Shown: positions 1 to 64,000, counted from the first letter of the stretch. The stretch is DNA of 64,000 bases from Paramoeba atlantica (GCA_977017575.1 CDRNVI010000023.1:124001-188000), one strand, 5' to 3'. Program-made: numbers and translations. The notes: generated by a model not told the origin, from the letters alone.

Positions 1-432
1 CCAAAAGGGTGTGTGAACCGAAGTTGTGCACAGGCCGCGGTCCCAGAAAACTATTGTCCAAAGCGTCTGTGCTACGAGGAATAGGAATATTACATCTCCG
101 TGACGAGATGTAGTACCTTGCCTGTCCATTTTGACACGCTTTAACACAGCATGTAAACAGCGTGAGTAGTAAGGAAGCGTTCAGCACCGGGAAAAACGCT
201 TCTATTCATCATCATGGCTCCTAGTGTTTATTGGGATATCTACATCAATCATAGATTGTAGAGGATCGATCTGTGGGCCACTTGCCCGCGTGGTAAAATA
301 GTTTTTGTCTCGGTTCTTGGTCTCCGTCTCAGATTTTTTTTGAGCCCATGTTTGCGTTTTTCTACCCAAGCCGCTGTTTCGCGTTGTTTTGCAGTGGCTC
401 TCCCTCTTTCGCGATGTTTCGGCAAAATGCAG

Positions 433-766
433 TACTCCCCCTCTCATTAATAATTATAAACCTCCAAAAATCATTAAAGGGATCGCTTATAGAAATTTAA
501 TGAGATTATAATTCTAAGTCTCACTTTTATAAATCTCAAATTCTTCATTTTTTATCTAGAAAGACACCTGTACCACATCCAGGTAGTGTATTTTGCACTA
601 AAAATTGCTTCCAAGTTGAACGAAATGTCTCGAAAATCAAGAATTTGAAGTCCATAATAAGAAAAAATCACTTACCGAATCTCATTAATAATTATAAACT
701 ATAATTATAATTATAATTATAAACGAAAAAGGTTTATACATTATAATTATTAATGAGAGGAGGGTA
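433..766. mobile_element. MITE with TA TSD (CTCCCCCTCTCATTAAT TIR family)
   Basis: Left TA-ctccccctctcattaataattat; right ataattattaatgagaggaggg-TA; AT-rich, non-coding interior. Confidence 0.7.
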
Positions 767-819
767 GCCTCTTAATTATAAAGAGTTTCGTATTTTATAT
801 ACGAACCGTATATTTTATA

Positions 820-2090
820 TACGGTCCAGTTTACCATACCAATACCCCCGTAATTGCGGTGGTTGTAAAACTACCGCTCTACACTCGATTATTGAAAAAA
901 AAGTGAACAAAAACAGTGAAAATATAAAGAGGAACACAGTAATATAATAGAAGAAAAAAATATAAAAGGGGGCTCCGGTGGACCAAAACTGAAAAAAAAA
1001 TTTGAAAAAAATGGGGGGTCCAGGGGGGGGTCCAGGGGGGGGTCCAGGGGGGGGGGTCCAGGGGGGGGGGCATGGTCGAGCAAATTTTTTCGAAAAAATT
1101 AGTTTTCGAAAAAAAACCGCAGAAAGGGTAGCCGGGGTCTTGGCGCGCATTTTCCACCCCCTACCCCGGGGTGACCCCCCCGCGTATCCGCATGACGGGT
1201 CCGCCAAGTTCGGATTTTTTCGGAAAAAACATTTTGAAAAAAAATTCAACTTGGCGAAAAAAATGACAAAAAAAATATTTTTCCAAAATCGTTTCCCCTA
1301 TTGTATTTCGATAGTTTGGGACCTACACTAGCTTTCTCCGCAGTTGTTTTCGCAAGGTATCACTTCTTCGAACCGTGGTGCGCCCCTCAAAATGACCCAA
1401 TTTTGACTAAAAAAGGTGAAAAAGTATTTTTCGGACCTAAAGGGGCATTTTTGTGTCGAACGAATGGTATGGTTGGAGTCGTATTCTCTACCCAATACGT
1501 GCGGTAGGCTTTCATTCATGCCTGCGAGTGATTTCCCACGCGCAAATGTCGGATTTAGTGCTCTGAGAGCAAAAATATGCGAAAATGACCCCATTTGTAC
1601 CCGAAATTCGGCTATTTTTGGCTATAATCTTTCCGTTTTCCAGGCTAAATTTTCTTTTTTTAGGCTCTTCGTTAAACGCGGCGGTAGTTTTCAACGCGAA
1701 GCGCGCAGCATGAGTGACTTCTAAGTTGAAAGCAACCACCGCGTTTAACGAAGAGCCTAAAAAAGAAATATACCGGGGGGTATATTACGGTGTCCACTCA
1801 GGCTTAATATACCTCCCTCTGACACAAATGCCCAACATCCGAGAAATGGCCTAGCGAAAAGAGTATTTGTAGAAAAAGTAAGGACATTTTTTTGCGTTTT
1901 TGGGCCTAAACAGGACTTTTCTTTGATTTTATAGACACTTTTAGGGAGAAACCGCGCCGCGAAGGGGCGCGATTTCTTTTGTGGAAATTTTGGATTTAAT
2001 AGAGACAAAACACAAAATTGTGTCTACATTAAAGGGGGGGTCACAGTACCTATACCTTAATATACCGTGGGGTATGGTAAGCTGGACAGT
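820..2090. mobile_element. Putative TIR element hosting hairpin-element copy A1
   Basis: gtccagtttaccatacc (~824-840) is the near reverse complement of ggtatggtaagctggac (2071-2087). Confidence 0.4.
851..1768 (+). mobile_element. Hairpin-ended non-autonomous element, family A, core type 1, full length
   Basis: 5' end taattgcggtggttgtaaaactaccgc; (TCCA-G8)n G-run block ~1012-1070; 3' palindrome arms 1661-1695 and 1725-1759 with a 29-nt loop; near-identical to the reverse complement of 32854-33805. Confidence 0.85.
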
Positions 2091-2643
2091 GGTTTAGAAA
2101 AAACAATAACATGACACTATTTCGTTTAGCGTTGAACGCACGTTTCCAGTTATTTTTGCGCACCGAAAAAGTAGTTTCTCTATCAGAATTGTTTCCCATA
2201 CCATTCACGCGCGCCAAGGCGCAAGAAGCAGGTGTAGTATCTGTGATTTTGCCTTTTCTAGACCGAATGCCCTGGCCTTCCACTTATCCCCCGCGATGAG
2301 TATGTTTACTTCTTATGCGAGGCATCCGTGTACAGCCTATGACGGTACTGAACACAATCCGCCGTGTGATACAATTTGTAACATGTGCATTGCGTACATT
2401 TTACTTGTCGAGCGTGACCCATACTGTCACACTTAATAGTATTCACGCGGTTCTAGGACGGGGCTAAGCGGTTGGGTCCGTTTAGTTATTGCTTGTTTGG
2501 CCCTACTGCTAAAAGACATAAAATAGATGTTCTTTATAAAATAGGTGTTCTTTATAAAAAAGGTGTTCTTTTATTTTTTATGCGAACATTGTCTAGTAGT
2601 CCGAGTAGTGCTAGTACCGTGTATTAGTACCGAAATAAACTAT

Positions 2644-2987
2644 TACTGTACCCCCCCCCTCCTGTTTATAGTAGCCTCGACCTCTCCCCCCTTTTATAGG
2701 TTCTTTTTTTGGGCAACCTGGGGAATTTTTTATTTTATTTTCTTGCACCGTCTTTAATATTTTGATATTTATTTTCATATGGTTCTTCGAGGTATGGCGC
2801 GTGTTCGTGCTGGACACTTTACTTTGGAAGAGCGCCGGGGCCCACTTAGCGATTGAATAAATCCTGGTTCCTCGCTCCCGAATGTATGGCGATTTATGTG
2901 CCAACTCTTAATCTTCAATCGCCCTCCCCCCTTTATAGGTTCATTTGGGCAAAAGCGAAGCTATTATAAACGGGGGGGGGTACAGTA
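2644..2987. mobile_element. MITE with TA TSD (CTGTACCCCCCC TIR)
   Basis: TA-ctgtaccccccccctcctgtttatagtagc ... gctattataaacgggggggggtacag-TA. Confidence 0.7.
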
Positions 2988-3205
2988 AATTTTTAGCTAA
3001 AATGTAAAGCGTTTTTAGAACTTATTTTTTATATGTTAGAACTTCTAACATTTAAAAAAAATCTACCCAGTTTAGAGGGGTTGCGTGGGCTGATTAGTAC
3101 AAAACGTATAGTGTCTTTTGGTCCAGTGTACTGTTTATAGTAAAATATATGGCATAATCGCATTGCAAACGTCATCAGATCTTCTAGCTTTCAAAAGGAG
3201 TTGTT

Positions 3206-3463
3206 ATGCACAGCTCTGAGCAAATTTTACTCGATCACGAAATACTTCAGCAAATCCTAGAAGAAATTGATACTGAACAAACATTCGTCCTACAGAAAGA
3301 TGCGGAACGATTTTTGAATCGGGAAATAATTCTACCACTAGTAAAAAGAATTCTTATGAAAGCGCAACAGGCGAGTGCTACTGTAGTAGACAAAGCTGCG
3401 TTAGCTGAGGCACTGCATCTTGAGGGTATTTCACTGCCAGTAAGCATGCAAGAAGATATGTAA
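3206..3463 (+). CDS. Small histone-fold-like protein (TAF12/TAF10/H4-like pattern)
   Basis: 85 aa; three predicted helices LQQILEEID..DAERFLNREIILPLVKRILMKAQQ..TVVDKAALAEALHLEGISLP resemble a histone fold; judged by eye only. Confidence 0.45.
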   Translation: MHSSEQILLDHEILQQILEEIDTEQTFVLQKDAERFLNREIILPLVKRILMKAQQASATVVDKAALAEALHLEGISLPVSMQEDM

Positions 3464-3646
3464 ATGTTTTTTGGGCTGCGAATGCTCAGTCACTTCTCCG
3501 TCCACGTAGGCAAAGACAGAAAATTGTGAATTCGTTGCGTTCAAAGTGTGTAAACCGGGAGGCGGAATAGTGTTATGATGCGGTTTATTATTAAGTTGCG
3601 GTTTATTATTAAGTTAGACAGGTTATTATTAAGCTAGACAAGCTAC

Positions 3647-3887
3647 TACACCTCCTCTCATAAATAATGATAATGATAATAATAATTTTTCTGAGATTAT
3701 CATTTTTGATGGAGGCAATAAGGGGAGATCCGAAATACATGTATTATGATATTTTGTCTACGAAGGGAAAAAACAAGACATGATTAAAGAGATCATGGAA
3801 AAAACTCGAGCTGACACGGAGGAGTTATGATAGAATGAAACTTTTTTTATAATTTTTCAATTATCATTATTAATGAAAGGGGGTGTA
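3647..3887. mobile_element. MITE with TA TSD, same TIR family as 433-766
   Basis: TA-cacctcctctcataaataatgataat ... attatcattattaatgaaagggggtg-TA. Confidence 0.65.
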
Positions 3888-4559
3888 TTAATTTGTCAAG
3901 TTATTATTAAGTTTGTGCATTTCTACAGAGCAATGACATGTTCTGGCCCAGAATTTGGAATTTCAATGAATGTATAGGGCAGATTTTGGCCAATATACGA
4001 AGGAAAAACTATGCGCATGTATTGTTATAAACCCCCCACAGCGAATAAGTCACCCCCCTCTTTTTTTTGTACAACGAGGCTTAGGAGGGTTGCGGCACCA
4101 CTTTTTCGTTCAAAATTTTGAGATCTGCACGTTCCCGCTGTTTTTAGACCTCTTCACAGATAAGAAAGTAAAACTCATTTTTTTAATGACGTTTTTAGAT
4201 AGTCATGCCAATATTACCTGAAAAATCTCATGTTCCTCGACCAGGGGGGGAGAAGGGGGTCAACATGAAAATGGTGTCACAGATCTTCGCTAGGGGAACG
4301 AGATCTCTCGATTGCAACAAAAATGATCAAAAACAGATAACAAACATTCAATTTGTCACGTGGTGGAATATTTGTCTTTGATTGGCTCTTTCTTGAAACG
4401 GTGATAAATCAACTTTTTTAAGCTGCTCCCTTTAGTTTTTGCTTGAAGGGGCCTAAGGGGGTTAAGATATCATTTTCTCGTTCAAAATTCTGAGATCTAC
4501 ACGTTACCACCATTTTTAGATCATTCTAGAAACTGAAAAAGAAAATTGTTTTTAGGTTC

Positions 4560-6875
4560 TACCGTTACCCCCCCCCTTACTTATCCCGCATTTTGACCCC
4601 AAAATCAGTGATTTTGTGATAAGTAGCGTACCTGGATAAGTAGCGTACCTGGATAAGTAGCGTACCTGAGTAGTGTACCTTAGGTTGGTGAGTGGTTTTC
4701 GGAAGCGTCCTGCCATAAATGAAATTAATAACATAGAGAAAACAAAGTTGTACAACAAACAGAGAGAAGTAATCGAAATATACAAGGTAAATAAAAAACA
4801 ACGCGAGTGTGAAACTTGATTCTGACACAAATGAAGGCTAAGAGAATGTCATGCACATTATAAGAACAACATCATAGAACACGAAAAAAAGTAGTGCTAA
4901 TTACATGACAAGAAATAAGCGGGGGGAAAAAGTGTAGTCGTTGCTGGTTGTTGATGGCATGGAAAAACATGGAAAAAAAACCAGAAAAATATAAGGAATA
5001 ATATTTTTATAGAATGACATTCCGACCAGCCCAGGAGTAAAAGCGAATGAAAAATATTCGATATGCCTCAATTGAATCTATTCTCATATTATAAAATTAT
5101 CATATTACGCCCGAGTGCACACAATTTTATATCAAAAAGCGCTCACTGATCAGTGTCCGCATCAATCACTTCCTCACCGAAAGAAAGCTGCTGAAAAGCA
5201 TTGGAGACGACTTCTGTCTCCAAAGCAGCTTCTACAGGCGTTGCGCCAAGCACAAGGGTACTACCACGTAGAGATTGTACCCGTTGGGGGGAAATTGTTT
5301 CTGCGCCTCGTAGAAGGTGGGATGAGAGCTTGCGTTCAAATTCCACACCATAGGCTTCTACTGCAGGAAAGGACTGTAGCGCTTCAGTGACAAAACGCGT
5401 GATTTTCTGACGCGTGGGGCGGCGAAACCCGTTCTGAGAGGCACGCCAGGTAGAAAATTTATCCCGGTAATGGTGCTTGAACGCTCGGTTGACTGCAACA
5501 TCCATGAGTTGGATGAGCGAGGTGCAACCTGAAGGAATGAACAAGACATCAACCTCTCGCTCACGAAGGTAAGAAAGAATTTCGTGAGTTCGATGAGCGG
5601 CATAGAGGTCAATCACAAGTAAAGTTTGTCGCGGAGGATAACGCGCATGGTCTAACAACTCTCTTTGAAGCCATGCCAGAAAAGAGTCGCCATTTGTCCA
5701 CCCCGATGCAGTTGTGGTGGCAGTACAACGGTACTTTACAGCTGCCGCGTTGATTTCCCGAGAGATGGGCCCTGTGGAGGACTGCGCCTGCCAGATGAGA
5801 TGAGGGGGCAACATGGTGTGGTCCCAAACGCCACCTGTGCCTCGAACGGAGCGCGCCGCGAAAAAAGCTGTCGTCATTTGGCGTTCCGTTCCGGCTGTGC
5901 GAACTCGCACCCGCCGCGTCCCACGAAGTTCAATTGTAACACTACTTACAGGTTCCCACACAACTCCGGTCTCATCACCCGTGAGGATGACAGAGTAACC
6001 TCTGCGATCGACGTTCATCAGAGTCATCATCTCGAGAAAGTTTCGGACCCGTTCATCAGCATCTGTCGGAACGAGTTGAGTGCAACCGTTTACACGACGG
6101 CAACAAACGTTCGCAAATCGACAAAAGCGCTGCCAGAACTTTTCCTTCCCATTCTCTGTGAGTTGACTGAAATGGTCAAATGTCCCAAAGTATTGGAACA
6201 TCATCGATTTCGTGACCCCGACGAGCGCGTCACGCAAGACCGCAATCATGCGAGAACCCTGAGTGTACAATTCCTGATTCTGACGCGGCGGGTGGAATTG
6301 ATAGGAACTTCCGTGGCCAAGGCGCACAAGCCTCATCCACTCTTCCTTCTTCAGGACAATTTTTCGCACCGTGGAAGGAGTGATGCGAAACTCTGCGGCA
6401 ACTGTTGCTTCGGGCTTCATAGCTTCTATTGCAGCACAAATATTAAGTTTCTGCTGGATAGTAAGCTCGACCCGACTTTTCCGTGGACGGTCTTGTTCAA
6501 CTTGAGCATGGGCCAGTAGTTCAACGTTTGGGATAACATTGACTACGGCATTCGGATCCGGAATTACGACAACCGCCTCTTGTGGTAGGAGTGCGTTGCG
6601 GACCTGCCCTGCATGAAAAACCAGCCGATTCAAGTCAGACATTCAGAGAGAGAGAGAGAGAGGGAGGATGAGTTGTAGAAAAAAGTATTCAAGAGTTGTA
6701 GATAGATAAATACTTTAAAATAGCAACGCATTGTACAGCTACCTCAAATCTAAAACAATAAAAAAGTTCGGAAAAAAGGCTAAGGTCCAGGTACGCTACT
6801 TATCCTTGCGGATAAGTAAGGTTTGGGATTTTGTGATAAGTAGCGTACCTGGATAAGTAAGGGGGGGTAACGGTA
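4560..6875 (-). mobile_element. pogo/Tigger-family DNA transposon, apparently intact
   Basis: TA TSDs at 4560-61 and 6874-75; TIRs ccgttac(C)9ttacttatcc / ggataagtaa(G)7taacgg; subterminal 17-bp repeats gataagtagcgtacctg at both ends; uninterrupted transposase ORF. Confidence 0.9.
5143..6642 (-). CDS. pogo-type transposase (CENP-B-like HTH + DDE_1)
   Basis: 499 aa; ELTIQQKLNI..VAAEFRITPSTVRKI HTH; ILTGDETG, SGWTN..FLAWL, LLVIDLYAAH, FIPSGCTSLIQLMDVAVNRAFK. Confidence 0.92.
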   Translation of the reverse strand: MSDLNRLVFHAGQVRNALLPQEAVVVIPDPNAVVNVIPNVELLAHAQVEQDRPRKSRVELTIQQKLNICAAIEAMKPEATVAAEFRITPSTVRKIVLKKEEWMRLVRLGHGSSYQFHPPRQNQELYTQGSRMIAVLRDALVGVTKSMMFQYFGTFDHFSQLTENGKEKFWQRFCRFANVCCRRVNGCTQLVPTDADERVRNFLEMMTLMNVDRRGYSVILTGDETGVVWEPVSSVTIELRGTRRVRVRTAGTERQMTTAFFAARSVRGTGGVWDHTMLPPHLIWQAQSSTGPISREINAAAVKYRCTATTTASGWTNGDSFLAWLQRELLDHARYPPRQTLLVIDLYAAHRTHEILSYLREREVDVLFIPSGCTSLIQLMDVAVNRAFKHHYRDKFSTWRASQNGFRRPTRQKITRFVTEALQSFPAVEAYGVEFERKLSSHLLRGAETISPQRVQSLRGSTLVLGATPVEAALETEVVSNAFQQLSFGEEVIDADTDQ

Positions 6876-8085
6876 TTTTTTTGCATCGTCATACCACACT
6901 AATTTAAGAAAACAAACACTCCGCGGCCAGGGGGCACAAGTGGGTCAATATTAAAAAATAGCGGCAAATATCTTTGCTAGGAGAACGAGATCTCTCGTTC
7001 GCAACAAAAATCAGCAAAAACGGACAAAAATAATTGAATTTCTCATGGGAGGAGAATATTTATTTTGTTAAAGTGTGAGAAATTGCTCTTGAAAAATGTG
7101 AAGAAAGTGATAATCCATCTATCGGATGCACGCATTTGAGAGCCTTGGTTCCATGCTATAACGCGCAAAGTTTTTGTGTTGGGAACAGCAAAATGCAACA
7201 AAAATGAGCTCAAACGGACACTTGGCTGAAAAGTTAGAGGGGGGTGACTTTTCGCTGTGGGGGGTTTATAATCAAAACACACTAACGCTCGTGCGTAAGC
7301 AATGTTTTCTATTGCGACGCGAGAGATGATAAAGTGGAAGAAGCGACATTCCAGTGCGGCTTCTAGTCGGTTTCTAGTCGTACTGGCCCCCAGTGACCGC
7401 CAGAGGCTCTCAGCGATTGTCAGTGACTGAAAGCGACTAGTGTCGCAAAGTTATTTTGTCTCTCTTGAAGGCAGGGTGACGGCCAAGAAGTTACACAGCA
7501 CGTTCAAAAAACGGTTAGCACTGTGTATTGCTGCCGATGGGCATAGGATTCGATTTTAATACGATTTTCTATTTATGCACTCTAGTGCCAAAATTAATGG
7601 GGGTGTCTAATTAATGGTAATTGGGTAAGAATATTTCAGGCACCTGCTAAAATTCATGCTCAGAAATTTACACTTTTTAATGTGAAATTTGACTTTTCAA
7701 ACTATTTTTCAGTGTTCTATTTTATATTCGTTTTGCTTACAAGTATTTTTCCCGTGTTGTCCTCAACACGGGATCTGCACGAATACGCCATTCTTTTGTC
7801 ATTTCTCTCATGTACATGAATGTGGGGATAGTCCCAAAACCACTGGAACGGGGTTGTACTACATTTGAACAACTACGGCCAAAAATTCGTTGTCGATACG
7901 AGTTAATTACAATACTTTTTGGCATGGGTGTAAGTCGGGGGGTGACGATAATTTTAATATTTGGGCTGCTCTTTAAAACTCCATCTTTTCGGCGGAAAAA
8001 AGAGAGATTTGATTAAGATTATTTTCCTGTTGGGGGATCTTTATAACCAGGATGGTATGATATTAAACAAGCCAATAGGTAAATT

Positions 8086-8850
8086 TTGTTTTCAACAATG
8101 AACACTCCAAATCGGCCAGGTAAAGTAAAAGGTGCTATCCTACCGCAGGAATATGACTTGGATAGGCTTATTTCGGCGACAAACATTGAGAGGAAAAGTC
8201 TTTCTTGGAACATAAGCACGCCTGCGTGTAATTGGAAAAGAGTAAAATGTGATGAAGTTGGGAACGTAAATTCTCTCTCTTGGAATACACTTCGGATCAG
8301 TGGGGTTTTACAATGGAAATATATACCGCACACAGTAGTTCGTCTCGACTTTTTCAAGTGTGACTTGTCAGGAGAGATTGAATTTGAATCTTTACCACAA
8401 TTTTTGCGGTTTTGTAATCTGGGGAAAAATAATTTTGCAGGAACATTAGACGTGAGAAAAATACCTCGAAAGATCGAAGAACTCTACTTGAACGGCAACC
8501 AACTTGAAGGAAATGTGGATATGTGCAATCTTCCGGACAGTTTGCTTCGGTTTTCCCTGTGGGAAAATAACTTTTCTGGCACGTTGGACCTCACGCGCTT
8601 ACCGAGCAGATTGCGTTATCTCAATTTAATAGACAACGCATTCACTGGGACCTTAGATTTCAGCCATTTGCCTCCATTATTGAAGCAACTCCGCTTGAGT
8701 CACAACCGATTCGCGGGTCCAATTGAGCTTGATCGTGGAACAGAACTGAATAAACTGGAACTGGAAGGGAATCATGATTTGACGGGTAATTTGGATGTAA
8801 CGCTGCGCACTGTTGTGGACGCTACAAAAACTCAAATTTCTTTTACGTAA
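8086..8850 (+). CDS. LRR protein (LRRNT + plant-like LRRs), GKV-motif family
   Basis: RPGKVKGAILPQEYDL, SW..STPACNWKRVKC, repeated LxLxxNxFxGxLDxxxLP; start may be ATG 8098. Confidence 0.88.
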   Translation: MFSTMNTPNRPGKVKGAILPQEYDLDRLISATNIERKSLSWNISTPACNWKRVKCDEVGNVNSLSWNTLRISGVLQWKYIPHTVVRLDFFKCDLSGEIEFESLPQFLRFCNLGKNNFAGTLDVRKIPRKIEELYLNGNQLEGNVDMCNLPDSLLRFSLWENNFSGTLDLTRLPSRLRYLNLIDNAFTGTLDFSHLPPLLKQLRLSHNRFAGPIELDRGTELNKLELEGNHDLTGNLDVTLRTVVDATKTQISFT

Positions 8851-8967
8851 AGCAGCCTTACCGATCACAACACTATTTTGAACAAGAATATTAACAAACA
8901 ATTTATTGCTATTCTAGAGTTTATTTTGTTACTGGTGAAAGAGTAGTTGGTCGTTTTCAATGTATAT

Positions 8968-9040
8968 AGAAGTCACTGCCCCTTTGCTTTGAAAACTACC
9001 TCCGCGTTTAACGAAGCAACTAAAAAAGTAAAATTGGCCC
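8968..9040 (-). mobile_element. Degenerate fragment of family A terminal hairpin
   Basis: gaagtcact..tttgaaaactacctccgcgtttaacgaagcaactaaaaaagtaaaattggcc matches the loop and inner arm of the A hairpin. Confidence 0.6.
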
Positions 9041-9467
9041 AGGAGGGGGAAGAAATCAGTGGGATTTACAAAAAGACAGGGCTGTTCATACCAAAATAAA
9101 AGTGTTCTACAAACGGCTAGAAATTCTTTTTTTTGGAATATTAACTTTGGATAGATCTGGAGTAACATCAGTTGGGAAAATACTTAATTTTCGTTTGAAA
9201 AGCAACATTTAGACGAGAAGGAACTGTGAAAGCAAAAACAGAAATTTAATGAAAATCAAATTAAAGAAATGAAGATTGCGGAAATTAGAGGAAAAGTAGT
9301 GAAACAAAGCAAGCTCGGCTTCGCCTATGGGAAGCATGTTTTGAGACCTTATTTAATCTTAACACGCCGGGGGGGCATGTTTAGATGTTAGAGGGATGTT
9401 AACTAGTGCCCCCGTTTAAGAAGAAATCCTGCACGTCGTATGACTATGTAGGAAATATGCATTGTGG

Positions 9468-9923
9468 TACTCCCCCTCTGATTAATTTTGATAAATGGAC
9501 TTCCTTTGACTTTATCAAAATTAATGATTTATCAAAAAATTCTATTTTTGATAAATCATTAATCATTAATATAAAGTATAAATCATTAATCATAATGATA
9601 AATGATAAATCAAGTTTTCCCCTCGTTGCAATATAGAACGTTCATAGATTCGTTCTCTAGAACAGCGAAGACACAAAGTTTTTAGTTCGAACACCAAAAA
9701 TGTCCCAAATCGATAACCAAAAATGCCCCAAAGCGACATTAATTCGAAAATTAATTCCAATCCCAAAATGCCCCAAATCGAAAAGGTTTCCTTTTTCGCC
9801 TAAAAATCGTGCATTTTTGTACAAAAGCTGTTTTCGGTTTTTATTTAATTTGATAAATGATAATAATAATAAATCAATTTGATTTATCGTTTATCATTAT
9901 CAAAATTTATCAGAGGGGGGCTA
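9468..9923. mobile_element. MITE with TA TSD (CTCCCCCTCTGAT TIR)
   Basis: TA-ctccccctctgattaattttgataaat ... attatcaaaatttatcagagggggg-c-TA. Confidence 0.65.
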
Positions 9924-10051
9924 GTTCTTCAAATTGATCTTTCTTAAAGAATCGGTGGGAGGCAAAGAAGAAATCGTCTTCTAAAAATCCTCCTCTAAAA
10001 GGACATTGTATAAAAGAAATTATATTCATTGTATGCAGTACACTTTTTTCG

Positions 10052-10720
10052 ATGCAATTTTCAGTATTCGTTTCTCCGCTGTCCTTTAAGGACTCCACAA
10101 CGTACCGCGGGAACAAAGTAAGCCGGGCTCTACTTCCAGTGGAATATTCACTAGCTCGATTTGTTGAAGGAGTGTGGGTAAAATCTGGATGGCCCCAATC
10201 CTGGACGACCGGCACGGCGGCCTGTCAGTGGCAAGGCGTGGGCTGCACTGACCAAGTCGTTCGTAGAATTCACTGGACGGGACGAAACTTAAGCGGTACG
10301 TTTATATGGAAGGAAATGCCTCAGACACTTTTGGTGTTTGCAATCTATGAAAATCGGATAGCGGACACATTATCCGTAAGTGTTCTGCCTCGTAAACTAT
10401 TGCATTTTGATATTGGAGGGAACTGCTTCTATGGCACGATAGATTTTATTGCACTTCCACCAGCATTGGCCCACTTTTCTGTCTCACATAATGAATTTAC
10501 AGGTCTGATTGATTTAAGAGAGCTTTCTTCTAACTTGCGGATTCTATATTTGAATTACAATGATTTTGAGACAGTGCATTTCGGACTCCTCCACAAGACA
10601 ATGGAAGAACTTCATCTAGAATACAATAAAAGGTTAACAGGCGAGCTGCCTCTTGAAAATATTCCTCAATCGCTGGCACCTTACTTCTACAGAGACGAAA
10701 CAAAGCTCATCGTTATGTAG
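10052..10720 (+). CDS. LRR protein, GKV-motif family
   Basis: RGNKVSRALLPVEYSL, SW..AACQWQGVGC, LRR repeats (LLHFDIGGNCFYGTIDF etc.). Confidence 0.87.
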   Translation: MQFSVFVSPLSFKDSTTYRGNKVSRALLPVEYSLARFVEGVWVKSGWPQSWTTGTAACQWQGVGCTDQVVRRIHWTGRNLSGTFIWKEMPQTLLVFAIYENRIADTLSVSVLPRKLLHFDIGGNCFYGTIDFIALPPALAHFSVSHNEFTGLIDLRELSSNLRILYLNYNDFETVHFGLLHKTMEELHLEYNKRLTGELPLENIPQSLAPYFYRDETKLIVM

Positions 10721-10756
10721 AACGTTTGTAATACCCCTCTTATTAAGACAGTGTAT

Positions 10757-11341
10757 CCGACTGTCAACGAAGTGGCCGCCATTTGGTTGACCCGTCAACG
10801 AGTGTGATTTGATCAACGCTAAGACCTGTTACATTCGTGATCTGCGAGACCTTAGAGGGAGGAGGAGCAAGGAAAAAAAAGAAGGCGGAGCTTTCTGCCT
10901 TTTTGCCCTAGAGACGACGACTTCCTCGCATGGGAATCTGTAAGGAGCCCTGGGATCTGCTTTGAAACTACGGAACTGGGAGGAGGGAAAGATAAGGGCT
11001 CGCTGGGGAACCTGGGATCTGCGACGTTCGTGATCTGCAAAACCATAGAGCGAGGAGGAGGAGTAAGGGAAAAAGCAGAAGGCGGATCCTTCTGCCTTTG
11101 TACCGTAGCGACGATTGAGGAGCCCAACAACAACAAGGACCCCTAGGATCTGTTTTGGAAACGCGGAATTGGGGAGCTGTTAGGGTTGGGTGAAAATTAA
11201 GTTTCTGAAAATCTCTCATATAATCGGTCAAAAACGCTTCGATGATTCTCATCGAAAATTTTTCATGGTTGCGTTTCCTGAGCAGAAAATTCACACTCGT
11301 TGACGGGTCAACCAAATGACAGCCACTTCGTTGACAGTCGG
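10757..11341. mobile_element. TIR element D (51-bp TIRs) with dimeric purine-rich interior
   Basis: 10757-10807 vs 11291-11341 inverted with ~2 mismatches; a third direct copy of the TIR unit at ~11347-11390; internal repeat starting cgtgatctgc occurs twice. Confidence 0.7.
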
Positions 11342-11457
11342 GTGCATTGTCAACGAAGTGGCATCCAATTGCTTGACCCGTCAACGAAGTAGAGGCGTAT
11401 CCTACGATATTATATCGCTAGCCCAGTATAATTTATGATCATCCTTGACAATTATTT

Positions 11458-12322
11458 TTACTTGTGACGCGGTTTCAAATGCGTCAAGAGTTCATTTTGG
11501 TGCCCGAAAGCGATTGACATACTCTTATCTAGCCGTACTCTTAAGGATGGCCGGCTGCAGTCGCGGGCGGTGTGTCCACGTAGTCCACAGTGTCGACAGT
11601 GACCCGGTGGGGCGCTAGGATGATACCAGGGTTTAGAAAACGCTCGCTTTTGAAATTTGGCAGCTGAATCTAAGAAATCGCGAGTGTCACGCAACCCACT
11701 TCCATTTGAACTTTGATCAAGCTGAAGTACCGCTTTCATATGCTGAGACAACATCGACACGATACACTTGTCGGCCGACGTGACTTGTCGGCCGACGCAA
11801 CAACATCTCTTCAATAGACCCATGGTCCACTCTTGTCCCCTGGGTAGCGAGTCTTTTTGAATACAGTGCTGCGCCTAGTTTGCAAAGCAGGGACCAATAC
11901 GTTAGGCGTATCTGTTCCACGTGACTCATGGGTATAGTTTCCTCGGGCGTCAAATCGGCCATCGTCTGTGCGCACATCGCCTTGTCGGGATCTGTCCCCA
12001 CTAGGCTTCGCACAAAGACAAAGACACTACTTGTAAGCCACGGTTCCGTGGACAGTCCTTTGATGGACAGACAGTGACGTAGAAGAGCGCCACAGCGAGG
12101 GTCACTGGGTGATCCAATTAGCAGTCGGAATGCTTCATGCACATCTTTTATCCCCCGAAGAACGCCATTTTGAGCTGAAGGGGCGGGCTCTTCCGCTTGG
12201 TCCTTGGAGCTGTTTTTTGGCGGGATGCCTTCTAGCGCTGCCCATTCGTCACGTAGAGCGAGAATAACATTGTCTGCGACACATGAGGTGGTAAATTCGA
12301 CTTCCTGAAGAGCCCCTATCAC
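11458..12322 (-). pseudogene. Frameshifted gag-like ORF with CCHC zinc knuckle (retroelement remnant)
   Basis: Overlapping ORFs 11717-12322 and 11458-11823; CRHCGLRGHTARDC fits C-x2-C-x4-H-x4-C. Confidence 0.55.
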
Positions 12323-13007
12323 CTTCTTTATGTGATATACCCCTTTTCCGTGTCCCCATTTCCCCAGAGACTCGCAGCCTTCTCAAGAATAGGGGTGATG
12401 TCCGTTAAGGATTTTGTAGAGCCCCGGCAATAAACTTGAGAGTAATGTTCGAAGACCGACGGTAGGGGCAGGGGGGACCAATCTGAATTCTTACGTCTTT
12501 GTGACTATTTTTTTGGAAAACTCACCTGACACGAAATCGGGCCACAAATCGGGCACGACGAATTAACCTACGGTAGCGAGGGAGTAGTATCTCCCTCAAT
12601 AAAGTGAAGATTGCAACGGTTCATAGGCACATCCTTCCACCACCATTTCCCACGTACATGTGAGTCCCGGGCTTTAAGCAGGATTAAAGGATTCCATAGA
12701 CCGAAAAGTTACCTTTCTTCTTCGTTTTTGATAGGAAATTGACAAGGGTAAGGATGGACGGCCCATAACTCATACCTTGGTGGTTCATGAACCAATGAAC
12801 CACTTCATGAACCATTTCATGAGCCACTGTTTTCATGAAATGGTTCATGAACCAGTACTAACGAGGGTGCTGACAGGAGTGATATCAAGGGTTGATGGTA
12901 CGGCACGGTGACAAGGGGTGAGGACAAGGAGCTCTTACTACTGCTACTAGCATATCATGGAGACGGAATGTAATAAACCACCGTCCGGGTTATTAGACTA
13001 CCTAGGA

Positions 13008-13150
13008 GGTATAATAAGTGTCCCTAGGTATAATAAGTGTCCCTAGGTATAATAAGTATCCCTAGGTATAATAAGTATCCCTAGGTATAATAAGTATCCC
13101 TAGGTATAATAAGTATCCCTAGGTATAATAAGTATCCCTAGGTATAATAA
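13008..13150. repeat. 19-bp tandem repeat, 7 full copies plus a partial
   Basis: Unit ggtataataagt(g/a)tcccta, head-to-tail with no spacers. Confidence 0.95.
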
Positions 13151-13877
13151 CTTTGCTTTGCAAAAAGGGTAAAAAAAAATTCGCGCTGCGCGGCGCGTTT
13201 TTTTCATATTGCCCACAACATGTTATGATCCATTGGCAACTTTCCCTCTTGCGCCTGGGGACGCCTGGGGAAACGCGTGCGAGTGGGGGGGTAAGTTTAT
13301 TTTCTGGGGCTTCAGGGATAAAAGAATAGGAAATGCCACGAATACATGTATTTTCGTGGTTATTATACCCCAACTGGTCAAAACTCTTGACAATATCAAT
13401 CTGATTTCTTGGTAAGTTCTCCTCATTAAAATTGAAATTCACGCAACATTGAAATTTACGCGCAGTGAGGGAAAAGATTGTGTTGCTTCGTAGTCGACAG
13501 CAAAGAGCATGCACCAGCATGTTTTTACGTGTCCAGGCGAAGAAGTAAACCTTTCGGAGTGTTTATGTTAGGGCGATCGTCCGTAATCCCGTCTTTGTGG
13601 CATAAATCAGGGGGAAATCAGAAAAATTGTGAAAAATACAAGATTTTGTCTACCAAAAAACAAAGTGTTCTATGTGCATTCGAAAATCCAAACAACGCAG
13701 ATTCCGTGCCTGCACGTTCATGAGCCCTGTTCGAGAGCTCTTGAATGCGCTATAACTTTCCAAAATGGGCCAAGTTATACAAATTTCAGACCCTTCCTGT
13801 TTTCTCAAATCCTGTTTCCAAAATGGGCCAAGTTATACAAATTTCAGACCCTTCCTGTTTTCTCAGACCCTTCTGTT

Positions 13878-14538
13878 TTTTTTCGAAAAAAAACCCGCAG
13901 AAGCGGTAGCCGGGGTCTTGGCGCGTATTTTCCACCCCCCTACCCGGGGGTGACTCCCCCGCGTATCCGCAGGACGGGTCCGCCAAGTTCGGATTTTTTC
14001 GGAAAAAAAAAATTCAAATTGGCGAAAAAAATGGTAAAAAAGATATTTTTTCAACATTTTTTCCCTATTGTATTTTGAGAGTTTGGGACCTATACTAACC
14101 TTCTACACCGTCGTTTTCGCCAGATACCCCTTCTAGCCGTGGCACGCCTCCCAAAATGGCCCATTTTTGACCAAAAAGTGCGAAAAAGTAATTTTCGGAC
14201 CTAAAGGGGTCTTTTTATGTCAAAAGAATGGTGTGGTTGGAGTCGCATTCTCTACCCAATACGTTCAGTAGGCTTTTATTCACGCCTACGAGTGATTTCT
14301 CACAGGCAAATATCGGATTTACTGCTCTGAGAGCAAAAGTAGGCAAAAATCACCCCATTTTTACCTGAAAATCGGCTAATTTTGGCTATAATCTTTGTGT
14401 TTTCTTTAGCTTTCCATTTTTTCTTTTTTAGGCTCTTCGTTAAACGCGGTGGTAGTTTTCAACGCGAAGGGCGCAGCATGAGTGACTTCTAAGTTGAAAA
14501 CAACTACCGCGTTTAACGAAGAGCCTAAAAAAGAAAAT
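13878..14538 (+). mobile_element. Family A copy A2, core type 1, 5'-truncated
   Basis: Colinear with 1085-1768; terminal hairpin 14429-14527 plus an extended outer arm aaaaagaaaat. Confidence 0.85.
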
Positions 14539-14779
14539 TATACTTAGGAGGTACAATAGGTGTCCCTAGGTATAACCCGGACGGCGGTTTAAAATATAAT
14601 TACTATTTATAATATACATACTAACTTAAATATATTTTAGATTATTTTTACATGTACATGTAATGCATAAGTTTATACACATATTGTATATATTACTATA
14701 AACTTTATAGAAGAAGAATTAACATGTAAAGTTTTATAAGAATACTAGTACTTACTATACATGCATATTTAGTTAACAC

Positions 14780-17700
14780 ATGCAGGAATCGAGATCTAGG
14801 TTGCAGGAGCTAATTAAACTCCTCCATCAGGCGAGCGCAGCCTCCGCGCAGCATCTAGAAAGTATTGCACGACTGGAAAAGCTTTATCAGGATCCAGCTT
14901 GCGACGTATTGGACACACTAGTATCCCTATTTCGAGCGACTGAACCAGAGGCCGTAGCGGAACTTGAGAGATCCATAACTAGCGGGAATTATGAACAAAC
15001 ACAGCTCTATGCTGGGTACGCAATAAAAGTCCTGCTACGAAAAAGAAAAGAATTATCTAATAGTCGAACACTTCTTCCTGTTATACTCGAGCAACTCAAC
15101 AGCAATTCGTTGGGTATTCAAAAATGTACGAGCTCCATCCTTTCGACTTTACTCGACAATGAACATAGTATGCAGCAAGGGCCTGCGACAACCGGGATCA
15201 TGTTTTCAGAAGTACTGAATCAGATCCTTGACGCGCTTTTATCGCAGAATGTGGACCTGAAGACAGGCTACGTACTTATGCTACAAAAACTCTGCGAAGA
15301 TTTCGGTTATGCCGTGATACTTCATTCAAAAGCAGATGAAGCAGTCTCTTTGTTGTGTATTTTGGTACAGAACCGAACGGATGAAACCTTAATTGCTTTA
15401 CATTCTTTAGTCGCTCTTCTTAGTTGTGCTCAAGACGCAGCGGAAAGAAGCGTCCAAGGTCTCTCTACTGAAACCCAGATAATTCGGGATAGATTGAGAC
15501 TGTACAGCGACCAAATCTTTCAGTCACTTATACAGCTTCTCTCTGTGTCAGACATCACTTCACCCGAAAAGACTATTCCTTGGACTGACTTTACCAAGTC
15601 TGCCTGTACGATTTTTGTGCTACTTGTGCGGTATCCCGGTGCCCAGTTTCTATCCTCCTTGCCTGCTTTAATGGAGTTCGTTCTTCTACAGCTGCGAAAG
15701 CACTTGGCTCAATTCATACCATATTTTAGTCAAATTTTGCCAACGGCGCAGGTTACCTCAACAAGTATTACCTCTGCGCCATCGTACAGTACTTCCGAGG
15801 GCATTGCACTGGAGGCCTGTGAGCTATGGAATGCCCTACTTGCGTGTCATTTAGGAACGGAGCTTTTACATTCAAAGCTTCCGGAAATCGTTCCCGTGCT
15901 TCTGCTGTGCATGGTCTATTCAACAGAGGACGTCTCGATGCGCATGAGTACAAAAGACCACACTCAGGTTCCGGATGCTGAAACACACAAAGGTGGTAAG
16001 AAGACGTCTGGGGCTAACGCTCAGGGACGAAGTATCAAGGAGGAAGAACACTTGGGAGAAGACGAATCTGAGGACGACGATGATAGTGACAACGTCCCTG
16101 ACTGGAATTTGCGTCAGTGCGCCGCACTCGCTTTGGAGGAATGTGCCTCGATGTATGGAGAAGAATTACTCCCTGTGCTCCTTCCTTGTCTGTCAACTCT
16201 GTTGAGCACTCCCCTTGAAAGCATTCCTGCTGAACACGCAGGGTGGAGACTGCGGGAAGGAGCAGTGTTGGCCCTTGGGGCTGTCGCAGAAGGGCTGGCC
16301 AGTATGCTGGAGTCTCAGCTTCCGACATTGCTCCAGTCCGTAATTTCGACTGTGGCTGACACCTCTGTCACGCACCCACTACTACGCAGTACATGCTTCT
16401 GGACCATAGGACAATACGCGTCTTATTTTACGCAACCAGAGCACGCCGATCTATGGCGCACAGTTGGGATGGATTCGCTCTCGGTGCTTCTCTCCGTTCT
16501 CTTCCCATGCCTCCTGGCGGAGAGCAAAACAGTTCAAGAGTCTGCGCTTGCAACGCTTCAAATCCTACTCGAAGAGGTCTCCGCTGATTCTTTGGAGCAG
16601 AATCTAATAACAAATTTGCTTCCTATATTGCCCCGACTCTTTACATTGTACCAAAACAAGAACCAGGTAATTCTACTACAGCTAATTGGAAGTCTGTGTA
16701 GTCGTTGTACCGTGCTAGAATTGTGCCCAATCACCGTGTACAAAGACCTGTGCGCCCTTCTTTATCACCAATTTGCTGCTATTCAAGACACTTCTCCTCT
16801 TCTTGGGGACCTCCTTGCTACCTTGGCTGTCCTTTTCCGGTGGTACCAACCTTCTAGCGCAAGCGAGGAAATAGCTCCTTCCCTAGTCAGCTTTGGAAAG
16901 TCTGTCCTTAGCAGGCTCTTGCCTCTGTTTTCCCATAACCTCCACGTAAGACAGCAATCGATTGTAGCTAAGGAAGAACCCGAAGAGGAGTACATTTTAA
17001 TTAGCATGGGGAAAATGCTTGATGCGCTCACCACAGTGCTGCCCCAGGTCGTATCCGCCATTGTCCTTGAAAATACCACCCACAGCAGTACGTTGCTACG
17101 ACTTCTCCACCTCTGTGCGTGCGATCCCTTAAGCGGTCCCCTTCGAGCACAAGGCCTTGATTCCTTCGAGGCCTTGTTACACACCTTCCCCAACCTCTTT
17201 TCCCACCCCCCAGAGGGTTTCACCAACCGAGAGCTTGTCTACGAAGCCTTATGCAAAAACCTCCTTCTCCCACCCCCCTCCGAGCCCAACAACCCACCCA
17301 CCACCCACCCCACCCTCCCCCTCTCCGAGACCGCTTACCGCTCCGCTACCCACCTTGCGGTTTCTTTCGCCCAATTCGCCCACACAACTTCGAATCCTTC
17401 TCCTTTCCCGACCACCACCACCACCACCACCACCCACAACAACAACCACAACAACCCCACGACCCCTCCCCCCTCCCTCTCCCCCCTCTCCCCCCTCGCC
17501 CTCTCTCTCCAGCACACCCTCTCCCACCCCTCCCACCCCCGGGCCCTCCGTGACAGCGCCGCCCTCGCCTGGGCCCGTCTCGGGAACCTCCCCCCCTCCC
17601 CCCCCCTCCTCAACGCCTTCCCCACACTCTTCCCCGTGTGCTGCCGCGCGATCCGTAGCCGTACTCGTAGTCGCACTCCCCACACAGCGACCACCACGCT

Positions 17701-18028
17701 GGACACCACCGAGGCCCAGCGTGACGCCTTCCTCGGGTTGGTCCAACTCGCGCGACACGACCCGGGGCCGGTGCTGGTGGAGCCGAAGCTCTTCCTCGAG
17801 ACCCTACGGTTCCTGGGGAGGTGCGGGAATGAGGAGGCCACACTGTCCGGGATAAAGGGGTTCCTGGTGGGGGTGTGGGGGGTGGCCGCAGGGGCTACGG
17901 GGGGCACGCTGCGGGAGTTTGTGGAGACGCAGATTCGGGAAGGGGGGGTGGAGCAGAAAGCGTGGGGGAGGGCGGTGGGGAGGTTTCTGATTGAGGTGTA
18001 TAACCTGCCGGTGAGGATGGCGGGGTAG
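14780..18028 (+). CDS. TNPO1: Transportin-1 / importin beta-2 (karyopherin beta-2)
   Basis: 1082-aa HEAT-repeat protein; acidic H8 loop EDDDDSDNVPDWNLRQCAALAL; WRLREGAVLALGAVAEG; LLRSTCFWTIGQY; KTVQESA. Confidence 0.9.
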   Translation: MQESRSRLQELIKLLHQASAASAQHLESIARLEKLYQDPACDVLDTLVSLFRATEPEAVAELERSITSGNYEQTQLYAGYAIKVLLRKRKELSNSRTLLPVILEQLNSNSLGIQKCTSSILSTLLDNEHSMQQGPATTGIMFSEVLNQILDALLSQNVDLKTGYVLMLQKLCEDFGYAVILHSKADEAVSLLCILVQNRTDETLIALHSLVALLSCAQDAAERSVQGLSTETQIIRDRLRLYSDQIFQSLIQLLSVSDITSPEKTIPWTDFTKSACTIFVLLVRYPGAQFLSSLPALMEFVLLQLRKHLAQFIPYFSQILPTAQVTSTSITSAPSYSTSEGIALEACELWNALLACHLGTELLHSKLPEIVPVLLLCMVYSTEDVSMRMSTKDHTQVPDAETHKGGKKTSGANAQGRSIKEEEHLGEDESEDDDDSDNVPDWNLRQCAALALEECASMYGEELLPVLLPCLSTLLSTPLESIPAEHAGWRLREGAVLALGAVAEGLASMLESQLPTLLQSVISTVADTSVTHPLLRSTCFWTIGQYASYFTQPEHADLWRTVGMDSLSVLLSVLFPCLLAESKTVQESALATLQILLEEVSADSLEQNLITNLLPILPRLFTLYQNKNQVILLQLIGSLCSRCTVLELCPITVYKDLCALLYHQFAAIQDTSPLLGDLLATLAVLFRWYQPSSASEEIAPSLVSFGKSVLSRLLPLFSHNLHVRQQSIVAKEEPEEEYILISMGKMLDALTTVLPQVVSAIVLENTTHSSTLLRLLHLCACDPLSGPLRAQGLDSFEALLHTFPNLFSHPPEGFTNRELVYEALCKNLLLPPPSEPNNPPTTHPTLPLSETAYRSATHLAVSFAQFAHTTSNPSPFPTTTTTTTTHNNNHNNPTTPPPSLSPLSPLALSLQHTLSHPSHPRALRDSAALAWARLGNLPPSPPLLNAFPTLFPVCCRAIRSRTRSRTPHTATTTLDTTEAQRDAFLGLVQLARHDPGPVLVEPKLFLETLRFLGRCGNEEATLSGIKGFLVGVWGVAAGATGGTLREFVETQIREGGVEQKAWGRAVGRFLIEVYNLPVRMAG

Positions 18029-18496
18029 GGGTGGGGTGGGAAGGGGATGCGGGTTGGGGAGACGGGAGCACGAATTAAGGAGTGTGAAAGTCGTCGCAAT
18101 TGGGCGGTGTAGTTTTTGGGGTAAAAGGACATGAATGTTGAGAATTACGTAAAGTAGGGTCTTAGTTTGTATTACTGTCGTTTAAAAGTAACATGGGGTT
18201 ACGACTCAAGGATTCTAGGTAAGGGATACGAAAGGTAACGCCTCCAAACAAGATACGTGTAAATGATACTTGTACCAGTACAGATAAATGTGATGGAAAT
18301 GAATGCAGGTATTTGTATGAGTTTTGGGTGTCATCACAGAAAGCGAGATTCAATGTTGTCGAATCTGAGAGTTTTGGAAAATAATAGCGCATTGAAGGGC
18401 ATTGACGATCCCACTTGACCATCTATCTGAGAGGGATCGGCTAAGCTCTCTGTGTTCCTCTTCCTCTTCTTGTGTTTTCATGTAGTGCTCCTCCGA

Positions 18497-19537
18497 CTAA
18501 TACTGAAGACACTGAAATCCATCGGTGTGGAACATGCCTGATTGTACGTAGGTCTGCATTTTACGTTGAATAGCGTTTCGTAACAAATTCGGATACTTTT
18601 TCGTGCGGTTCGTTGCAGCCATTTCATGAATGATGGTCAGGTCATGGAAAATCGGCCCAGTGTTCCAGTAGATAACGAGATCGGGGCCTGATCGATGATG
18701 ATTTTTCCCACCGCAGACCTTATGATGACAGTGCTGATTGGAAAAGTCAATGACGTTCCGGCAGGTTAGGCATGCCCAAGTACTGACCGAACGCGTTTCC
18801 TCCTCACAGGGGATTCCTGCTTTAATACATACAGTAAGTCGTAAAGAAGACGAACCATTGCATTGTGCTTGGAAGTTACGTTCAATCCCGTGCATCGTTT
18901 GCTATCAGCCTGAAATGTGGGTTAGTATACTTTTCGAATCACACACAGTCTGACACCCAGAGCGCTGTACATTCTTTGGTAACTTAGGATGCGCTGCTCC
19001 AAATCTTGCCATGATCGTTCGTAATGGGACGCAGGTGCATACCGCGCATTCGATGTAAGCCAATCTGAATTTCCTTTGAATGAGGTTGCCTCTATTATCG
19101 GTCCTATCTCCGGATCCTTCGAAAGGAGTTCGAATTTTTTTTTGATGCATTATTGAGGCTGTTGTGCTTTCTTCATCGGATGGAATATTTGTCGCATTTT
19201 CATTTCCAGATGAGCTGGTTTGAGCAGAACTAGAATTTTTGCCCTCGAAAACCATAAATCTGGAGTTGTGGTACGCGGCAGTACGTGTCTCGTGACAAGC
19301 GGTTAGGCCTAAGCCACCTTTTTTGATCGGCAGTCTTAGTTTGTGCAGTTGCCAAGGTGTGATTGGAGTCATTTGTCGAATTGGTTTGAGCGCCTCTTTA
19401 GCTTGCAGGGCTTTTGCAAACAGCTTTAGTGGAATGGAATCCATGCCCCCCAGGTTCAAAATTTTCTGCATGCTTCTTGCGTGCCCCAACCTTGTCGAGG
19501 GGGTCAGTGGCATCCGGTGAATGAAAGCTACGGCCAT
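18497..19537 (-). pseudogene. 3' part of a CRE/SLACS-like non-LTR retrotransposon (RT thumb, CCHC, restriction-like endonuclease), degenerate
   Basis: LRLPIKKGGLGL..AAY; CLTCRNVIDFSNQHCHHKVC; GPDLVIYWNTGPIFHDLTII (PD..D motif); split across frames. Confidence 0.7.
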
Positions 19538-19711
19538 GGACGAATCTGGACCGGATCCCTCTGTGCGGCAAAATTCTTCGAGCCTTTTCCATATCCTTGC
19601 TCTCGCTCAAAAGGCGATATTAATTCTTAATATTTACTGTCACCCCCCTTTATACTTCAGGGAGGTGAACCTCCCCCTTTGGAAGATGATAGGACGGCGT
19701 AGAAATCTAGT

Positions 19712-19985
19712 ATAGGCCCCAAACTCTTAAAATACAATAGAGGAAACGATTTTTAAAAAATTATTTATTTGCCATTACTTCATATTTTCTCTACCCTGAT
19801 CAAAAATAAGGAAAAATGAAAAAGGAAAATGATAATGAAAAAATCAATTTTCTTTTTCGGGATTTTCATTTTCCTTTATTTTTAGCCAGGGAAGTACTGT
19901 GTTCCTCTCTATATTTTTACCAATTTCGTTCCCTTTTTTTTCTGTAATCGAGGGTAGAGCGATAGCTATACGACCACTGCAATTA
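19712..19985 (-). mobile_element. Old, internally deleted family A copy (5' end retained)
   Basis: tactgtgttcctct..aatcgagggtagagcgatagctatacgaccactgcaatta is a diverged A 5' end; aggccccaaactcttaaaatacaatagaggaaacg matches the A core. Confidence 0.6.
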
Positions 19986-21180
19986 AGAGGGGTGAAACTA
20001 TTCAGGTTCGGGGTCGGTTCGCCTCGGTTCGCCTGGCGCAATCTATTCCCCTTCTACCAATTCTTTATGTTTATTTATTCGTCCTTTTTATTCGTTTTTC
20101 TGTTTTTTCGTGTACGTATTTATCATAAATACATCTGTGGAGCAGTATTTTCTACAATCAGAAAATTTGATGGACAAAAACTGAAAAAGAACCGAAATTT
20201 GCTTCAGTTTCACCTACTTAAGAGAAAAGTTCGGCAGTCGCAGAAAATCACGAATAATACTACTATGAATATTTTATTAAAATATTCGCTAAAATAATTT
20301 TTGCGCGCGTAAATTTTAATAATATATGATCATATCACACTACCACTGGTATGATACGTATGGTGAACTTTGCTCAATAAGATCAAAGCCAAACCGTAGA
20401 AAAGCTTCGATGCAGCTTGCGATCCCGTATACCATGTACGAATCTATATCCGCGCAGAGTTTCCCCCATACCTCGTTAGATAGAACAGCCCCGTTCTCAT
20501 TCCATGTTTTCAGATTTTTTAGTGGGATGGCCATTCTAATGGTGCTGGCAGGTACTTCCGTACTGATCCGCAAAAAAACCGTACAGCTTACTTTATGGTT
20601 GTCAGCCCAAGAGAAGAATGGGAAGTATGGGGCTGACCGCTTGCCCCCACAAGAAATTTTGGATCGCATGGAGGAGTACTTGCTCGACAAGTGCATTGAA
20701 CGGCTGGAGAGTCGTTCTAAAGTGTTGCAAGACAGCGACAACTGCAACATCATTAAGGAAATATACGGAGTTCCTATTGATGGGACTATTCTTCTTGAAG
20801 CATTAGTGCTTATGTCACATGCTCGTGATACAGGGCTATTGTTTCATGAAGATGGAGAAGGATCATACAAACTTTTACATGCATCCGTACTATCACCGGC
20901 ACCTCCATACTGCAAGGAAATTTTCCATGATACTAGAGGTTTTCTCCGTCTTCCAGTAAAGACTTCACTCCTTAGAGCCAGAACTGTGCCTCTACGACTG
21001 CAACGTATAATATGGGAGTATACAAGAAAATCATATAGAAGTGCACATTTTTTTTGAACATGAAAAGCTTGTAACTAGTTTTGAAAAAAGCGCCAAGTAG
21101 AAATCGCCTTTGGTTTCAATGGGATTGGGTCGGTTCGCTTCGGTTCGTCCAGGTGACGTATTTTTAAGTTTCACCCCTCT
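19986..21180. mobile_element. hAT-like TIR unit enclosing a non-transposase ORF
   Basis: Perfect 14-bp TIR agaggggtgaaact / agtttcacccctct; subterminal tcggttcgc repeats near both ends; no TSD found. Confidence 0.5.
20326..21057 (+). CDS. Hypothetical protein
   Basis: 243-aa ORF of ordinary composition with one hydrophobic stretch (FFSGMAILMVLAGTSVLI); no family recognised; start uncertain. Confidence 0.45.
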   Translation: MIISHYHWYDTYGELCSIRSKPNRRKASMQLAIPYTMYESISAQSFPHTSLDRTAPFSFHVFRFFSGMAILMVLAGTSVLIRKKTVQLTLWLSAQEKNGKYGADRLPPQEILDRMEEYLLDKCIERLESRSKVLQDSDNCNIIKEIYGVPIDGTILLEALVLMSHARDTGLLFHEDGEGSYKLLHASVLSPAPPYCKEIFHDTRGFLRLPVKTSLLRARTVPLRLQRIIWEYTRKSYRSAHFF

Positions 21181-21305
21181 AAAACGACTACTCTCCTGTG
21201 TATTGATCACTCAATCAGTAAACCCCCCTGACGGTTATTCTTCCCTCTTTCCCCTTACCTTTCCCCCCCACACCTTTCCTCTTCTCCCCCTTCCCCCTCC
21301 CTTCC

Positions 21306-23162
21306 ATGCCTCCCTTTCCCCCCCTCCCTCTCCCCCCACCCCTCGCACGTTCCCTCCGTCCCCCCCTCCCTCCCCCCACCCTCTCCCCTCTCCTCACCCT
21401 ACACCCCTCCTCCCCCTCCCGTCGCCTCCACACCTCCCCCTCTTCGCGTACCCCCAACCCCATGGCTTCTCCCTCTTCGTCTTCTCCCACTTCGTCTTCT
21501 CCCCGGCCCCCCCGCCTCAGCCAGCCCACCCCCGCCTCCCACCCCCACCTGGTGGCCCCCGGTGCCCTCACCCCCGGCATCCCCGCCCCCGAGTACGCCT
21601 CCCGTCGCCGCGCCCTCCACCGCGCCCTCCCCCCCAACGCCCTCCTCGTACTCGCCGGGTCCCCCCGCCCCACCCGCACCCACGACATCCTGTGGCCCGC
21701 GCGGCAGGAATCCAACCTGTGGTTCCTGACCGCCGTGGCCCACACGGAGCCCCGGGTCGTCGCGGTGTTCGTGAACAGGACCCCCACGAGTACACGTCGT
21801 CCGAGTTGTAGCCGTAGTCCTAGCCACCGTCCCGGGGGTACGACGCGTAGTGTGACGGGGGAGTCGCCTACGAGGGGTACCGCCGGGACGGTGGCTAGGA
21901 CTACAGATACGGCTACGACGACGGCTACGACGAGTACGGAGTGGTTGTTGTTCGTGGAGGAGAGTACGGCAGAGGGGGAGTTGTGGCATGGGCCTCGGAC
22001 GGGGGTACGGGAGGCGGTGGGGGTGTTGGGGTGTGACCGGGCGTATCCGTTGGGGAGACTGGGGGAGGTGCTGGCGGGGTTGTATGGGGAGTTGAAGATG
22101 GGGATGGGGGAGGGGGGAGGAGGAGGAGGAGAGGTGTCGCAGGAAGGGGGGCTGTATCTTCCGAATGATGTGCCGTGTTACTACCACCGTGGTGGGGGGG
22201 GTAAAGGGGATAGTGTGGATGTGGAGGTGAGGAAGTGGAGAGACTCGCCGCTTGGTCCAGGTACGTTGATGTGTCCAGCCCACCTGTTTTGGGAGTTACG
22301 AATGGTGAAGTCTCAAGCGGCACAGCGTATGATGACGCACGCGGCGGAGATTACCAAGGATGGGTTTCGTGCCGCGATGGGGTGCACCGCCCCTGGGCTC
22401 TCCGAGCACCACGTGGCCTCGGTGCTGGAGTTTGCCTGTCAGCTCCGTGGGGCAGAAGGGTTAGCGTATGTCCCGGTAGTCGCCAGTGGACGCAATGCCT
22501 TATCACTACACTATATTGACAACAACGCCATGATGCAGGAGGGGGATCTGGTGATGGTGGATGCGGGAGCGAGCTACCATTACTATCCCACAGATTGCAC
22601 CCGGGTGTGGCCCGTGGGGGAGCGGTTTTCCCCAGCCCAACGGAAGCTGTACAACGCGCTGCTGGAAGTGCAGAAGGGTTTGATCCGCGAGGTGGTTCCT
22701 GGGCGAAAAATCTCCACCATGCATGGGGAAAGTGAGCGACGTGTGTTGGAGGCGCTGCAGTCTGTCGGGGTGATTGATCCTCAGTGGAGTCCGGCGCAAA
22801 AGACTGCGTTGCTACGGAGGATTTACCCCCACAACTGGGGTCACCCCATGGGGATCGATATTCATGAGAACTACTCTATACAAACGGATTGCTTTGTTCC
22901 GGGGATGATGCACACTGTGGAGCCCGGGGTTTACATCCCAGACGACTCGGTTTTTCCTCCAGAATTTCGCGGCATTGGGTTTCGAATCGAAGATAATCTG
23001 ATTGTTGGGGGATCTGAAACCTCCTCCACTAATACACCGTCGCCACCTATTGTCATTACTGCTGGCATTCCTAAAGAGGTGGATGAGATTGAGGATTGCA
23101 AAAGACGTTTCGCGGAAACGGATCCGTTATATCAAGTAGTCAAGAGACGTCATAGCGTGTGA
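21306..23162 (+). CDS. XPNPEP3: Xaa-Pro aminopeptidase, M24B family (ICP55/XPNPEP3-like)
   Basis: PGALTPGIPAPEYASRRRAL, RQESNLWFLT, LHYIDN, VDAG..TDCTRVWP, PHNWGHPMGIDIHE, TVEPGVYIP, GIGFRIEDN; true start may be ATG 21461. Confidence 0.9.
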   Translation: MPPFPPLPLPPPLARSLRPPLPPPTLSPLLTLHPSSPSRRLHTSPSSRTPNPMASPSSSSPTSSSPRPPRLSQPTPASHPHLVAPGALTPGIPAPEYASRRRALHRALPPNALLVLAGSPRPTRTHDILWPARQESNLWFLTAVAHTEPRVVAVFVNRTPTSTRRPSCSRSPSHRPGGTTRSVTGESPTRGTAGTVARTTDTATTTATTSTEWLLFVEESTAEGELWHGPRTGVREAVGVLGCDRAYPLGRLGEVLAGLYGELKMGMGEGGGGGGEVSQEGGLYLPNDVPCYYHRGGGGKGDSVDVEVRKWRDSPLGPGTLMCPAHLFWELRMVKSQAAQRMMTHAAEITKDGFRAAMGCTAPGLSEHHVASVLEFACQLRGAEGLAYVPVVASGRNALSLHYIDNNAMMQEGDLVMVDAGASYHYYPTDCTRVWPVGERFSPAQRKLYNALLEVQKGLIREVVPGRKISTMHGESERRVLEALQSVGVIDPQWSPAQKTALLRRIYPHNWGHPMGIDIHENYSIQTDCFVPGMMHTVEPGVYIPDDSVFPPEFRGIGFRIEDNLIVGGSETSSTNTPSPPIVITAGIPKEVDEIEDCKRRFAETDPLYQVVKRRHSV

Positions 23163-23392
23163 TAACCATCGTATTGATTCCCCACAGTGGTTTTGCAAAG
23201 CATGTAGTATGTTGTAGACAACGCATACCTCTATGCACGATTTTAGTTTGGAGGTATTGTGGAGCGCACATTGGCGCGGCTCTCTCCAACTCACCTCCTT
23301 TACAGATGTACTCCTGCAGATTCAAACCCCCCAATGTTCCGTTACATTCGCTTCTGCCCTCTACTTTTCTCCCTTTTTCTCCTCCCCCCGCA

Positions 23393-24682
23393 ATGTTCCA
23401 CCCCAACCCCACCCTGTACTCCCGCGTGGCCGTCCTCGGACACCGTGGTCCTCTCCTCGACACCCTCTGCCTTCACTTCAAATCCCACGCCCTCCTCACC
23501 AACCTCCACCTCCCCCCCGCCTGCGAGTCCCTCTGTGTGGACCTCGGCCACCTCCCCACCCACTGTGAGGTGCGTCCCTTCCCCCCCTCCCCCCGTCCCC
23601 TGGACTCCATCCGCGCGGTGGTCTGCTGTGTCGACCCCAGCCCAGACCAGCAGCAGGAGAAAGAGGCCAAATTTCGTACCCACCTTCACTGGTACCTCAA
23701 CGCGGCTATGGGGTTTACGAACACCCCCTCCGCGCTACCTCCACTGTTTATCCTCTCCCAGGATGTGAATTACCACACCGCGGTGGCTACAGCGCTGCTG
23801 AAGTCTCACCTCTCGGGTAAAGCCCTGTTTAACCCGCGAAAGCTCATCGGGGTCCCCACGCTTGCGGTCTACAAGGCACGCACGCTGCTCGCCGCGGCCT
23901 GTCGCCGTGACCCGTTTGATATTGACCTCAGCGTGGTGGTGGGGGGGACAGTGCGCAGTGGGGTGCCGCTGTTGCAACCGTTCGGGAACCATTTCGGGAT
24001 GCCCGACTCGTGGCTGCACTGTGTGGCCCGGGATGTGGGGAGTGTGGTGGGAAAAGGCAAAAGGGGGGAGGAAAATGCAAAGGGAAGGTCCGGGGAGGGG
24101 GGAAGACATGACGTGGCAAGCGCGGAAAAGGGGGAAGGGAGAGGGGCAAATCCAGAGAATGGGGAAGATGGACAGGATAGCGAGCAGGAAGGGGATTTGG
24201 AACTTCCCTATGCTTTGGCGTTCTCCGGTTTTGAGTTGGTTGTGTCCTATTTGAAAGCTTTACGAGGAGATCAAGCCATATCGGAGTGTCTGCTACTGGA
24301 GCAAAGTGAGCCTGTGGCGATCGAGATGGAGAATACGAACAAGAGTAATAAGGCTTGGAGTGTAGACGATGCACCTTACAGTGAGGAAGCTTTGCACAAA
24401 GCAAGGAGTGTATTGGCATCGCTGCCGCTACTATGTCGGCGTGTGGCGCTAACCACAACAGGGATAGGGTGTGATGTTCCAATCACTTCACCGTCCGCGT
24501 TCGAGATGGATCAAATGGTGAGCAAGGCAGCGATTCTTCGACAGGATCTTCGCCGCGCCGGATGGGACGTGGCGGAACCGGAGGAAACGACAAGCACAAT
24601 ATGCGAAGCAGGTGAGATAGGCAAATCAAAGGAAACTAGCACGACGAAACAGGTTGAGTCTTTAGAACGAGGTGACAAATAG
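23393..24682 (+). CDS. Malate dehydrogenase-like protein with degenerate active site
   Basis: Colinear with mitochondrial MDH: RVAVLGHRG, VDLGHL, QDVNY, FNPRKLIGVPTLAVYKARTLL, DIDLSVVVGGT; start taken as ATG 23393. Confidence 0.7.
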   Translation: MFHPNPTLYSRVAVLGHRGPLLDTLCLHFKSHALLTNLHLPPACESLCVDLGHLPTHCEVRPFPPSPRPLDSIRAVVCCVDPSPDQQQEKEAKFRTHLHWYLNAAMGFTNTPSALPPLFILSQDVNYHTAVATALLKSHLSGKALFNPRKLIGVPTLAVYKARTLLAAACRRDPFDIDLSVVVGGTVRSGVPLLQPFGNHFGMPDSWLHCVARDVGSVVGKGKRGEENAKGRSGEGGRHDVASAEKGEGRGANPENGEDGQDSEQEGDLELPYALAFSGFELVVSYLKALRGDQAISECLLLEQSEPVAIEMENTNKSNKAWSVDDAPYSEEALHKARSVLASLPLLCRRVALTTTGIGCDVPITSPSAFEMDQMVSKAAILRQDLRRAGWDVAEPEETTSTICEAGEIGKSKETSTTKQVESLERGDK

Positions 24683-25788
24683 TTGAGTTCTCTGGGACGG
24701 TGATACGCGTCGTAGGCAAGGAGTACATACAATTTTTTTCAAAACGCAATTCTGGTGTAAATGGCAAAAAAATCTTTACTGTGACCCGTAAGGAATGTAA
24801 ACACCCCCTACATACATGCGAAGTGTACATGCGAATGTGCCGCGGGGTACCCCCCACTTACACTGTATAGTGCCGTTTTTCCGGATTTTTGAGTTCAGCT
24901 TTATTGGGGTGTAGGCTGAAACTTGGGAAAATATGCATGTGTCGCGTGATTTTCGAGTAGCATCTTCATTGGCCTAGATTTTTCTATGAATCGTCACAAA
25001 AACTACGTTTTACCACTTACTTTTCTTAGTAGGTAGGCGTCTAGTCCTACCCTAGTCTTAGCAGGTAGAACTTCCTAGAAAAGTTTACAGTGTACATGAA
25101 CTTCAGAGGGGTGAATCTTCGCACCCTTTGTACTTCCGTTTTCAGTCCAGACGATGAGTCAGCACCCCAGTCCAGACAATGAATCAGTAATAGTCTATTA
25201 CTGGGGGGTGTACGGTACCATCGCATCAGCGTGTGCGCGTGATGGTCCTCGTCCAAAGCATGCCTCGACCCAAAACATACCCCTATTATAGAGGTATGCT
25301 TTGGGTCAATATGACCTAACCTCTATTACAACTAATATTAGTATTTTGACTACTGAAGAATTGGGATATTTTTATCTTGCGTTTTTCCGAAAAACGTTTT
25401 CGCCCAAATTGTTTTGCATTGTAGCGCACTGCATGTGTAATTTCTAATCAGTCATCGGGATCTCTTCTTCGCCTTGAAGTCAGTAAAGAATGAAACTTGA
25501 AGACATTGAGGAAACAGAAGAGTCTGGTTTTGATACCCCGTCGAATACATTCCAAAAGGACCTAACTTTAAGCGTGCTGCAACGCTTTTTGAGGTAAATT
25601 AAGCGGAAGGAGCAAGCGAGGTAAAGGGTTTAAAGTAACCCTCCGCAATAAAACATTTCAGTGTATTTGCATTATTATTTTGAAAGTGAGTAGTACGTGG
25701 TCTGTACCCGAAGAAATTAATAGGCCTATACAGTATGTGAGAGGTCTCACATTTACTTCACAATTTATCACAATTCATCTTCTGATAA

Positions 25789-26595
25789 ATGTCGATTATA
25801 ATGGTTCGGCCTGCTGATGATTCAACTCAATCACAGGTAAGTATTTCGAACCATGCGCGTCCTTCTAAAGTCAGGGGTGCTATGCTACCACAAGAGTACG
25901 AGCTAGTCCGACTATTCGCAGATGTGAAGAAGCCACATTACTCCTGGAATGCCAATATACCTGCGTGTGAGTGGTACGGAATTAAATGGGAGAATCGATA
26001 CACCACACAAGCTTACAAAATCAATTTGAAATGGTTTCGTGTTGGGGGTGAACTCCATTTGACCTATCTACCCTACACTGTCACATATTTCTATGGGGCC
26101 ACTAATGATTTCACTGGTACAGTATGTCTAGATTCACTCCCATCTTCGCTTGAATACCTGAATCTTGCCACAAATCACTTCACAGGGCCAGTAAATTTGA
26201 CATCCTTACCACAAAGTCTTCTTTATCTTTTCCTTGAAGAGAACAATTTTTCAGGGGATATTTGCCTTAATCAATTGCCAAGGCGAATCAGTCACATCTG
26301 TCTCAACAATAATACTCTGACGGGCAAGCTGGAATTGCAGCATTTACCACCTACGCTGCACTATCTTGGTCTTTCGGCGAATTTATTTCGCGGATATTTA
26401 AATTTCGACTCTCTTCATGGAATTCTGAGTCTCTATCTGGACAACAACGAAGCACTTCACGGAGAACTACGCAAAGAAGACCTCCCGTGGGGTGCGTATC
26501 TTTCGGTGAGGGGTACTGGTATCACACTGCACCGGCGGAAAAAGCACGTTTCTCCATCGAAAAGAAAAGTGCATTTTCCCTGCATGAAACTTTGA
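25789..26595 (+). CDS. LRR protein, GKV-motif family
   Basis: RPSKVRGAMLPQEYEL, SWNANIPACEWYGI, about 6 LRRs; intact paralog of the split gene at 37816-39753. Confidence 0.9.
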   Translation: MSIIMVRPADDSTQSQVSISNHARPSKVRGAMLPQEYELVRLFADVKKPHYSWNANIPACEWYGIKWENRYTTQAYKINLKWFRVGGELHLTYLPYTVTYFYGATNDFTGTVCLDSLPSSLEYLNLATNHFTGPVNLTSLPQSLLYLFLEENNFSGDICLNQLPRRISHICLNNNTLTGKLELQHLPPTLHYLGLSANLFRGYLNFDSLHGILSLYLDNNEALHGELRKEDLPWGAYLSVRGTGITLHRRKKHVSPSKRKVHFPCMKL

Positions 26596-26860
26596 CTGAT
26601 TTATATGATTTGTTGCATTGAGTTACCGGTGTGATGCACGGGGATGACCTACCCCTCCCCCATATTGTCTCTTGAATACCCGTCCCGCAATTAACCCGTC
26701 CGGTAATAACATCAGGCACTGTACTCCTAAAACTAGGCTCACCGTGTAATCCTACGCCATTTCGTGCCTAGAAAGTAAAAAGTGTAAAAAGACATGTAAA
26801 TTTATACATACCGGAATAGTTGCCGATAGTTTAACTAGTATTTATCTATTCAACTAGTAT

Positions 26861-27565
26861 TTATTGCGGTGGTTGTATAACTACCGCTCTACCCTCGATT
26901 ATTGAAAAAAAAGTGAACAAAAACAGTGAAAATATAAAGAGGAACACAGTAATAAAATACAAAATATAATAGAAAAAAATATAGAAGGGGGCCCCGGTGG
27001 TCCAAAACTGAAAAAAAATATTCAAAAAAATGGGGGGTCCATGGGGGGGGGCATACGTCGCGAAATTTTTTTCGAATTTTTTGCTTTTCGAAATCGAGCG
27101 TAGGGAAGTGGTAGAGTATACCGCGGCGATAATTTTCCACCCCCCCTGGGGGTACCCCCTGGTACGCGCGGGAGGGGTCCGACAAGGTCGACAAGGACAA
27201 AAAAAATCCGAAATTTTTGGGGTGACCAAAAAAAAAAATTTTAGTCCCAAAAAAAAGTAAAAATCTTACTTTTCCAAAATCGACTCCTAAAACGTGTTTT
27301 AGGAGTTTGGGACGTTTTTTGCGTCAGATTCGCCTCCTACCCCTACTGGTAAGGCATCCAAAACGGCCCAAATTCGGGTTAAAATTTCATATTTTTTGCC
27401 GAAAAATCGAGGTTTTTACCCCAAAAAAATAGATTATGCATGATCTTTTCGCGATTTTTCTTTTTTAGGTTCTTTGTTAAACGCGGCGGTAGTTTTCAAC
27501 GCGAAGCGCGCAGCATGAGTGACTTCTAAGTTGAAAACAACCACCGCGTTTAACGAAGAGCCTAA
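26861..27565 (+). mobile_element. Family A copy, core type 2, both ends present
   Basis: 5' ttattgcggtggttgtataactaccgc; different interior; terminal hairpin ending gagcctaa; inserted in a 19-bp host tandem repeat (atctattYaactagtRttt) with no added duplication. Confidence 0.85.
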
Positions 27566-27599
27566 ATCTATTTAACTAGTGTTTACCTTACTAAGTAAG

Positions 27600-27790
27600 G
27601 TACAGGGGCGGTTGTTGATCTTCCCCCCTCCTGGGAAATTTTAATTTTTTTATCCGTTTTCGCTTATCTTTGCAGCATTGAAGAGATCTCGTTCCCCTAG
27701 CGAAGCGCTTTGTCGCCTTTTTTTCATAGAGACCCCCTGATGCCCCCTGGGTCGAAAAAACACAGTTTTTTTGGGGAATTTTTTGTGCAC
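27600..27790 (-). repeat. Family C internal fragment
   Basis: gagatctcgttcccctagcgaag is the reverse complement of the motif at ~4288. Confidence 0.5.
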
Positions 27791-29210
27791 ACAACCATTT
27801 TTCTCCATACTTTCATGTTTTTGTGGTTTATTTGAATGTGTGCAAGTTTAAATAGTCTTCTAATTTCTTTATGCTCAAGCAATATTTCTGTAGAAACATC
27901 AGTAGCTGCTTAATAGAATTTTTCAAACCTCAACAACACGAATAGAAGACCGACTAACCCTACAAGTTAAGTTACTAATGTAACTGATTCATACGATACT
28001 GTATTACTATTTCGAGTTTGCATACTATTTCGTTAGTTTGTATGCTATTTCGAGTCATGGTAAGGAGTTTTTACTAGTCCTCATCTATTTCCGGTGTGTC
28101 TCGGTCAGAAGGAGTGGTCCGCATGGATTGATGCCCCCGCCGCCTTGACTGACATTCTCGAAGGACCGGCGAGAAGTTCCGTGTTGAGGGAGTGGTGCAA
28201 GGGTACCGTGAGATTTCTTCAGGATGGGCGCGGGATGTCCCGCCTGCTGGTCAGGCCTGCCAGCGGACTTTTCGTCCATAGGGAAAGCCTCAGAATCGAA
28301 AATTCTACGTTAGGTGGAGGCCCACGAACTCTTTCCGCAAGCTGTGCGGTATGGGAAGGAAAAGTATCACCCGAAGAACGAGGACGTTTTGTGTGCACGT
28401 GAGGAGTATAATTGGTTTTGCCCTGCCTGGGGATACGTCGAATGCCGTACACGACACACAGATCATCTTTCTTTCGCGGGCACCAACGTAGAGGCATCAA
28501 AGAAACTATGCAAATGATTTTTTAAGGCTTCATGATTGGGGGATCTGTTAAGACAATTGTTCGTGGAACGTTAATATCCCGTAAGTGCATTCTGCACATC
28601 GATGTAGAGCTTCTGTAATCTTAGCTATAATATCTTCAACTTCTGAATTTCCACATAACTGGTCTCCTCCAATAGTAATTTTGGGCTCAGAACTTTTGGA
28701 GTGTACACATGATGCCCTGAGCACAAGGAATAGCGGGTCAAAAGGGCATATTTTTGTACCAAATAGTTTGTTCAATGAAATTTCTCCCCGACGAGTAGAA
28801 AAAAGTTCTTAAACTAACAAAACGTTTTTACCCTTCCTCATTAATATTGTACAGAAATATTACAAATGCTTGCATTGCGGGATTGTAATCACCTTTCACC
28901 TTCGCATGACGCTGAAGAGTTTTTAAAAATTCTAGGAAGGAATGTTCATTCCGTAAGTCAATGGGAAGATTTTACTCACTCAAATATATCACACCCCTCG
29001 CGGTAGAAGCTCATATTGTTGCACGAAATGTAATTTTAAAGGTGGTGCTAGCTTTCTTTTTATAACGGTCCCTTTGTAATGGAGGACTAATAAATTATTT
29101 AAATTTATTCAAATATTACAAGAATCGTTTTCAGTCAGTCGGAAGAGTTGGTACAAAAATATGCCCTTTTCACCGAATAGCGGTTCGTCATTGGGGCAAA
29201 TATAGTCTAA

Positions 29211-29810
29211 TAGGCTCTTCGTTAAGCACGGTGGTTGTTTTCAACTTAGAAGTCACTCATGCTGCGCGCTTCGCGTTGAGAACTACCACCGCGTTTAACG
29301 AAGAGCCTAAAAAGGAAAATTTGGCCTGGAAAACTGAAGAAAACGGAAAGATTATAGCCAAAAATAGCCGATTTTCGGGTAAAAATGGGGTCAATTTTAA
29401 CTATTTTTGATCTCAGAGCACTAAATCCGACGATTTGCGTGTGGGAAATCACTCGTAGGCATGAATGAAAGCCTACCGAACGTATTGGGTAGAGAATACG
29501 ACTCCAACCATACCATTCTTTCAACACAAAAAGGCCCCTTGGGGTCCGAAAAATACTTTTTCACCTTTTTTAGTCAAAAATGGGCCATTTTCGCGGGCAT
29601 ACCACGGCTCGAAGAAGAGATAGCCTGCGAAACCAACTACGCAGAAAGCTAGTATAAGTCCCAAACTATAAAAATACAATAGGGGAAATTTTGGAAAAAT
29701 ATTTTTTTTCGCCAAGTTGAATTTTTTTTTATAATTTTTTTTCCGAAAAAATCCGAACTTGGCGGAACCGTCCTGCACCGCGGAACTGTCCTTTACAACC
29801 ACCGCAATAA
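29211..29810 (-). mobile_element. Family A copy, core type 1, internally deleted, hairpin end plus outer part of the 5' end
   Basis: Hairpin from 29211 (taggctcttc); core to ~29775; tttacaaccaccgcaataa at 29792-29810. Confidence 0.85.
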
Positions 29811-30063
29811 ATATTGAGCTGAAGCCACTAGATCACTTGCTGTATATTCAATAGCCACATCCTTAAGTTTCTATGCAGAAGTTCCTTTAGATATGCCAAT
29901 TTGTTCCCTTATATTCCCATCATTATTATACATAAGATGATTGACCCTGATTCTATAGGTCTAAACTCACTAGGGTCTAACAATGTAGATCGTACAGACC
30001 CTTTCTAGGGTCTCTCGACTAGCACACTCTCTCGACTAGCACATTGACATGCAAACATCGACA

Positions 30064-31168
30064 TACAGTCAGCAAAAAAACCGTTCGAATGTTTCGGTTT
30101 TTTTTCTTTTGTATAGAGCTATTGATAAAATATCACCGTTGCGCTGGTAATGTGTGCTAGTAGTGTAGGCATGAGTGTCACCTAATAGTACCCGTAGATA
30201 GTTCACCTCAGTTCGTTCTACCAAAGAAATAAAAATGAATATAAAAAAGTCTAGCATTCGAAAGTTTCTTTTGCTACCTATTATAGAGAAAATCTTGTCC
30301 CAAGAAATAGATGAAACGTAATCGCCCAAGAGAGATTATGCCCGTAAAATTAATATTTAGTATTCCCCCCACGAGCCTTCAGCACTGCCTTCATACGGGC
30401 AGGTATACTGTCCACCTGGGCACGACATACTGAGGGTGGTATGTTCGCCCATTCCATTTTTACCCTCTCCCACAGCTCTCGGACCCCGCTTGGTGGATCA
30501 TCGTGCGCTGCAAGGCGCCGCTTGAGTTCCCCCCAAACGTTTTCGATTGGATTTAAGTCAGGGGACTGCGGGGGCCACCGCATGACTTCAAACCCGGTAC
30601 CCCGGAGGTGCCGTTGCGCACAATGGCTTGTGTGCTTGGGGTCATTATCTTGTTGGAAGATGACTATTGGGGGGTCTAGACCCATAGTTTCGATGGAGGG
30701 GGCAAGATTCTCTTCAAGAATCTCGACGTACTGTGTGGCGTTCAGGTTCCCTTGAACTAGACGCACATGCCCCACACCGCTTCGGGACATGCACGCCCAA
30801 ATCATGATGTGCCCCCCTCCGTACTTTACCGTGGGAATTACCCCTCTTTCACCCAGTTCCTCCCCCGGGGTCCCCCATGTCCAAAGACTTCCCCCCGTTT
30901 CAAAGCGCGAGATCTTCGTCTCGTCCGACCATACAACTGGAGCCCAGTCGTGCACTGTCCAGTGCTCATGGGCCGTGGCAAAGTCCATCCGAAGCTTGCG
31001 ATGGCGCTTGGACAGGTAGGGCTTGCGGACACCCTTTCTACCTTTGTGTCCGAAGCGGTGCATCGAAACTCGGATAGACTGAGGAACAACATCAGCAACG
31101 CCCTCGCGGCGCAGCTGAGATGATACCTCTGCAGCTGAGATGATACGCGGCTGGCAAATGATTTGCAC
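30064..31168 (-). mobile_element. Tc1-family transposon, 5'-truncated
   Basis: TA-cagtcagcaaaaaaa terminus at 30064; transposase ORF upstream on the - strand; no second TIR found. Confidence 0.8.
30350..31168 (-). pseudogene. Tc1 DD34E transposase lacking the N-terminal HTH
   Basis: RKPYLSKRHRKLRMDFA, WSDETK, TVKYGGGHIMIW, FQQDNDPKHT, WPPQSPDLNPIENVW. Confidence 0.9.
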
Positions 31169-31757
31169 TCGCCGTCGGGATCAACTGAATTAAAGCCGTG
31201 TTGTGACCTAACAACTGCTCGTAATTCAGTTCCGGCTTCGCCGATGAAACCGTCGCGCACATGTTCTGCTCCAAGCCACCCACCACGATACGTGATGAGG
31301 TCAAGGATTAACTTTGCAACCCCTTCCTCGCGAAGCGTCACCCCGCATACAACGTAGTCGTCGTAGAATGCTACGGCACTCAAACAACGATTTACCACAC
31401 GGTCGATAGCACTGGGATCGCCTTGTGCAAGCACGAGTCGGCCACGAATAATTCGATACTGCTTTAGAGGTTTGTCTATTGCAGCTTTCCACTTCGCTAC
31501 GTACCCCTCCAGGACGCTCAATTTTTCAGAACCTTGATCCTGAAAGCCTGAAGTTTGAACGGCGACGTCAGGCATAGGAAGGGTGTAAGCGGGGTGAAAA
31601 AAATAGTAAACCCGAAGACTTAATGTAAGAATGATAAAAAATGATTCAGTATGAGTCACTAGAATAAATGGAAACAATATTTCAGGTAGCCATATTATTG
31701 TATTAACTTCCATTACTTTCTTAACTTTCCTTCTTAACTACTTTACAGTACTTTCTC

Positions 31758-32825
31758 CTACTTAACTTCTTCTAGTGTACCTTCTGCTTCTTTCTTTATA
31801 ACGTTTCTTGGTCCTTTCTTTGATCTCTTCGTTTTAAGAAAAGGGAACTCTGCCAGGGCTTCCATGTATTGCATTCGAATATTTTCACGATTTTCTTTGT
31901 CAGTTCGGGAAGGGACCTCAAAACGGCAATTACATGTGCGACCCATGGGCCGAACAAAGGCTCGATTTCTGTCATCGTTGGACCAGAATTGTACGGTCCC
32001 AGGGTCCACCAATATTTTTTCCTCAATGGCGAAGAGAAGACACTCAGCATTCCACATAAGTCTAAATAGTTTCGCGACTACGGCATGAGTTCGCGCACAA
32101 AAGTGCATAAACTGATACCTATCAATGTACGCGTTGAAGCGCTCCACAGTTCCGCGCAGGCATGCGAAATATTGATTTAACTTTGCTTCCTGGGTGGGGA
32201 GCGCTGGTTGTTTGTGCGCACGTTTGTACGGGAATATCGTGTGTGAATTAGCGATATACGCTAAATCTGCGGCAATCAAATCGTGATCGCTGTGTGGCAT
32301 TGGTTCTTTAGTGACCCACGCATGGCTTGGGAGTAATGATGGAACAAAACTCTTAGAATCATGCTGTGCGCCAATAGACGGACCTTGGTACCATATAGGT
32401 TGTCCTGCTACATTGAGATACAACTGCATTTGAAGGATTTTTGCATGATGTTTCCCACTGTAAGTGTCCTTATCTCCTCGTACATATATTGGCGTGCCGT
32501 CCACAATCGTAGTAACACGAGTAAACTGACGGTGCTGATACATGAGGCGACGTTCAGGCTGACTAAAATTTTCCTTGAAACACTGATCAAGGGCCTTATG
32601 CATGTGACGACGAGAAGAAGTGTCAGGTTGCACATTACCGAACCATAATCGCATTATATATCTTATCTGATCATCAGTGCAATTCATGTGCATTGCGATC
32701 AATGCTGCGATAACCCCGTATGTATCCACCAACCCAATCTTGTTCATGAGATAGATAATAAGGGTGGAGGTAAAGTCAGTGAATGCCAAGCATTTATCGT
32801 CAGTGCCAATTGGAAAAGTTTCCAT
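31758..32825 (-). CDS. PIF/Harbinger/ISL2EU (IS5-like) DDE transposase
   Basis: IVDGT..YSGKHH..QMQ, GAQHDS, AADLAY, FPYKR, LNQYFACLRGTVERF (DDE_Tnp_4 pattern); the upstream region is interrupted by a family A copy. Confidence 0.8.
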   Translation of the reverse strand: METFPIGTDDKCLAFTDFTSTLIIYLMNKIGLVDTYGVIAALIAMHMNCTDDQIRYIMRLWFGNVQPDTSSRRHMHKALDQCFKENFSQPERRLMYQHRQFTRVTTIVDGTPIYVRGDKDTYSGKHHAKILQMQLYLNVAGQPIWYQGPSIGAQHDSKSFVPSLLPSHAWVTKEPMPHSDHDLIAADLAYIANSHTIFPYKRAHKQPALPTQEAKLNQYFACLRGTVERFNAYIDRYQFMHFCARTHAVVAKLFRLMWNAECLLFAIEEKILVDPGTVQFWSNDDRNRAFVRPMGRTCNCRFEVPSRTDKENRENIRMQYMEALAEFPFLKTKRSKKGPRNVIKKEAEGTLEEVK

Positions 32826-32853
32826 GATGTAATAAATAGTAACTTGATATTTT

Positions 32854-33805
32854 AGGCTCTTCGTTAAACGCGGTGGTTGTTTTCAACTTAGAAGTCACTC
32901 ATGCTGCGCGCTTCGCGTTGAAAACTACCGCCGCGTTTAACGAAGAGCCTAAAAAAGAAAATTTAGCCTGGAAAACGGAAAGATTATAGCCAAAAATAGC
33001 CGAATTTCGGGTAAAAATGGGGTGATTTTCGCGCATTTTTGCTCTCAGAGCACTAAATCCGACATTTGCGCGTGGGAAATCACTCGTAGGCATGAATGAA
33101 AGCCTACCGAACGTATTGGGTAGAGAATACGACTCCAACCATACCATTCTTTCAACACAAAAATGCCCCTTTAGGTCCGAAAAATACTTTTTCACCTTTT
33201 TTAGTCAAAATTGGTTCATTTTGAGGGGCGCACCACGGTTCGAAGAAGTGATACCTTGCGAAAACAACTGCGGAGAAAGCTAGTGTAGGTCCCAAACTAT
33301 CAAAATACAATAGGGGAAACGATTTTGGAAAAACATTTTTTTTCTTATTTTTTTCGCCAAGTTGAATTTTTTTTCAAAATGTTTTTTCCGAAAAAATCCG
33401 AACTTGGCGGACCCGTCCTGCGGATACGCGGGGGGGTCACCCCCGGTTAGGGGGGTGGAAAATGCGCGCCAAGACCCCGGCTACCCTTTCCGCGGTTTTT
33501 TTTCGAAATCTAATTTTTTCTAAAAAATTTGCTCGACCATGACCACCCCCCTGGACCCCCCCTGGACCCCCTCCCTGGACCCCCCCCTGGACCCCCCTCC
33601 TGGACCCCCCCCTGACCCCCCCCTGGAACCCCCCATGGACCCCCCATTTTTTTCAATTTTTTTTCAATTTTGGACCACCGGAGCCCCCTTTTATATTTTT
33701 TTCTTCTATTATATTACTGTGTTCCTCTTTATATTTTCACTGTTTTTGTTCACTTTGTTTTCAATAATCGAGGGTAGAGCGGTAGTTTTACAACCACCGC
33801 AATTA
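32854..33805 (-). mobile_element. Family A copy, core type 1, full length
   Basis: Reverse complement of 851-1759 with a longer (CCCCCCCTGGA)n block at 33541-33645. Confidence 0.88.
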
Positions 33806-34709
33806 AGTACAAGCTAGCCTGCTATTACCTATTAAATATTACACGCTATACATCAAAAACGGGGGGACAGTATATCAAAATGTAGTATACATGTACATGT
33901 AAACACTTTATACACTTTATACATATGCATTCAAAACTAATAGTAGTCGCTATATACAGAGTAGCCGCTAGTAACCACTGCCATATAACCGCCAGAGGAA
34001 AGAAAGCTTCTGACCAAAAAAGACCCAGCGGCGCGGGGCCGGTTCCGAAAATAAAGTACGCCTCCAAAGGACGAAACCCCTGCGATCGGCAGAATATGGC
34101 AGAATAGTGCCGCTTTGGCGGTGCCCCCCCTCTTAGTTGACGCATTCATTTTACTTCACATAGAGGAGAAAAAAACATAGAAAAATTAAAACTTATGAAA
34201 AGGGTATACGAATTGTTTTCGCTTTTTTTTTGCAAAAATCTGGTTTTCACGAGACTGTATACAACCGGTATGGGCACTGCGATCTGATTCAAAATATTTT
34301 TCCGGGGTTCTCTTCGTCCTGAAGCGCACAAATCCACTTTTATTTTCCTTCCGCGACTACTTTTTACCTGCTAGACTTTTGTCCCAATATCGATAATATG
34401 GGTCCGTACTATTGAGTGGGGTAAGGGTTTATAGTGTGAAATTGGATCTGAGAACAGAATTTTCGTAATCTGATTCAGTATTGTTCAATTCTAATCTCTT
34501 GACTGAACCAACTCTCACTCTTTCTTCTAATAATTTTTCAAAAGTTAAGTACCTTTGAGATAATGTAAGGTTCTCAAGATCATTAACGTCAGAAATAACA
34601 TACTTATGTTTATTCCTTGAGATATGAAGAACAAGTTCATCCAAATTAGTGTTTTTGGAGCTATTGTTTTTGGAGCTATTGTATCCACCCCTTTATAACC
34701 TTTAGCTTG

Positions 34710-35215
34710 AAATAATCAAAAAAATGGGCGGTTCATGAGGGGGGGGCGTACGTCGTTTTTTGAAATTTTCAAAATCGAGCGCAGGGAAGTGGTAGAGTAT
34801 GCCGCCGCGATAATTTTCCACCCCCCCCCACCTGGGGGTGACCCCCCCTGGTACGCGCAGGAGGGGTCCGACAAGGTCAAAATTCTCGAAATTTTTGGGA
34901 TGACCCAAAAGAATTTTTTGACCAATAGAAAAATTAAAAATATTATTTTTCCAAAATTGATTCCTAAGTCGTATTTTGAGAGTTTGGGACCTCATCTACC
35001 ATTCTGTGACGATTGTTTCATCAGATGCGCTTCCTAACCCTACTGGTAAAGGAAAATCTAGCTATTTCACCCAACGAAACTAATTCTTCGTGATCTTTTG
35101 GCAATTTTTCTTTTTTATGCTCTTCGTTAAACGCGGTGGTCGTTTTCAACGCGAAGCGCGCATCATGAGTGACTTCTAAATTGAAAACAACCACCGCGTT
35201 TAACGAAGAGCCTAA
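34710..35215 (+). mobile_element. Family A copy, core type 2, 5'-truncated
   Basis: Colinear with ~27025-27565; terminal hairpin ending gagcctaa. Confidence 0.8.
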
Positions 35216-35300
35216 ATGTGATGTCCAGCTTTACCTGTTTCACCATTCATCCGCAAGCAGCACAATCCTTTTGTATTTTACACATTTTACTCCCCACCCT

Positions 35301-36266
35301 ATGAACGAACACCCTCCCCTCCCCCCTGACCCTCCATTCGACACCGCCCCCGCCCTCACCTCCCGCGAAGCCCTCACCCTCCTCCACGCCAAAAAACGCA
35401 ACTACACCCGGCTGCTCTCCGACAAGGAGTACCGCTCCCACCCCGCCTACCGTGGTCTCGAGAACACCCTCTCCTACCTCGAGGCCATCCATCTCCAACG
35501 TCAACGATCCGACCCTCTCCCCGACTACGAAGCCGCCACCGCCCTCCTCTCCTCCGCACGGCTTCGACTTCTCCACCCCTCCCCCTCCCCTCCCTCTTCT
35601 TCTTTTCCCTCTCCCCCCTCCCCCCTTTCTTCTCCTTTTCCTAATGCATATGATCCATCGGATTCGAATCTTAATCCCAATCCCTCGGATCCCCTATCTA
35701 CTCATCTCTCCCCTGCCCCCCTCTCCGCGCTCCCCCCTTACGAGATCGCGTGTGTTCTCGAGCACAACCCCGGGGGCTATGCCTCGGCGGTTCGTCTCAT
35801 CCCCACCCTGCTGCGGTATCACCCCGGTGATGTCGTGTCGCTCCTGGTGGAGCTCGCAGCGGTGAGGGCAGGAGAGGCACGAAAGCGGGGAGAGCAGGGA
35901 GGGGAAGAGGGGGGGCGAGCACAAGGGGGTTCTTGGGCTTCTTCACGGGAGGAAGTAGAGAGTGTACACGCCCAAGGTGTCACGGCGGTGGAACAGGTGG
36001 TGAGTTACCACCCCCAGGACCCGATCTATTCGGGCTCGGGGGGTGGGGTTTCTGAGTTTGGAGAAACCAACCGATCGGGTGGGGGTACTCCAATGGGGTT
36101 GGAGAGTGCGGTTGAGGGGTTTCATCGACCGGATTTAGGGAGGCATTTGTTAGCGACCCACAGGGAGTGGGGAGCTTCTGGAATGTCCTCTGCTGGACAC
36201 CCGTTTTATGCCTCCTCGAATACAAATGTCTCGGAGGAGAGTATGGCGGAGAGGGAAGGCGAGTAG
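35301..36266 (+). CDS. RPB4/RPC17-like RNA polymerase stalk subunit with low-complexity extensions
   Basis: ALTSREALTLL, LENTLSYL, LPPYEIACVLEHNP..AVRLIPTL resemble the RPB4 pattern L..FE.A.L.NL.P..EA..LIPSL; the longer ORF start at 35169 lies inside element A. Confidence 0.55.
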   Translation: MNEHPPLPPDPPFDTAPALTSREALTLLHAKKRNYTRLLSDKEYRSHPAYRGLENTLSYLEAIHLQRQRSDPLPDYEAATALLSSARLRLLHPSPSPPSSSFPSPPSPLSSPFPNAYDPSDSNLNPNPSDPLSTHLSPAPLSALPPYEIACVLEHNPGGYASAVRLIPTLLRYHPGDVVSLLVELAAVRAGEARKRGEQGGEEGGRAQGGSWASSREEVESVHAQGVTAVEQVVSYHPQDPIYSGSGGGVSEFGETNRSGGGTPMGLESAVEGFHRPDLGRHLLATHREWGASGMSSAGHPFYASSNTNVSEESMAEREGE

Positions 36267-36735
36267 GGCGTGGTGTTGGGCGAAGAGGTTACAAAGATGT
36301 GTAGGGACCGGGAAAATGAAAAATGAGAAGTGAATACAACACGGAGAAAGTGTAGGGCTCAAAGGGTGGACGTCAGGACAGAAGGCATTCTGTACGAAAG
36401 GGGTAAGAAAGTCGGTGCCTGTTTCTTCCTTCGTGTCTGTCCAGCGCATCTATGCGCCAGCTACTCGCAACTAGTTTCCTCTCTATACGACGGACGTCAT
36501 GGCATTAAAAACTATGCAGTAAAGCCAAGAAAATACGACTGAAGAATATTTGTTCATATTGGCTTCTACGAAACGTCCATCGAATGTTTTCATAAGCCAT
36601 GTTTTCATATACTGCTCTAGCATGCGAGAATAATACTTTCCGGTTGCACATACGAAACTTTAGACTGTATGCACTAATGTAAAGTTTAGATTATAAAATT
36701 TGTATCGAACAATTGTGTATTGAAGTGTATTAATC

Positions 36736-37575
36736 TTGTTTTTTTCCATGGTAACACTATTTCAATACGTTCATAGTGAAGAGTGTCAACCGACGAACCC
36801 TTCCCGTGCAGCACGACCAGCCAAGATACGAGCCGTGTTGCTGCCACAGGAATACGAACTCGTACGCTTATTCGAAGAGGTGGAAAATCCACATCCTTCT
36901 TGGAACGTAGACACCCCCGCCAATGAGTGGGAAGCAATAAGAGGGTCTCCTTTGGGCACAGCCAGTATGTATTACCTGTACAATAGGGAAAAGTACGGAA
37001 ATGCGGTGCGAAAAATTTTTATTAACGGGCGCAAGCTCCGAGGTAAGCTGAATCTTCAGTACCTTCCATACTCTGTTGCTTGCTTTCACGCGGGAAATAA
37101 CTACTTCACAGGCGGAGCACAGCTAGACTCACTTCCCCCGTCCCTTGAATTCTTATACCTTTCTGCAAATCAGTTTGAAGGGTCGATTGATCTTTCTTCA
37201 CTACCGGAAAAGTTACAAATTTTGTCACTTGAACGGAACCATTTTTCTGGAAGTGTTTGTCTTAACCGTTTGCCAAACTCATTAAAACATCTCAATTTGA
37301 TGGAAAATGCTTTTGCAGGAACTCCTGATTTGCAGCAGTTGCCCTCCACGTTGATTTATCTCGATCTCTCAAAAAATAATTTCCACGGGTATGTGATACT
37401 AGATTCTCTTCCTGAAAGTATAAGTTTACACTTGAATAATAACAACGCGATCCACGGGGAAATCGAAGAGAAAATACTTCCTTGGGGTACACACGTCTCA
37501 ACAATGGGAACTAACGTTACTGTTCATAGACGCCCGAATCACGACAAGATCTCAAAACAGAAGGTACGGTTCTGA
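36736..37575 (+). CDS. LRR protein, GKV-motif family
   Basis: RPAKIRAVLLPQEYEL, PSWNVDTPANEW, about 6 LRRs; ATG at 36748 is the likely start. Confidence 0.88.
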   Translation: MFFSMVTLFQYVHSEECQPTNPSRAARPAKIRAVLLPQEYELVRLFEEVENPHPSWNVDTPANEWEAIRGSPLGTASMYYLYNREKYGNAVRKIFINGRKLRGKLNLQYLPYSVACFHAGNNYFTGGAQLDSLPPSLEFLYLSANQFEGSIDLSSLPEKLQILSLERNHFSGSVCLNRLPNSLKHLNLMENAFAGTPDLQQLPSTLIYLDLSKNNFHGYVILDSLPESISLHLNNNNAIHGEIEEKILPWGTHVSTMGTNVTVHRRPNHDKISKQKVRF

Positions 37576-37587
37576 ACGACACTGACC

Positions 37588-37790
37588 TACAGTCAGTAAA
37601 AAAACACTTTCCAAATGTTTCGAATTTTTTTCTTTTGTACAGCCATAGATTCAATACTAGTATCAGCGTTGCGCTGGTAATGTGTGCTAGTAGTGTAGGC
37701 ATGAGTGTTACTTAATAGTACTCATAGTTCATCTCAGTTCGCTCTACCAAAGGATTAAGAATGAATTAAACAAATAGTCGAAAAAAGCAC
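37588..37790 (-). mobile_element. Solo 3' end of the Tc1 element
   Basis: TA-cagtcagtaaaaaaa..gttgcgctggtaatgtgtgctagtagtgtaggcatgagtgt matches 30064-30260. Confidence 0.75.
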
Positions 37791-38179
37791 TTTATCACAG
37801 TTGATCTTCTGAGAAATGTCAATTACAATGGTTTGGCCTGCTGATGATTCAACTCAATCACAGGTAAGTATTTCGAACCATGCGCGTCCTTCTAAAGTCA
37901 GGGGTGCTATGCTACCGCAAGAGTACGAGCTAGTCCGACTATTCGCAGATGTGAAGAAGCCACATTACTCCTGGAATGTCAATACCCCTGCGTGTGAGTG
38001 GTACGGAATTAAATGGGAGAATCGATACAGCACACAAGTCTACAAAATCAATTTGAAATGGTTCCGCGTTGGGGGTAAACTCCATTTGACGTATCTACCC
38101 TACACTGTCACATATTTCTAAAGATACAGTTTCTTACAATAAAGATACAGTTTATTACCAGATACAGTTTATTACAATA

Positions 38180-38281
38180 AAGATACAGTTTCTGTACCTT
38201 GTTGGTACATTTTCCCTTTAGTTCATCTTTTCTTTCCCCGGCAACGGGCATAATCTTACTGTTTTATATGCCCGTTGCCGG
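38180..38281 (+). ncRNA. SL RNA (mini-exon) gene-like sequence, unit 1
   Basis: aaagatacagtttctgtaccttgttg|gtac matches the conserved 3' part of the kinetoplastid SL exon (..ACAGTTTCTGTAC..TTG|GT); downstream 15-bp perfect stem 38238-38281; canonical AAC 5' end absent. Confidence 0.6.
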
Positions 38282-38671
38282 CCGGCACTAAGGCCGAAAC
38301 TGTCCCTCTTTCTCGGAGAAGTAGGGGACGCGCTTCCACCCCATCACCCCTCCCCGGCTCACTCCTTGAGTGGGTTTTCTTCCCTCCCCGGCTTTCTTCC
38401 CTTCGCGCCCTTTTCTTCCCGGGGAGCCATGCGCCATGGTGGCCTCCCTTGAGGACCACTGGGCGTGGCTCTGCCTCGTCTTATCGCGAGGCAGCGGTCG
38501 GTTGCAGTGCGCCCCTCCGGCTGCGTAAAGAGAGGGCGAGTTGCCTGGACCCCCTCTACCGACAGTCCGAGCTAAACCCCCTTGGTGCGACATCCGTCAA
38601 TACGGAATGTGCCGATGATATCGGCTGTCGCATCAAGGGCTGTATCTCTGCGCCAACGAGCGCATGAACAT

Positions 38672-38774
38672 CAAAAGATACAGTTTCTGTACCTTGTTGT
38701 ACTTTTTCCTTAGTTCATCCTTTCTTTCCCCGGCAACGGGCATACTCTTACTGTATTTTCATGCCCGTTGCCGG
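38672..38774 (+). ncRNA. SL RNA gene-like sequence, unit 2 (splice donor damaged)
   Basis: caaaagatacagtttctgtaccttgttgtac, one G of the G|GT junction missing; 14-bp stem 38730-38774 conserved with a changed loop. Confidence 0.5.
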
Positions 38775-40053
38775 CCGGCACTAAGGTCGGAACTGTCCCT
38801 CTTGTCGCTGAAGCAGGGGACGCGCTTTCACCACTTCACCCCTCCCCGACTCACTCCCCTGGAGTGAGTGTGCTTCCCCCTCTCGGCTTTTTTTCGACTT
38901 GCCTTTTTCCTCTCCGAGAGGGCCATGCGTCACGGTGGCCTCCCTTGAGGACCACTAGACGTGTCCTCCGCCGACGAGACTCGGCTCTCTGCACCTGGCG
39001 GTCGCCCAGCTCTCCGCACCTCGGCTCTGTCGCAGCTCTCTGCACCCGGATTGCCCCCGAAACTGTAATATGGGGATTACGCATCCGGCTCTCTGCACCT
39101 GCACATGACAACCGAGCTCTCTGCACCTGGGACGTCAGCTCTCCGCACCCGCACACCTCCGGCGAGGACGAAACCTCACATGATCCACCCGTCGTATGCG
39201 GGATAAGGACATGGTGAGCAAATCTCTGCACTATAAGTGCATGATAAAACACGGGGCCACTAATGATTTTACTGGTACAGTATGTCTAGATTCACTCCCA
39301 TCTTCGCTTGAATACCTGAATCTTGCCACAAATCACTTCACAGGGCCAGTAAATTTGACATCCTTAACACAAAGTCTTCTTTATCTTTACCTTGAAGAGA
39401 ACAATTTTTCAGGGGATATTTGCCTTAGTCAATTGCCAAGGCGAATCAGTCACATCTGTCTCAACAATAATACTCTGACGGGCAAGCTGGAATTGCAGCA
39501 TTTACCACCTACGCTGCACTATCTTGGCCTTTCGGCGAATTTATTTCGCGGATATTTAAATTTCGACTCTCTTCATGGAATTCTGAGTCTCTATCTGGAC
39601 AACAACGAAGCACTTCACGGAGAACTACGCAAAGAAGACCTCCCGTGGGGTGCGTATCTTTCGGTGAGGGGTACTGGTATCACACTGCACCGGCGAAAAG
39701 AGCTTGCTTATCCATCGAAAAGAAAAGTACATTTTCCTTGCATGAAACTTTGACTGATTTAAATGATTTCCTGAATTGAGTTACTCAGATTAAACGGGGA
39801 CCCGGGGTAACATACTTGTAGCACCATAACATACCAGGGCCTATGTTACCGGGTGGTATCGTGAGCAAGGGGTAGATAACATACCCACCTCTGAATTTCG
39901 GGATTTCGTATGAAAACGACTTCCGCATCGATTAGGTGGTTAAAGGGTTACTTCATAACATTTATGATACTGATTTGCATTTATGGTCACTATTATCCGA
40001 AACATCTATCATTTGCGTTAGTTGTACAGAATTGATATTCTCTTACGTATTCA

Positions 40054-41220
40054 ATGGAGAGCCCTCCCTACAAACGTGCAAGATTGGGTAAGGTGCGTGG
40101 CGCGCTGCTTTGCCAGGAGTCCGAGCTTTCCATTTTCATTAGTAATATTGCTCATACACACGCTTCATGGAATCAGTCACAATCGTGCTGTAGTTGGAAA
40201 GGAATTCATTGCGATGTAAAAAATACGGCACGGGGACTCTCCTGGAATGCTCTGTCACTGCGTGGCAACTTTAGTTGGCATCATTTACCTAATAGTATCA
40301 AAACTTTTTCTTGTTTTTCAAATCCGGAGTTGCAAGGCTTAATACCAACTGACGCTTTGCCTCGAAACTTGACGACGTTTTTTGTTTCAGATTGCCACTT
40401 TAGTGGAAATTTTGTGATGCGAGACCTACCTTCGGATCTCCTACACCTAGACCTTGCGAATAACGGATGCTCGGGGCAGTTTGCATTTACTGAGATTCCA
40501 CGCGCTCTTCGAACATTTCACATTGTTGATAACCAGTTTAACGGCTTTTTCACCGATTGGAACGAATTACCAAGCAACCTAAACTCACTTGAATTGAATC
40601 GGAATAATTTTTACGGTACAGTCGATCTTTCCATGATTCGTGATGTCGCACCAGTGCTCAATTACTTGGATTTAAGCTCAAATAGATTTTCCGGGAATCT
40701 AGATCTCGAAAACCTACCTCATACTATGGCTGAACTTAACCTTGGGTACAACCAATTCACCGGAGAAGTAGTGTTGAGCAATCTACCGCAGAGACTTCTA
40801 GATCTGCGACTAATGAATAACCTATTAATCGGGGAAACAATGTTTTGTGGGCTTCCTCCGAGCTTGCAGAGGCTTGATTTGAGTAAAAATATTTTCCAAG
40901 GTAATGTTGATCTGAGCAGCCTTCCACTCAGTCTCATATATATTGACATAAGCCACAACGAATTTAGTGGCCTACTTGACGTGAGAAAACTTCCGCAACG
41001 TCTGCAAATTATTAATGTTAGTCATAACAAATTTCACGGAGAACTTGATTGGAAACATTTTCCTGAAGAACTAGAAATACTTTTTCTACAGAACAACAGC
41101 TTTGAAGGAGGTTTCGTACTCGAGCAGCTACCACCGTTTTTAGTAGAAATCAATATTAGGAACAACTTGTTTTCAGCTGATTTATGTGAACGTGTTGAGG
41201 AGCATGTGGCAAACGCCTGA
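40054..41220 (+). CDS. LRR protein, GKV-motif family (about 11 repeats)
   Basis: KRARLGKVRGALLCQESEL, SWNQSQSCCSWKGIHC, many LxxLDLSxNxFxGxxDL repeats. Confidence 0.92.
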   Translation: MESPPYKRARLGKVRGALLCQESELSIFISNIAHTHASWNQSQSCCSWKGIHCDVKNTARGLSWNALSLRGNFSWHHLPNSIKTFSCFSNPELQGLIPTDALPRNLTTFFVSDCHFSGNFVMRDLPSDLLHLDLANNGCSGQFAFTEIPRALRTFHIVDNQFNGFFTDWNELPSNLNSLELNRNNFYGTVDLSMIRDVAPVLNYLDLSSNRFSGNLDLENLPHTMAELNLGYNQFTGEVVLSNLPQRLLDLRLMNNLLIGETMFCGLPPSLQRLDLSKNIFQGNVDLSSLPLSLIYIDISHNEFSGLLDVRKLPQRLQIINVSHNKFHGELDWKHFPEELEILFLQNNSFEGGFVLEQLPPFLVEINIRNNLFSADLCERVEEHVANA

Positions 41221-41503
41221 AGAGTTCAATCGTCTTCCTGTATAAAATACATTAACAGTTCTTTAAGGTATTTCAGATTCTCAATTCTTATGCAGTATTT
41301 TCACCGTGCTTTTATTTGTAACTTATTTATTTGTGACTTATTCGTAACTACTACGAGTAACAGTGAACAAATAATTCGTTCCACCGCTTTTTCAATATGC
41401 TCTTACGTATGATATGCTTCTTCGTATTCTTAGACCTACAAAAAAAATGTCATATTCATGCTTGAGAGAAAAGTGACTTTTTAAAAATACTTCCTCAAAT
41501 ACA

Positions 41504-44500
41504 ATGGTTGACTCAAATCCTTTCAAAGGCAATAAGATGTCTTCATCGAGCGTATTCTCAGATAAACCAGATGAAAAGTCGAAGGCATCAAATCCATTTT
41601 TGAGTACATCCAGTGTTTCTTCTACAGGCGGATTTCATGGTCTCGTGCAGTTGAAAAACGCTATAGAAAAGAATGAAAACAAGTCAACTAAAAAGTTTAC
41701 ATCGGCCTTTACGAATTTTCCAAAGGACACGCCGGTACTTAGCACACATGATTATGTTGAGGAATTCGATATGCTCTCAGAGTCAGGAAGTGACACATTA
41801 TCTACAAAGTCTTCGAATCTATCACCTTCGGATTCGTTGTCTTTCACGGAGAATCAAATTCCTTCAATTGATCAAAAACTATCGCTGCGTTCCGACTCTA
41901 GCATGTTGTGTAGCACGCCAAATGCGAAGCATTCGACATCAGAAATATTGTTTGACAAAGTCGAAACTTCAATTTCTACCCTCAAAGGGCTTTCAGTAGC
42001 GGATACAGGACTAGGAAAGAGCTGCGAAGAAGGCCCACACATTGAATCAGAAAATGACAAGTGTATCAAATCACAAACTGCAAAGAACTTTGTATCTCAC
42101 GAGACTCTGGATGATATCCATCGGACGTCGAGCATGCCTTTTCAAGCGCCTTCCTCGTCCGCAGGCCTTGGCGGCTTTGGTTTGGCCATGCGGCTTGCAC
42201 AAAACCTTCAAGAGAAGAATAACAATAAAAATAGTAATGGCGAAATCCGGAATACATCGGCTTTTCGAGATTTCCCCCAGGCGGAGTCTGTTGCGTACTC
42301 TCCTCCATTCGGTTCTTTGAGCGACAGTGAGAGTTGCGCTTCCCAAAGTTTCTACGAGTCCGATGAAGATAGGACAACGCGGCACAGCTCTTCGATTTCC
42401 GAATTTATGGATGTCCTGACGCTGAAAGCGAACGAAGCAGAGATCCCAGGGCACGTCCTTGCGAATCCAGATCATCAAAAAACCCCCAGCAGCACGTCGT
42501 CTCAGTCGCTTGTGGGGCTTCATACACCAGAGCTAAGTCCCTATCCTGAATCAATTGAGATGAGCGAAATACGAAAAAGTTGGCTAAACGATACTCGATC
42601 AGGAGTTATTTCTGATTTTGTGCAGCTTTCCAGTTTTGATCAAGCGAATCTACAAGGTTTGGCTTCCGATTTGCAGCAGTCGTACTCCCCTTCGTCTGGA
42701 CATTTCACTGGAGATGCTCTCATAATCGCATCAGAGAATGTTTCCATAAAGAAGGAAATTTTCTCAGAGACAATGCTAGAGCCTTCAACTGAGCAATCAT
42801 TGGGTTCTAAGTGGAGTTCGCAAATAACACACCCTAGTGTGTTACATTCTGCCAACATGGAACTTGGAGAAGGTTCTGTGGAAGATAATCTGTGCAACGA
42901 AGGTATCCAATCTACTGTCTTTGATATAAATTCTATCAACCCTGTTAATAGTGCGAACGATCTTGATGAACGCACCGCATGGCTTGAGAACTTCTTAGAG
43001 ACTCTGTCGATTGATTCATCATCCGCAGAACCCACAGATACAAGGATGAGCTCCACGCTTGTCGATGAAATACGAAAGCGTAGCGTGTCACAGTGCTCGG
43101 AGCTACGAAATGTGTATCCTATCATGGAACAACGAACGGAATCGATGAATGCCCGCCTTGAAGCGGAACGGGACAAACTCCGCGAGACTCTTCGTGAAGT
43201 GCAGCGGATGCGCTCACGTGCCCCCTCGCTAGCCTCTGGTACACAAGCTCACTCGGTACGTAGCGTCAACTCGGCCATTTTAACACCATTTTTGGACGCA
43301 CAATCATCGCCCGCAGACACTAACTCACCTCGTGACAATGTTGTCTCTCGTCCTTTGGAAAAGGACGAAACAGCTACCAAAAGAGATTCCACCTTGCCGA
43401 GCTCTGGTGACTTTATGTTTGGATTTACTCAACTGTACCTTGGATCTGCTCATCCCGAACGTGCAACGACCTGGGAATCGCTAACCGAGGAATGTGGACG
43501 ACTATCGACACGTAGCAGTACGAAGGAAAGTGGGGAAGGCATCAGGAAAAAGCCAATTCCTAAATTTAAAGGCTTTCGAGTCCCTACGTCGGCGCCCGTC
43601 TCAGAGCACTCAAAGGCGACCGTTTCAAAGTCGAAACTACGACCATCGGAAAGCCGGGCCTCACAGACGGATGATGTGGATAAAGGCGTAAGTACAAACT
43701 TTCTGCATTACAAGGACAGCAACCGAAAGTCATTTGAAGAAAGCAGTCTCCAGAAAAGCGAAACATTGCCTTCTGAACAAATCTCGAAAAGTCCGAACGT
43801 AACTCGCAAACCAGACCACTCAGGTCGAGCCGCGATGCCTTCACTAGACGTATCTTCTATCAAGAGTTCACGAGAGGCATCGCCAGATCCTTTTCCACCT
43901 CCTTCGTCTCACTTTCGACAACAATTGGCAGTAAAGGGGTCAAAAATATTTACCGATAAAATACAAGTCGAACAACTGGAAACACGAAGCAACAAACCCG
44001 TGTCATCGTTAGCTTTAAACACGACTCAGGCTTTGGATTCAGCTGGCATGAGTACTCATTCCAGAGAGGATATGCGCTCTATTACTCCAACGGCAATACA
44101 GGGTAAAAAGGATGTCATTGCGCAGGAACTTTATGTCAAATCAGATAAAAAGGCCCCCGAAAAATCCACAGCGAGTACGCTATTGTCATCTTCTAAGGAA
44201 GTTGCTCTTTCTTTTGTTGAAAATACGACCAGTCTTTCGATTGGACAACAACTCGAAAACATAGATGAAACAGAAAACGCGACACCTTTTTCTGACGTAA
44301 ATTTTGCTGCTGGCACTAAAAAGATTTCGACCATTGAATTATCATCACATCTAGAGACGAAGGGTTCCAAGGATTCTGTCAATTCTTTTTCGAACAACCT
44401 AAAAAGTCAACTTAGCATCGCCAATACAGGTTCTTTGCTAGAACAAAAGGCTGAAACTCCATCGTTTTCTTCACAGGTACTATCCACTTTACTCCCAAAA

Positions 44501-46204
44501 TCAAAGGAGGCTGCATCAGGCGATGTCAAGGCTTCATTCGATACGGAAACAAATTTGCCGCAATCAAATCTATTTGAAAAATCTTCTCCCTTTTCCTTTG
44601 CGGTGAAATCTCCAGAGGGAAAGGAGGCGAGCTTAACTCCGAAGGCTTTCGATTTTAAAGTCTCAACAAAAAGTATTGACACTGAAATATCGACCAAAAC
44701 TCCGGAAACACTCAAGAAATCAAATGAAATACCCTCTGTGTTTCAGTTTGACCAGTCGACGAGCGCTTTTTCCAGTGAAAAAAGGCTTGAGTCTCAGATG
44801 ATGTCTGATACAGAAAACGTGGGCTCAAAGCCAAATACCGATATAAATATTTTTAAAGAAAACGTGACTCACGGGACGACAATATCGCCCGTCGTAGACA
44901 AGGACACACCAAAACCCGAAGACACGACTTTGAATCCCTTCACAAACCTTTCTTTCGGGGTAAAACCACCATCCAGCGCTCCACAAAAGCCTGAGCATAA
45001 AATCCCAAGCCCCTCCCCTACCCTCTCCGCCACCGCAACCCACCCCACCCCTCCCTTAAGACCTTCCCTCCCTCCTTGCGCTCCCCCTCCTCCACCCTCT
45101 GTCCCCGAAAACACGACGAAAATGCCCACCCCCTCACCCTTCACCACGGTCTCCACTACCCAACCCACGGGGACGACCACCACGACCACCACTCACCCCT
45201 TTAAATCCCCCTGGGCCACCCAGCCCCCACCCCCCTCCCCCTTTTCTACAATAGCGACAACAACAGGAGAACAAAAAACGAAAACAACAACAGGAGAAAC
45301 ACAAGGGAATGAAAAAATGGTCTCTTCCTCCACAACACCTTTTTCTTTTTCTTCTTCCCCCTTTGTCGCTGACTCCGGAAACGCAAAGGTTCCGTTCTCT
45401 CATCCCTTTGCTAAATTTTCTTCTACGAACCCTCAAACGGGTTCAAACCCCTTTTCTTCTTCCTCTTCCTCTTCTAGGGGGATTTCACAAAATAAGGGGA
45501 ACAACGGAGGAGAAGGAGAAGAACAGAAGAATCTTGAAAGGAATAAGAATAAGGAGAAGAATAAGGAAAATCAGACACTCGGTAATCCCATCGCTGTGGA
45601 GCCAACCACAGCGAAACCCTCTGAAAGCGTATTCCCCACAAATACGGTTTTATCCTCCGCTCCTCATCCCTTTGGGGGGAGTAACCCATTAGGGGAAATG
45701 AATTCTTTAGGGGATTCAAATTCCTTCCCTGGGGGAGTGGGCGGATGGGGAAATGCGAAGACTATGGGAAGTAGTGCCCTCTCCTCTCATGGAGGATTTG
45801 GAGGGTTTGGGCATTCAAATACGATGGGGAACAGTTCCCCTTCCTCCAATGTTGGATTTGGAAGTTCTTCGAATAGCATGGGAAAGAGTTCAACAGGATT
45901 TGGTGCACGTTCTGCATTTTCAGCCTCGGCTGGGTTTTGGTCTCCCGCCGCTGGGAATGCGACAGAGATGAGTACTGGTGGACCAGCACAAACTGAGACT
46001 GCAGTATTTGGGTCCAATACTCGTTTTCAGAGTCCCAATGGACAACATGAAAGGGGAGCTCAAGGCCATGGATGGGGAAATGGTCTTTCGCAGAACAATG
46101 TGAAAACGCAGGAGGGGGGAACCAACAATGGGGGTCGCGGGGGTTTCCCGCCATCGGTACCTCAAACAGGGTTTCGTCCACGTAGTGCGTTTGCGGGAAT
46201 GTGA
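41504..46204 (+). CDS. Large Ser/Thr-rich low-complexity protein, possible FG-nucleoporin
   Basis: 1566 aa; NPF/SPF/FG motifs cluster at both ends (GGFGGFG, VGFGSSS, TGFGARSAF, AVFGS); short coiled coil ~43130-43215; the CDS is solid, the function tentative. Confidence 0.5.
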   Translation: MVDSNPFKGNKMSSSSVFSDKPDEKSKASNPFLSTSSVSSTGGFHGLVQLKNAIEKNENKSTKKFTSAFTNFPKDTPVLSTHDYVEEFDMLSESGSDTLSTKSSNLSPSDSLSFTENQIPSIDQKLSLRSDSSMLCSTPNAKHSTSEILFDKVETSISTLKGLSVADTGLGKSCEEGPHIESENDKCIKSQTAKNFVSHETLDDIHRTSSMPFQAPSSSAGLGGFGLAMRLAQNLQEKNNNKNSNGEIRNTSAFRDFPQAESVAYSPPFGSLSDSESCASQSFYESDEDRTTRHSSSISEFMDVLTLKANEAEIPGHVLANPDHQKTPSSTSSQSLVGLHTPELSPYPESIEMSEIRKSWLNDTRSGVISDFVQLSSFDQANLQGLASDLQQSYSPSSGHFTGDALIIASENVSIKKEIFSETMLEPSTEQSLGSKWSSQITHPSVLHSANMELGEGSVEDNLCNEGIQSTVFDINSINPVNSANDLDERTAWLENFLETLSIDSSSAEPTDTRMSSTLVDEIRKRSVSQCSELRNVYPIMEQRTESMNARLEAERDKLRETLREVQRMRSRAPSLASGTQAHSVRSVNSAILTPFLDAQSSPADTNSPRDNVVSRPLEKDETATKRDSTLPSSGDFMFGFTQLYLGSAHPERATTWESLTEECGRLSTRSSTKESGEGIRKKPIPKFKGFRVPTSAPVSEHSKATVSKSKLRPSESRASQTDDVDKGVSTNFLHYKDSNRKSFEESSLQKSETLPSEQISKSPNVTRKPDHSGRAAMPSLDVSSIKSSREASPDPFPPPSSHFRQQLAVKGSKIFTDKIQVEQLETRSNKPVSSLALNTTQALDSAGMSTHSREDMRSITPTAIQGKKDVIAQELYVKSDKKAPEKSTASTLLSSSKEVALSFVENTTSLSIGQQLENIDETENATPFSDVNFAAGTKKISTIELSSHLETKGSKDSVNSFSNNLKSQLSIANTGSLLEQKAETPSFSSQVLSTLLPKSKEAASGDVKASFDTETNLPQSNLFEKSSPFSFAVKSPEGKEASLTPKAFDFKVSTKSIDTEISTKTPETLKKSNEIPSVFQFDQSTSAFSSEKRLESQMMSDTENVGSKPNTDINIFKENVTHGTTISPVVDKDTPKPEDTTLNPFTNLSFGVKPPSSAPQKPEHKIPSPSPTLSATATHPTPPLRPSLPPCAPPPPPSVPENTTKMPTPSPFTTVSTTQPTGTTTTTTTHPFKSPWATQPPPPSPFSTIATTTGEQKTKTTTGETQGNEKMVSSSTTPFSFSSSPFVADSGNAKVPFSHPFAKFSSTNPQTGSNPFSSSSSSSRGISQNKGNNGGEGEEQKNLERNKNKEKNKENQTLGNPIAVEPTTAKPSESVFPTNTVLSSAPHPFGGSNPLGEMNSLGDSNSFPGGVGGWGNAKTMGSSALSSHGGFGGFGHSNTMGNSSPSSNVGFGSSSNSMGKSSTGFGARSAFSASAGFWSPAAGNATEMSTGGPAQTETAVFGSNTRFQSPNGQHERGAQGHGWGNGLSQNNVKTQEGGTNNGGRGGFPPSVPQTGFRPRSAFAGM

Positions 46205-46496
46205 GGCCATGGTCGAACAGAGGGGGGCGGAAGTGATCGTATGAGTAAGTGTACGGAGATTATGTGATGGACGACGGTGTGCAGTGCAAATGTCAAGTAC
46301 AGCAATCTAAAACTGTGATGTGATGGGAGTATCTAGAGGAAACCGTGCATATTTCTTTCACCCAACTTTTTTTGAGGAAGGATTTTATTAAAATGTGTGG
46401 ATGATTAGAGAGCATACATGTATGTTTGGGATTTATTAGATACTGATGTATTGCTAGACATTTACAATTTTATAAATTAAAATATTTTTAATTACC

Positions 46497-47927
46497 ATGC
46501 CCCTTGCCTTGGCGCACACTGTTCAAAAACTCGAAAAAAGAAAACGTGTACAACCTTGTTACACGAAAGAGCAAAAGATGGAGTTCGCACGGAAAAGTAA
46601 TGCTTATCCAAATACCGAACAAGCTGCAAGAGCACTTGGTGTGTCAAGTACCGCTCTTCGAGAATGGAGAGCAGGTATAGTGAATCCCGTAGCTTGTTTC
46701 TCGAGAGAGAGAAAACTCGACTTTGTTGAACAGACGAAAAAATACGCAAAACTATCAGATGCTGCTAAAGCCTTGGGTATACCTGCTAAGACTCTCTCAA
46801 AGTGGCGCGTGGATCAAAATGGCGCGAATCTTTTAGGAAGTACTGCAAGGGATCGATCGGGCCCTGACAACTCTTGTCTCCCTAAGTCTTCCTCTCCACC
46901 CCAGAAATACAATACAAAGACGCATTCTTCATCTGTTTCTCAAAGTGAGTGCAATACTGAAGGCAATGTGAAGCCCGCAGAAAACAATTGCTATACTCAT
47001 GAAATATTTCAAAATGGCCCTTTGGAAGATGCAACACGCTCTTCTTTCGACACGCATGTCGAGGCTCCCAACCATTACCAAAGTTTGATTCAGTCGGCGG
47101 AACACGTTGAAATTCCATGGCTTCTGCCTGAAATAAATCCCGAATTAGTGCGCAGATTTAAAAACTACAACGAACAGCAAGTTTTTGACCACGTAGACGA
47201 TTTGATTGAAGAAGGAGAGCGAATCCTTCAGGGCTTGGAGGAACAGAAATTACAAGAATTGGCGCTCTTCTGGTCGCCTCACCGAAAATTGCGGTATATA
47301 CTTTGGGAAACCCTCGCGCCTCGCATTTTGTTAGAATCCCTTCACAAGGCCTATGGCTATCATCTTGAGCTAAAGGAGTTCGAGGAACTGTACCACGCGT
47401 CCATTCGAAACACATGGCCCTGGCTTCTCTCCTATCCCTACTCTGTTCGTAGAGATGTTCTTTTCTGGTGTGGAGATGTCACCGACGTGGACTGTAAACT
47501 TCGAGGCTATATGGAATACACGTATTACTTGTACCAGCGAAAAGGGGTATTGTACCCCGTAAATAAGAAAACAGAACTAAAACAAGAAACTGAAAATGAT
47601 ATGAATAATGCATCCGTCCTGTCCTCACAAACACTTGAGGATACGTTGCGTCCTTTTAGGGGTTCCGAACCTCCAACGGATCTTTGGGACTTTTCTTGTC
47701 TAGAAACTCATAGTGATATGGCGGAGCGAGTTCAAACAGAGGCAGAATTCAATGGTTTTCAGAAAAAATGGCACATTGAAATGGCACGAGCCTACTGGAG
47801 ACTGTTTGATCGGTCTCCAGTAGGCTCGTGCCATTTCAATGTGCCATTTTTTCTGAAAACCATTGAATTCTGCCTCTGTTTGAACTCTGAGAATGATACT
47901 CTCCGTTTTTTGGGTATACGTGCGTAA
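46497..47927 (+). CDS. Protein with two tandem transposase-type HTH repeats
   Basis: YTKEQKMEF..AARALGVSSTALREW and FSRERKLDF..AAKALGIPAKTLSKW; no DDE domain seen; C-terminus runs through a perfect palindrome. Confidence 0.6.
   Translation: MPLALAHTVQKLEKRKRVQPCYTKEQKMEFARKSNAYPNTEQAARALGVSSTALREWRAGIVNPVACFSRERKLDFVEQTKKYAKLSDAAKALGIPAKTLSKWRVDQNGANLLGSTARDRSGPDNSCLPKSSSPPQKYNTKTHSSSVSQSECNTEGNVKPAENNCYTHEIFQNGPLEDATRSSFDTHVEAPNHYQSLIQSAEHVEIPWLLPEINPELVRRFKNYNEQQVFDHVDDLIEEGERILQGLEEQKLQELALFWSPHRKLRYILWETLAPRILLESLHKAYGYHLELKEFEELYHASIRNTWPWLLSYPYSVRRDVLFWCGDVTDVDCKLRGYMEYTYYLYQRKGVLYPVNKKTELKQETENDMNNASVLSSQTLEDTLRPFRGSEPPTDLWDFSCLETHSDMAERVQTEAEFNGFQKKWHIEMARAYWRLFDRSPVGSCHFNVPFFLKTIEFCLCLNSENDTLRFLGIRA
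47728..47887. repeat. Perfect 75-bp inverted repeat with 10-nt spacer
   Basis: Arms 47728-47802 and 47813-47887; spacer tgtttgatcg. Confidence 0.95.
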
Positions 47928-48377
47928 GCGCATTTTTAAAAAAGGCCTTTATAGAATTTTCTTTATGATCATTAGTTTAACTCATTATGCTAACTAAGCA
48001 CTCATTTTTGTATGATATCACTAAGCTTTATACTTTTTTTTAACTAAATATCCTTTTCTCTTCAAATCGAGACTCTGCTTTTCAGTTTCATTTTTGCTAT
48101 TATTCCTTTTTGCTATTGTTCCTTGCGCTTTTATGTGACCAATCTCCTTCACAATCGAGCAACCTTTTTTCTCGCCAGAATGTTGCCCGAACTTTGGGCA
48201 TGTAAAAACCCAACCTGTTATAATTATTTTCTTATCTTCTTTTCTTTTCTTTCTTGACAGAATAAATACATAGAAATAGAGGGAGTGCGCGTGAAATCTC
48301 GATGACATCTCGCGAAACCTCGGTGAAACTTCGCCACCCGCATCCCCTCAATTATTATAGTTATAGCTTTAACTATT

Positions 48378-48718
48378 TAGGCTCTTCGTTAAACGCGGTG
48401 GTCGTTTTCAACTTAGAAGTCACTCATGCTGAGCGCTTCGCGTTGAAAACGACCACCGCGTTTAACGGAGAGCCTAAAAAAGAAAAATCGGCAAAAGAAA
48501 GATGGGGATTAGATGAATAATCAATTTTTTTGGGTGAAAAAGCTGGATTTTTTGGCAAATATTCCGAAATTTTTTGGGCCGAATTTGGGCTGTTTTGGAT
48601 GCCTTACCAGTATGGGCAGGAGTCGAATCTGTCGACAAAAACGTCGTAGAATGGTAGCTGAGGTCCCAAAATCTCTAAATACGGTTTAGGAGTCGATTTT
48701 GGAAAACTAATATTTTTA
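48378..48718 (-). mobile_element. Family A copy, core type 2, 5'-truncated
   Basis: Hairpin from 48378, then ttttggatgccttaccagt..ggagtcgattttggaaaa matching the reverse complement of ~27270-27460. Confidence 0.8.
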
Positions 48719-49022
48719 CTAGATAGAAATTGTGAGTATTAAATGGATACATGTATACAATGTAATACGTGTATATTTGTAATACGTGTATATTCGCATG
48801 ATGACGCAACCTAGTTCCGCTATTGATGGGTGCATGATACCAAAACAATGCTTACCGAAAGAGACTGAAAAACTACCTGTTCTTTTGACTTATTCATTCG
48901 AAAGAAACTATTTTTCTTATTCTTTGTTTCAAGACCACACCTAAATCAGTTTCCGTCTTTTTCACGCTCTATTTTCTACTTTTATCCACTTTTGCCCGTA
49001 CATTTGTTTTACCCTTCTGCTC

Positions 49023-49535
49023 ATGGTTCGGATCCAAGTCCAACGTCCTCCTCTCAAACCCAACGCTACCTCCGTCAGCACGGAAACCACAATCTTAAAT
49101 TCTCCTTCCGGTTTGCCCCTCCAAAACGTGCCAGAAAAATCATCTGAAAGTTCATCAAAGAACACACTTAAACGCACACCATCGACAGCTATATCAAAAG
49201 AAGAAATTTCCGAATTTATGCCAACAAAGGAAAAAAATCTGCAACCACAGAAAAAGACTGCAGCTGAGAAAAAGTGGCAACGTCGAATGGAGGAAAGAGA
49301 ACGTAAGAAGCGTGTGCGACACCTAGCCGACACCTTAAAAGAACAAATGGAGGCACAAAGTCGTCGGGCTCGGGAGGAACGAAAAAAGAGCTTAGAACGA
49401 CGCAAGGAGAGGGAAAGGGACGGAATGGTGCTGCAGAAAATTTCCCGCACGCGGGCGATTAAAAAACTGGCCCCCCACGTACGACGGCGATTGGGTATCT
49501 ATGCCAATCATGAGCTACAGAAACAAATGATGTAG
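49023..49535 (+). CDS. Cgr1/CCDC86-like basic coiled-coil ribosome-biogenesis protein
   Basis: KKWQRRMEERERKKRVR..RRKERERDGMVLQKIS..IKKL pattern. Confidence 0.55.
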   Translation: MVRIQVQRPPLKPNATSVSTETTILNSPSGLPLQNVPEKSSESSSKNTLKRTPSTAISKEEISEFMPTKEKNLQPQKKTAAEKKWQRRMEERERKKRVRHLADTLKEQMEAQSRRAREERKKSLERRKERERDGMVLQKISRTRAIKKLAPHVRRRLGIYANHELQKQMM

Positions 49536-49693
49536 AACAGAGGCATCGCTTTTTGTGTTTTCATGTGAGTATGTACGCGTGATTCGCTTTCGTGTTTTGT
49601 AAACTGTTCATTTCATGATCATCAATTCCGGAATGGGTACTTTCACGGGTTACTCAAGTACTTTAAAATGCTAATTATCGTGGATGAATTGTC

Positions 49694-49726
49694 AGCTGCG
49701 GGTGAGTCCGGACTCACCCGCAGCTT
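49694..49726. repeat. 33-bp palindrome (16-bp arms, 1-nt centre)
   Basis: agctgcgggtgagtcc-g-ggactcacccgcagct. Confidence 0.9.
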
Positions 49727-49843
49727 CTCAGGTGAAAGTTGGTCTAACCATAGTTAACTTATTTAAACTATACATGTATACTTTTAGTTCATTTCACTTG
49801 TCGGACTTGCTTCTATTAAATATCATTTCTATATAGTGGATTC

Positions 49844-50689
49844 ATGCCTATTGAGTGGTTCTATATTTGCGCCTTTATTCTCTGCGCGGAGGAACAACCA
49901 CGCACCAGGTTAGGAAAAGTAAGGCCTGAAGTAATCTCCGAAGATGCTATTATGATGGGACTAGTATCAGAAATAAAGAATCCAGACCCCTCTTGGGTTA
50001 TTACTAACAAGAAAGGATTGCTCTCGCATAAAAGAACCTCAGTTTGTCAGTGGAGAGGTGTTTCTTGCGATTCCCAGTCAAATGTGGAGAGAATATTCTG
50101 GGAAAATCTGGGTATGCGTGGAACTTTAAAAGGCCCATTTCCACGTCGCTTGAACGCTTTCGGGATTTGGAATAATAACCTATTTGGCGAGATACATGTG
50201 TGCCATTTTCCCGATTCTCTCACAGCATTTCACATTGATTGTAATCACTATACAGGCTCACTAGATCTCACACGACTTCCTCCTGGAATGGTAAAGTTGT
50301 CCATGTATCAAAATTCATTTTCTGGGCCCTTGGATATCAGTGCGCTACCCCCTACAATAACACAACTAGGATTCGCGGAAAACAAACTGACGGGAGTTCT
50401 AAACTTTGTGCATCTGCCGAAAGCATTCGAGTTTATATCATTGTTTGGGAATAATATCGTGGCTTACATTCCTCCCTCTTGGTTCCATATGCGGTTATGT
50501 GTCGAGGGAAAAAGTCCTCGCAAGTATGCAAAGCTGGGGGATGCAACGCCCTCATCTCTCATAAGGTGTGAAGCCAAGAAAAATGATTTTTATCAACTTG
50601 ATACACGAAATTCAAAGCCATGTGTAGTAGAAGAAAACACAGACTTTTCAAAATTAAGGTGGAAAGCAATTTGTATTCCTTTTGTATAA
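49844..50689 (+). CDS. LRR protein with predicted signal peptide, GKV-motif family
   Basis: MPIEWFYICAFILCA, RLGKVRPEV, SVCQWRGVSC, about 5 LRRs. Confidence 0.85.
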   Translation: MPIEWFYICAFILCAEEQPRTRLGKVRPEVISEDAIMMGLVSEIKNPDPSWVITNKKGLLSHKRTSVCQWRGVSCDSQSNVERIFWENLGMRGTLKGPFPRRLNAFGIWNNNLFGEIHVCHFPDSLTAFHIDCNHYTGSLDLTRLPPGMVKLSMYQNSFSGPLDISALPPTITQLGFAENKLTGVLNFVHLPKAFEFISLFGNNIVAYIPPSWFHMRLCVEGKSPRKYAKLGDATPSSLIRCEAKKNDFYQLDTRNSKPCVVEENTDFSKLRWKAICIPFV

Positions 50690-50945
50690 AGTTCAAATAA
50701 CATTAAGGCAATTGCGACATAGGAAATATCACCATCAATGATAATGGACGAAAATCAAAACATAAAAAACGGGACAAGAAGTAAAAATTGTCATTAATTA
50801 CCGTTACTATTTCTGTGCTATAGGCTTGGTCTTCCACGAAAAAGTTGAAATTGGCAGAAACAAAGACAATCGTGCGGCAAAGTTCTCCATTACAATTACT
50901 TAGTAGTACAACACTTTATATTGTTAAGACCCACACAGATTACAA

Positions 50946-51172
50946 TGCTTCCCTTTTTTTCTCATGCTTTTCAGGGCTGCGGATCAGTAGCCACGCAGTT
51001 GATTAGGGAAGGTAAGACTTCATTTTATTCTGGAGGACGATATTATGATGGGAGTGATATCAGAAATACAAAATCCAGAACCGTCATGGGTTACAGTCAA
51101 ACCTAAATCAATCTTTGGCAAGAAAAAATATTATCTCCGTGTGCACATTGAGCGGCGTTTCCTGTGATCATC
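50946..51172 (+). pseudogene. Truncated, frameshifted 5' fragment paralogous to LRR 49844
   Basis: tattatgatggga..atcagaaata..aatccaga is shared with ~49948-49990; ends after the LRRNT cysteine region. Confidence 0.6.
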
Positions 51173-51489
51173 ATTTCTCGGTTTGGTTTGATGTTATACG
51201 TCGAGGCTAACCCCCGGAGGATGGCTAAATTACAGGACTCCTCGGCTCGACGTCTTGTAGGGCATGAAGCTTTGAAAAATCACTTTTATGCGCTTGAATC
51301 AAATGAAGTCCACAAGTGAAAGGCGTAGAACATTTGTTGAATTCAAAGCGGGAATTTATCTCAATACCAGTTGAAAGATGACGGCAAGTTGAACTTTCGT
51401 AATACGCCCTAGGCATATCAGGGATCAAGAGAGGACCGACTTACGTTGATATATTTCAACCTCTGAACATTTTTATTTCGAATTCAAAG

Positions 51490-51672
51490 TACTGCTCCCC
51501 CTCCCCTCGAGTTCACCCGGTCGGACCACCCGTTTAAGCGCTTATAGAGTTAAGGTGCAGACTCCGGCGCCGCGAAGCGGCGCCAATTTTTGTATTATGT
51601 ACTGATTCAGACCCCCCCGTTTAAGCGCACTTTTCACGGAAATCGAGATGCGCTTAAACGGGGGGGACAGTA
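51490..51672. mobile_element. Short MITE with TA TSD
   Basis: TA-ctgctccccc ... ggggggacag-TA; internal cccgtttaagcgc repeats and the hairpin ggcgccgc-gaa-gcggcgcc. Confidence 0.55.
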
Positions 51673-51933
51673 TTTTCAAACTTTCTTATTAATGTGTCGT
51701 TCGTTATTGTTGTATTGCTTACATGCTTTGCAGTGCCATGATGAACCGTTTTTCCTTATTCGCTTTGTTCAAGGACAAAATCTGGTCAAAGTGAAGCATT
51801 ATTGCGCCTTTTTTGGAAAAAAATAAATGAAGATATTTTTTTAGCTTTATGGGCCGCTATTACTTATTTCTTTTGATTTCGCTTTTTTAAAGGTTTTAAA
51901 AAAAGCGCTTTATAAAGGATTTTAAAAAGCACT

Positions 51934-52209
51934 TTATAAAGGATTTCCCCCGCTTTTTCCGATCTTCAGATCATTGACGACTTCTCCGCTAAACTTTGGT
52001 CGATCTTTTCTTTCTTCATCAAAGCACCCAAGGGTCCCATTCCCACGGGATCGTACTGCCTTCTTGAGCATCTCATTCATGAGTTCAACAGTGTTGGTGT
52101 GCACCAAAGATCGTCGATGATTAACTGTCTCATGCCGCAAGTCGTTTCCCAGCGAGCGACTCGATCGCCAACAATCAGTGCGCGTTACGGTTCGGCTTCC
52201 AGCAGACAA
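51934..52209 (-). pseudogene. Merlin/IS1595-family transposase C-terminal fragment
   Basis: HETVNHRRSLVHTNTVE..MLKK resembles the H.TVNHS..FV..HTN.IE..W..K motif. Confidence 0.5.
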
Positions 52210-52465
52210 CTTAATTAATTGTGTTGTTGTGCGCAGTTCATAGTGATAAACCGTGAAAAAAGTTTGTATTTTTAATAATCTGACACACTCTAAAAGAAAA
52301 CATACTTAGTTCAAACCAATATTTGAAAAATGTAAAAAAGTGATTTTTTGGCGCAATAATGCTTCACTTTCACCCAAAATCTTTAAAACACTACAGATAC
52401 ATACACATACTATTGGTTACTATTTAAGGGTACTACGATTAACATGTTAAGATTTCTCTTCTACA

Positions 52466-53242
52466 ATGTTTCGTAGACTGCAGGTTATTCTCTCTGATTC
52501 GCTGCGAGAGAAAATCATTGCCAACCGCTTGCTACGCGCAAAGCTCTCCAAGGATCCTGAGCTCGCTGTTAGGTTTGAAAACATGTCACTTTGGGAAAAA
52601 GATGATTTCCTCTATCTTATGCACAAGGAAGAAAAAACGCGTCACCTGCAGCAGCAGGCGGATCGGACACGACAAGAACAGTGTCAATCCAGTGAGGAAT
52701 CGTTTCAAAAAATGTTAAAGAAAAAACAGCCTCAACGAGGACAGACATCCACAGAACCTTCTCCTGGACGTGATGCTTCTACAAATAGCAGCTCCCCTAT
52801 TGAAGATGTGGAAGACATTTACGCTCAAGCTCTTCGTACTCACCGAAAACGAGAAGAAAGGGAACAAGCATTTCAAATGACGGGGGACGGTGCCGACGAA
52901 GAAGACACAAGAAAAGCGCAAGAGCAATGGAATCAGCATATGGCGCAGTCGCGCGTGTTAATGAAAGAAAGGGGCTTTGCTGAACGCGTCAACCGCAAAT
53001 CACGGAAACTGTTTAATCACCAGATCGAACGGATCGCCTCTCAAGTGGGGCGGTGCGTCATCGTCGATGTGACGCCAAAGGCGAAAACCCCACTACTTAC
53101 CAGAGCAGAGCGAAGGAAAATTGAGCAAAGTACAGCAGAAAATACTGCGTCTCAGGAAAAGGGCAGCAGGAATCATCCCTCCGTTCTTCATGAACGTGGA
53201 AGTTGTACATCTCTTCCAAACACCAATCTTTTTCTTGGGTAG
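52466..53242 (+). CDS. Hypothetical charged/coiled-coil protein with mitochondrial-presequence-like N-terminus
   Basis: 258 aa; begins MFRRLQVILS; E/K/Q/R-rich; no family recognised. Confidence 0.55.
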   Translation: MFRRLQVILSDSLREKIIANRLLRAKLSKDPELAVRFENMSLWEKDDFLYLMHKEEKTRHLQQQADRTRQEQCQSSEESFQKMLKKKQPQRGQTSTEPSPGRDASTNSSSPIEDVEDIYAQALRTHRKREEREQAFQMTGDGADEEDTRKAQEQWNQHMAQSRVLMKERGFAERVNRKSRKLFNHQIERIASQVGRCVIVDVTPKAKTPLLTRAERRKIEQSTAENTASQEKGSRNHPSVLHERGSCTSLPNTNLFLG

Positions 53243-53872
53243 GAATCCTCGTATCTTTTTTCGCTTAGTACCCATTATGTCAATGGTTGTATTACTGCGG
53301 CTAAGTCCTCGATTATTTAAAGATTGGATTCTAACCATTAGAAGAGTGAAGCACTGATACTTGGACTGGTGCGCTTTAAACGGGAGGGGCAGTACTTAGT
53401 ACTTTCCGAGCTTTGACCGCAATATCCCCTCAGAGAATTCACGGAACGGGTCTTCGTCCAGAGCAGCACTCCTTTGCCACCTTCAGTAGGTCAATGAGCA
53501 GCTCCGCCAAAATGTCTTTGAGGCCAATCGTCTATGAGATACACTCATTAGGGATTTTCAGTTCCGTTTCTTATTTCCAAATCGATACGTACACCGTACT
53601 TACTATGATCTAAAGGATGCTGTACAGCATCATACTCATATCCCCCATTTTCTGTTTAATACCTGCCCCCCTTCCCCCATGCTTTAATTTAATGCTTAAA
53701 TTTTAGTTTCGTAGGCATTGGCCCGAAACCCATTCTCTTGATGGGGGTCGCTGTATCACATTGGTTGTATAACTAACGCACCTCCCTTCGATGTATTTCG
53801 AAGGTTGGCGTAGCAAGCACGCTTCTTATCCATAGTTTACAAAAATTATCGAGTATTAAACATTTCGGCTCG

Positions 53873-54376
53873 ATGCCATCGAAAATGTACCCTTAAATAG
53901 GTTTTTTTGAGTTTTTTATAGTTTTCATTTCTTCACGCCAGATTCATATTGGGGTGCCTTTGCAACGTTTTTTCACCGATTTTTACGTACTTATTCTTAC
54001 CAAGTTTATCCTCAAAGCATAATATCCGATGTTAAAAAAGCCTATTTTTTTTGGAATTTCATCGGTTTCGTTTACTCTTACTTCATTCATAAGAATGAAG
54101 TACTGGTGCTTGCAGCGATTACTTCGCCTTCCATCAGGGCAAGTGCACTTAGTCGTGCTTTCCCTCTATGTAGATTGTAAGAGTGAACGAAACCGATGAA
54201 ATTCCGAAAAAAGAAACTTTTTTGACGTCGGCACTTAGGTATTGAGGATAAACTAGGTAAGCGAAAGCATGTAAAAATGGGTGAAAAAACGTTGCAAAGG
54301 CACCAGAATATGAATCTGGAGTGTAGAAATGAAAACTATAAAACAAAACGTTTTTGGGGTGCATTTTCGATGGCAT
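53873..54376. mobile_element. Fold-back element with ~200-bp imperfect inverted arms
   Basis: 53873-54081 vs 54177-54376 (atgccatcgaaaatg / cattttcgatggcat; ttgcaacgttttttcacc / ggtgaaaaaacgttgcaa); ends 17 bp before the LRR ATG. Confidence 0.8.
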
Positions 54377-54392
54377 TAATCCAACATTTTTT

Positions 54393-55016
54393 ATGCCTTT
54401 AATACTTACACTCCTGTCGTCGGATACACAGCCGACTGTACGTGCAGGTAAGGTTACCGGAGCTTCACTACCAGTGGAATATAGTTTGGAGCGAGTCGTA
54501 CAGAAAGTAGAAAGTCATCACTCTACCTGGAGTACGAATACACCAGCGTGTGAATGGAAACATATCGATTGCGATAAATCTGGCAATGTAGTCGATCTGC
54601 AGTGGTCGCATTTACACCTTCGTGGTGAGCTGAATCTGAAATATTTTCCCGTCACATTGGTGGATCTATTTCCTCATCAAAATGAACTTTCGGGAAATTT
54701 CCCTTTCGAAACATTGCCTCCAACATTGCAAACGATCTCTTTATCTAGCAACCAATTTACGGGCACCCCGAATCTGTGTAATCTCCCGCCAATGCTAGAA
54801 TACTTGTCTATGGGTAGGAACAGATTTGAAGGCAATGCAGATTTTTCTTCACTCCCGCTTACTTTGAGGGAATTATATTTGAATTCTAACGAAAAATTGG
54901 AAGGTTACTTGGACGTAGATGGCGTACTCAAGAATTTGTGCTACAACGTTGAAAAGACGAGAATTACGGTCAGTAATGGAAAAATACATGTAAGAAGAGT
55001 AATATGGTTCACCTAA
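54393..55016 (+). CDS. LRR protein, GKV-motif family
   Basis: MPLILTLLSSDTQPTVRAGKVTGASLPVEYSL, TWSTNTPACEWKHIDC, about 4 LRRs. Confidence 0.87.
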   Translation: MPLILTLLSSDTQPTVRAGKVTGASLPVEYSLERVVQKVESHHSTWSTNTPACEWKHIDCDKSGNVVDLQWSHLHLRGELNLKYFPVTLVDLFPHQNELSGNFPFETLPPTLQTISLSSNQFTGTPNLCNLPPMLEYLSMGRNRFEGNADFSSLPLTLRELYLNSNEKLEGYLDVDGVLKNLCYNVEKTRITVSNGKIHVRRVIWFT

Positions 55017-55292
55017 ACGTTTGTACGAAAGTATTCCCCTTTTAATTAATTTTTATAAATGGGTTATTTAGGGGCATTTATAAAAATATATTATTTATAA
55101 AAAAAAAAAAAATTATACATCAAAAATCGATAAAGTACAGTAAACGTCACTATTCTCAGAATGCCCAGTTGTACCGGAGTCCGGCCACCATGTACCGGAG
55201 TCTAGCTGCGGTCTCCCATTCGGGGTCCCGCATGTAGTACTCCGGCCTATTTGGCCACGCATTCATCCACTTGGTCGAGTGGATGTTCTGGA

Positions 55293-55990
55293 TCAGGCCG
55301 AGTACAGGTCCGGGTGGCGGGTAGCCACCTTGCACTTAGCCGTGTTGAGCTTTAGGCCCATAAACTTGATTTCCTCTTCCTCGGGTTCCGCGACTATGGT
55401 TATATCGTCGAGATATGCCCATAGCTTAAGGCAACCCGAGTATTTGGCCGCCACGGCCGAGATGGCCCCCTGAATCCCTAAGGCGAACAGGATGGGCGCC
55501 ATCGGATCCCCTTGTTTGACCCCCCGGGAACTAGGGATATACATGTATATCCCCTCCCCCAGGTGGAGTTTACTAGGGGTCCCGTACCCGAAAAGGGGGA
55601 TCCCTATCATAGGGGATAGGTTAGGGTACCTTTTTAATGCGCGGAATATGGCCGCGCGTGAAACGCTGTTAAACGCATTTTCCAAGTGGGCCGCCACGAC
55701 CACCTCGTCGGGCCTGTCACGGAAGTGATCTCTCACCTCGTAAATGACGTGCTCACAGCCTTGGGTGTAGTGAGCTCCAAATTGGAGGCTCTGAAACACT
55801 GCTGGGAGATGGTCTCTGACCTGTTCGAGGTCCAGTCGGGTCCCTCGGGTCATCCTCCTGCAGGATGGGGACCAGGAGTTCCTTGGTCCATCCGGACGGG
55901 CCTGGCGCTCTAAGCGGGGCCAGGCTTGTTGCCTTCCGGGCAACACTGTCAGCGACTGCTATCGACCTCCAGCGACTGTCTACATACTCT
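55293..55990 (-). pseudogene. Reverse transcriptase fragment of a CRE/SLACS-like non-LTR element
   Basis: APGPSGWTKELL (other frame), LQFG..GCE, NAFNSVSR, GVKQGDPMAPILF, YLDDITIV, LKLNTAKC. Confidence 0.85.
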
Positions 55991-56640
55991 CCAATACTGA
56001 CACACGTAATCCGATCCCTCACGGCCTTCACCCCTGCTTCATTCCACCCATGCACCTTTTCACCCGTACCTGCGATCCATCTATCCTTGACCTTTTCACC
56101 AATTTTAGTTTTTACCCAATGTACAGTGCTCGCAAAAATTAGTAAAACTTTTATTGTAAAATAATAAAAAAGTTTTACTAATTAAAAATTCACTAATTTT
56201 TGTTTTACTAATTTTTGCACTGCCCCCAAAAAATTTGCCAACTTGATAAAATCAATTTTTACAGAAACGGTATTTCTGTCGTTTGAGTAGGTTGTCTCCT
56301 CTAAGGTCGGCGTTAGTACCATCTGCAAAATGGTAATGCTAGGGAAGGCCGCGAGGAGGTCCCGACCATGCTTCCCCATGCTTTATCCCATATTCCCATG
56401 CTTTATTAGAAGAGGAGTAATGGTCCACGAGAAGCATGCGATGCGACGGCTTTACCTTCCCAGGTGGTGAATAGCCATCTCTCTGGAAGGGAAACCGTGA
56501 GGTTCGCTACCGTAGACGTTTCTGAGGCGTTAATTTTTTTAAATACTGTAAACATACTTTTTCTAACATATTTTCAATCATTTGCTTTCAAACATTTGCT
56601 TTCAATCTACATTTATACTGCGTATTACCCAGCACTTTTT

Positions 56641-57263
56641 ATGCCTCTAGTACTTGCACTCCTGACGTCGGATACACAACCGACTGTACGTCCGGGTAAG
56701 GTTACCGGAGCGTCACTACCAGTGGAACATAATTTAATGCGACTCATACATAATGTGGAAAACCATCCCATTATCCCTCTAGTTGGAGTACGAATACACC
56801 AGCGTGTGAATGGGGTTATATGGTATGCGATCGATTAGATACTGTAGTCAATCTACAGTGGTCGCGTTTAAAACTTCGTCGTGAACTGAATCTGAAATAT
56901 TTTCCCGTCACATTGGTGGCTCTATATCTTCATAAAAATGAACTTTCGGGAAATTTCCTTTTCGAGGCATTGCCTCCAGCATTACAAACGGTTGCTTTAT
57001 CTAACAACCAATTTACGGGCACCCCGAACCTGTGTAATCTCCCGCCCACGCTAGAATACTTGTCAATCAGTAACAACAGATTTGAAGGCAATGTAGATTT
57101 TTCTTCTCTCCCGCTAACCTTGAGGGAATTATATTTGAATTCAAATAAAAATTTGGAAGGTTACTTGGATGTAGATGGCGCACTGAAGAATTTGTGCTAC
57201 AATGTTGACGAGACGAGAATTACAGCAAGTAATGGAATAGTAATAAAGGCTTTATTACTATAG
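56641..57263 (+). pseudogene. Frameshifted LRR paralog of 54393-55016
   Basis: MPLVLALLTSDTQPTVRPGKVTGASLPVEH, frameshift near 56765-56830, then ORF 56820-57263 highly similar to the 54393 gene. Confidence 0.8.
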
Positions 57264-57451
57264 CTTACTAGCTTTAAAAGCTAACCAAGAAAACTAAAGC
57301 TAACTTCAAATTGTTTTAAAGTTCTTTTATTACAATATTGGCATATTTTTCGTGTCCATTATAAATGTTTGGGCTGTTTTATATCCGTAGGTGCATGTCT
57401 TCAGCATGCAGTGTAGACCTCATTGGGGTAGGGAAAAAAATTCTAGGCAAA

Positions 57452-57624
57452 CAGGGTAAAGTGGACGAGGGAGATACCAATAGTGTATGTGCGGCAGTTT
57501 CCACAGGACAAACGGCATCTCTGCCTTCTTAAGCGCTTGTCTTCATGCAATAAGGGAGATACCGTTTTTTGTGTGAAAGCTGCCGTCGTACACTATTGGT
57601 ATCTCCCTCGTCAACTTTACCCTG
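57452..57624. repeat. ~70-bp imperfect inverted repeat with 34-nt loop
   Basis: cagggtaaagtggacgagggagataccaatagtgta.. vs ..tacactattggtatctccctcgtcaactttaccctg. Confidence 0.85.
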
Positions 57625-58009
57625 GGTTACATAGTAAAAACATGTTCCCTAGGACCGCTTACAGCTTCCCACGCGAGAAAGTCGTCGTCGCCACGGCAAA
57701 AAGACAGAAGGCTCCGCCTGCTGCTTTTTGCCTTGCGCCTCCTCCTTCCTCTACGGTCTTGCGTATTCCGAACAAGTTGAAAAAAGCATATGTGACAAAA
57801 TGGGGTTTGCTAATCGCTTCCGAAGAAGGGGGTCTCGAGTGGTCCAAAAGGTGCGTTTTTTTTTGGTTTTTTGCGAAAAGAACTTCCGGAAATCTTTTTA
57901 CCGGGCCAAATTTTATTAATATGGGATAGCGAGGGAATAGTATCTCCATCAATAAAGATACCGTTTATATAATTCCATGCTCTCACCTTTTCACGAAAAG
58001 GAGTGACTG

Positions 58010-58200
58010 GTAATTAGGGGGTACACTATTATTTATAAAAAACTTGACTTTTCACTTTTTACAAAAGGGCGAACTTTTGCAATCAGGGGGCACCAGGGGT
58101 CCATATGAAAAAAGGCGGCGATCGTCTTTGCTAGGGAAGCGAGATCTCTCGTCTGCAAATGAACAAAAAAATATAAAAATGTTGATGGGTTCCTTTATAA
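58010..58200 (+). repeat. Family C internal fragment
   Basis: ctttgctagggaagcgagatctctcgtctgcaa matches ~6974-7010. Confidence 0.5.
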
Positions 58201-58360
58201 TTCCGTGCATGTGGCGGGACTTCCTCATTTTAAAAACTCATTCATGCTTTTGCTTTGCACCATTTCTTATTTCACCCTTTTCTCAAACCATTTTAGTCTT
58301 CTTTTCCTTCTCGTTTTTCCCCCTCCCTCTCCTTTCCCCTTCCTCTCCCTTCTTTCTTCC

Positions 58361-59263
58361 ATGTTCCCGCCCTTCCGGCTCATTTTCCTCCTCCTCCTCT
58401 CCCCTCTCCTCTCCCCCTCCCTTCCCCTCCTCTCCTCCGAGGTCCCTCTCCGGCCCCTACGCTCTTCTCCCCACCTCGACCCCACACCACACGAGGCGAC
58501 TCAACTGCTTGGTTTCGCCCAGCACGTACGCAACCGCCCCGACAACTGGAACCTGCAAACCCCGCTGTGCTCCTGGGAGGGGATCCAGTGTGACCCCGAG
58601 GGAAACGTGCGGGTGCTCTCCGGACGTAACTGGCACGGGAGTTTGGTCTGGTCCGCTCTGCCACGGAGTGTCACCCGGGTCTTTCTCCCGCAGGATTTCA
58701 TACCGAAGGAGGCGGAAAATCGAACCTCGGGGATTCGGTTTCCTAAATTAACCGGACCCCTCGCGCTGCAGCATCTCTCCCCGCTCTGTGAGGTGGTTGA
58801 TTTCACCAAACAGCGGTTTACGGGGGGGTTGCGGATGACCAGTTTGCCTTTGGGGTTGAAGGCATTGTATTTGTCGGATAACGCCCTGCAAGGGGAGTTA
58901 GCGTTGGAAGCGTTGCCTCCGCAGTTGGAGGTATTGGATCTTACAAAAAATAAGTTTCAAGGGGAGTTGAGGCTGGGGAAGCTTCCGTGGGCGTTGCAGA
59001 TGCTGTGGTTGAGAGGTAATTTTTTGCGCACCCCCTCGAGAGGGGTGGTGGATTTTATGTATCTCCCGGAAAATATGCGTAGTCTGGATGTAAGTTACAA
59101 TCAGTTGAGTGGGTGCGCGGACTTACGTCGGCTCCCCGTTAAATGCAAAATTAATCTATCGCACAACTTTTTTAGTAAATTCTTACCGTTACACTTTGAA
59201 TCAAGTAATGTAAGGTTAGATTACCAGCTTCCTAGAATATTCCGTTGTGATTTATTCTCGTAA
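58361..59263 (+). CDS. LRR protein with signal peptide, lacking the GKV motif
   Basis: MFPPFRLIFLLLLSPLLS, NWNLQTPLCSWEGIQC, LKALYLSDNALQGEL, LEVLDLTKNKFQGEL. Confidence 0.85.
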   Translation: MFPPFRLIFLLLLSPLLSPSLPLLSSEVPLRPLRSSPHLDPTPHEATQLLGFAQHVRNRPDNWNLQTPLCSWEGIQCDPEGNVRVLSGRNWHGSLVWSALPRSVTRVFLPQDFIPKEAENRTSGIRFPKLTGPLALQHLSPLCEVVDFTKQRFTGGLRMTSLPLGLKALYLSDNALQGELALEALPPQLEVLDLTKNKFQGELRLGKLPWALQMLWLRGNFLRTPSRGVVDFMYLPENMRSLDVSYNQLSGCADLRRLPVKCKINLSHNFFSKFLPLHFESSNVRLDYQLPRIFRCDLFS

Positions 59264-59522
59264 TTTATGTGGTGCTGGAATCTTTGCCCTCCGCTATTGG
59301 GCATGAGTGTTTATAAACACTTGATATGCACCTTCAAGAGGAAATCACAACAATACAAAAGAGGGCTCCTTCGAGGGCGATGAGCTTGTGTACACCTTTA
59401 TGCAAAGATAAAATAAGAATAAAGACGGGATTAAAAGCAAGAAATTGCGCTCTAAAGTTGTACTGGAAAGGAGAAACATGAAAACTTAGGTTATTTTCTT
59501 AATTTATGATTACTCTCACCTC

Positions 59523-62500
59523 ATGATTCCGCGTTTTCTGTACAACCGCGCCAACTGTTTTCTAAATCAGGCTGGAAAAGATTACCAAGATTTTTTTCTT
59601 GAATCACTTAGTTCACTTCACAGTGTAATCACGTCTCAACGCGATTCATTTTTGTCGACTAGGCGAAGTATGCATGTTGGACTCTCCTTTCAACGTGGTA
59701 AAGATAATGCAATCGGTGGTTCACGTCCGGTACGTCACCCATCTCCTGTTCAAGTTAAATATCAAAAAAGCAGCACCTTCAAGGAAAGTGACTTTGCATC
59801 TTCTGAAGATACAACAGATCACAAGAAAGGGAATACAGAGACAGCACTGTCTTTTTCCGTCTATCGGCCGACTGACTCGTGTGCCTACTCCAGTCTCCTT
59901 GATCAAATTCGAAAGACCGGACGAAAGGGCCACGCCCCGAATCTTTTACAGGAACTTCGAAGCGCTCCCTATGCCCCTGGGTGCATTGTGCAAGTCGTAC
60001 GTGACGTACAAAATGCCGGAATAGAGCTCACACAACAAGAGGCGCTCTACGCCCTAGAGTTACCTGAGAAAGTTCCTACCGAATCCTTCCCCAACTCCGA
60101 GACCTCCGATAACACAACTCCATCGAAACTACAGCAATTATGGACCGACCCCATAACGAACTTCGACCCCTCCGAATCCGATACCGAGACCACCCTCGAT
60201 GACACCCCGGACCAACTCTGGTCCTGTCTCCCTCCCTCTCTTCAAGCCACCTTCCCGGTGCAGTACGCCTACCTGCGACGAACCTCCAATGTGTTTGGAA
60301 ACCTCTCCGCGTTACAACAAGCGCTGGAGACCCACCCAGGCCTTGTCACCAGTGAGATGGTCGCGAGCTCGATTGCGTTATGTGCAAACACCGACGAGCC
60401 GTTCGCGACCGCCGCCCAGGTTTTATACTGGTACCCCGGTCCCCTCACGGAGTCCATCCTCACCTCCCTGTGTACCACCGTACGACGGGAGAGTGAGCTT
60501 AAATTTGTGCTCGAGCTGATTGAAAAAGGGGTTGAAATGCCGGTGGTAGACGAATCTAACACCGAGGTGTCGTCTGATGAGGGGATGACACATCCACAAC
60601 CCCGAAACACAGAGCTTTGCTCCCTGTCTTCTTCTTCTACTCCTGCATCTTCCTCCTCAAATTTGATGACGAAAACAGATGTGAAAACAATAAATATTAC
60701 GAAAATAACAACAAATAGTGCGAAAACAACCACAAATAGTGCGAAAACAACCACAAATCTTACGAAAACAACCACAAACAGAAGCATAACAACCATGACC
60801 CCCCCTCTCCTCTCCGCTCTCCTCTTTGCTTGTTCCCAATCCACCGACTACCCCCACCGTCTCTCCCTCGCGACGGCCTTATACCGGCAAGCCCGGGATG
60901 AGCTCCACCTCCCCATTACCGCTGCGATGTATGAGTCCCTCATGCATACCGCAGCGAGCCTCGGGGACGTCCACCAGCAACACAGCTTCTTTGTGGAAGC
61001 CCAGGAGAAGGTAAAGGAGGAGCGTTTGAACGCTTGTCGTAATAAAGATAAAAGGGGAAACGCTTTAGACTTTGGTCATAAAGAAAAAGAGGAAAGCTCT
61101 TTGAGCTCTATTGATAAAGAAAAAGAGGGAAACTCTTTAAACATTAAGAATAAAGAAAAAGAGGGATTCTCTTTGAACTTTAGTGATAAAGAGAATGAGG
61201 AAAGCTCTGTAAACTCTTATGGTAAAGAGAACAGGGGAATCACAGCAAAGGTTCGATTGTCCCCTCGAGCCTACGCCTCTCACGTACTCGCCCTGGTAAA
61301 TGGGGGGTACGTGGGGGATGGGATTGCGGTACTGCGGGTGTTACGACAACAAGGGATAATGGTGCCGTTGTCGGTTTACCCCTATGTTTTGGGGAAATGC
61401 GCGGGGCGAGCATCGTCCGCTCGAAGGTTTTGTCGCTCCATCGTGAACCCGTTTGAGGGGATGGACAATCCCGGGAGTGCGCAGTGGGTGGCGATCCAGG
61501 CGGTGCTGGGGGAGATGAGAGAAAGGGGTGTGGCGATGGGGAGTAAAACCACCACGATGGCGGTGTTAGGGGCCTATGCGGGGCTTTGTGGGGCTGTTTC
61601 GGGGGTGGACGCGATGGTGGAGTGGTTGGAGAACTACCCCAGGGTAGCGAACCGGGTAAAACAAGGCGATCAGGGGCTGCGATTGGCACTCTCCCATGTG
61701 TTTGAGAGTTGTGGCACCGTGGCGTTGCATCCAACAACAAAAGGGGGTGATGGTTTTGGGGTTCAAAAGTGTGTGCAACCGTTCGAAATGCTGCGAAATA
61801 CCAAAATTGGGAATACAAAATCGGGCGCCTATGCGGAACAATGTGTAGCAAAGTCTTTGCGTACGCTGCCCGTGTTTTATTTACCCTCTGATGAGGAGAG
61901 CTGGGTACGATTGGCGGAACAAACGATCTGGGAGCTCTATTTCGGGGAAACCGGTGTCTTGTCCAGTGTTTCTCATTTGATGAAAGAACAACCTTGGGGA
62001 ATGCAGCAAGATTCGAGGAATACCTCTTTGAGTGCAAAAAATGATACCAACTCTGTAGGCGAATATTTCCGTGTTGCGTTGCCTCTACAACGTTCACCCC
62101 AATTAATGGGTCGAGCTCTCGTGCTTACGCCTTTAGCATTAGAGAGCACACAGGCAGCTCGAATGTTTATGTATGGTGAGAATCGCCCCGAGGCCCATAC
62201 CAACCTGACACAGAAAGCAGGAAACAACGATACGGAGAGGGGTATGAGCAGTAGTAACCCCTCGTATCGTGGTTCGCCCGTGGAAAGCTATCGCAGGTTG
62301 TTTCGAAGAAGATCTACCAGCCGTAGTGCAGGGACTTCCCCTTCGGCGGGTTTGTACGATATTTTAGTTTTACCCTATACTGTTTTGGCCGAGTTGGCAC
62401 GTAAGTTTCAAGGAAGCCATAATTTGCATCGCCCGGCTTCCTCATACGGTTCGCGAGGAAATACTCATGCTGGATTTCCTCTTCCCATAGAACAAATGTT

Positions 62501-62744
62501 GTGTACGCTGCTCCGGCATGCCCCGCAAGTTTGGTGTCTGACGCTTCAGGAGGAGATGATTCTACGATCTGCTTTTCAAGCAGGAGCTCCGCGAACCACG
62601 CTGGAAAGCGTGCTGCGAGTGACACAAAGTTTAAGCCGACTCGGCTCGCGCGCAGGGCTGTTTTGCGGTTTTGTACAGGGGAAAAATGTTTCACGTTTGG
62701 AAAAGGAATTAAAAACACGTGAATTAAATTGTGATATAGTTTAG
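59523..62744 (+). CDS. Large, probably mitochondrial PPR-like helical-repeat protein
   Basis: Presequence-like MIPRFLYNR; degenerate 35-aa motifs AMYESLMHTAASLGD.., RAYASHVLALVNGGYVGDGIAVLRVLRQQGI, AVLGEMRERGV. Confidence 0.55.
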   Translation: MIPRFLYNRANCFLNQAGKDYQDFFLESLSSLHSVITSQRDSFLSTRRSMHVGLSFQRGKDNAIGGSRPVRHPSPVQVKYQKSSTFKESDFASSEDTTDHKKGNTETALSFSVYRPTDSCAYSSLLDQIRKTGRKGHAPNLLQELRSAPYAPGCIVQVVRDVQNAGIELTQQEALYALELPEKVPTESFPNSETSDNTTPSKLQQLWTDPITNFDPSESDTETTLDDTPDQLWSCLPPSLQATFPVQYAYLRRTSNVFGNLSALQQALETHPGLVTSEMVASSIALCANTDEPFATAAQVLYWYPGPLTESILTSLCTTVRRESELKFVLELIEKGVEMPVVDESNTEVSSDEGMTHPQPRNTELCSLSSSSTPASSSSNLMTKTDVKTINITKITTNSAKTTTNSAKTTTNLTKTTTNRSITTMTPPLLSALLFACSQSTDYPHRLSLATALYRQARDELHLPITAAMYESLMHTAASLGDVHQQHSFFVEAQEKVKEERLNACRNKDKRGNALDFGHKEKEESSLSSIDKEKEGNSLNIKNKEKEGFSLNFSDKENEESSVNSYGKENRGITAKVRLSPRAYASHVLALVNGGYVGDGIAVLRVLRQQGIMVPLSVYPYVLGKCAGRASSARRFCRSIVNPFEGMDNPGSAQWVAIQAVLGEMRERGVAMGSKTTTMAVLGAYAGLCGAVSGVDAMVEWLENYPRVANRVKQGDQGLRLALSHVFESCGTVALHPTTKGGDGFGVQKCVQPFEMLRNTKIGNTKSGAYAEQCVAKSLRTLPVFYLPSDEESWVRLAEQTIWELYFGETGVLSSVSHLMKEQPWGMQQDSRNTSLSAKNDTNSVGEYFRVALPLQRSPQLMGRALVLTPLALESTQAARMFMYGENRPEAHTNLTQKAGNNDTERGMSSSNPSYRGSPVESYRRLFRRRSTSRSAGTSPSAGLYDILVLPYTVLAELARKFQGSHNLHRPASSYGSRGNTHAGFPLPIEQMLCTLLRHAPQVWCLTLQEEMILRSAFQAGAPRTTLESVLRVTQSLSRLGSRAGLFCGFVQGKNVSRLEKELKTRELNCDIV

Positions 62745-64000
62745 TTCCGATCAATGATTATATCTTTCGCGGGTCCGGACCTGGGTCCAAAGACCCGCAC
62801 GAACCCGCCTTGCGAAACAAATTGTGATCTACCATGCAAATTTTCATTGCTAAGGAAAGGACATGAAGTACATTTCCGTTTTGTTTAAAGGGCAGTTATA
62901 CTCTCCATCTCCTAATCAATATCTTATCCTTTAGCAAATACAGTAAAATGACTCTTGACTCAACAGATCCAAAGCGCGAAATTCTCCCACAAAGAACATT
63001 CGTGCGCTCGTCTCAACATTTAATGACGGAAAAATTCTGAAATTCAATCACTTCAAACGACTTTCAAAGAATGCAACCACTTCACGATCATCTTGGCGGA
63101 AGCGTCGTGCGTTGCGCTTAGATGTACCAACGTCGAAGGAACGGCGTAAGTTGGTGTGCAGATCGGTCAGATCTCTAGTCCGCAGGATATCGATAAAGAT
63201 AGAATACGTCGAGAGTTCTAGTGGCTCGAAAATACTCACCGCTACGGGCTGGGAGTGTTCCACTTGTGGGTGTTGGAAGCATGCGTTAATAATTCGAATG
63301 TACTTACTAGCCCCCCTATTTAGTAGGGCACCGGTTTTGGTGGAAATGCCCTAATAAGGGGGGGGGGGGGAGTAATTAAGGAGATTAATATAAAATAACG
63401 CACACGAACTTACTTATTGAAACGAACGTATAAAAACAAACATATAGAAACATCGTAGGTCGAAGTCTACATCAAAATCGGATAGCGCACTCGAATTTAT
63501 AACGATACATACATGTATTACTCCCCCCTTCACAATTCTTTATAGGGTCGAGCCCAAAATGATTCATGGTTTTATATAAATTTATATAAATCTTTGAAAC
63601 GCCTGAAAAACGCTAAAAGAGCAGGGTAAAAAACGGAGCGTATTTCTCATTCTCATTAGCGTATCAAATGCATATCTTAAATTTTCTTTTTTAGACATTA
63701 CGCAGTCTAATAGTTTTAGAAACTTTTTTTCGGTTCTTTGCTTCGGTCCTCTTGTTTTATCAAATTCATCAATGTGGTCAAATGTGTGTGACTTTACATA
63801 TCAAATTCGGTCACCTATTCATACAAACACCCCATGAAAGCGCATAAGAACTAGTAGAACTAATGATCATAATTTATATAAATATTTTTATAAGTAAATC
63901 CATCTCGGTACCAAACACTTATAAAGCTTTATATAATAAAGCTTTAAAATAAAATTTATAAATATAAATCGCCGAAACACTTACAGTTTATATTTATAAA

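Follow-up and report, generated by a model that had tools for sequence, protein, structure and literature searches.

The window analyzed here, a stretch of 64,000 nucleotides, carries scattered pieces of a non-coding element that ends in a large hairpin, and raises the question of which class of transposon they belong to and which enzyme moves them. Nine dispersed pieces in both orientations had been reported in the first-pass annotation, and all nine were recovered when the window was searched by BLAST with the reference copy as the query. They comprised three full copies, four copies truncated at the 5' end but still carrying the whole 3' hairpin, one 5' fragment, and one degenerate hairpin remnant (Table 1). 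As had also been described, two interiors occurred with common termini, and these interiors were found to be partly, if weakly, related to each other. Across the 45.7-Mb assembly, at least 40 hairpins matched the probe with 100% identity, a first look gave 1179 candidates, and the hairpin loci number roughly 590. A search with Rfam found no RNA families in the window.

Table 1. Copies of the element in the 64-kb window and terminal structures of copy A
Feature	Position	Strand	Details
Full copy A, interior type 1	854..1768	+	915 nt; begins at the first T of TTGCGG, ends at the final A of the tail
5' mini-hairpin, copy A	856..877	+	9-nt arms 856-864/869-877, 4-nt loop, one G.T pair
3' hairpin, copy A	1661..1759	+	99 nt; arms 1661-1695/1725-1759 (35 nt), loop 1696-1724 (29 nt)
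Variable 3' tail, copy A	1758..1768	+	11 nt; reverse complement of left flank 1649-1662; host T at 1769
Degenerate remnant B of 3' hairpin	8967..9035	+	
5'-truncated copy C	13880..14538	+	Reference positions 259 to end; tail 12-14 nt; adjoins 19-bp satellite
Old fragment D	19694..19982	-	Diverged 5' mini-hairpin end and internal piece; without 3' hairpin
Full copy E, interior type 2	26864..27566	+	Tail 4 nt
5'-truncated copy F	29211..29776	-	Reference positions 346 to end; tail 2 nt
Full copy G, interior type 1	32850..33802	-	Tail 5 nt; both haplotypes; just upstream of Harbinger-type transposase frame
5'-truncated type-2 copy H	34710..35216	+	Tail 4 nt
5'-truncated type-2 copy I	48376..48720	-	Tail 4 nt; complex difference at site in second haplotype

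The description of the 3' end as a palindrome with 35-bp arms and a 29-nt loop was exact. As single-stranded DNA, this hairpin folded at -44 kcal/mol, with a z-score of -9.2 against shuffles. The 5' mini-hairpin, which is the element's 5' inverted-repeat word, folded at -8 kcal/mol (z = -4.7, DNA fold) and was conserved across 57 unique 5' junctions. It was thought to be built of the same words as the large arms. Its two arms did match, as reverse complements, words in the large hairpin's right and left arms, and both of those arms contain words complementary to the mini-hairpin. The 5' word begins 2 nt from the 5' end of the element, within the 0 to 2 bp expected of a Helitron2 (HLE2) 5' hairpin, and its pairing partner lies 4 nt downstream. 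The start was TTGCGG in 56 of the 57 unique junctions, and 55 of the 57 had A at -1. The 3' ends were A-rich tails of variable length, and CTRR was absent. The loop had been noted to start with GCGAAGC, an exceptionally stable mini-hairpin. This start was seen in most copies but was not conserved in the coding copy described below, and the mini-hairpin was absent from the predicted fold; the motif therefore carries no argument here. Head-to-tail junctions of the family were frequent. An exact 31-nt hairpin pattern had no match in the genome_contigs or metagenome_contigs collections.

Clean empty sites were obtained at three loci, represented by a total of twelve empty sequences (1 + 5 + 6). 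Copy A is a young insertion, missing from the second haplotype (C14), in which the empty allele reads ...CCCCCGTAA|TATACCGG.... For the L024 copy, one allelic and four paralogous empty sites were found, and for the L035 copy, six paralogous sites; both copies gave an A|T fit with no duplication. The three empty sites read GTAA|TATACC, CATTA|TTGTAT, and CTAGTA|TATAAA. The alignment of flanks with empty sites that had been recommended thus identified the target, with insertion between 5'-A|T-3' without duplication or loss of host bases, and no TSD at any of them. The earlier claim that TSDs are absent is therefore firm at these three sites, but it was weakly shown at 26861, where it had been based on a host 19-bp repeat. 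Only two units of this repeat are present, and the difference between the haplotypes is complex there. Three other placements of the ends were considered and discarded. Because the tails are A-rich and a host T comes next, most junctions could also be read as a 2-bp AT duplication, but G|T junctions and the empty site of L024 rule this reading out. A strict T|T target in which the host supplies both bases is incompatible with copy A and L035, and an element start at ATTGCGG is incompatible with L024. At the copy G flanks (32850-33802), only the filled allele was found in C14, with no empty site, and the L027 flank had no second copy in the genome. Blocks 26829-28117 (containing copy E, and absent from the second haplotype) and 48364-48785 showed complex haplotype differences with no clean empty site. 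The insertions that differ between haplotypes indicate that the family was recently active.

It could be argued that the pieces are MITE-like deletion derivatives of a DDE transposon in the window (pogo-like or Harbinger-like), or merely segmental duplications. The window does contain DDE_1 and DDE_Tnp_4 frames, and a full copy lies directly beside the Harbinger-type one. However, these origins are refuted by the three empty sites without duplication and disagree with the asymmetry of the element ends, with the unrelated flanks of more than 50 copies, and with the sharing of both ends with a RepHel-coding unit (see below). Such origins are therefore considered extremely improbable.

The window was said to contain no partner enzyme, and none of the 29 Rep matches in the genome fell there. 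A longer copy with both termini and an HUH Rep, of the kind proposed for searching in the first-pass annotation, does exist elsewhere in the genome: a 12.9-kb unit with a Rep and PIF1 frame that shares exactly both family ends. This coding unit was present at two loci (C43 and C41), 99.8% identical over 10 kb and with unrelated flanks, and in each its ends were exactly the family termini. The 0.9-kb non-autonomous copies and the 12.9-kb units therefore begin and end alike, as expected of Helitrons. The open frame of 2975 aa is composed of DUF6570 (E = 5.4e-11, above the Pfam cut-off), a Helitron Rep (Helitron_like_N, E = 5.5e-21), and a PIF1 helicase (E = 8.5e-25). The motifs HFH at 1826-1828, YLIKYMSK at 2041-2048 (YxxKYxxK), and Walker A GGPGTGKS were all intact, and the frame thus has the HUH and two tyrosines fused to a PIF1-type helicase that characterize the Helitron superfamily. 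An IS200/IS605 or IS91-type system (bacterial-type Y1/Y2 HUH without a fused helicase) was rejected, as the only end-sharing enzyme was a eukaryotic RepHel-PIF1. No Exo_endo_phos match indicating an AP endonuclease was found in a Pfam scan of the whole frame, and downstream of it Rfam detected no ribozyme, with only a sub-threshold match to a microRNA model on the hairpin itself. The 12.9-kb unit is itself composite: incomplete copies of the short element lie at its two ends, and a whole internal hairpin precedes the frame. A word-indexed protein search for RepHel relatives gave three, and an exhaustive HMMER search was used for a wider set; of the five closest full-length relatives that were tested, four shared the DUF6570-Rep-PIF1 design. 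The RepHel lineage moving the family is presumably that of the protein encoded by this unit.

The family is therefore best explained as non-autonomous Helitron2 (HLE2)-type elements mobilized in trans by the RepHel of the 12.9-kb relative, with a probability of roughly 0.87. The non-autonomous, HUH-mobilized nature proposed in the first-pass annotation is supported by the TSD-free empty sites together with the end-sharing RepHel unit. So is its view that these are not canonical Helitrons, the two-hairpin layout being the published signature of Helitron2, which is defined by two hairpins and asymmetric inverted repeats (PMC3627910). DUF6570 has been reported as HLE2-specific (PMC11417382). Based on the two hairpins, the common end words, and DUF6570, the family would be filed under Helitron2 rather than under canonical Helitrons, a grouping that relies on the DUF6570 marker and end structure.

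Membership of the canonical group (Helitron1/HLE1, e.g., Helraiser), with unusual ends, insertion at A|T, and a distance of ∼11 nt between hairpin and 3' end, was also weighed. Features common to the two are a rolling-circle RepHel with HUH and two tyrosines, an A|T target without duplication, seen at all three empty sites, and a 3' hairpin near the end, the tail mode of 11 to 14 nt being close to the canonical hairpin-to-end distance. In contrast, the 5' end is TT and not TC, the canonical CTRR is missing, a 5' hairpin and inverted-repeat words exist, and DUF6570 occurs in the protein and in most of the relatives tested. Furthermore, the match of the RepHel to Helraiser among solved structures was weak and confined to the helicase (E = 1.3e-7). 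An HLE1 affiliation is accordingly judged improbable.

For the mechanism of these Helitron2-type elements, a single-stranded DNA intermediate is proposed by analogy with what is established for Helitrons. The HUH domain would nick the top strand at the junction of host A and element T and covalently bind the 5' end, after which the PIF1 helicase would peel off the strand in the 5' to 3' direction. The large 3' hairpin would form in the displaced strand and, with pairing to the 5' words, may mark the stop; the strand would then be cut a few bases past the hairpin and inserted at an A|T site.

Beyond the hairpin, the tail was 2 to 16 nt long, rarely at least 35 nt, with a mode of 11 to 14 nt in young copies, and it always mirrored the element's own left flank. 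At some loci the palindrome was extended by at least 35 nt on both sides, and rare copies had a flipped loop. In public contig L096, the left side of a copy had acquired 16 nt that are the reverse complement of the host satellite on its right, indicating that this palindrome grew in place, from host DNA. Together with the flipped loops, this single locus suggests synthesis templated by the hairpin. One possible, tentatively held explanation is that the tails, long palindromes, and flipped loops arose after insertion, through host replication or repair acting on the palindrome (quasi-palindrome template switching or arm recombination). The growth in place at L096 agrees with this, a crossover between the 35-nt arms could flip loops, and length variation of the terminal homopolymer has already been reported for Helentrons (PMC4067079). 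However, very young polymorphic insertions already have tails of 11 to 13 nt with no host bases lost, and tails are shorter, not longer, in older copies. Furthermore, tails were the same in both haplotypes for 4/4 shared copies, which points to stability after insertion, whereas near-identical copies at different loci had unequal tail lengths. Tail inheritance was compared between nearest neighbors among 40 copies, in an alignment disturbed by an internal G-rich microsatellite.

Alternatively, although this is rather unlikely, the free 3' end of the 3' hairpin may prime short, occasionally long, copying of the left flank on the excised strand before joining, as a side reaction akin to the "rolling hairpin" of parvoviruses. 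The ragged self-complementary tails, the palindromes of at least 35 nt, and the flipped loops would then be footprints of a linear hairpin-ended intermediate, and tails made during transposition would report directly on free-3'-end chemistry, a step unseen for the Helitron2 group. For Helitron2 end recognition, the family constitutes a natural experiment, with a 99-nt hairpin as putative stop signal in which the 5' hairpin's words recur, a 3' join that wanders over about a dozen bases, and a 5' end that is exact.

The genome carrying the family encodes KMP-11 and a kinetoplastid-type spliced leader, and the host is thus probably a kinetoplastid-like euglenozoan. Kinetoplastids have been reported to be without Helitron transposases (PMC8788227), and trypanosomatids without any DNA transposons (PMC12278014). 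The Helitron2-type family in this genome has hundreds of copies, an open RepHel frame, and haplotype-differing insertions. These features, in a genome with KMP-11 and the spliced leader, argue that at least one deep kinetoplastid branch contained active Helitrons. A Helitron2-type family would therefore occur in a lineage reported to be Helitron-free. The short element and a Rep fragment were also found in an independent public assembly.

Among known non-canonical systems, Helentrons and their HINE/DINE-1 derivatives (PMC4067079) resemble the family in having subterminal inverted repeats and a 3' stem-loop, high-copy short derivatives, and terminal homopolymer runs that vary between copies. 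They differ in their C-terminal AP endonuclease, of which none was found here, and in their T-T rather than A|T target. The Rep motif reads G-A-L-H-x-H here and matches neither diagnostic residue, S for Helentrons and L for Helitrons. FoHeli1 and FoHeli2, Helitron2 elements of Fusarium oxysporum (PMC5148889), likewise have non-canonical ends and asymmetric inverted repeats, recent activity, and tandem and self-insertions; their insertion site is ...AT (TNAT|A), and as here the first T can be assigned only to within one base. In contrast to the present family, their 3' ends are fixed (the authors saw no variation), with no giant hairpin and an unrelated sequence. Closest in design are the Helitron2 elements of Bao and Jurka 2013 (PMC3627910; e.g., Helitron-1_CRe and its short derivatives), placed within HLE2 by HELIANO (PMC11417382). 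Shared with these are the two end hairpins, the 5' inverted-repeat word, which starts 2 nt inside the element and pairs with downstream bases, T as the first 5' base, the lack of duplication, a single RepHel frame without endonuclease and with DUF6570 upstream of Rep, and many short non-coding derivatives that have the same termini. The family departs from them in its target, A|T instead of the T-T said to be usual for HLE2, and in its arms of 35 nt (at least 47 nt with the tail) compared with a short stem. At two of the three empty sites the join has no TT. Here the words complementary to the 5' hairpin form part of both 3' arms, a variant of the HLE2 arrangement in which the 3' word is immediately 5' of a short hairpin, ∼20 to 30 bp from the end. 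The paired stem here reaches the very 3' end, with a tail of varying length, and the host is apparently a kinetoplastid-like euglenozoan.

A BLAST search of the window (C23:124001-188000, in a 45.7-Mb assembly of 248 contigs) with the copy at about 851 to 1770 recovered all nine dispersed pieces claimed by the first-pass annotation, here lettered A to I.

Family copies and neighboring features in the window
Feature	Position	Strand	Basis
Copy A, full	854-1768	+	BLAST, coordinates by derived end definition
Copy B, hairpin remnant	8967-9035		BLAST
Copy C, 5'-truncated, 3' hairpin intact	13880-14538	+	BLAST
Copy D, old 5' fragment	19694-19982	-	BLAST
Copy E, full, type 2 (different interior)	26864-27566	+	BLAST
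Copy F, 5'-truncated, 3' hairpin intact	29211-29776	-	BLAST
Copy G, full	32850-33802	-	BLAST, derived end definition
Copy H, 5'-truncated, 3' hairpin intact	34710-35216	+	BLAST
Copy I, 5'-truncated, 3' hairpin intact	48376-48720	-	BLAST
19-bp satellite	12969-13169, 14540-14590		
Frames of other DNA transposons	5143-6642, 31758-32825, 46497-47927	-, -, +	
Long C-rich low-complexity tracts	17457-17635, 21262-21674, 33541-33650		

Most length differences among copies come from a variable G-rich microsatellite of GGGGGGTCCAG units inside the element. The 19-bp satellite, with the unit AGGTATAATAAGTGTCCCT, adjoins copy C and also borders family copies elsewhere (loci L018 and L021). The frames of other DNA transposons are of pogo-like (DDE_1 plus CENP-B N-terminal domain), Harbinger-like (DDE_Tnp_4), and HTH_Tnp_1 types, which is notable for a kinetoplastid-like genome.

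With a 106-nt hairpin probe, at least 40 genome copies were found at 100% identity; the 1179 first-look candidates include hits counted on both strands, the probe being a near-palindrome. A probe for the type 2 interior gave 289 candidates at 88 to 97% identity. Contig region C14:140001-220000 (L053-L060) matched the whole window at 98 to 99.7% identity and represents either another haplotype of it or a recent duplicate. Copies B, C, D, F, G, and H were present there, copy A was absent, and copies E and I showed complex differences. Presence/absence differences between the two were located at 855-1766, 26829-28117, 38120-39252, and 48364-48785, and the segment 4618-6859 has an additional copy in C14. 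The family also forms head-to-tail arrays whose junctions recur (L029, L030, L051, L052, and C41:241-244k); in these, full copies are immediately preceded by short 5' fragments of 36 to 110 nt.

The exact ends were defined from 57 unique 5' junctions and three clean empty sites. The two bases 5' of GCGG were T in 57/57 and 56/57 junctions, and the base before this TT was A in 55/57, with sequence farther out merely A/T-rich. The filled site of copy A reads ...GTAA-TTGCGG...AAGAAA-TATACC and its empty allele ...GTAATATACC. The sequence ACCATTATTGTATATCC is shared by the five empty sites of the L024 copy (one allelic, four paralogous), and CTAGTATATAAAAAT by the six of the L035 copy, all paralogous. 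The sole model with a constant target that fits all three places the insertion between a host A and a host T, with the element starting at TTGCGG and neither duplication nor loss of host bases, in agreement with the earlier claim that target site duplications are lacking. At least one of the empty sites contradicted each of three other models: duplication of 2 bp (AT), an element beginning at ATTGCGG, and a T|T target in which the host supplies both T's. On the 3' side, only the host T is constant and the last element base is not, because type 2 copies show G|T junctions.

The 3' hairpin of copy A consists of arms at 1661-1695 and 1725-1759 around a 29-nt loop; its predicted folding energy as single-stranded DNA is -44 kcal/mol (z = -9.2), against -8 kcal/mol (z = -4.7) for the 5' mini-hairpin (856-864 with 869-877). 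The first arm of the mini-hairpin is reverse-complementary to a word within the right arm of the 3' hairpin, and its second arm to a word within the left arm; therefore, the 5' end is the 3' hairpin in miniature, collapsed and inverted. The motif GCGAAGC, to which the first-pass annotation had drawn attention at the loop start, was found in most copies but was altered in the coding copy and is unused in the predicted fold.

Beyond the right arm, each element continues with a variable length of sequence that is the reverse complement of its own left flank (the bases outside the left arm), followed nearly always by T. In 40 full type 1 copies, this templated tail was 4 to 16 nt, mostly 9 to 14 nt, with two longer examples of 19+ and about 35 to 41 nt. 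Type 2 tails were 3 to 11 nt, and those of older copies in the window 2 to 5 nt. Copies C, F, G, and H had the same tail in both haplotypes; hence, tails are stable once the element has inserted, and assembly noise does not explain them. At different loci, near-identical copies differed in tail length: one substitution separates L035 (12 nt) from L033 (11 nt), and three separate L036 (16 nt) from L050 (12 to 13 nt). Private base changes were mirrored between left flank and tail in L082/L083 and in a partial copy near C43:168.9k, and the 35-nt tail of L041 agreed with the left flank of type 1 copies rather than with the coding unit's. From these sequences, the tail template appears to be each copy's own flank.

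Tails may arise by a variable cut within long-stemmed source copies or by priming from the free 3' end of the hairpin during transposition. A probe of loop, arm, and 35-nt tail detected at least eight loci whose palindrome reaches 35 nt or farther on both sides, and at least two copies with the loop inverted relative to the interior. Such flipped loops, at L047 (C12:953430-954835) and C43:~168.9k, made up 2 of the 83 hairpins read. Tails may also result from template switching after insertion. In L096:2790-3150, from an independent public contig (ENA ERZ24900291 ctg3595l), the left flank has gained a 16-nt reverse complement of the right-hand host satellite, so that each palindrome arm now measures about 58 nt; therefore, the palindrome can also grow in place, in the opposite direction. 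Against template switching as the general source, young polymorphic insertions are already tailed with host bases intact, which argues that most tails arrive together with the element.

The Pfam model Helitron_like_N had 29 genome matches, none inside the window, bearing out the reported absence of a partner enzyme there. Two of the matches, at C43 and C41, are surrounded by a 12.87-kb unit with 99.8% identity over 10 kb and unrelated flanking DNA. The unit is bounded by host A and the family 5' end on one side and by the family hairpin, a 5-nt tail common to both coding copies, and host T on the other. At C43 it contains an open frame of 2975 codons, while at C41 the coding region is broken into two frames. 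In the Rep-helicase (RepHel) protein, Pfam identified DUF6570, Helitron_like_N, and PIF1 domains and no endonuclease domain; the protein also has a Walker A box, an HUH motif, which is HFH within VVECQKRGALHFH, and a two-tyrosine motif that reads YLIKYMSK. An exhaustive HMMER search found 547 relatives of the Rep region at E <= 1e-10. The nearest full-length relatives were merely 24 to 31% identical, with the DUF6570-Rep-PIF1 design in 4/5 of those scanned, and among solved structures the helicase alone matched Helraiser, weakly.

The unit is composite. It opens with a nearly full short-element copy without the right arm, followed by a second leader, 80% identical, that terminates, shortly before the RepHel frame, in a complete internal hairpin (C43:152700-152830; C43_146001 about 6718-6820). 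Downstream of the frame, a truncated left arm precedes a partial short-element copy that forms the working 3' end. Stopping at the internal hairpin would give a short non-coding element, a possible origin route for the 0.9-kb family.

Regarding the host, the KMP11 Pfam model gave two matches (E ≈ 5e-43) and none in 14 control genomes. The best named relative of the aminopeptidase encoded in the window was EukProt entry PhF_6 (42% identity), presumably a prokinetoplastid isolate, and the next was a euglenid. A 21-nt motif of the kinetoplastid spliced leader had 204 dispersed genome matches (reversed control, 0), in units that look like spliced-leader RNA genes; this suggests that these genes form a dispersed or mobile family. 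The host was read as a kinetoplastid-like euglenozoan without a close sequenced relative. The 1133-nt block at 38120-39252, missing from the C14 haplotype, starts with a spliced-leader-RNA-like unit, in which an exon-like end (...AGATACAGTTTCTGTACCTTGTTG) has degenerate tandem copies of its start in front of it and GTAC and a stem after it.

The definition of Helitron2 rests on a pair of hairpins plus terminal inverted repeats that are short and asymmetric; the 5' repeat, 0 to 2 bp from the end, makes the hairpin on that side, and T is the first base of the element (PMC3627910). According to HELIANO, DUF6570 is specific to HLE2, and the usual targets are T-T for HLE2 and A-T for HLE1 (PMC11417382). 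In Fusarium, Helitron2 elements target TNAT|A and show the one-base ambiguity seen here too (PMC5148889), and Helentron ends carry homopolymer runs that vary in number among copies (PMC4067079). On the protein design and the two-hairpin logic, the present family therefore fits Helitron2. It departs from that group in the size of its 3' hairpin, in the placement of its inverted-repeat words inside the 3' hairpin arms, in its A|T target, and in its variable tail.
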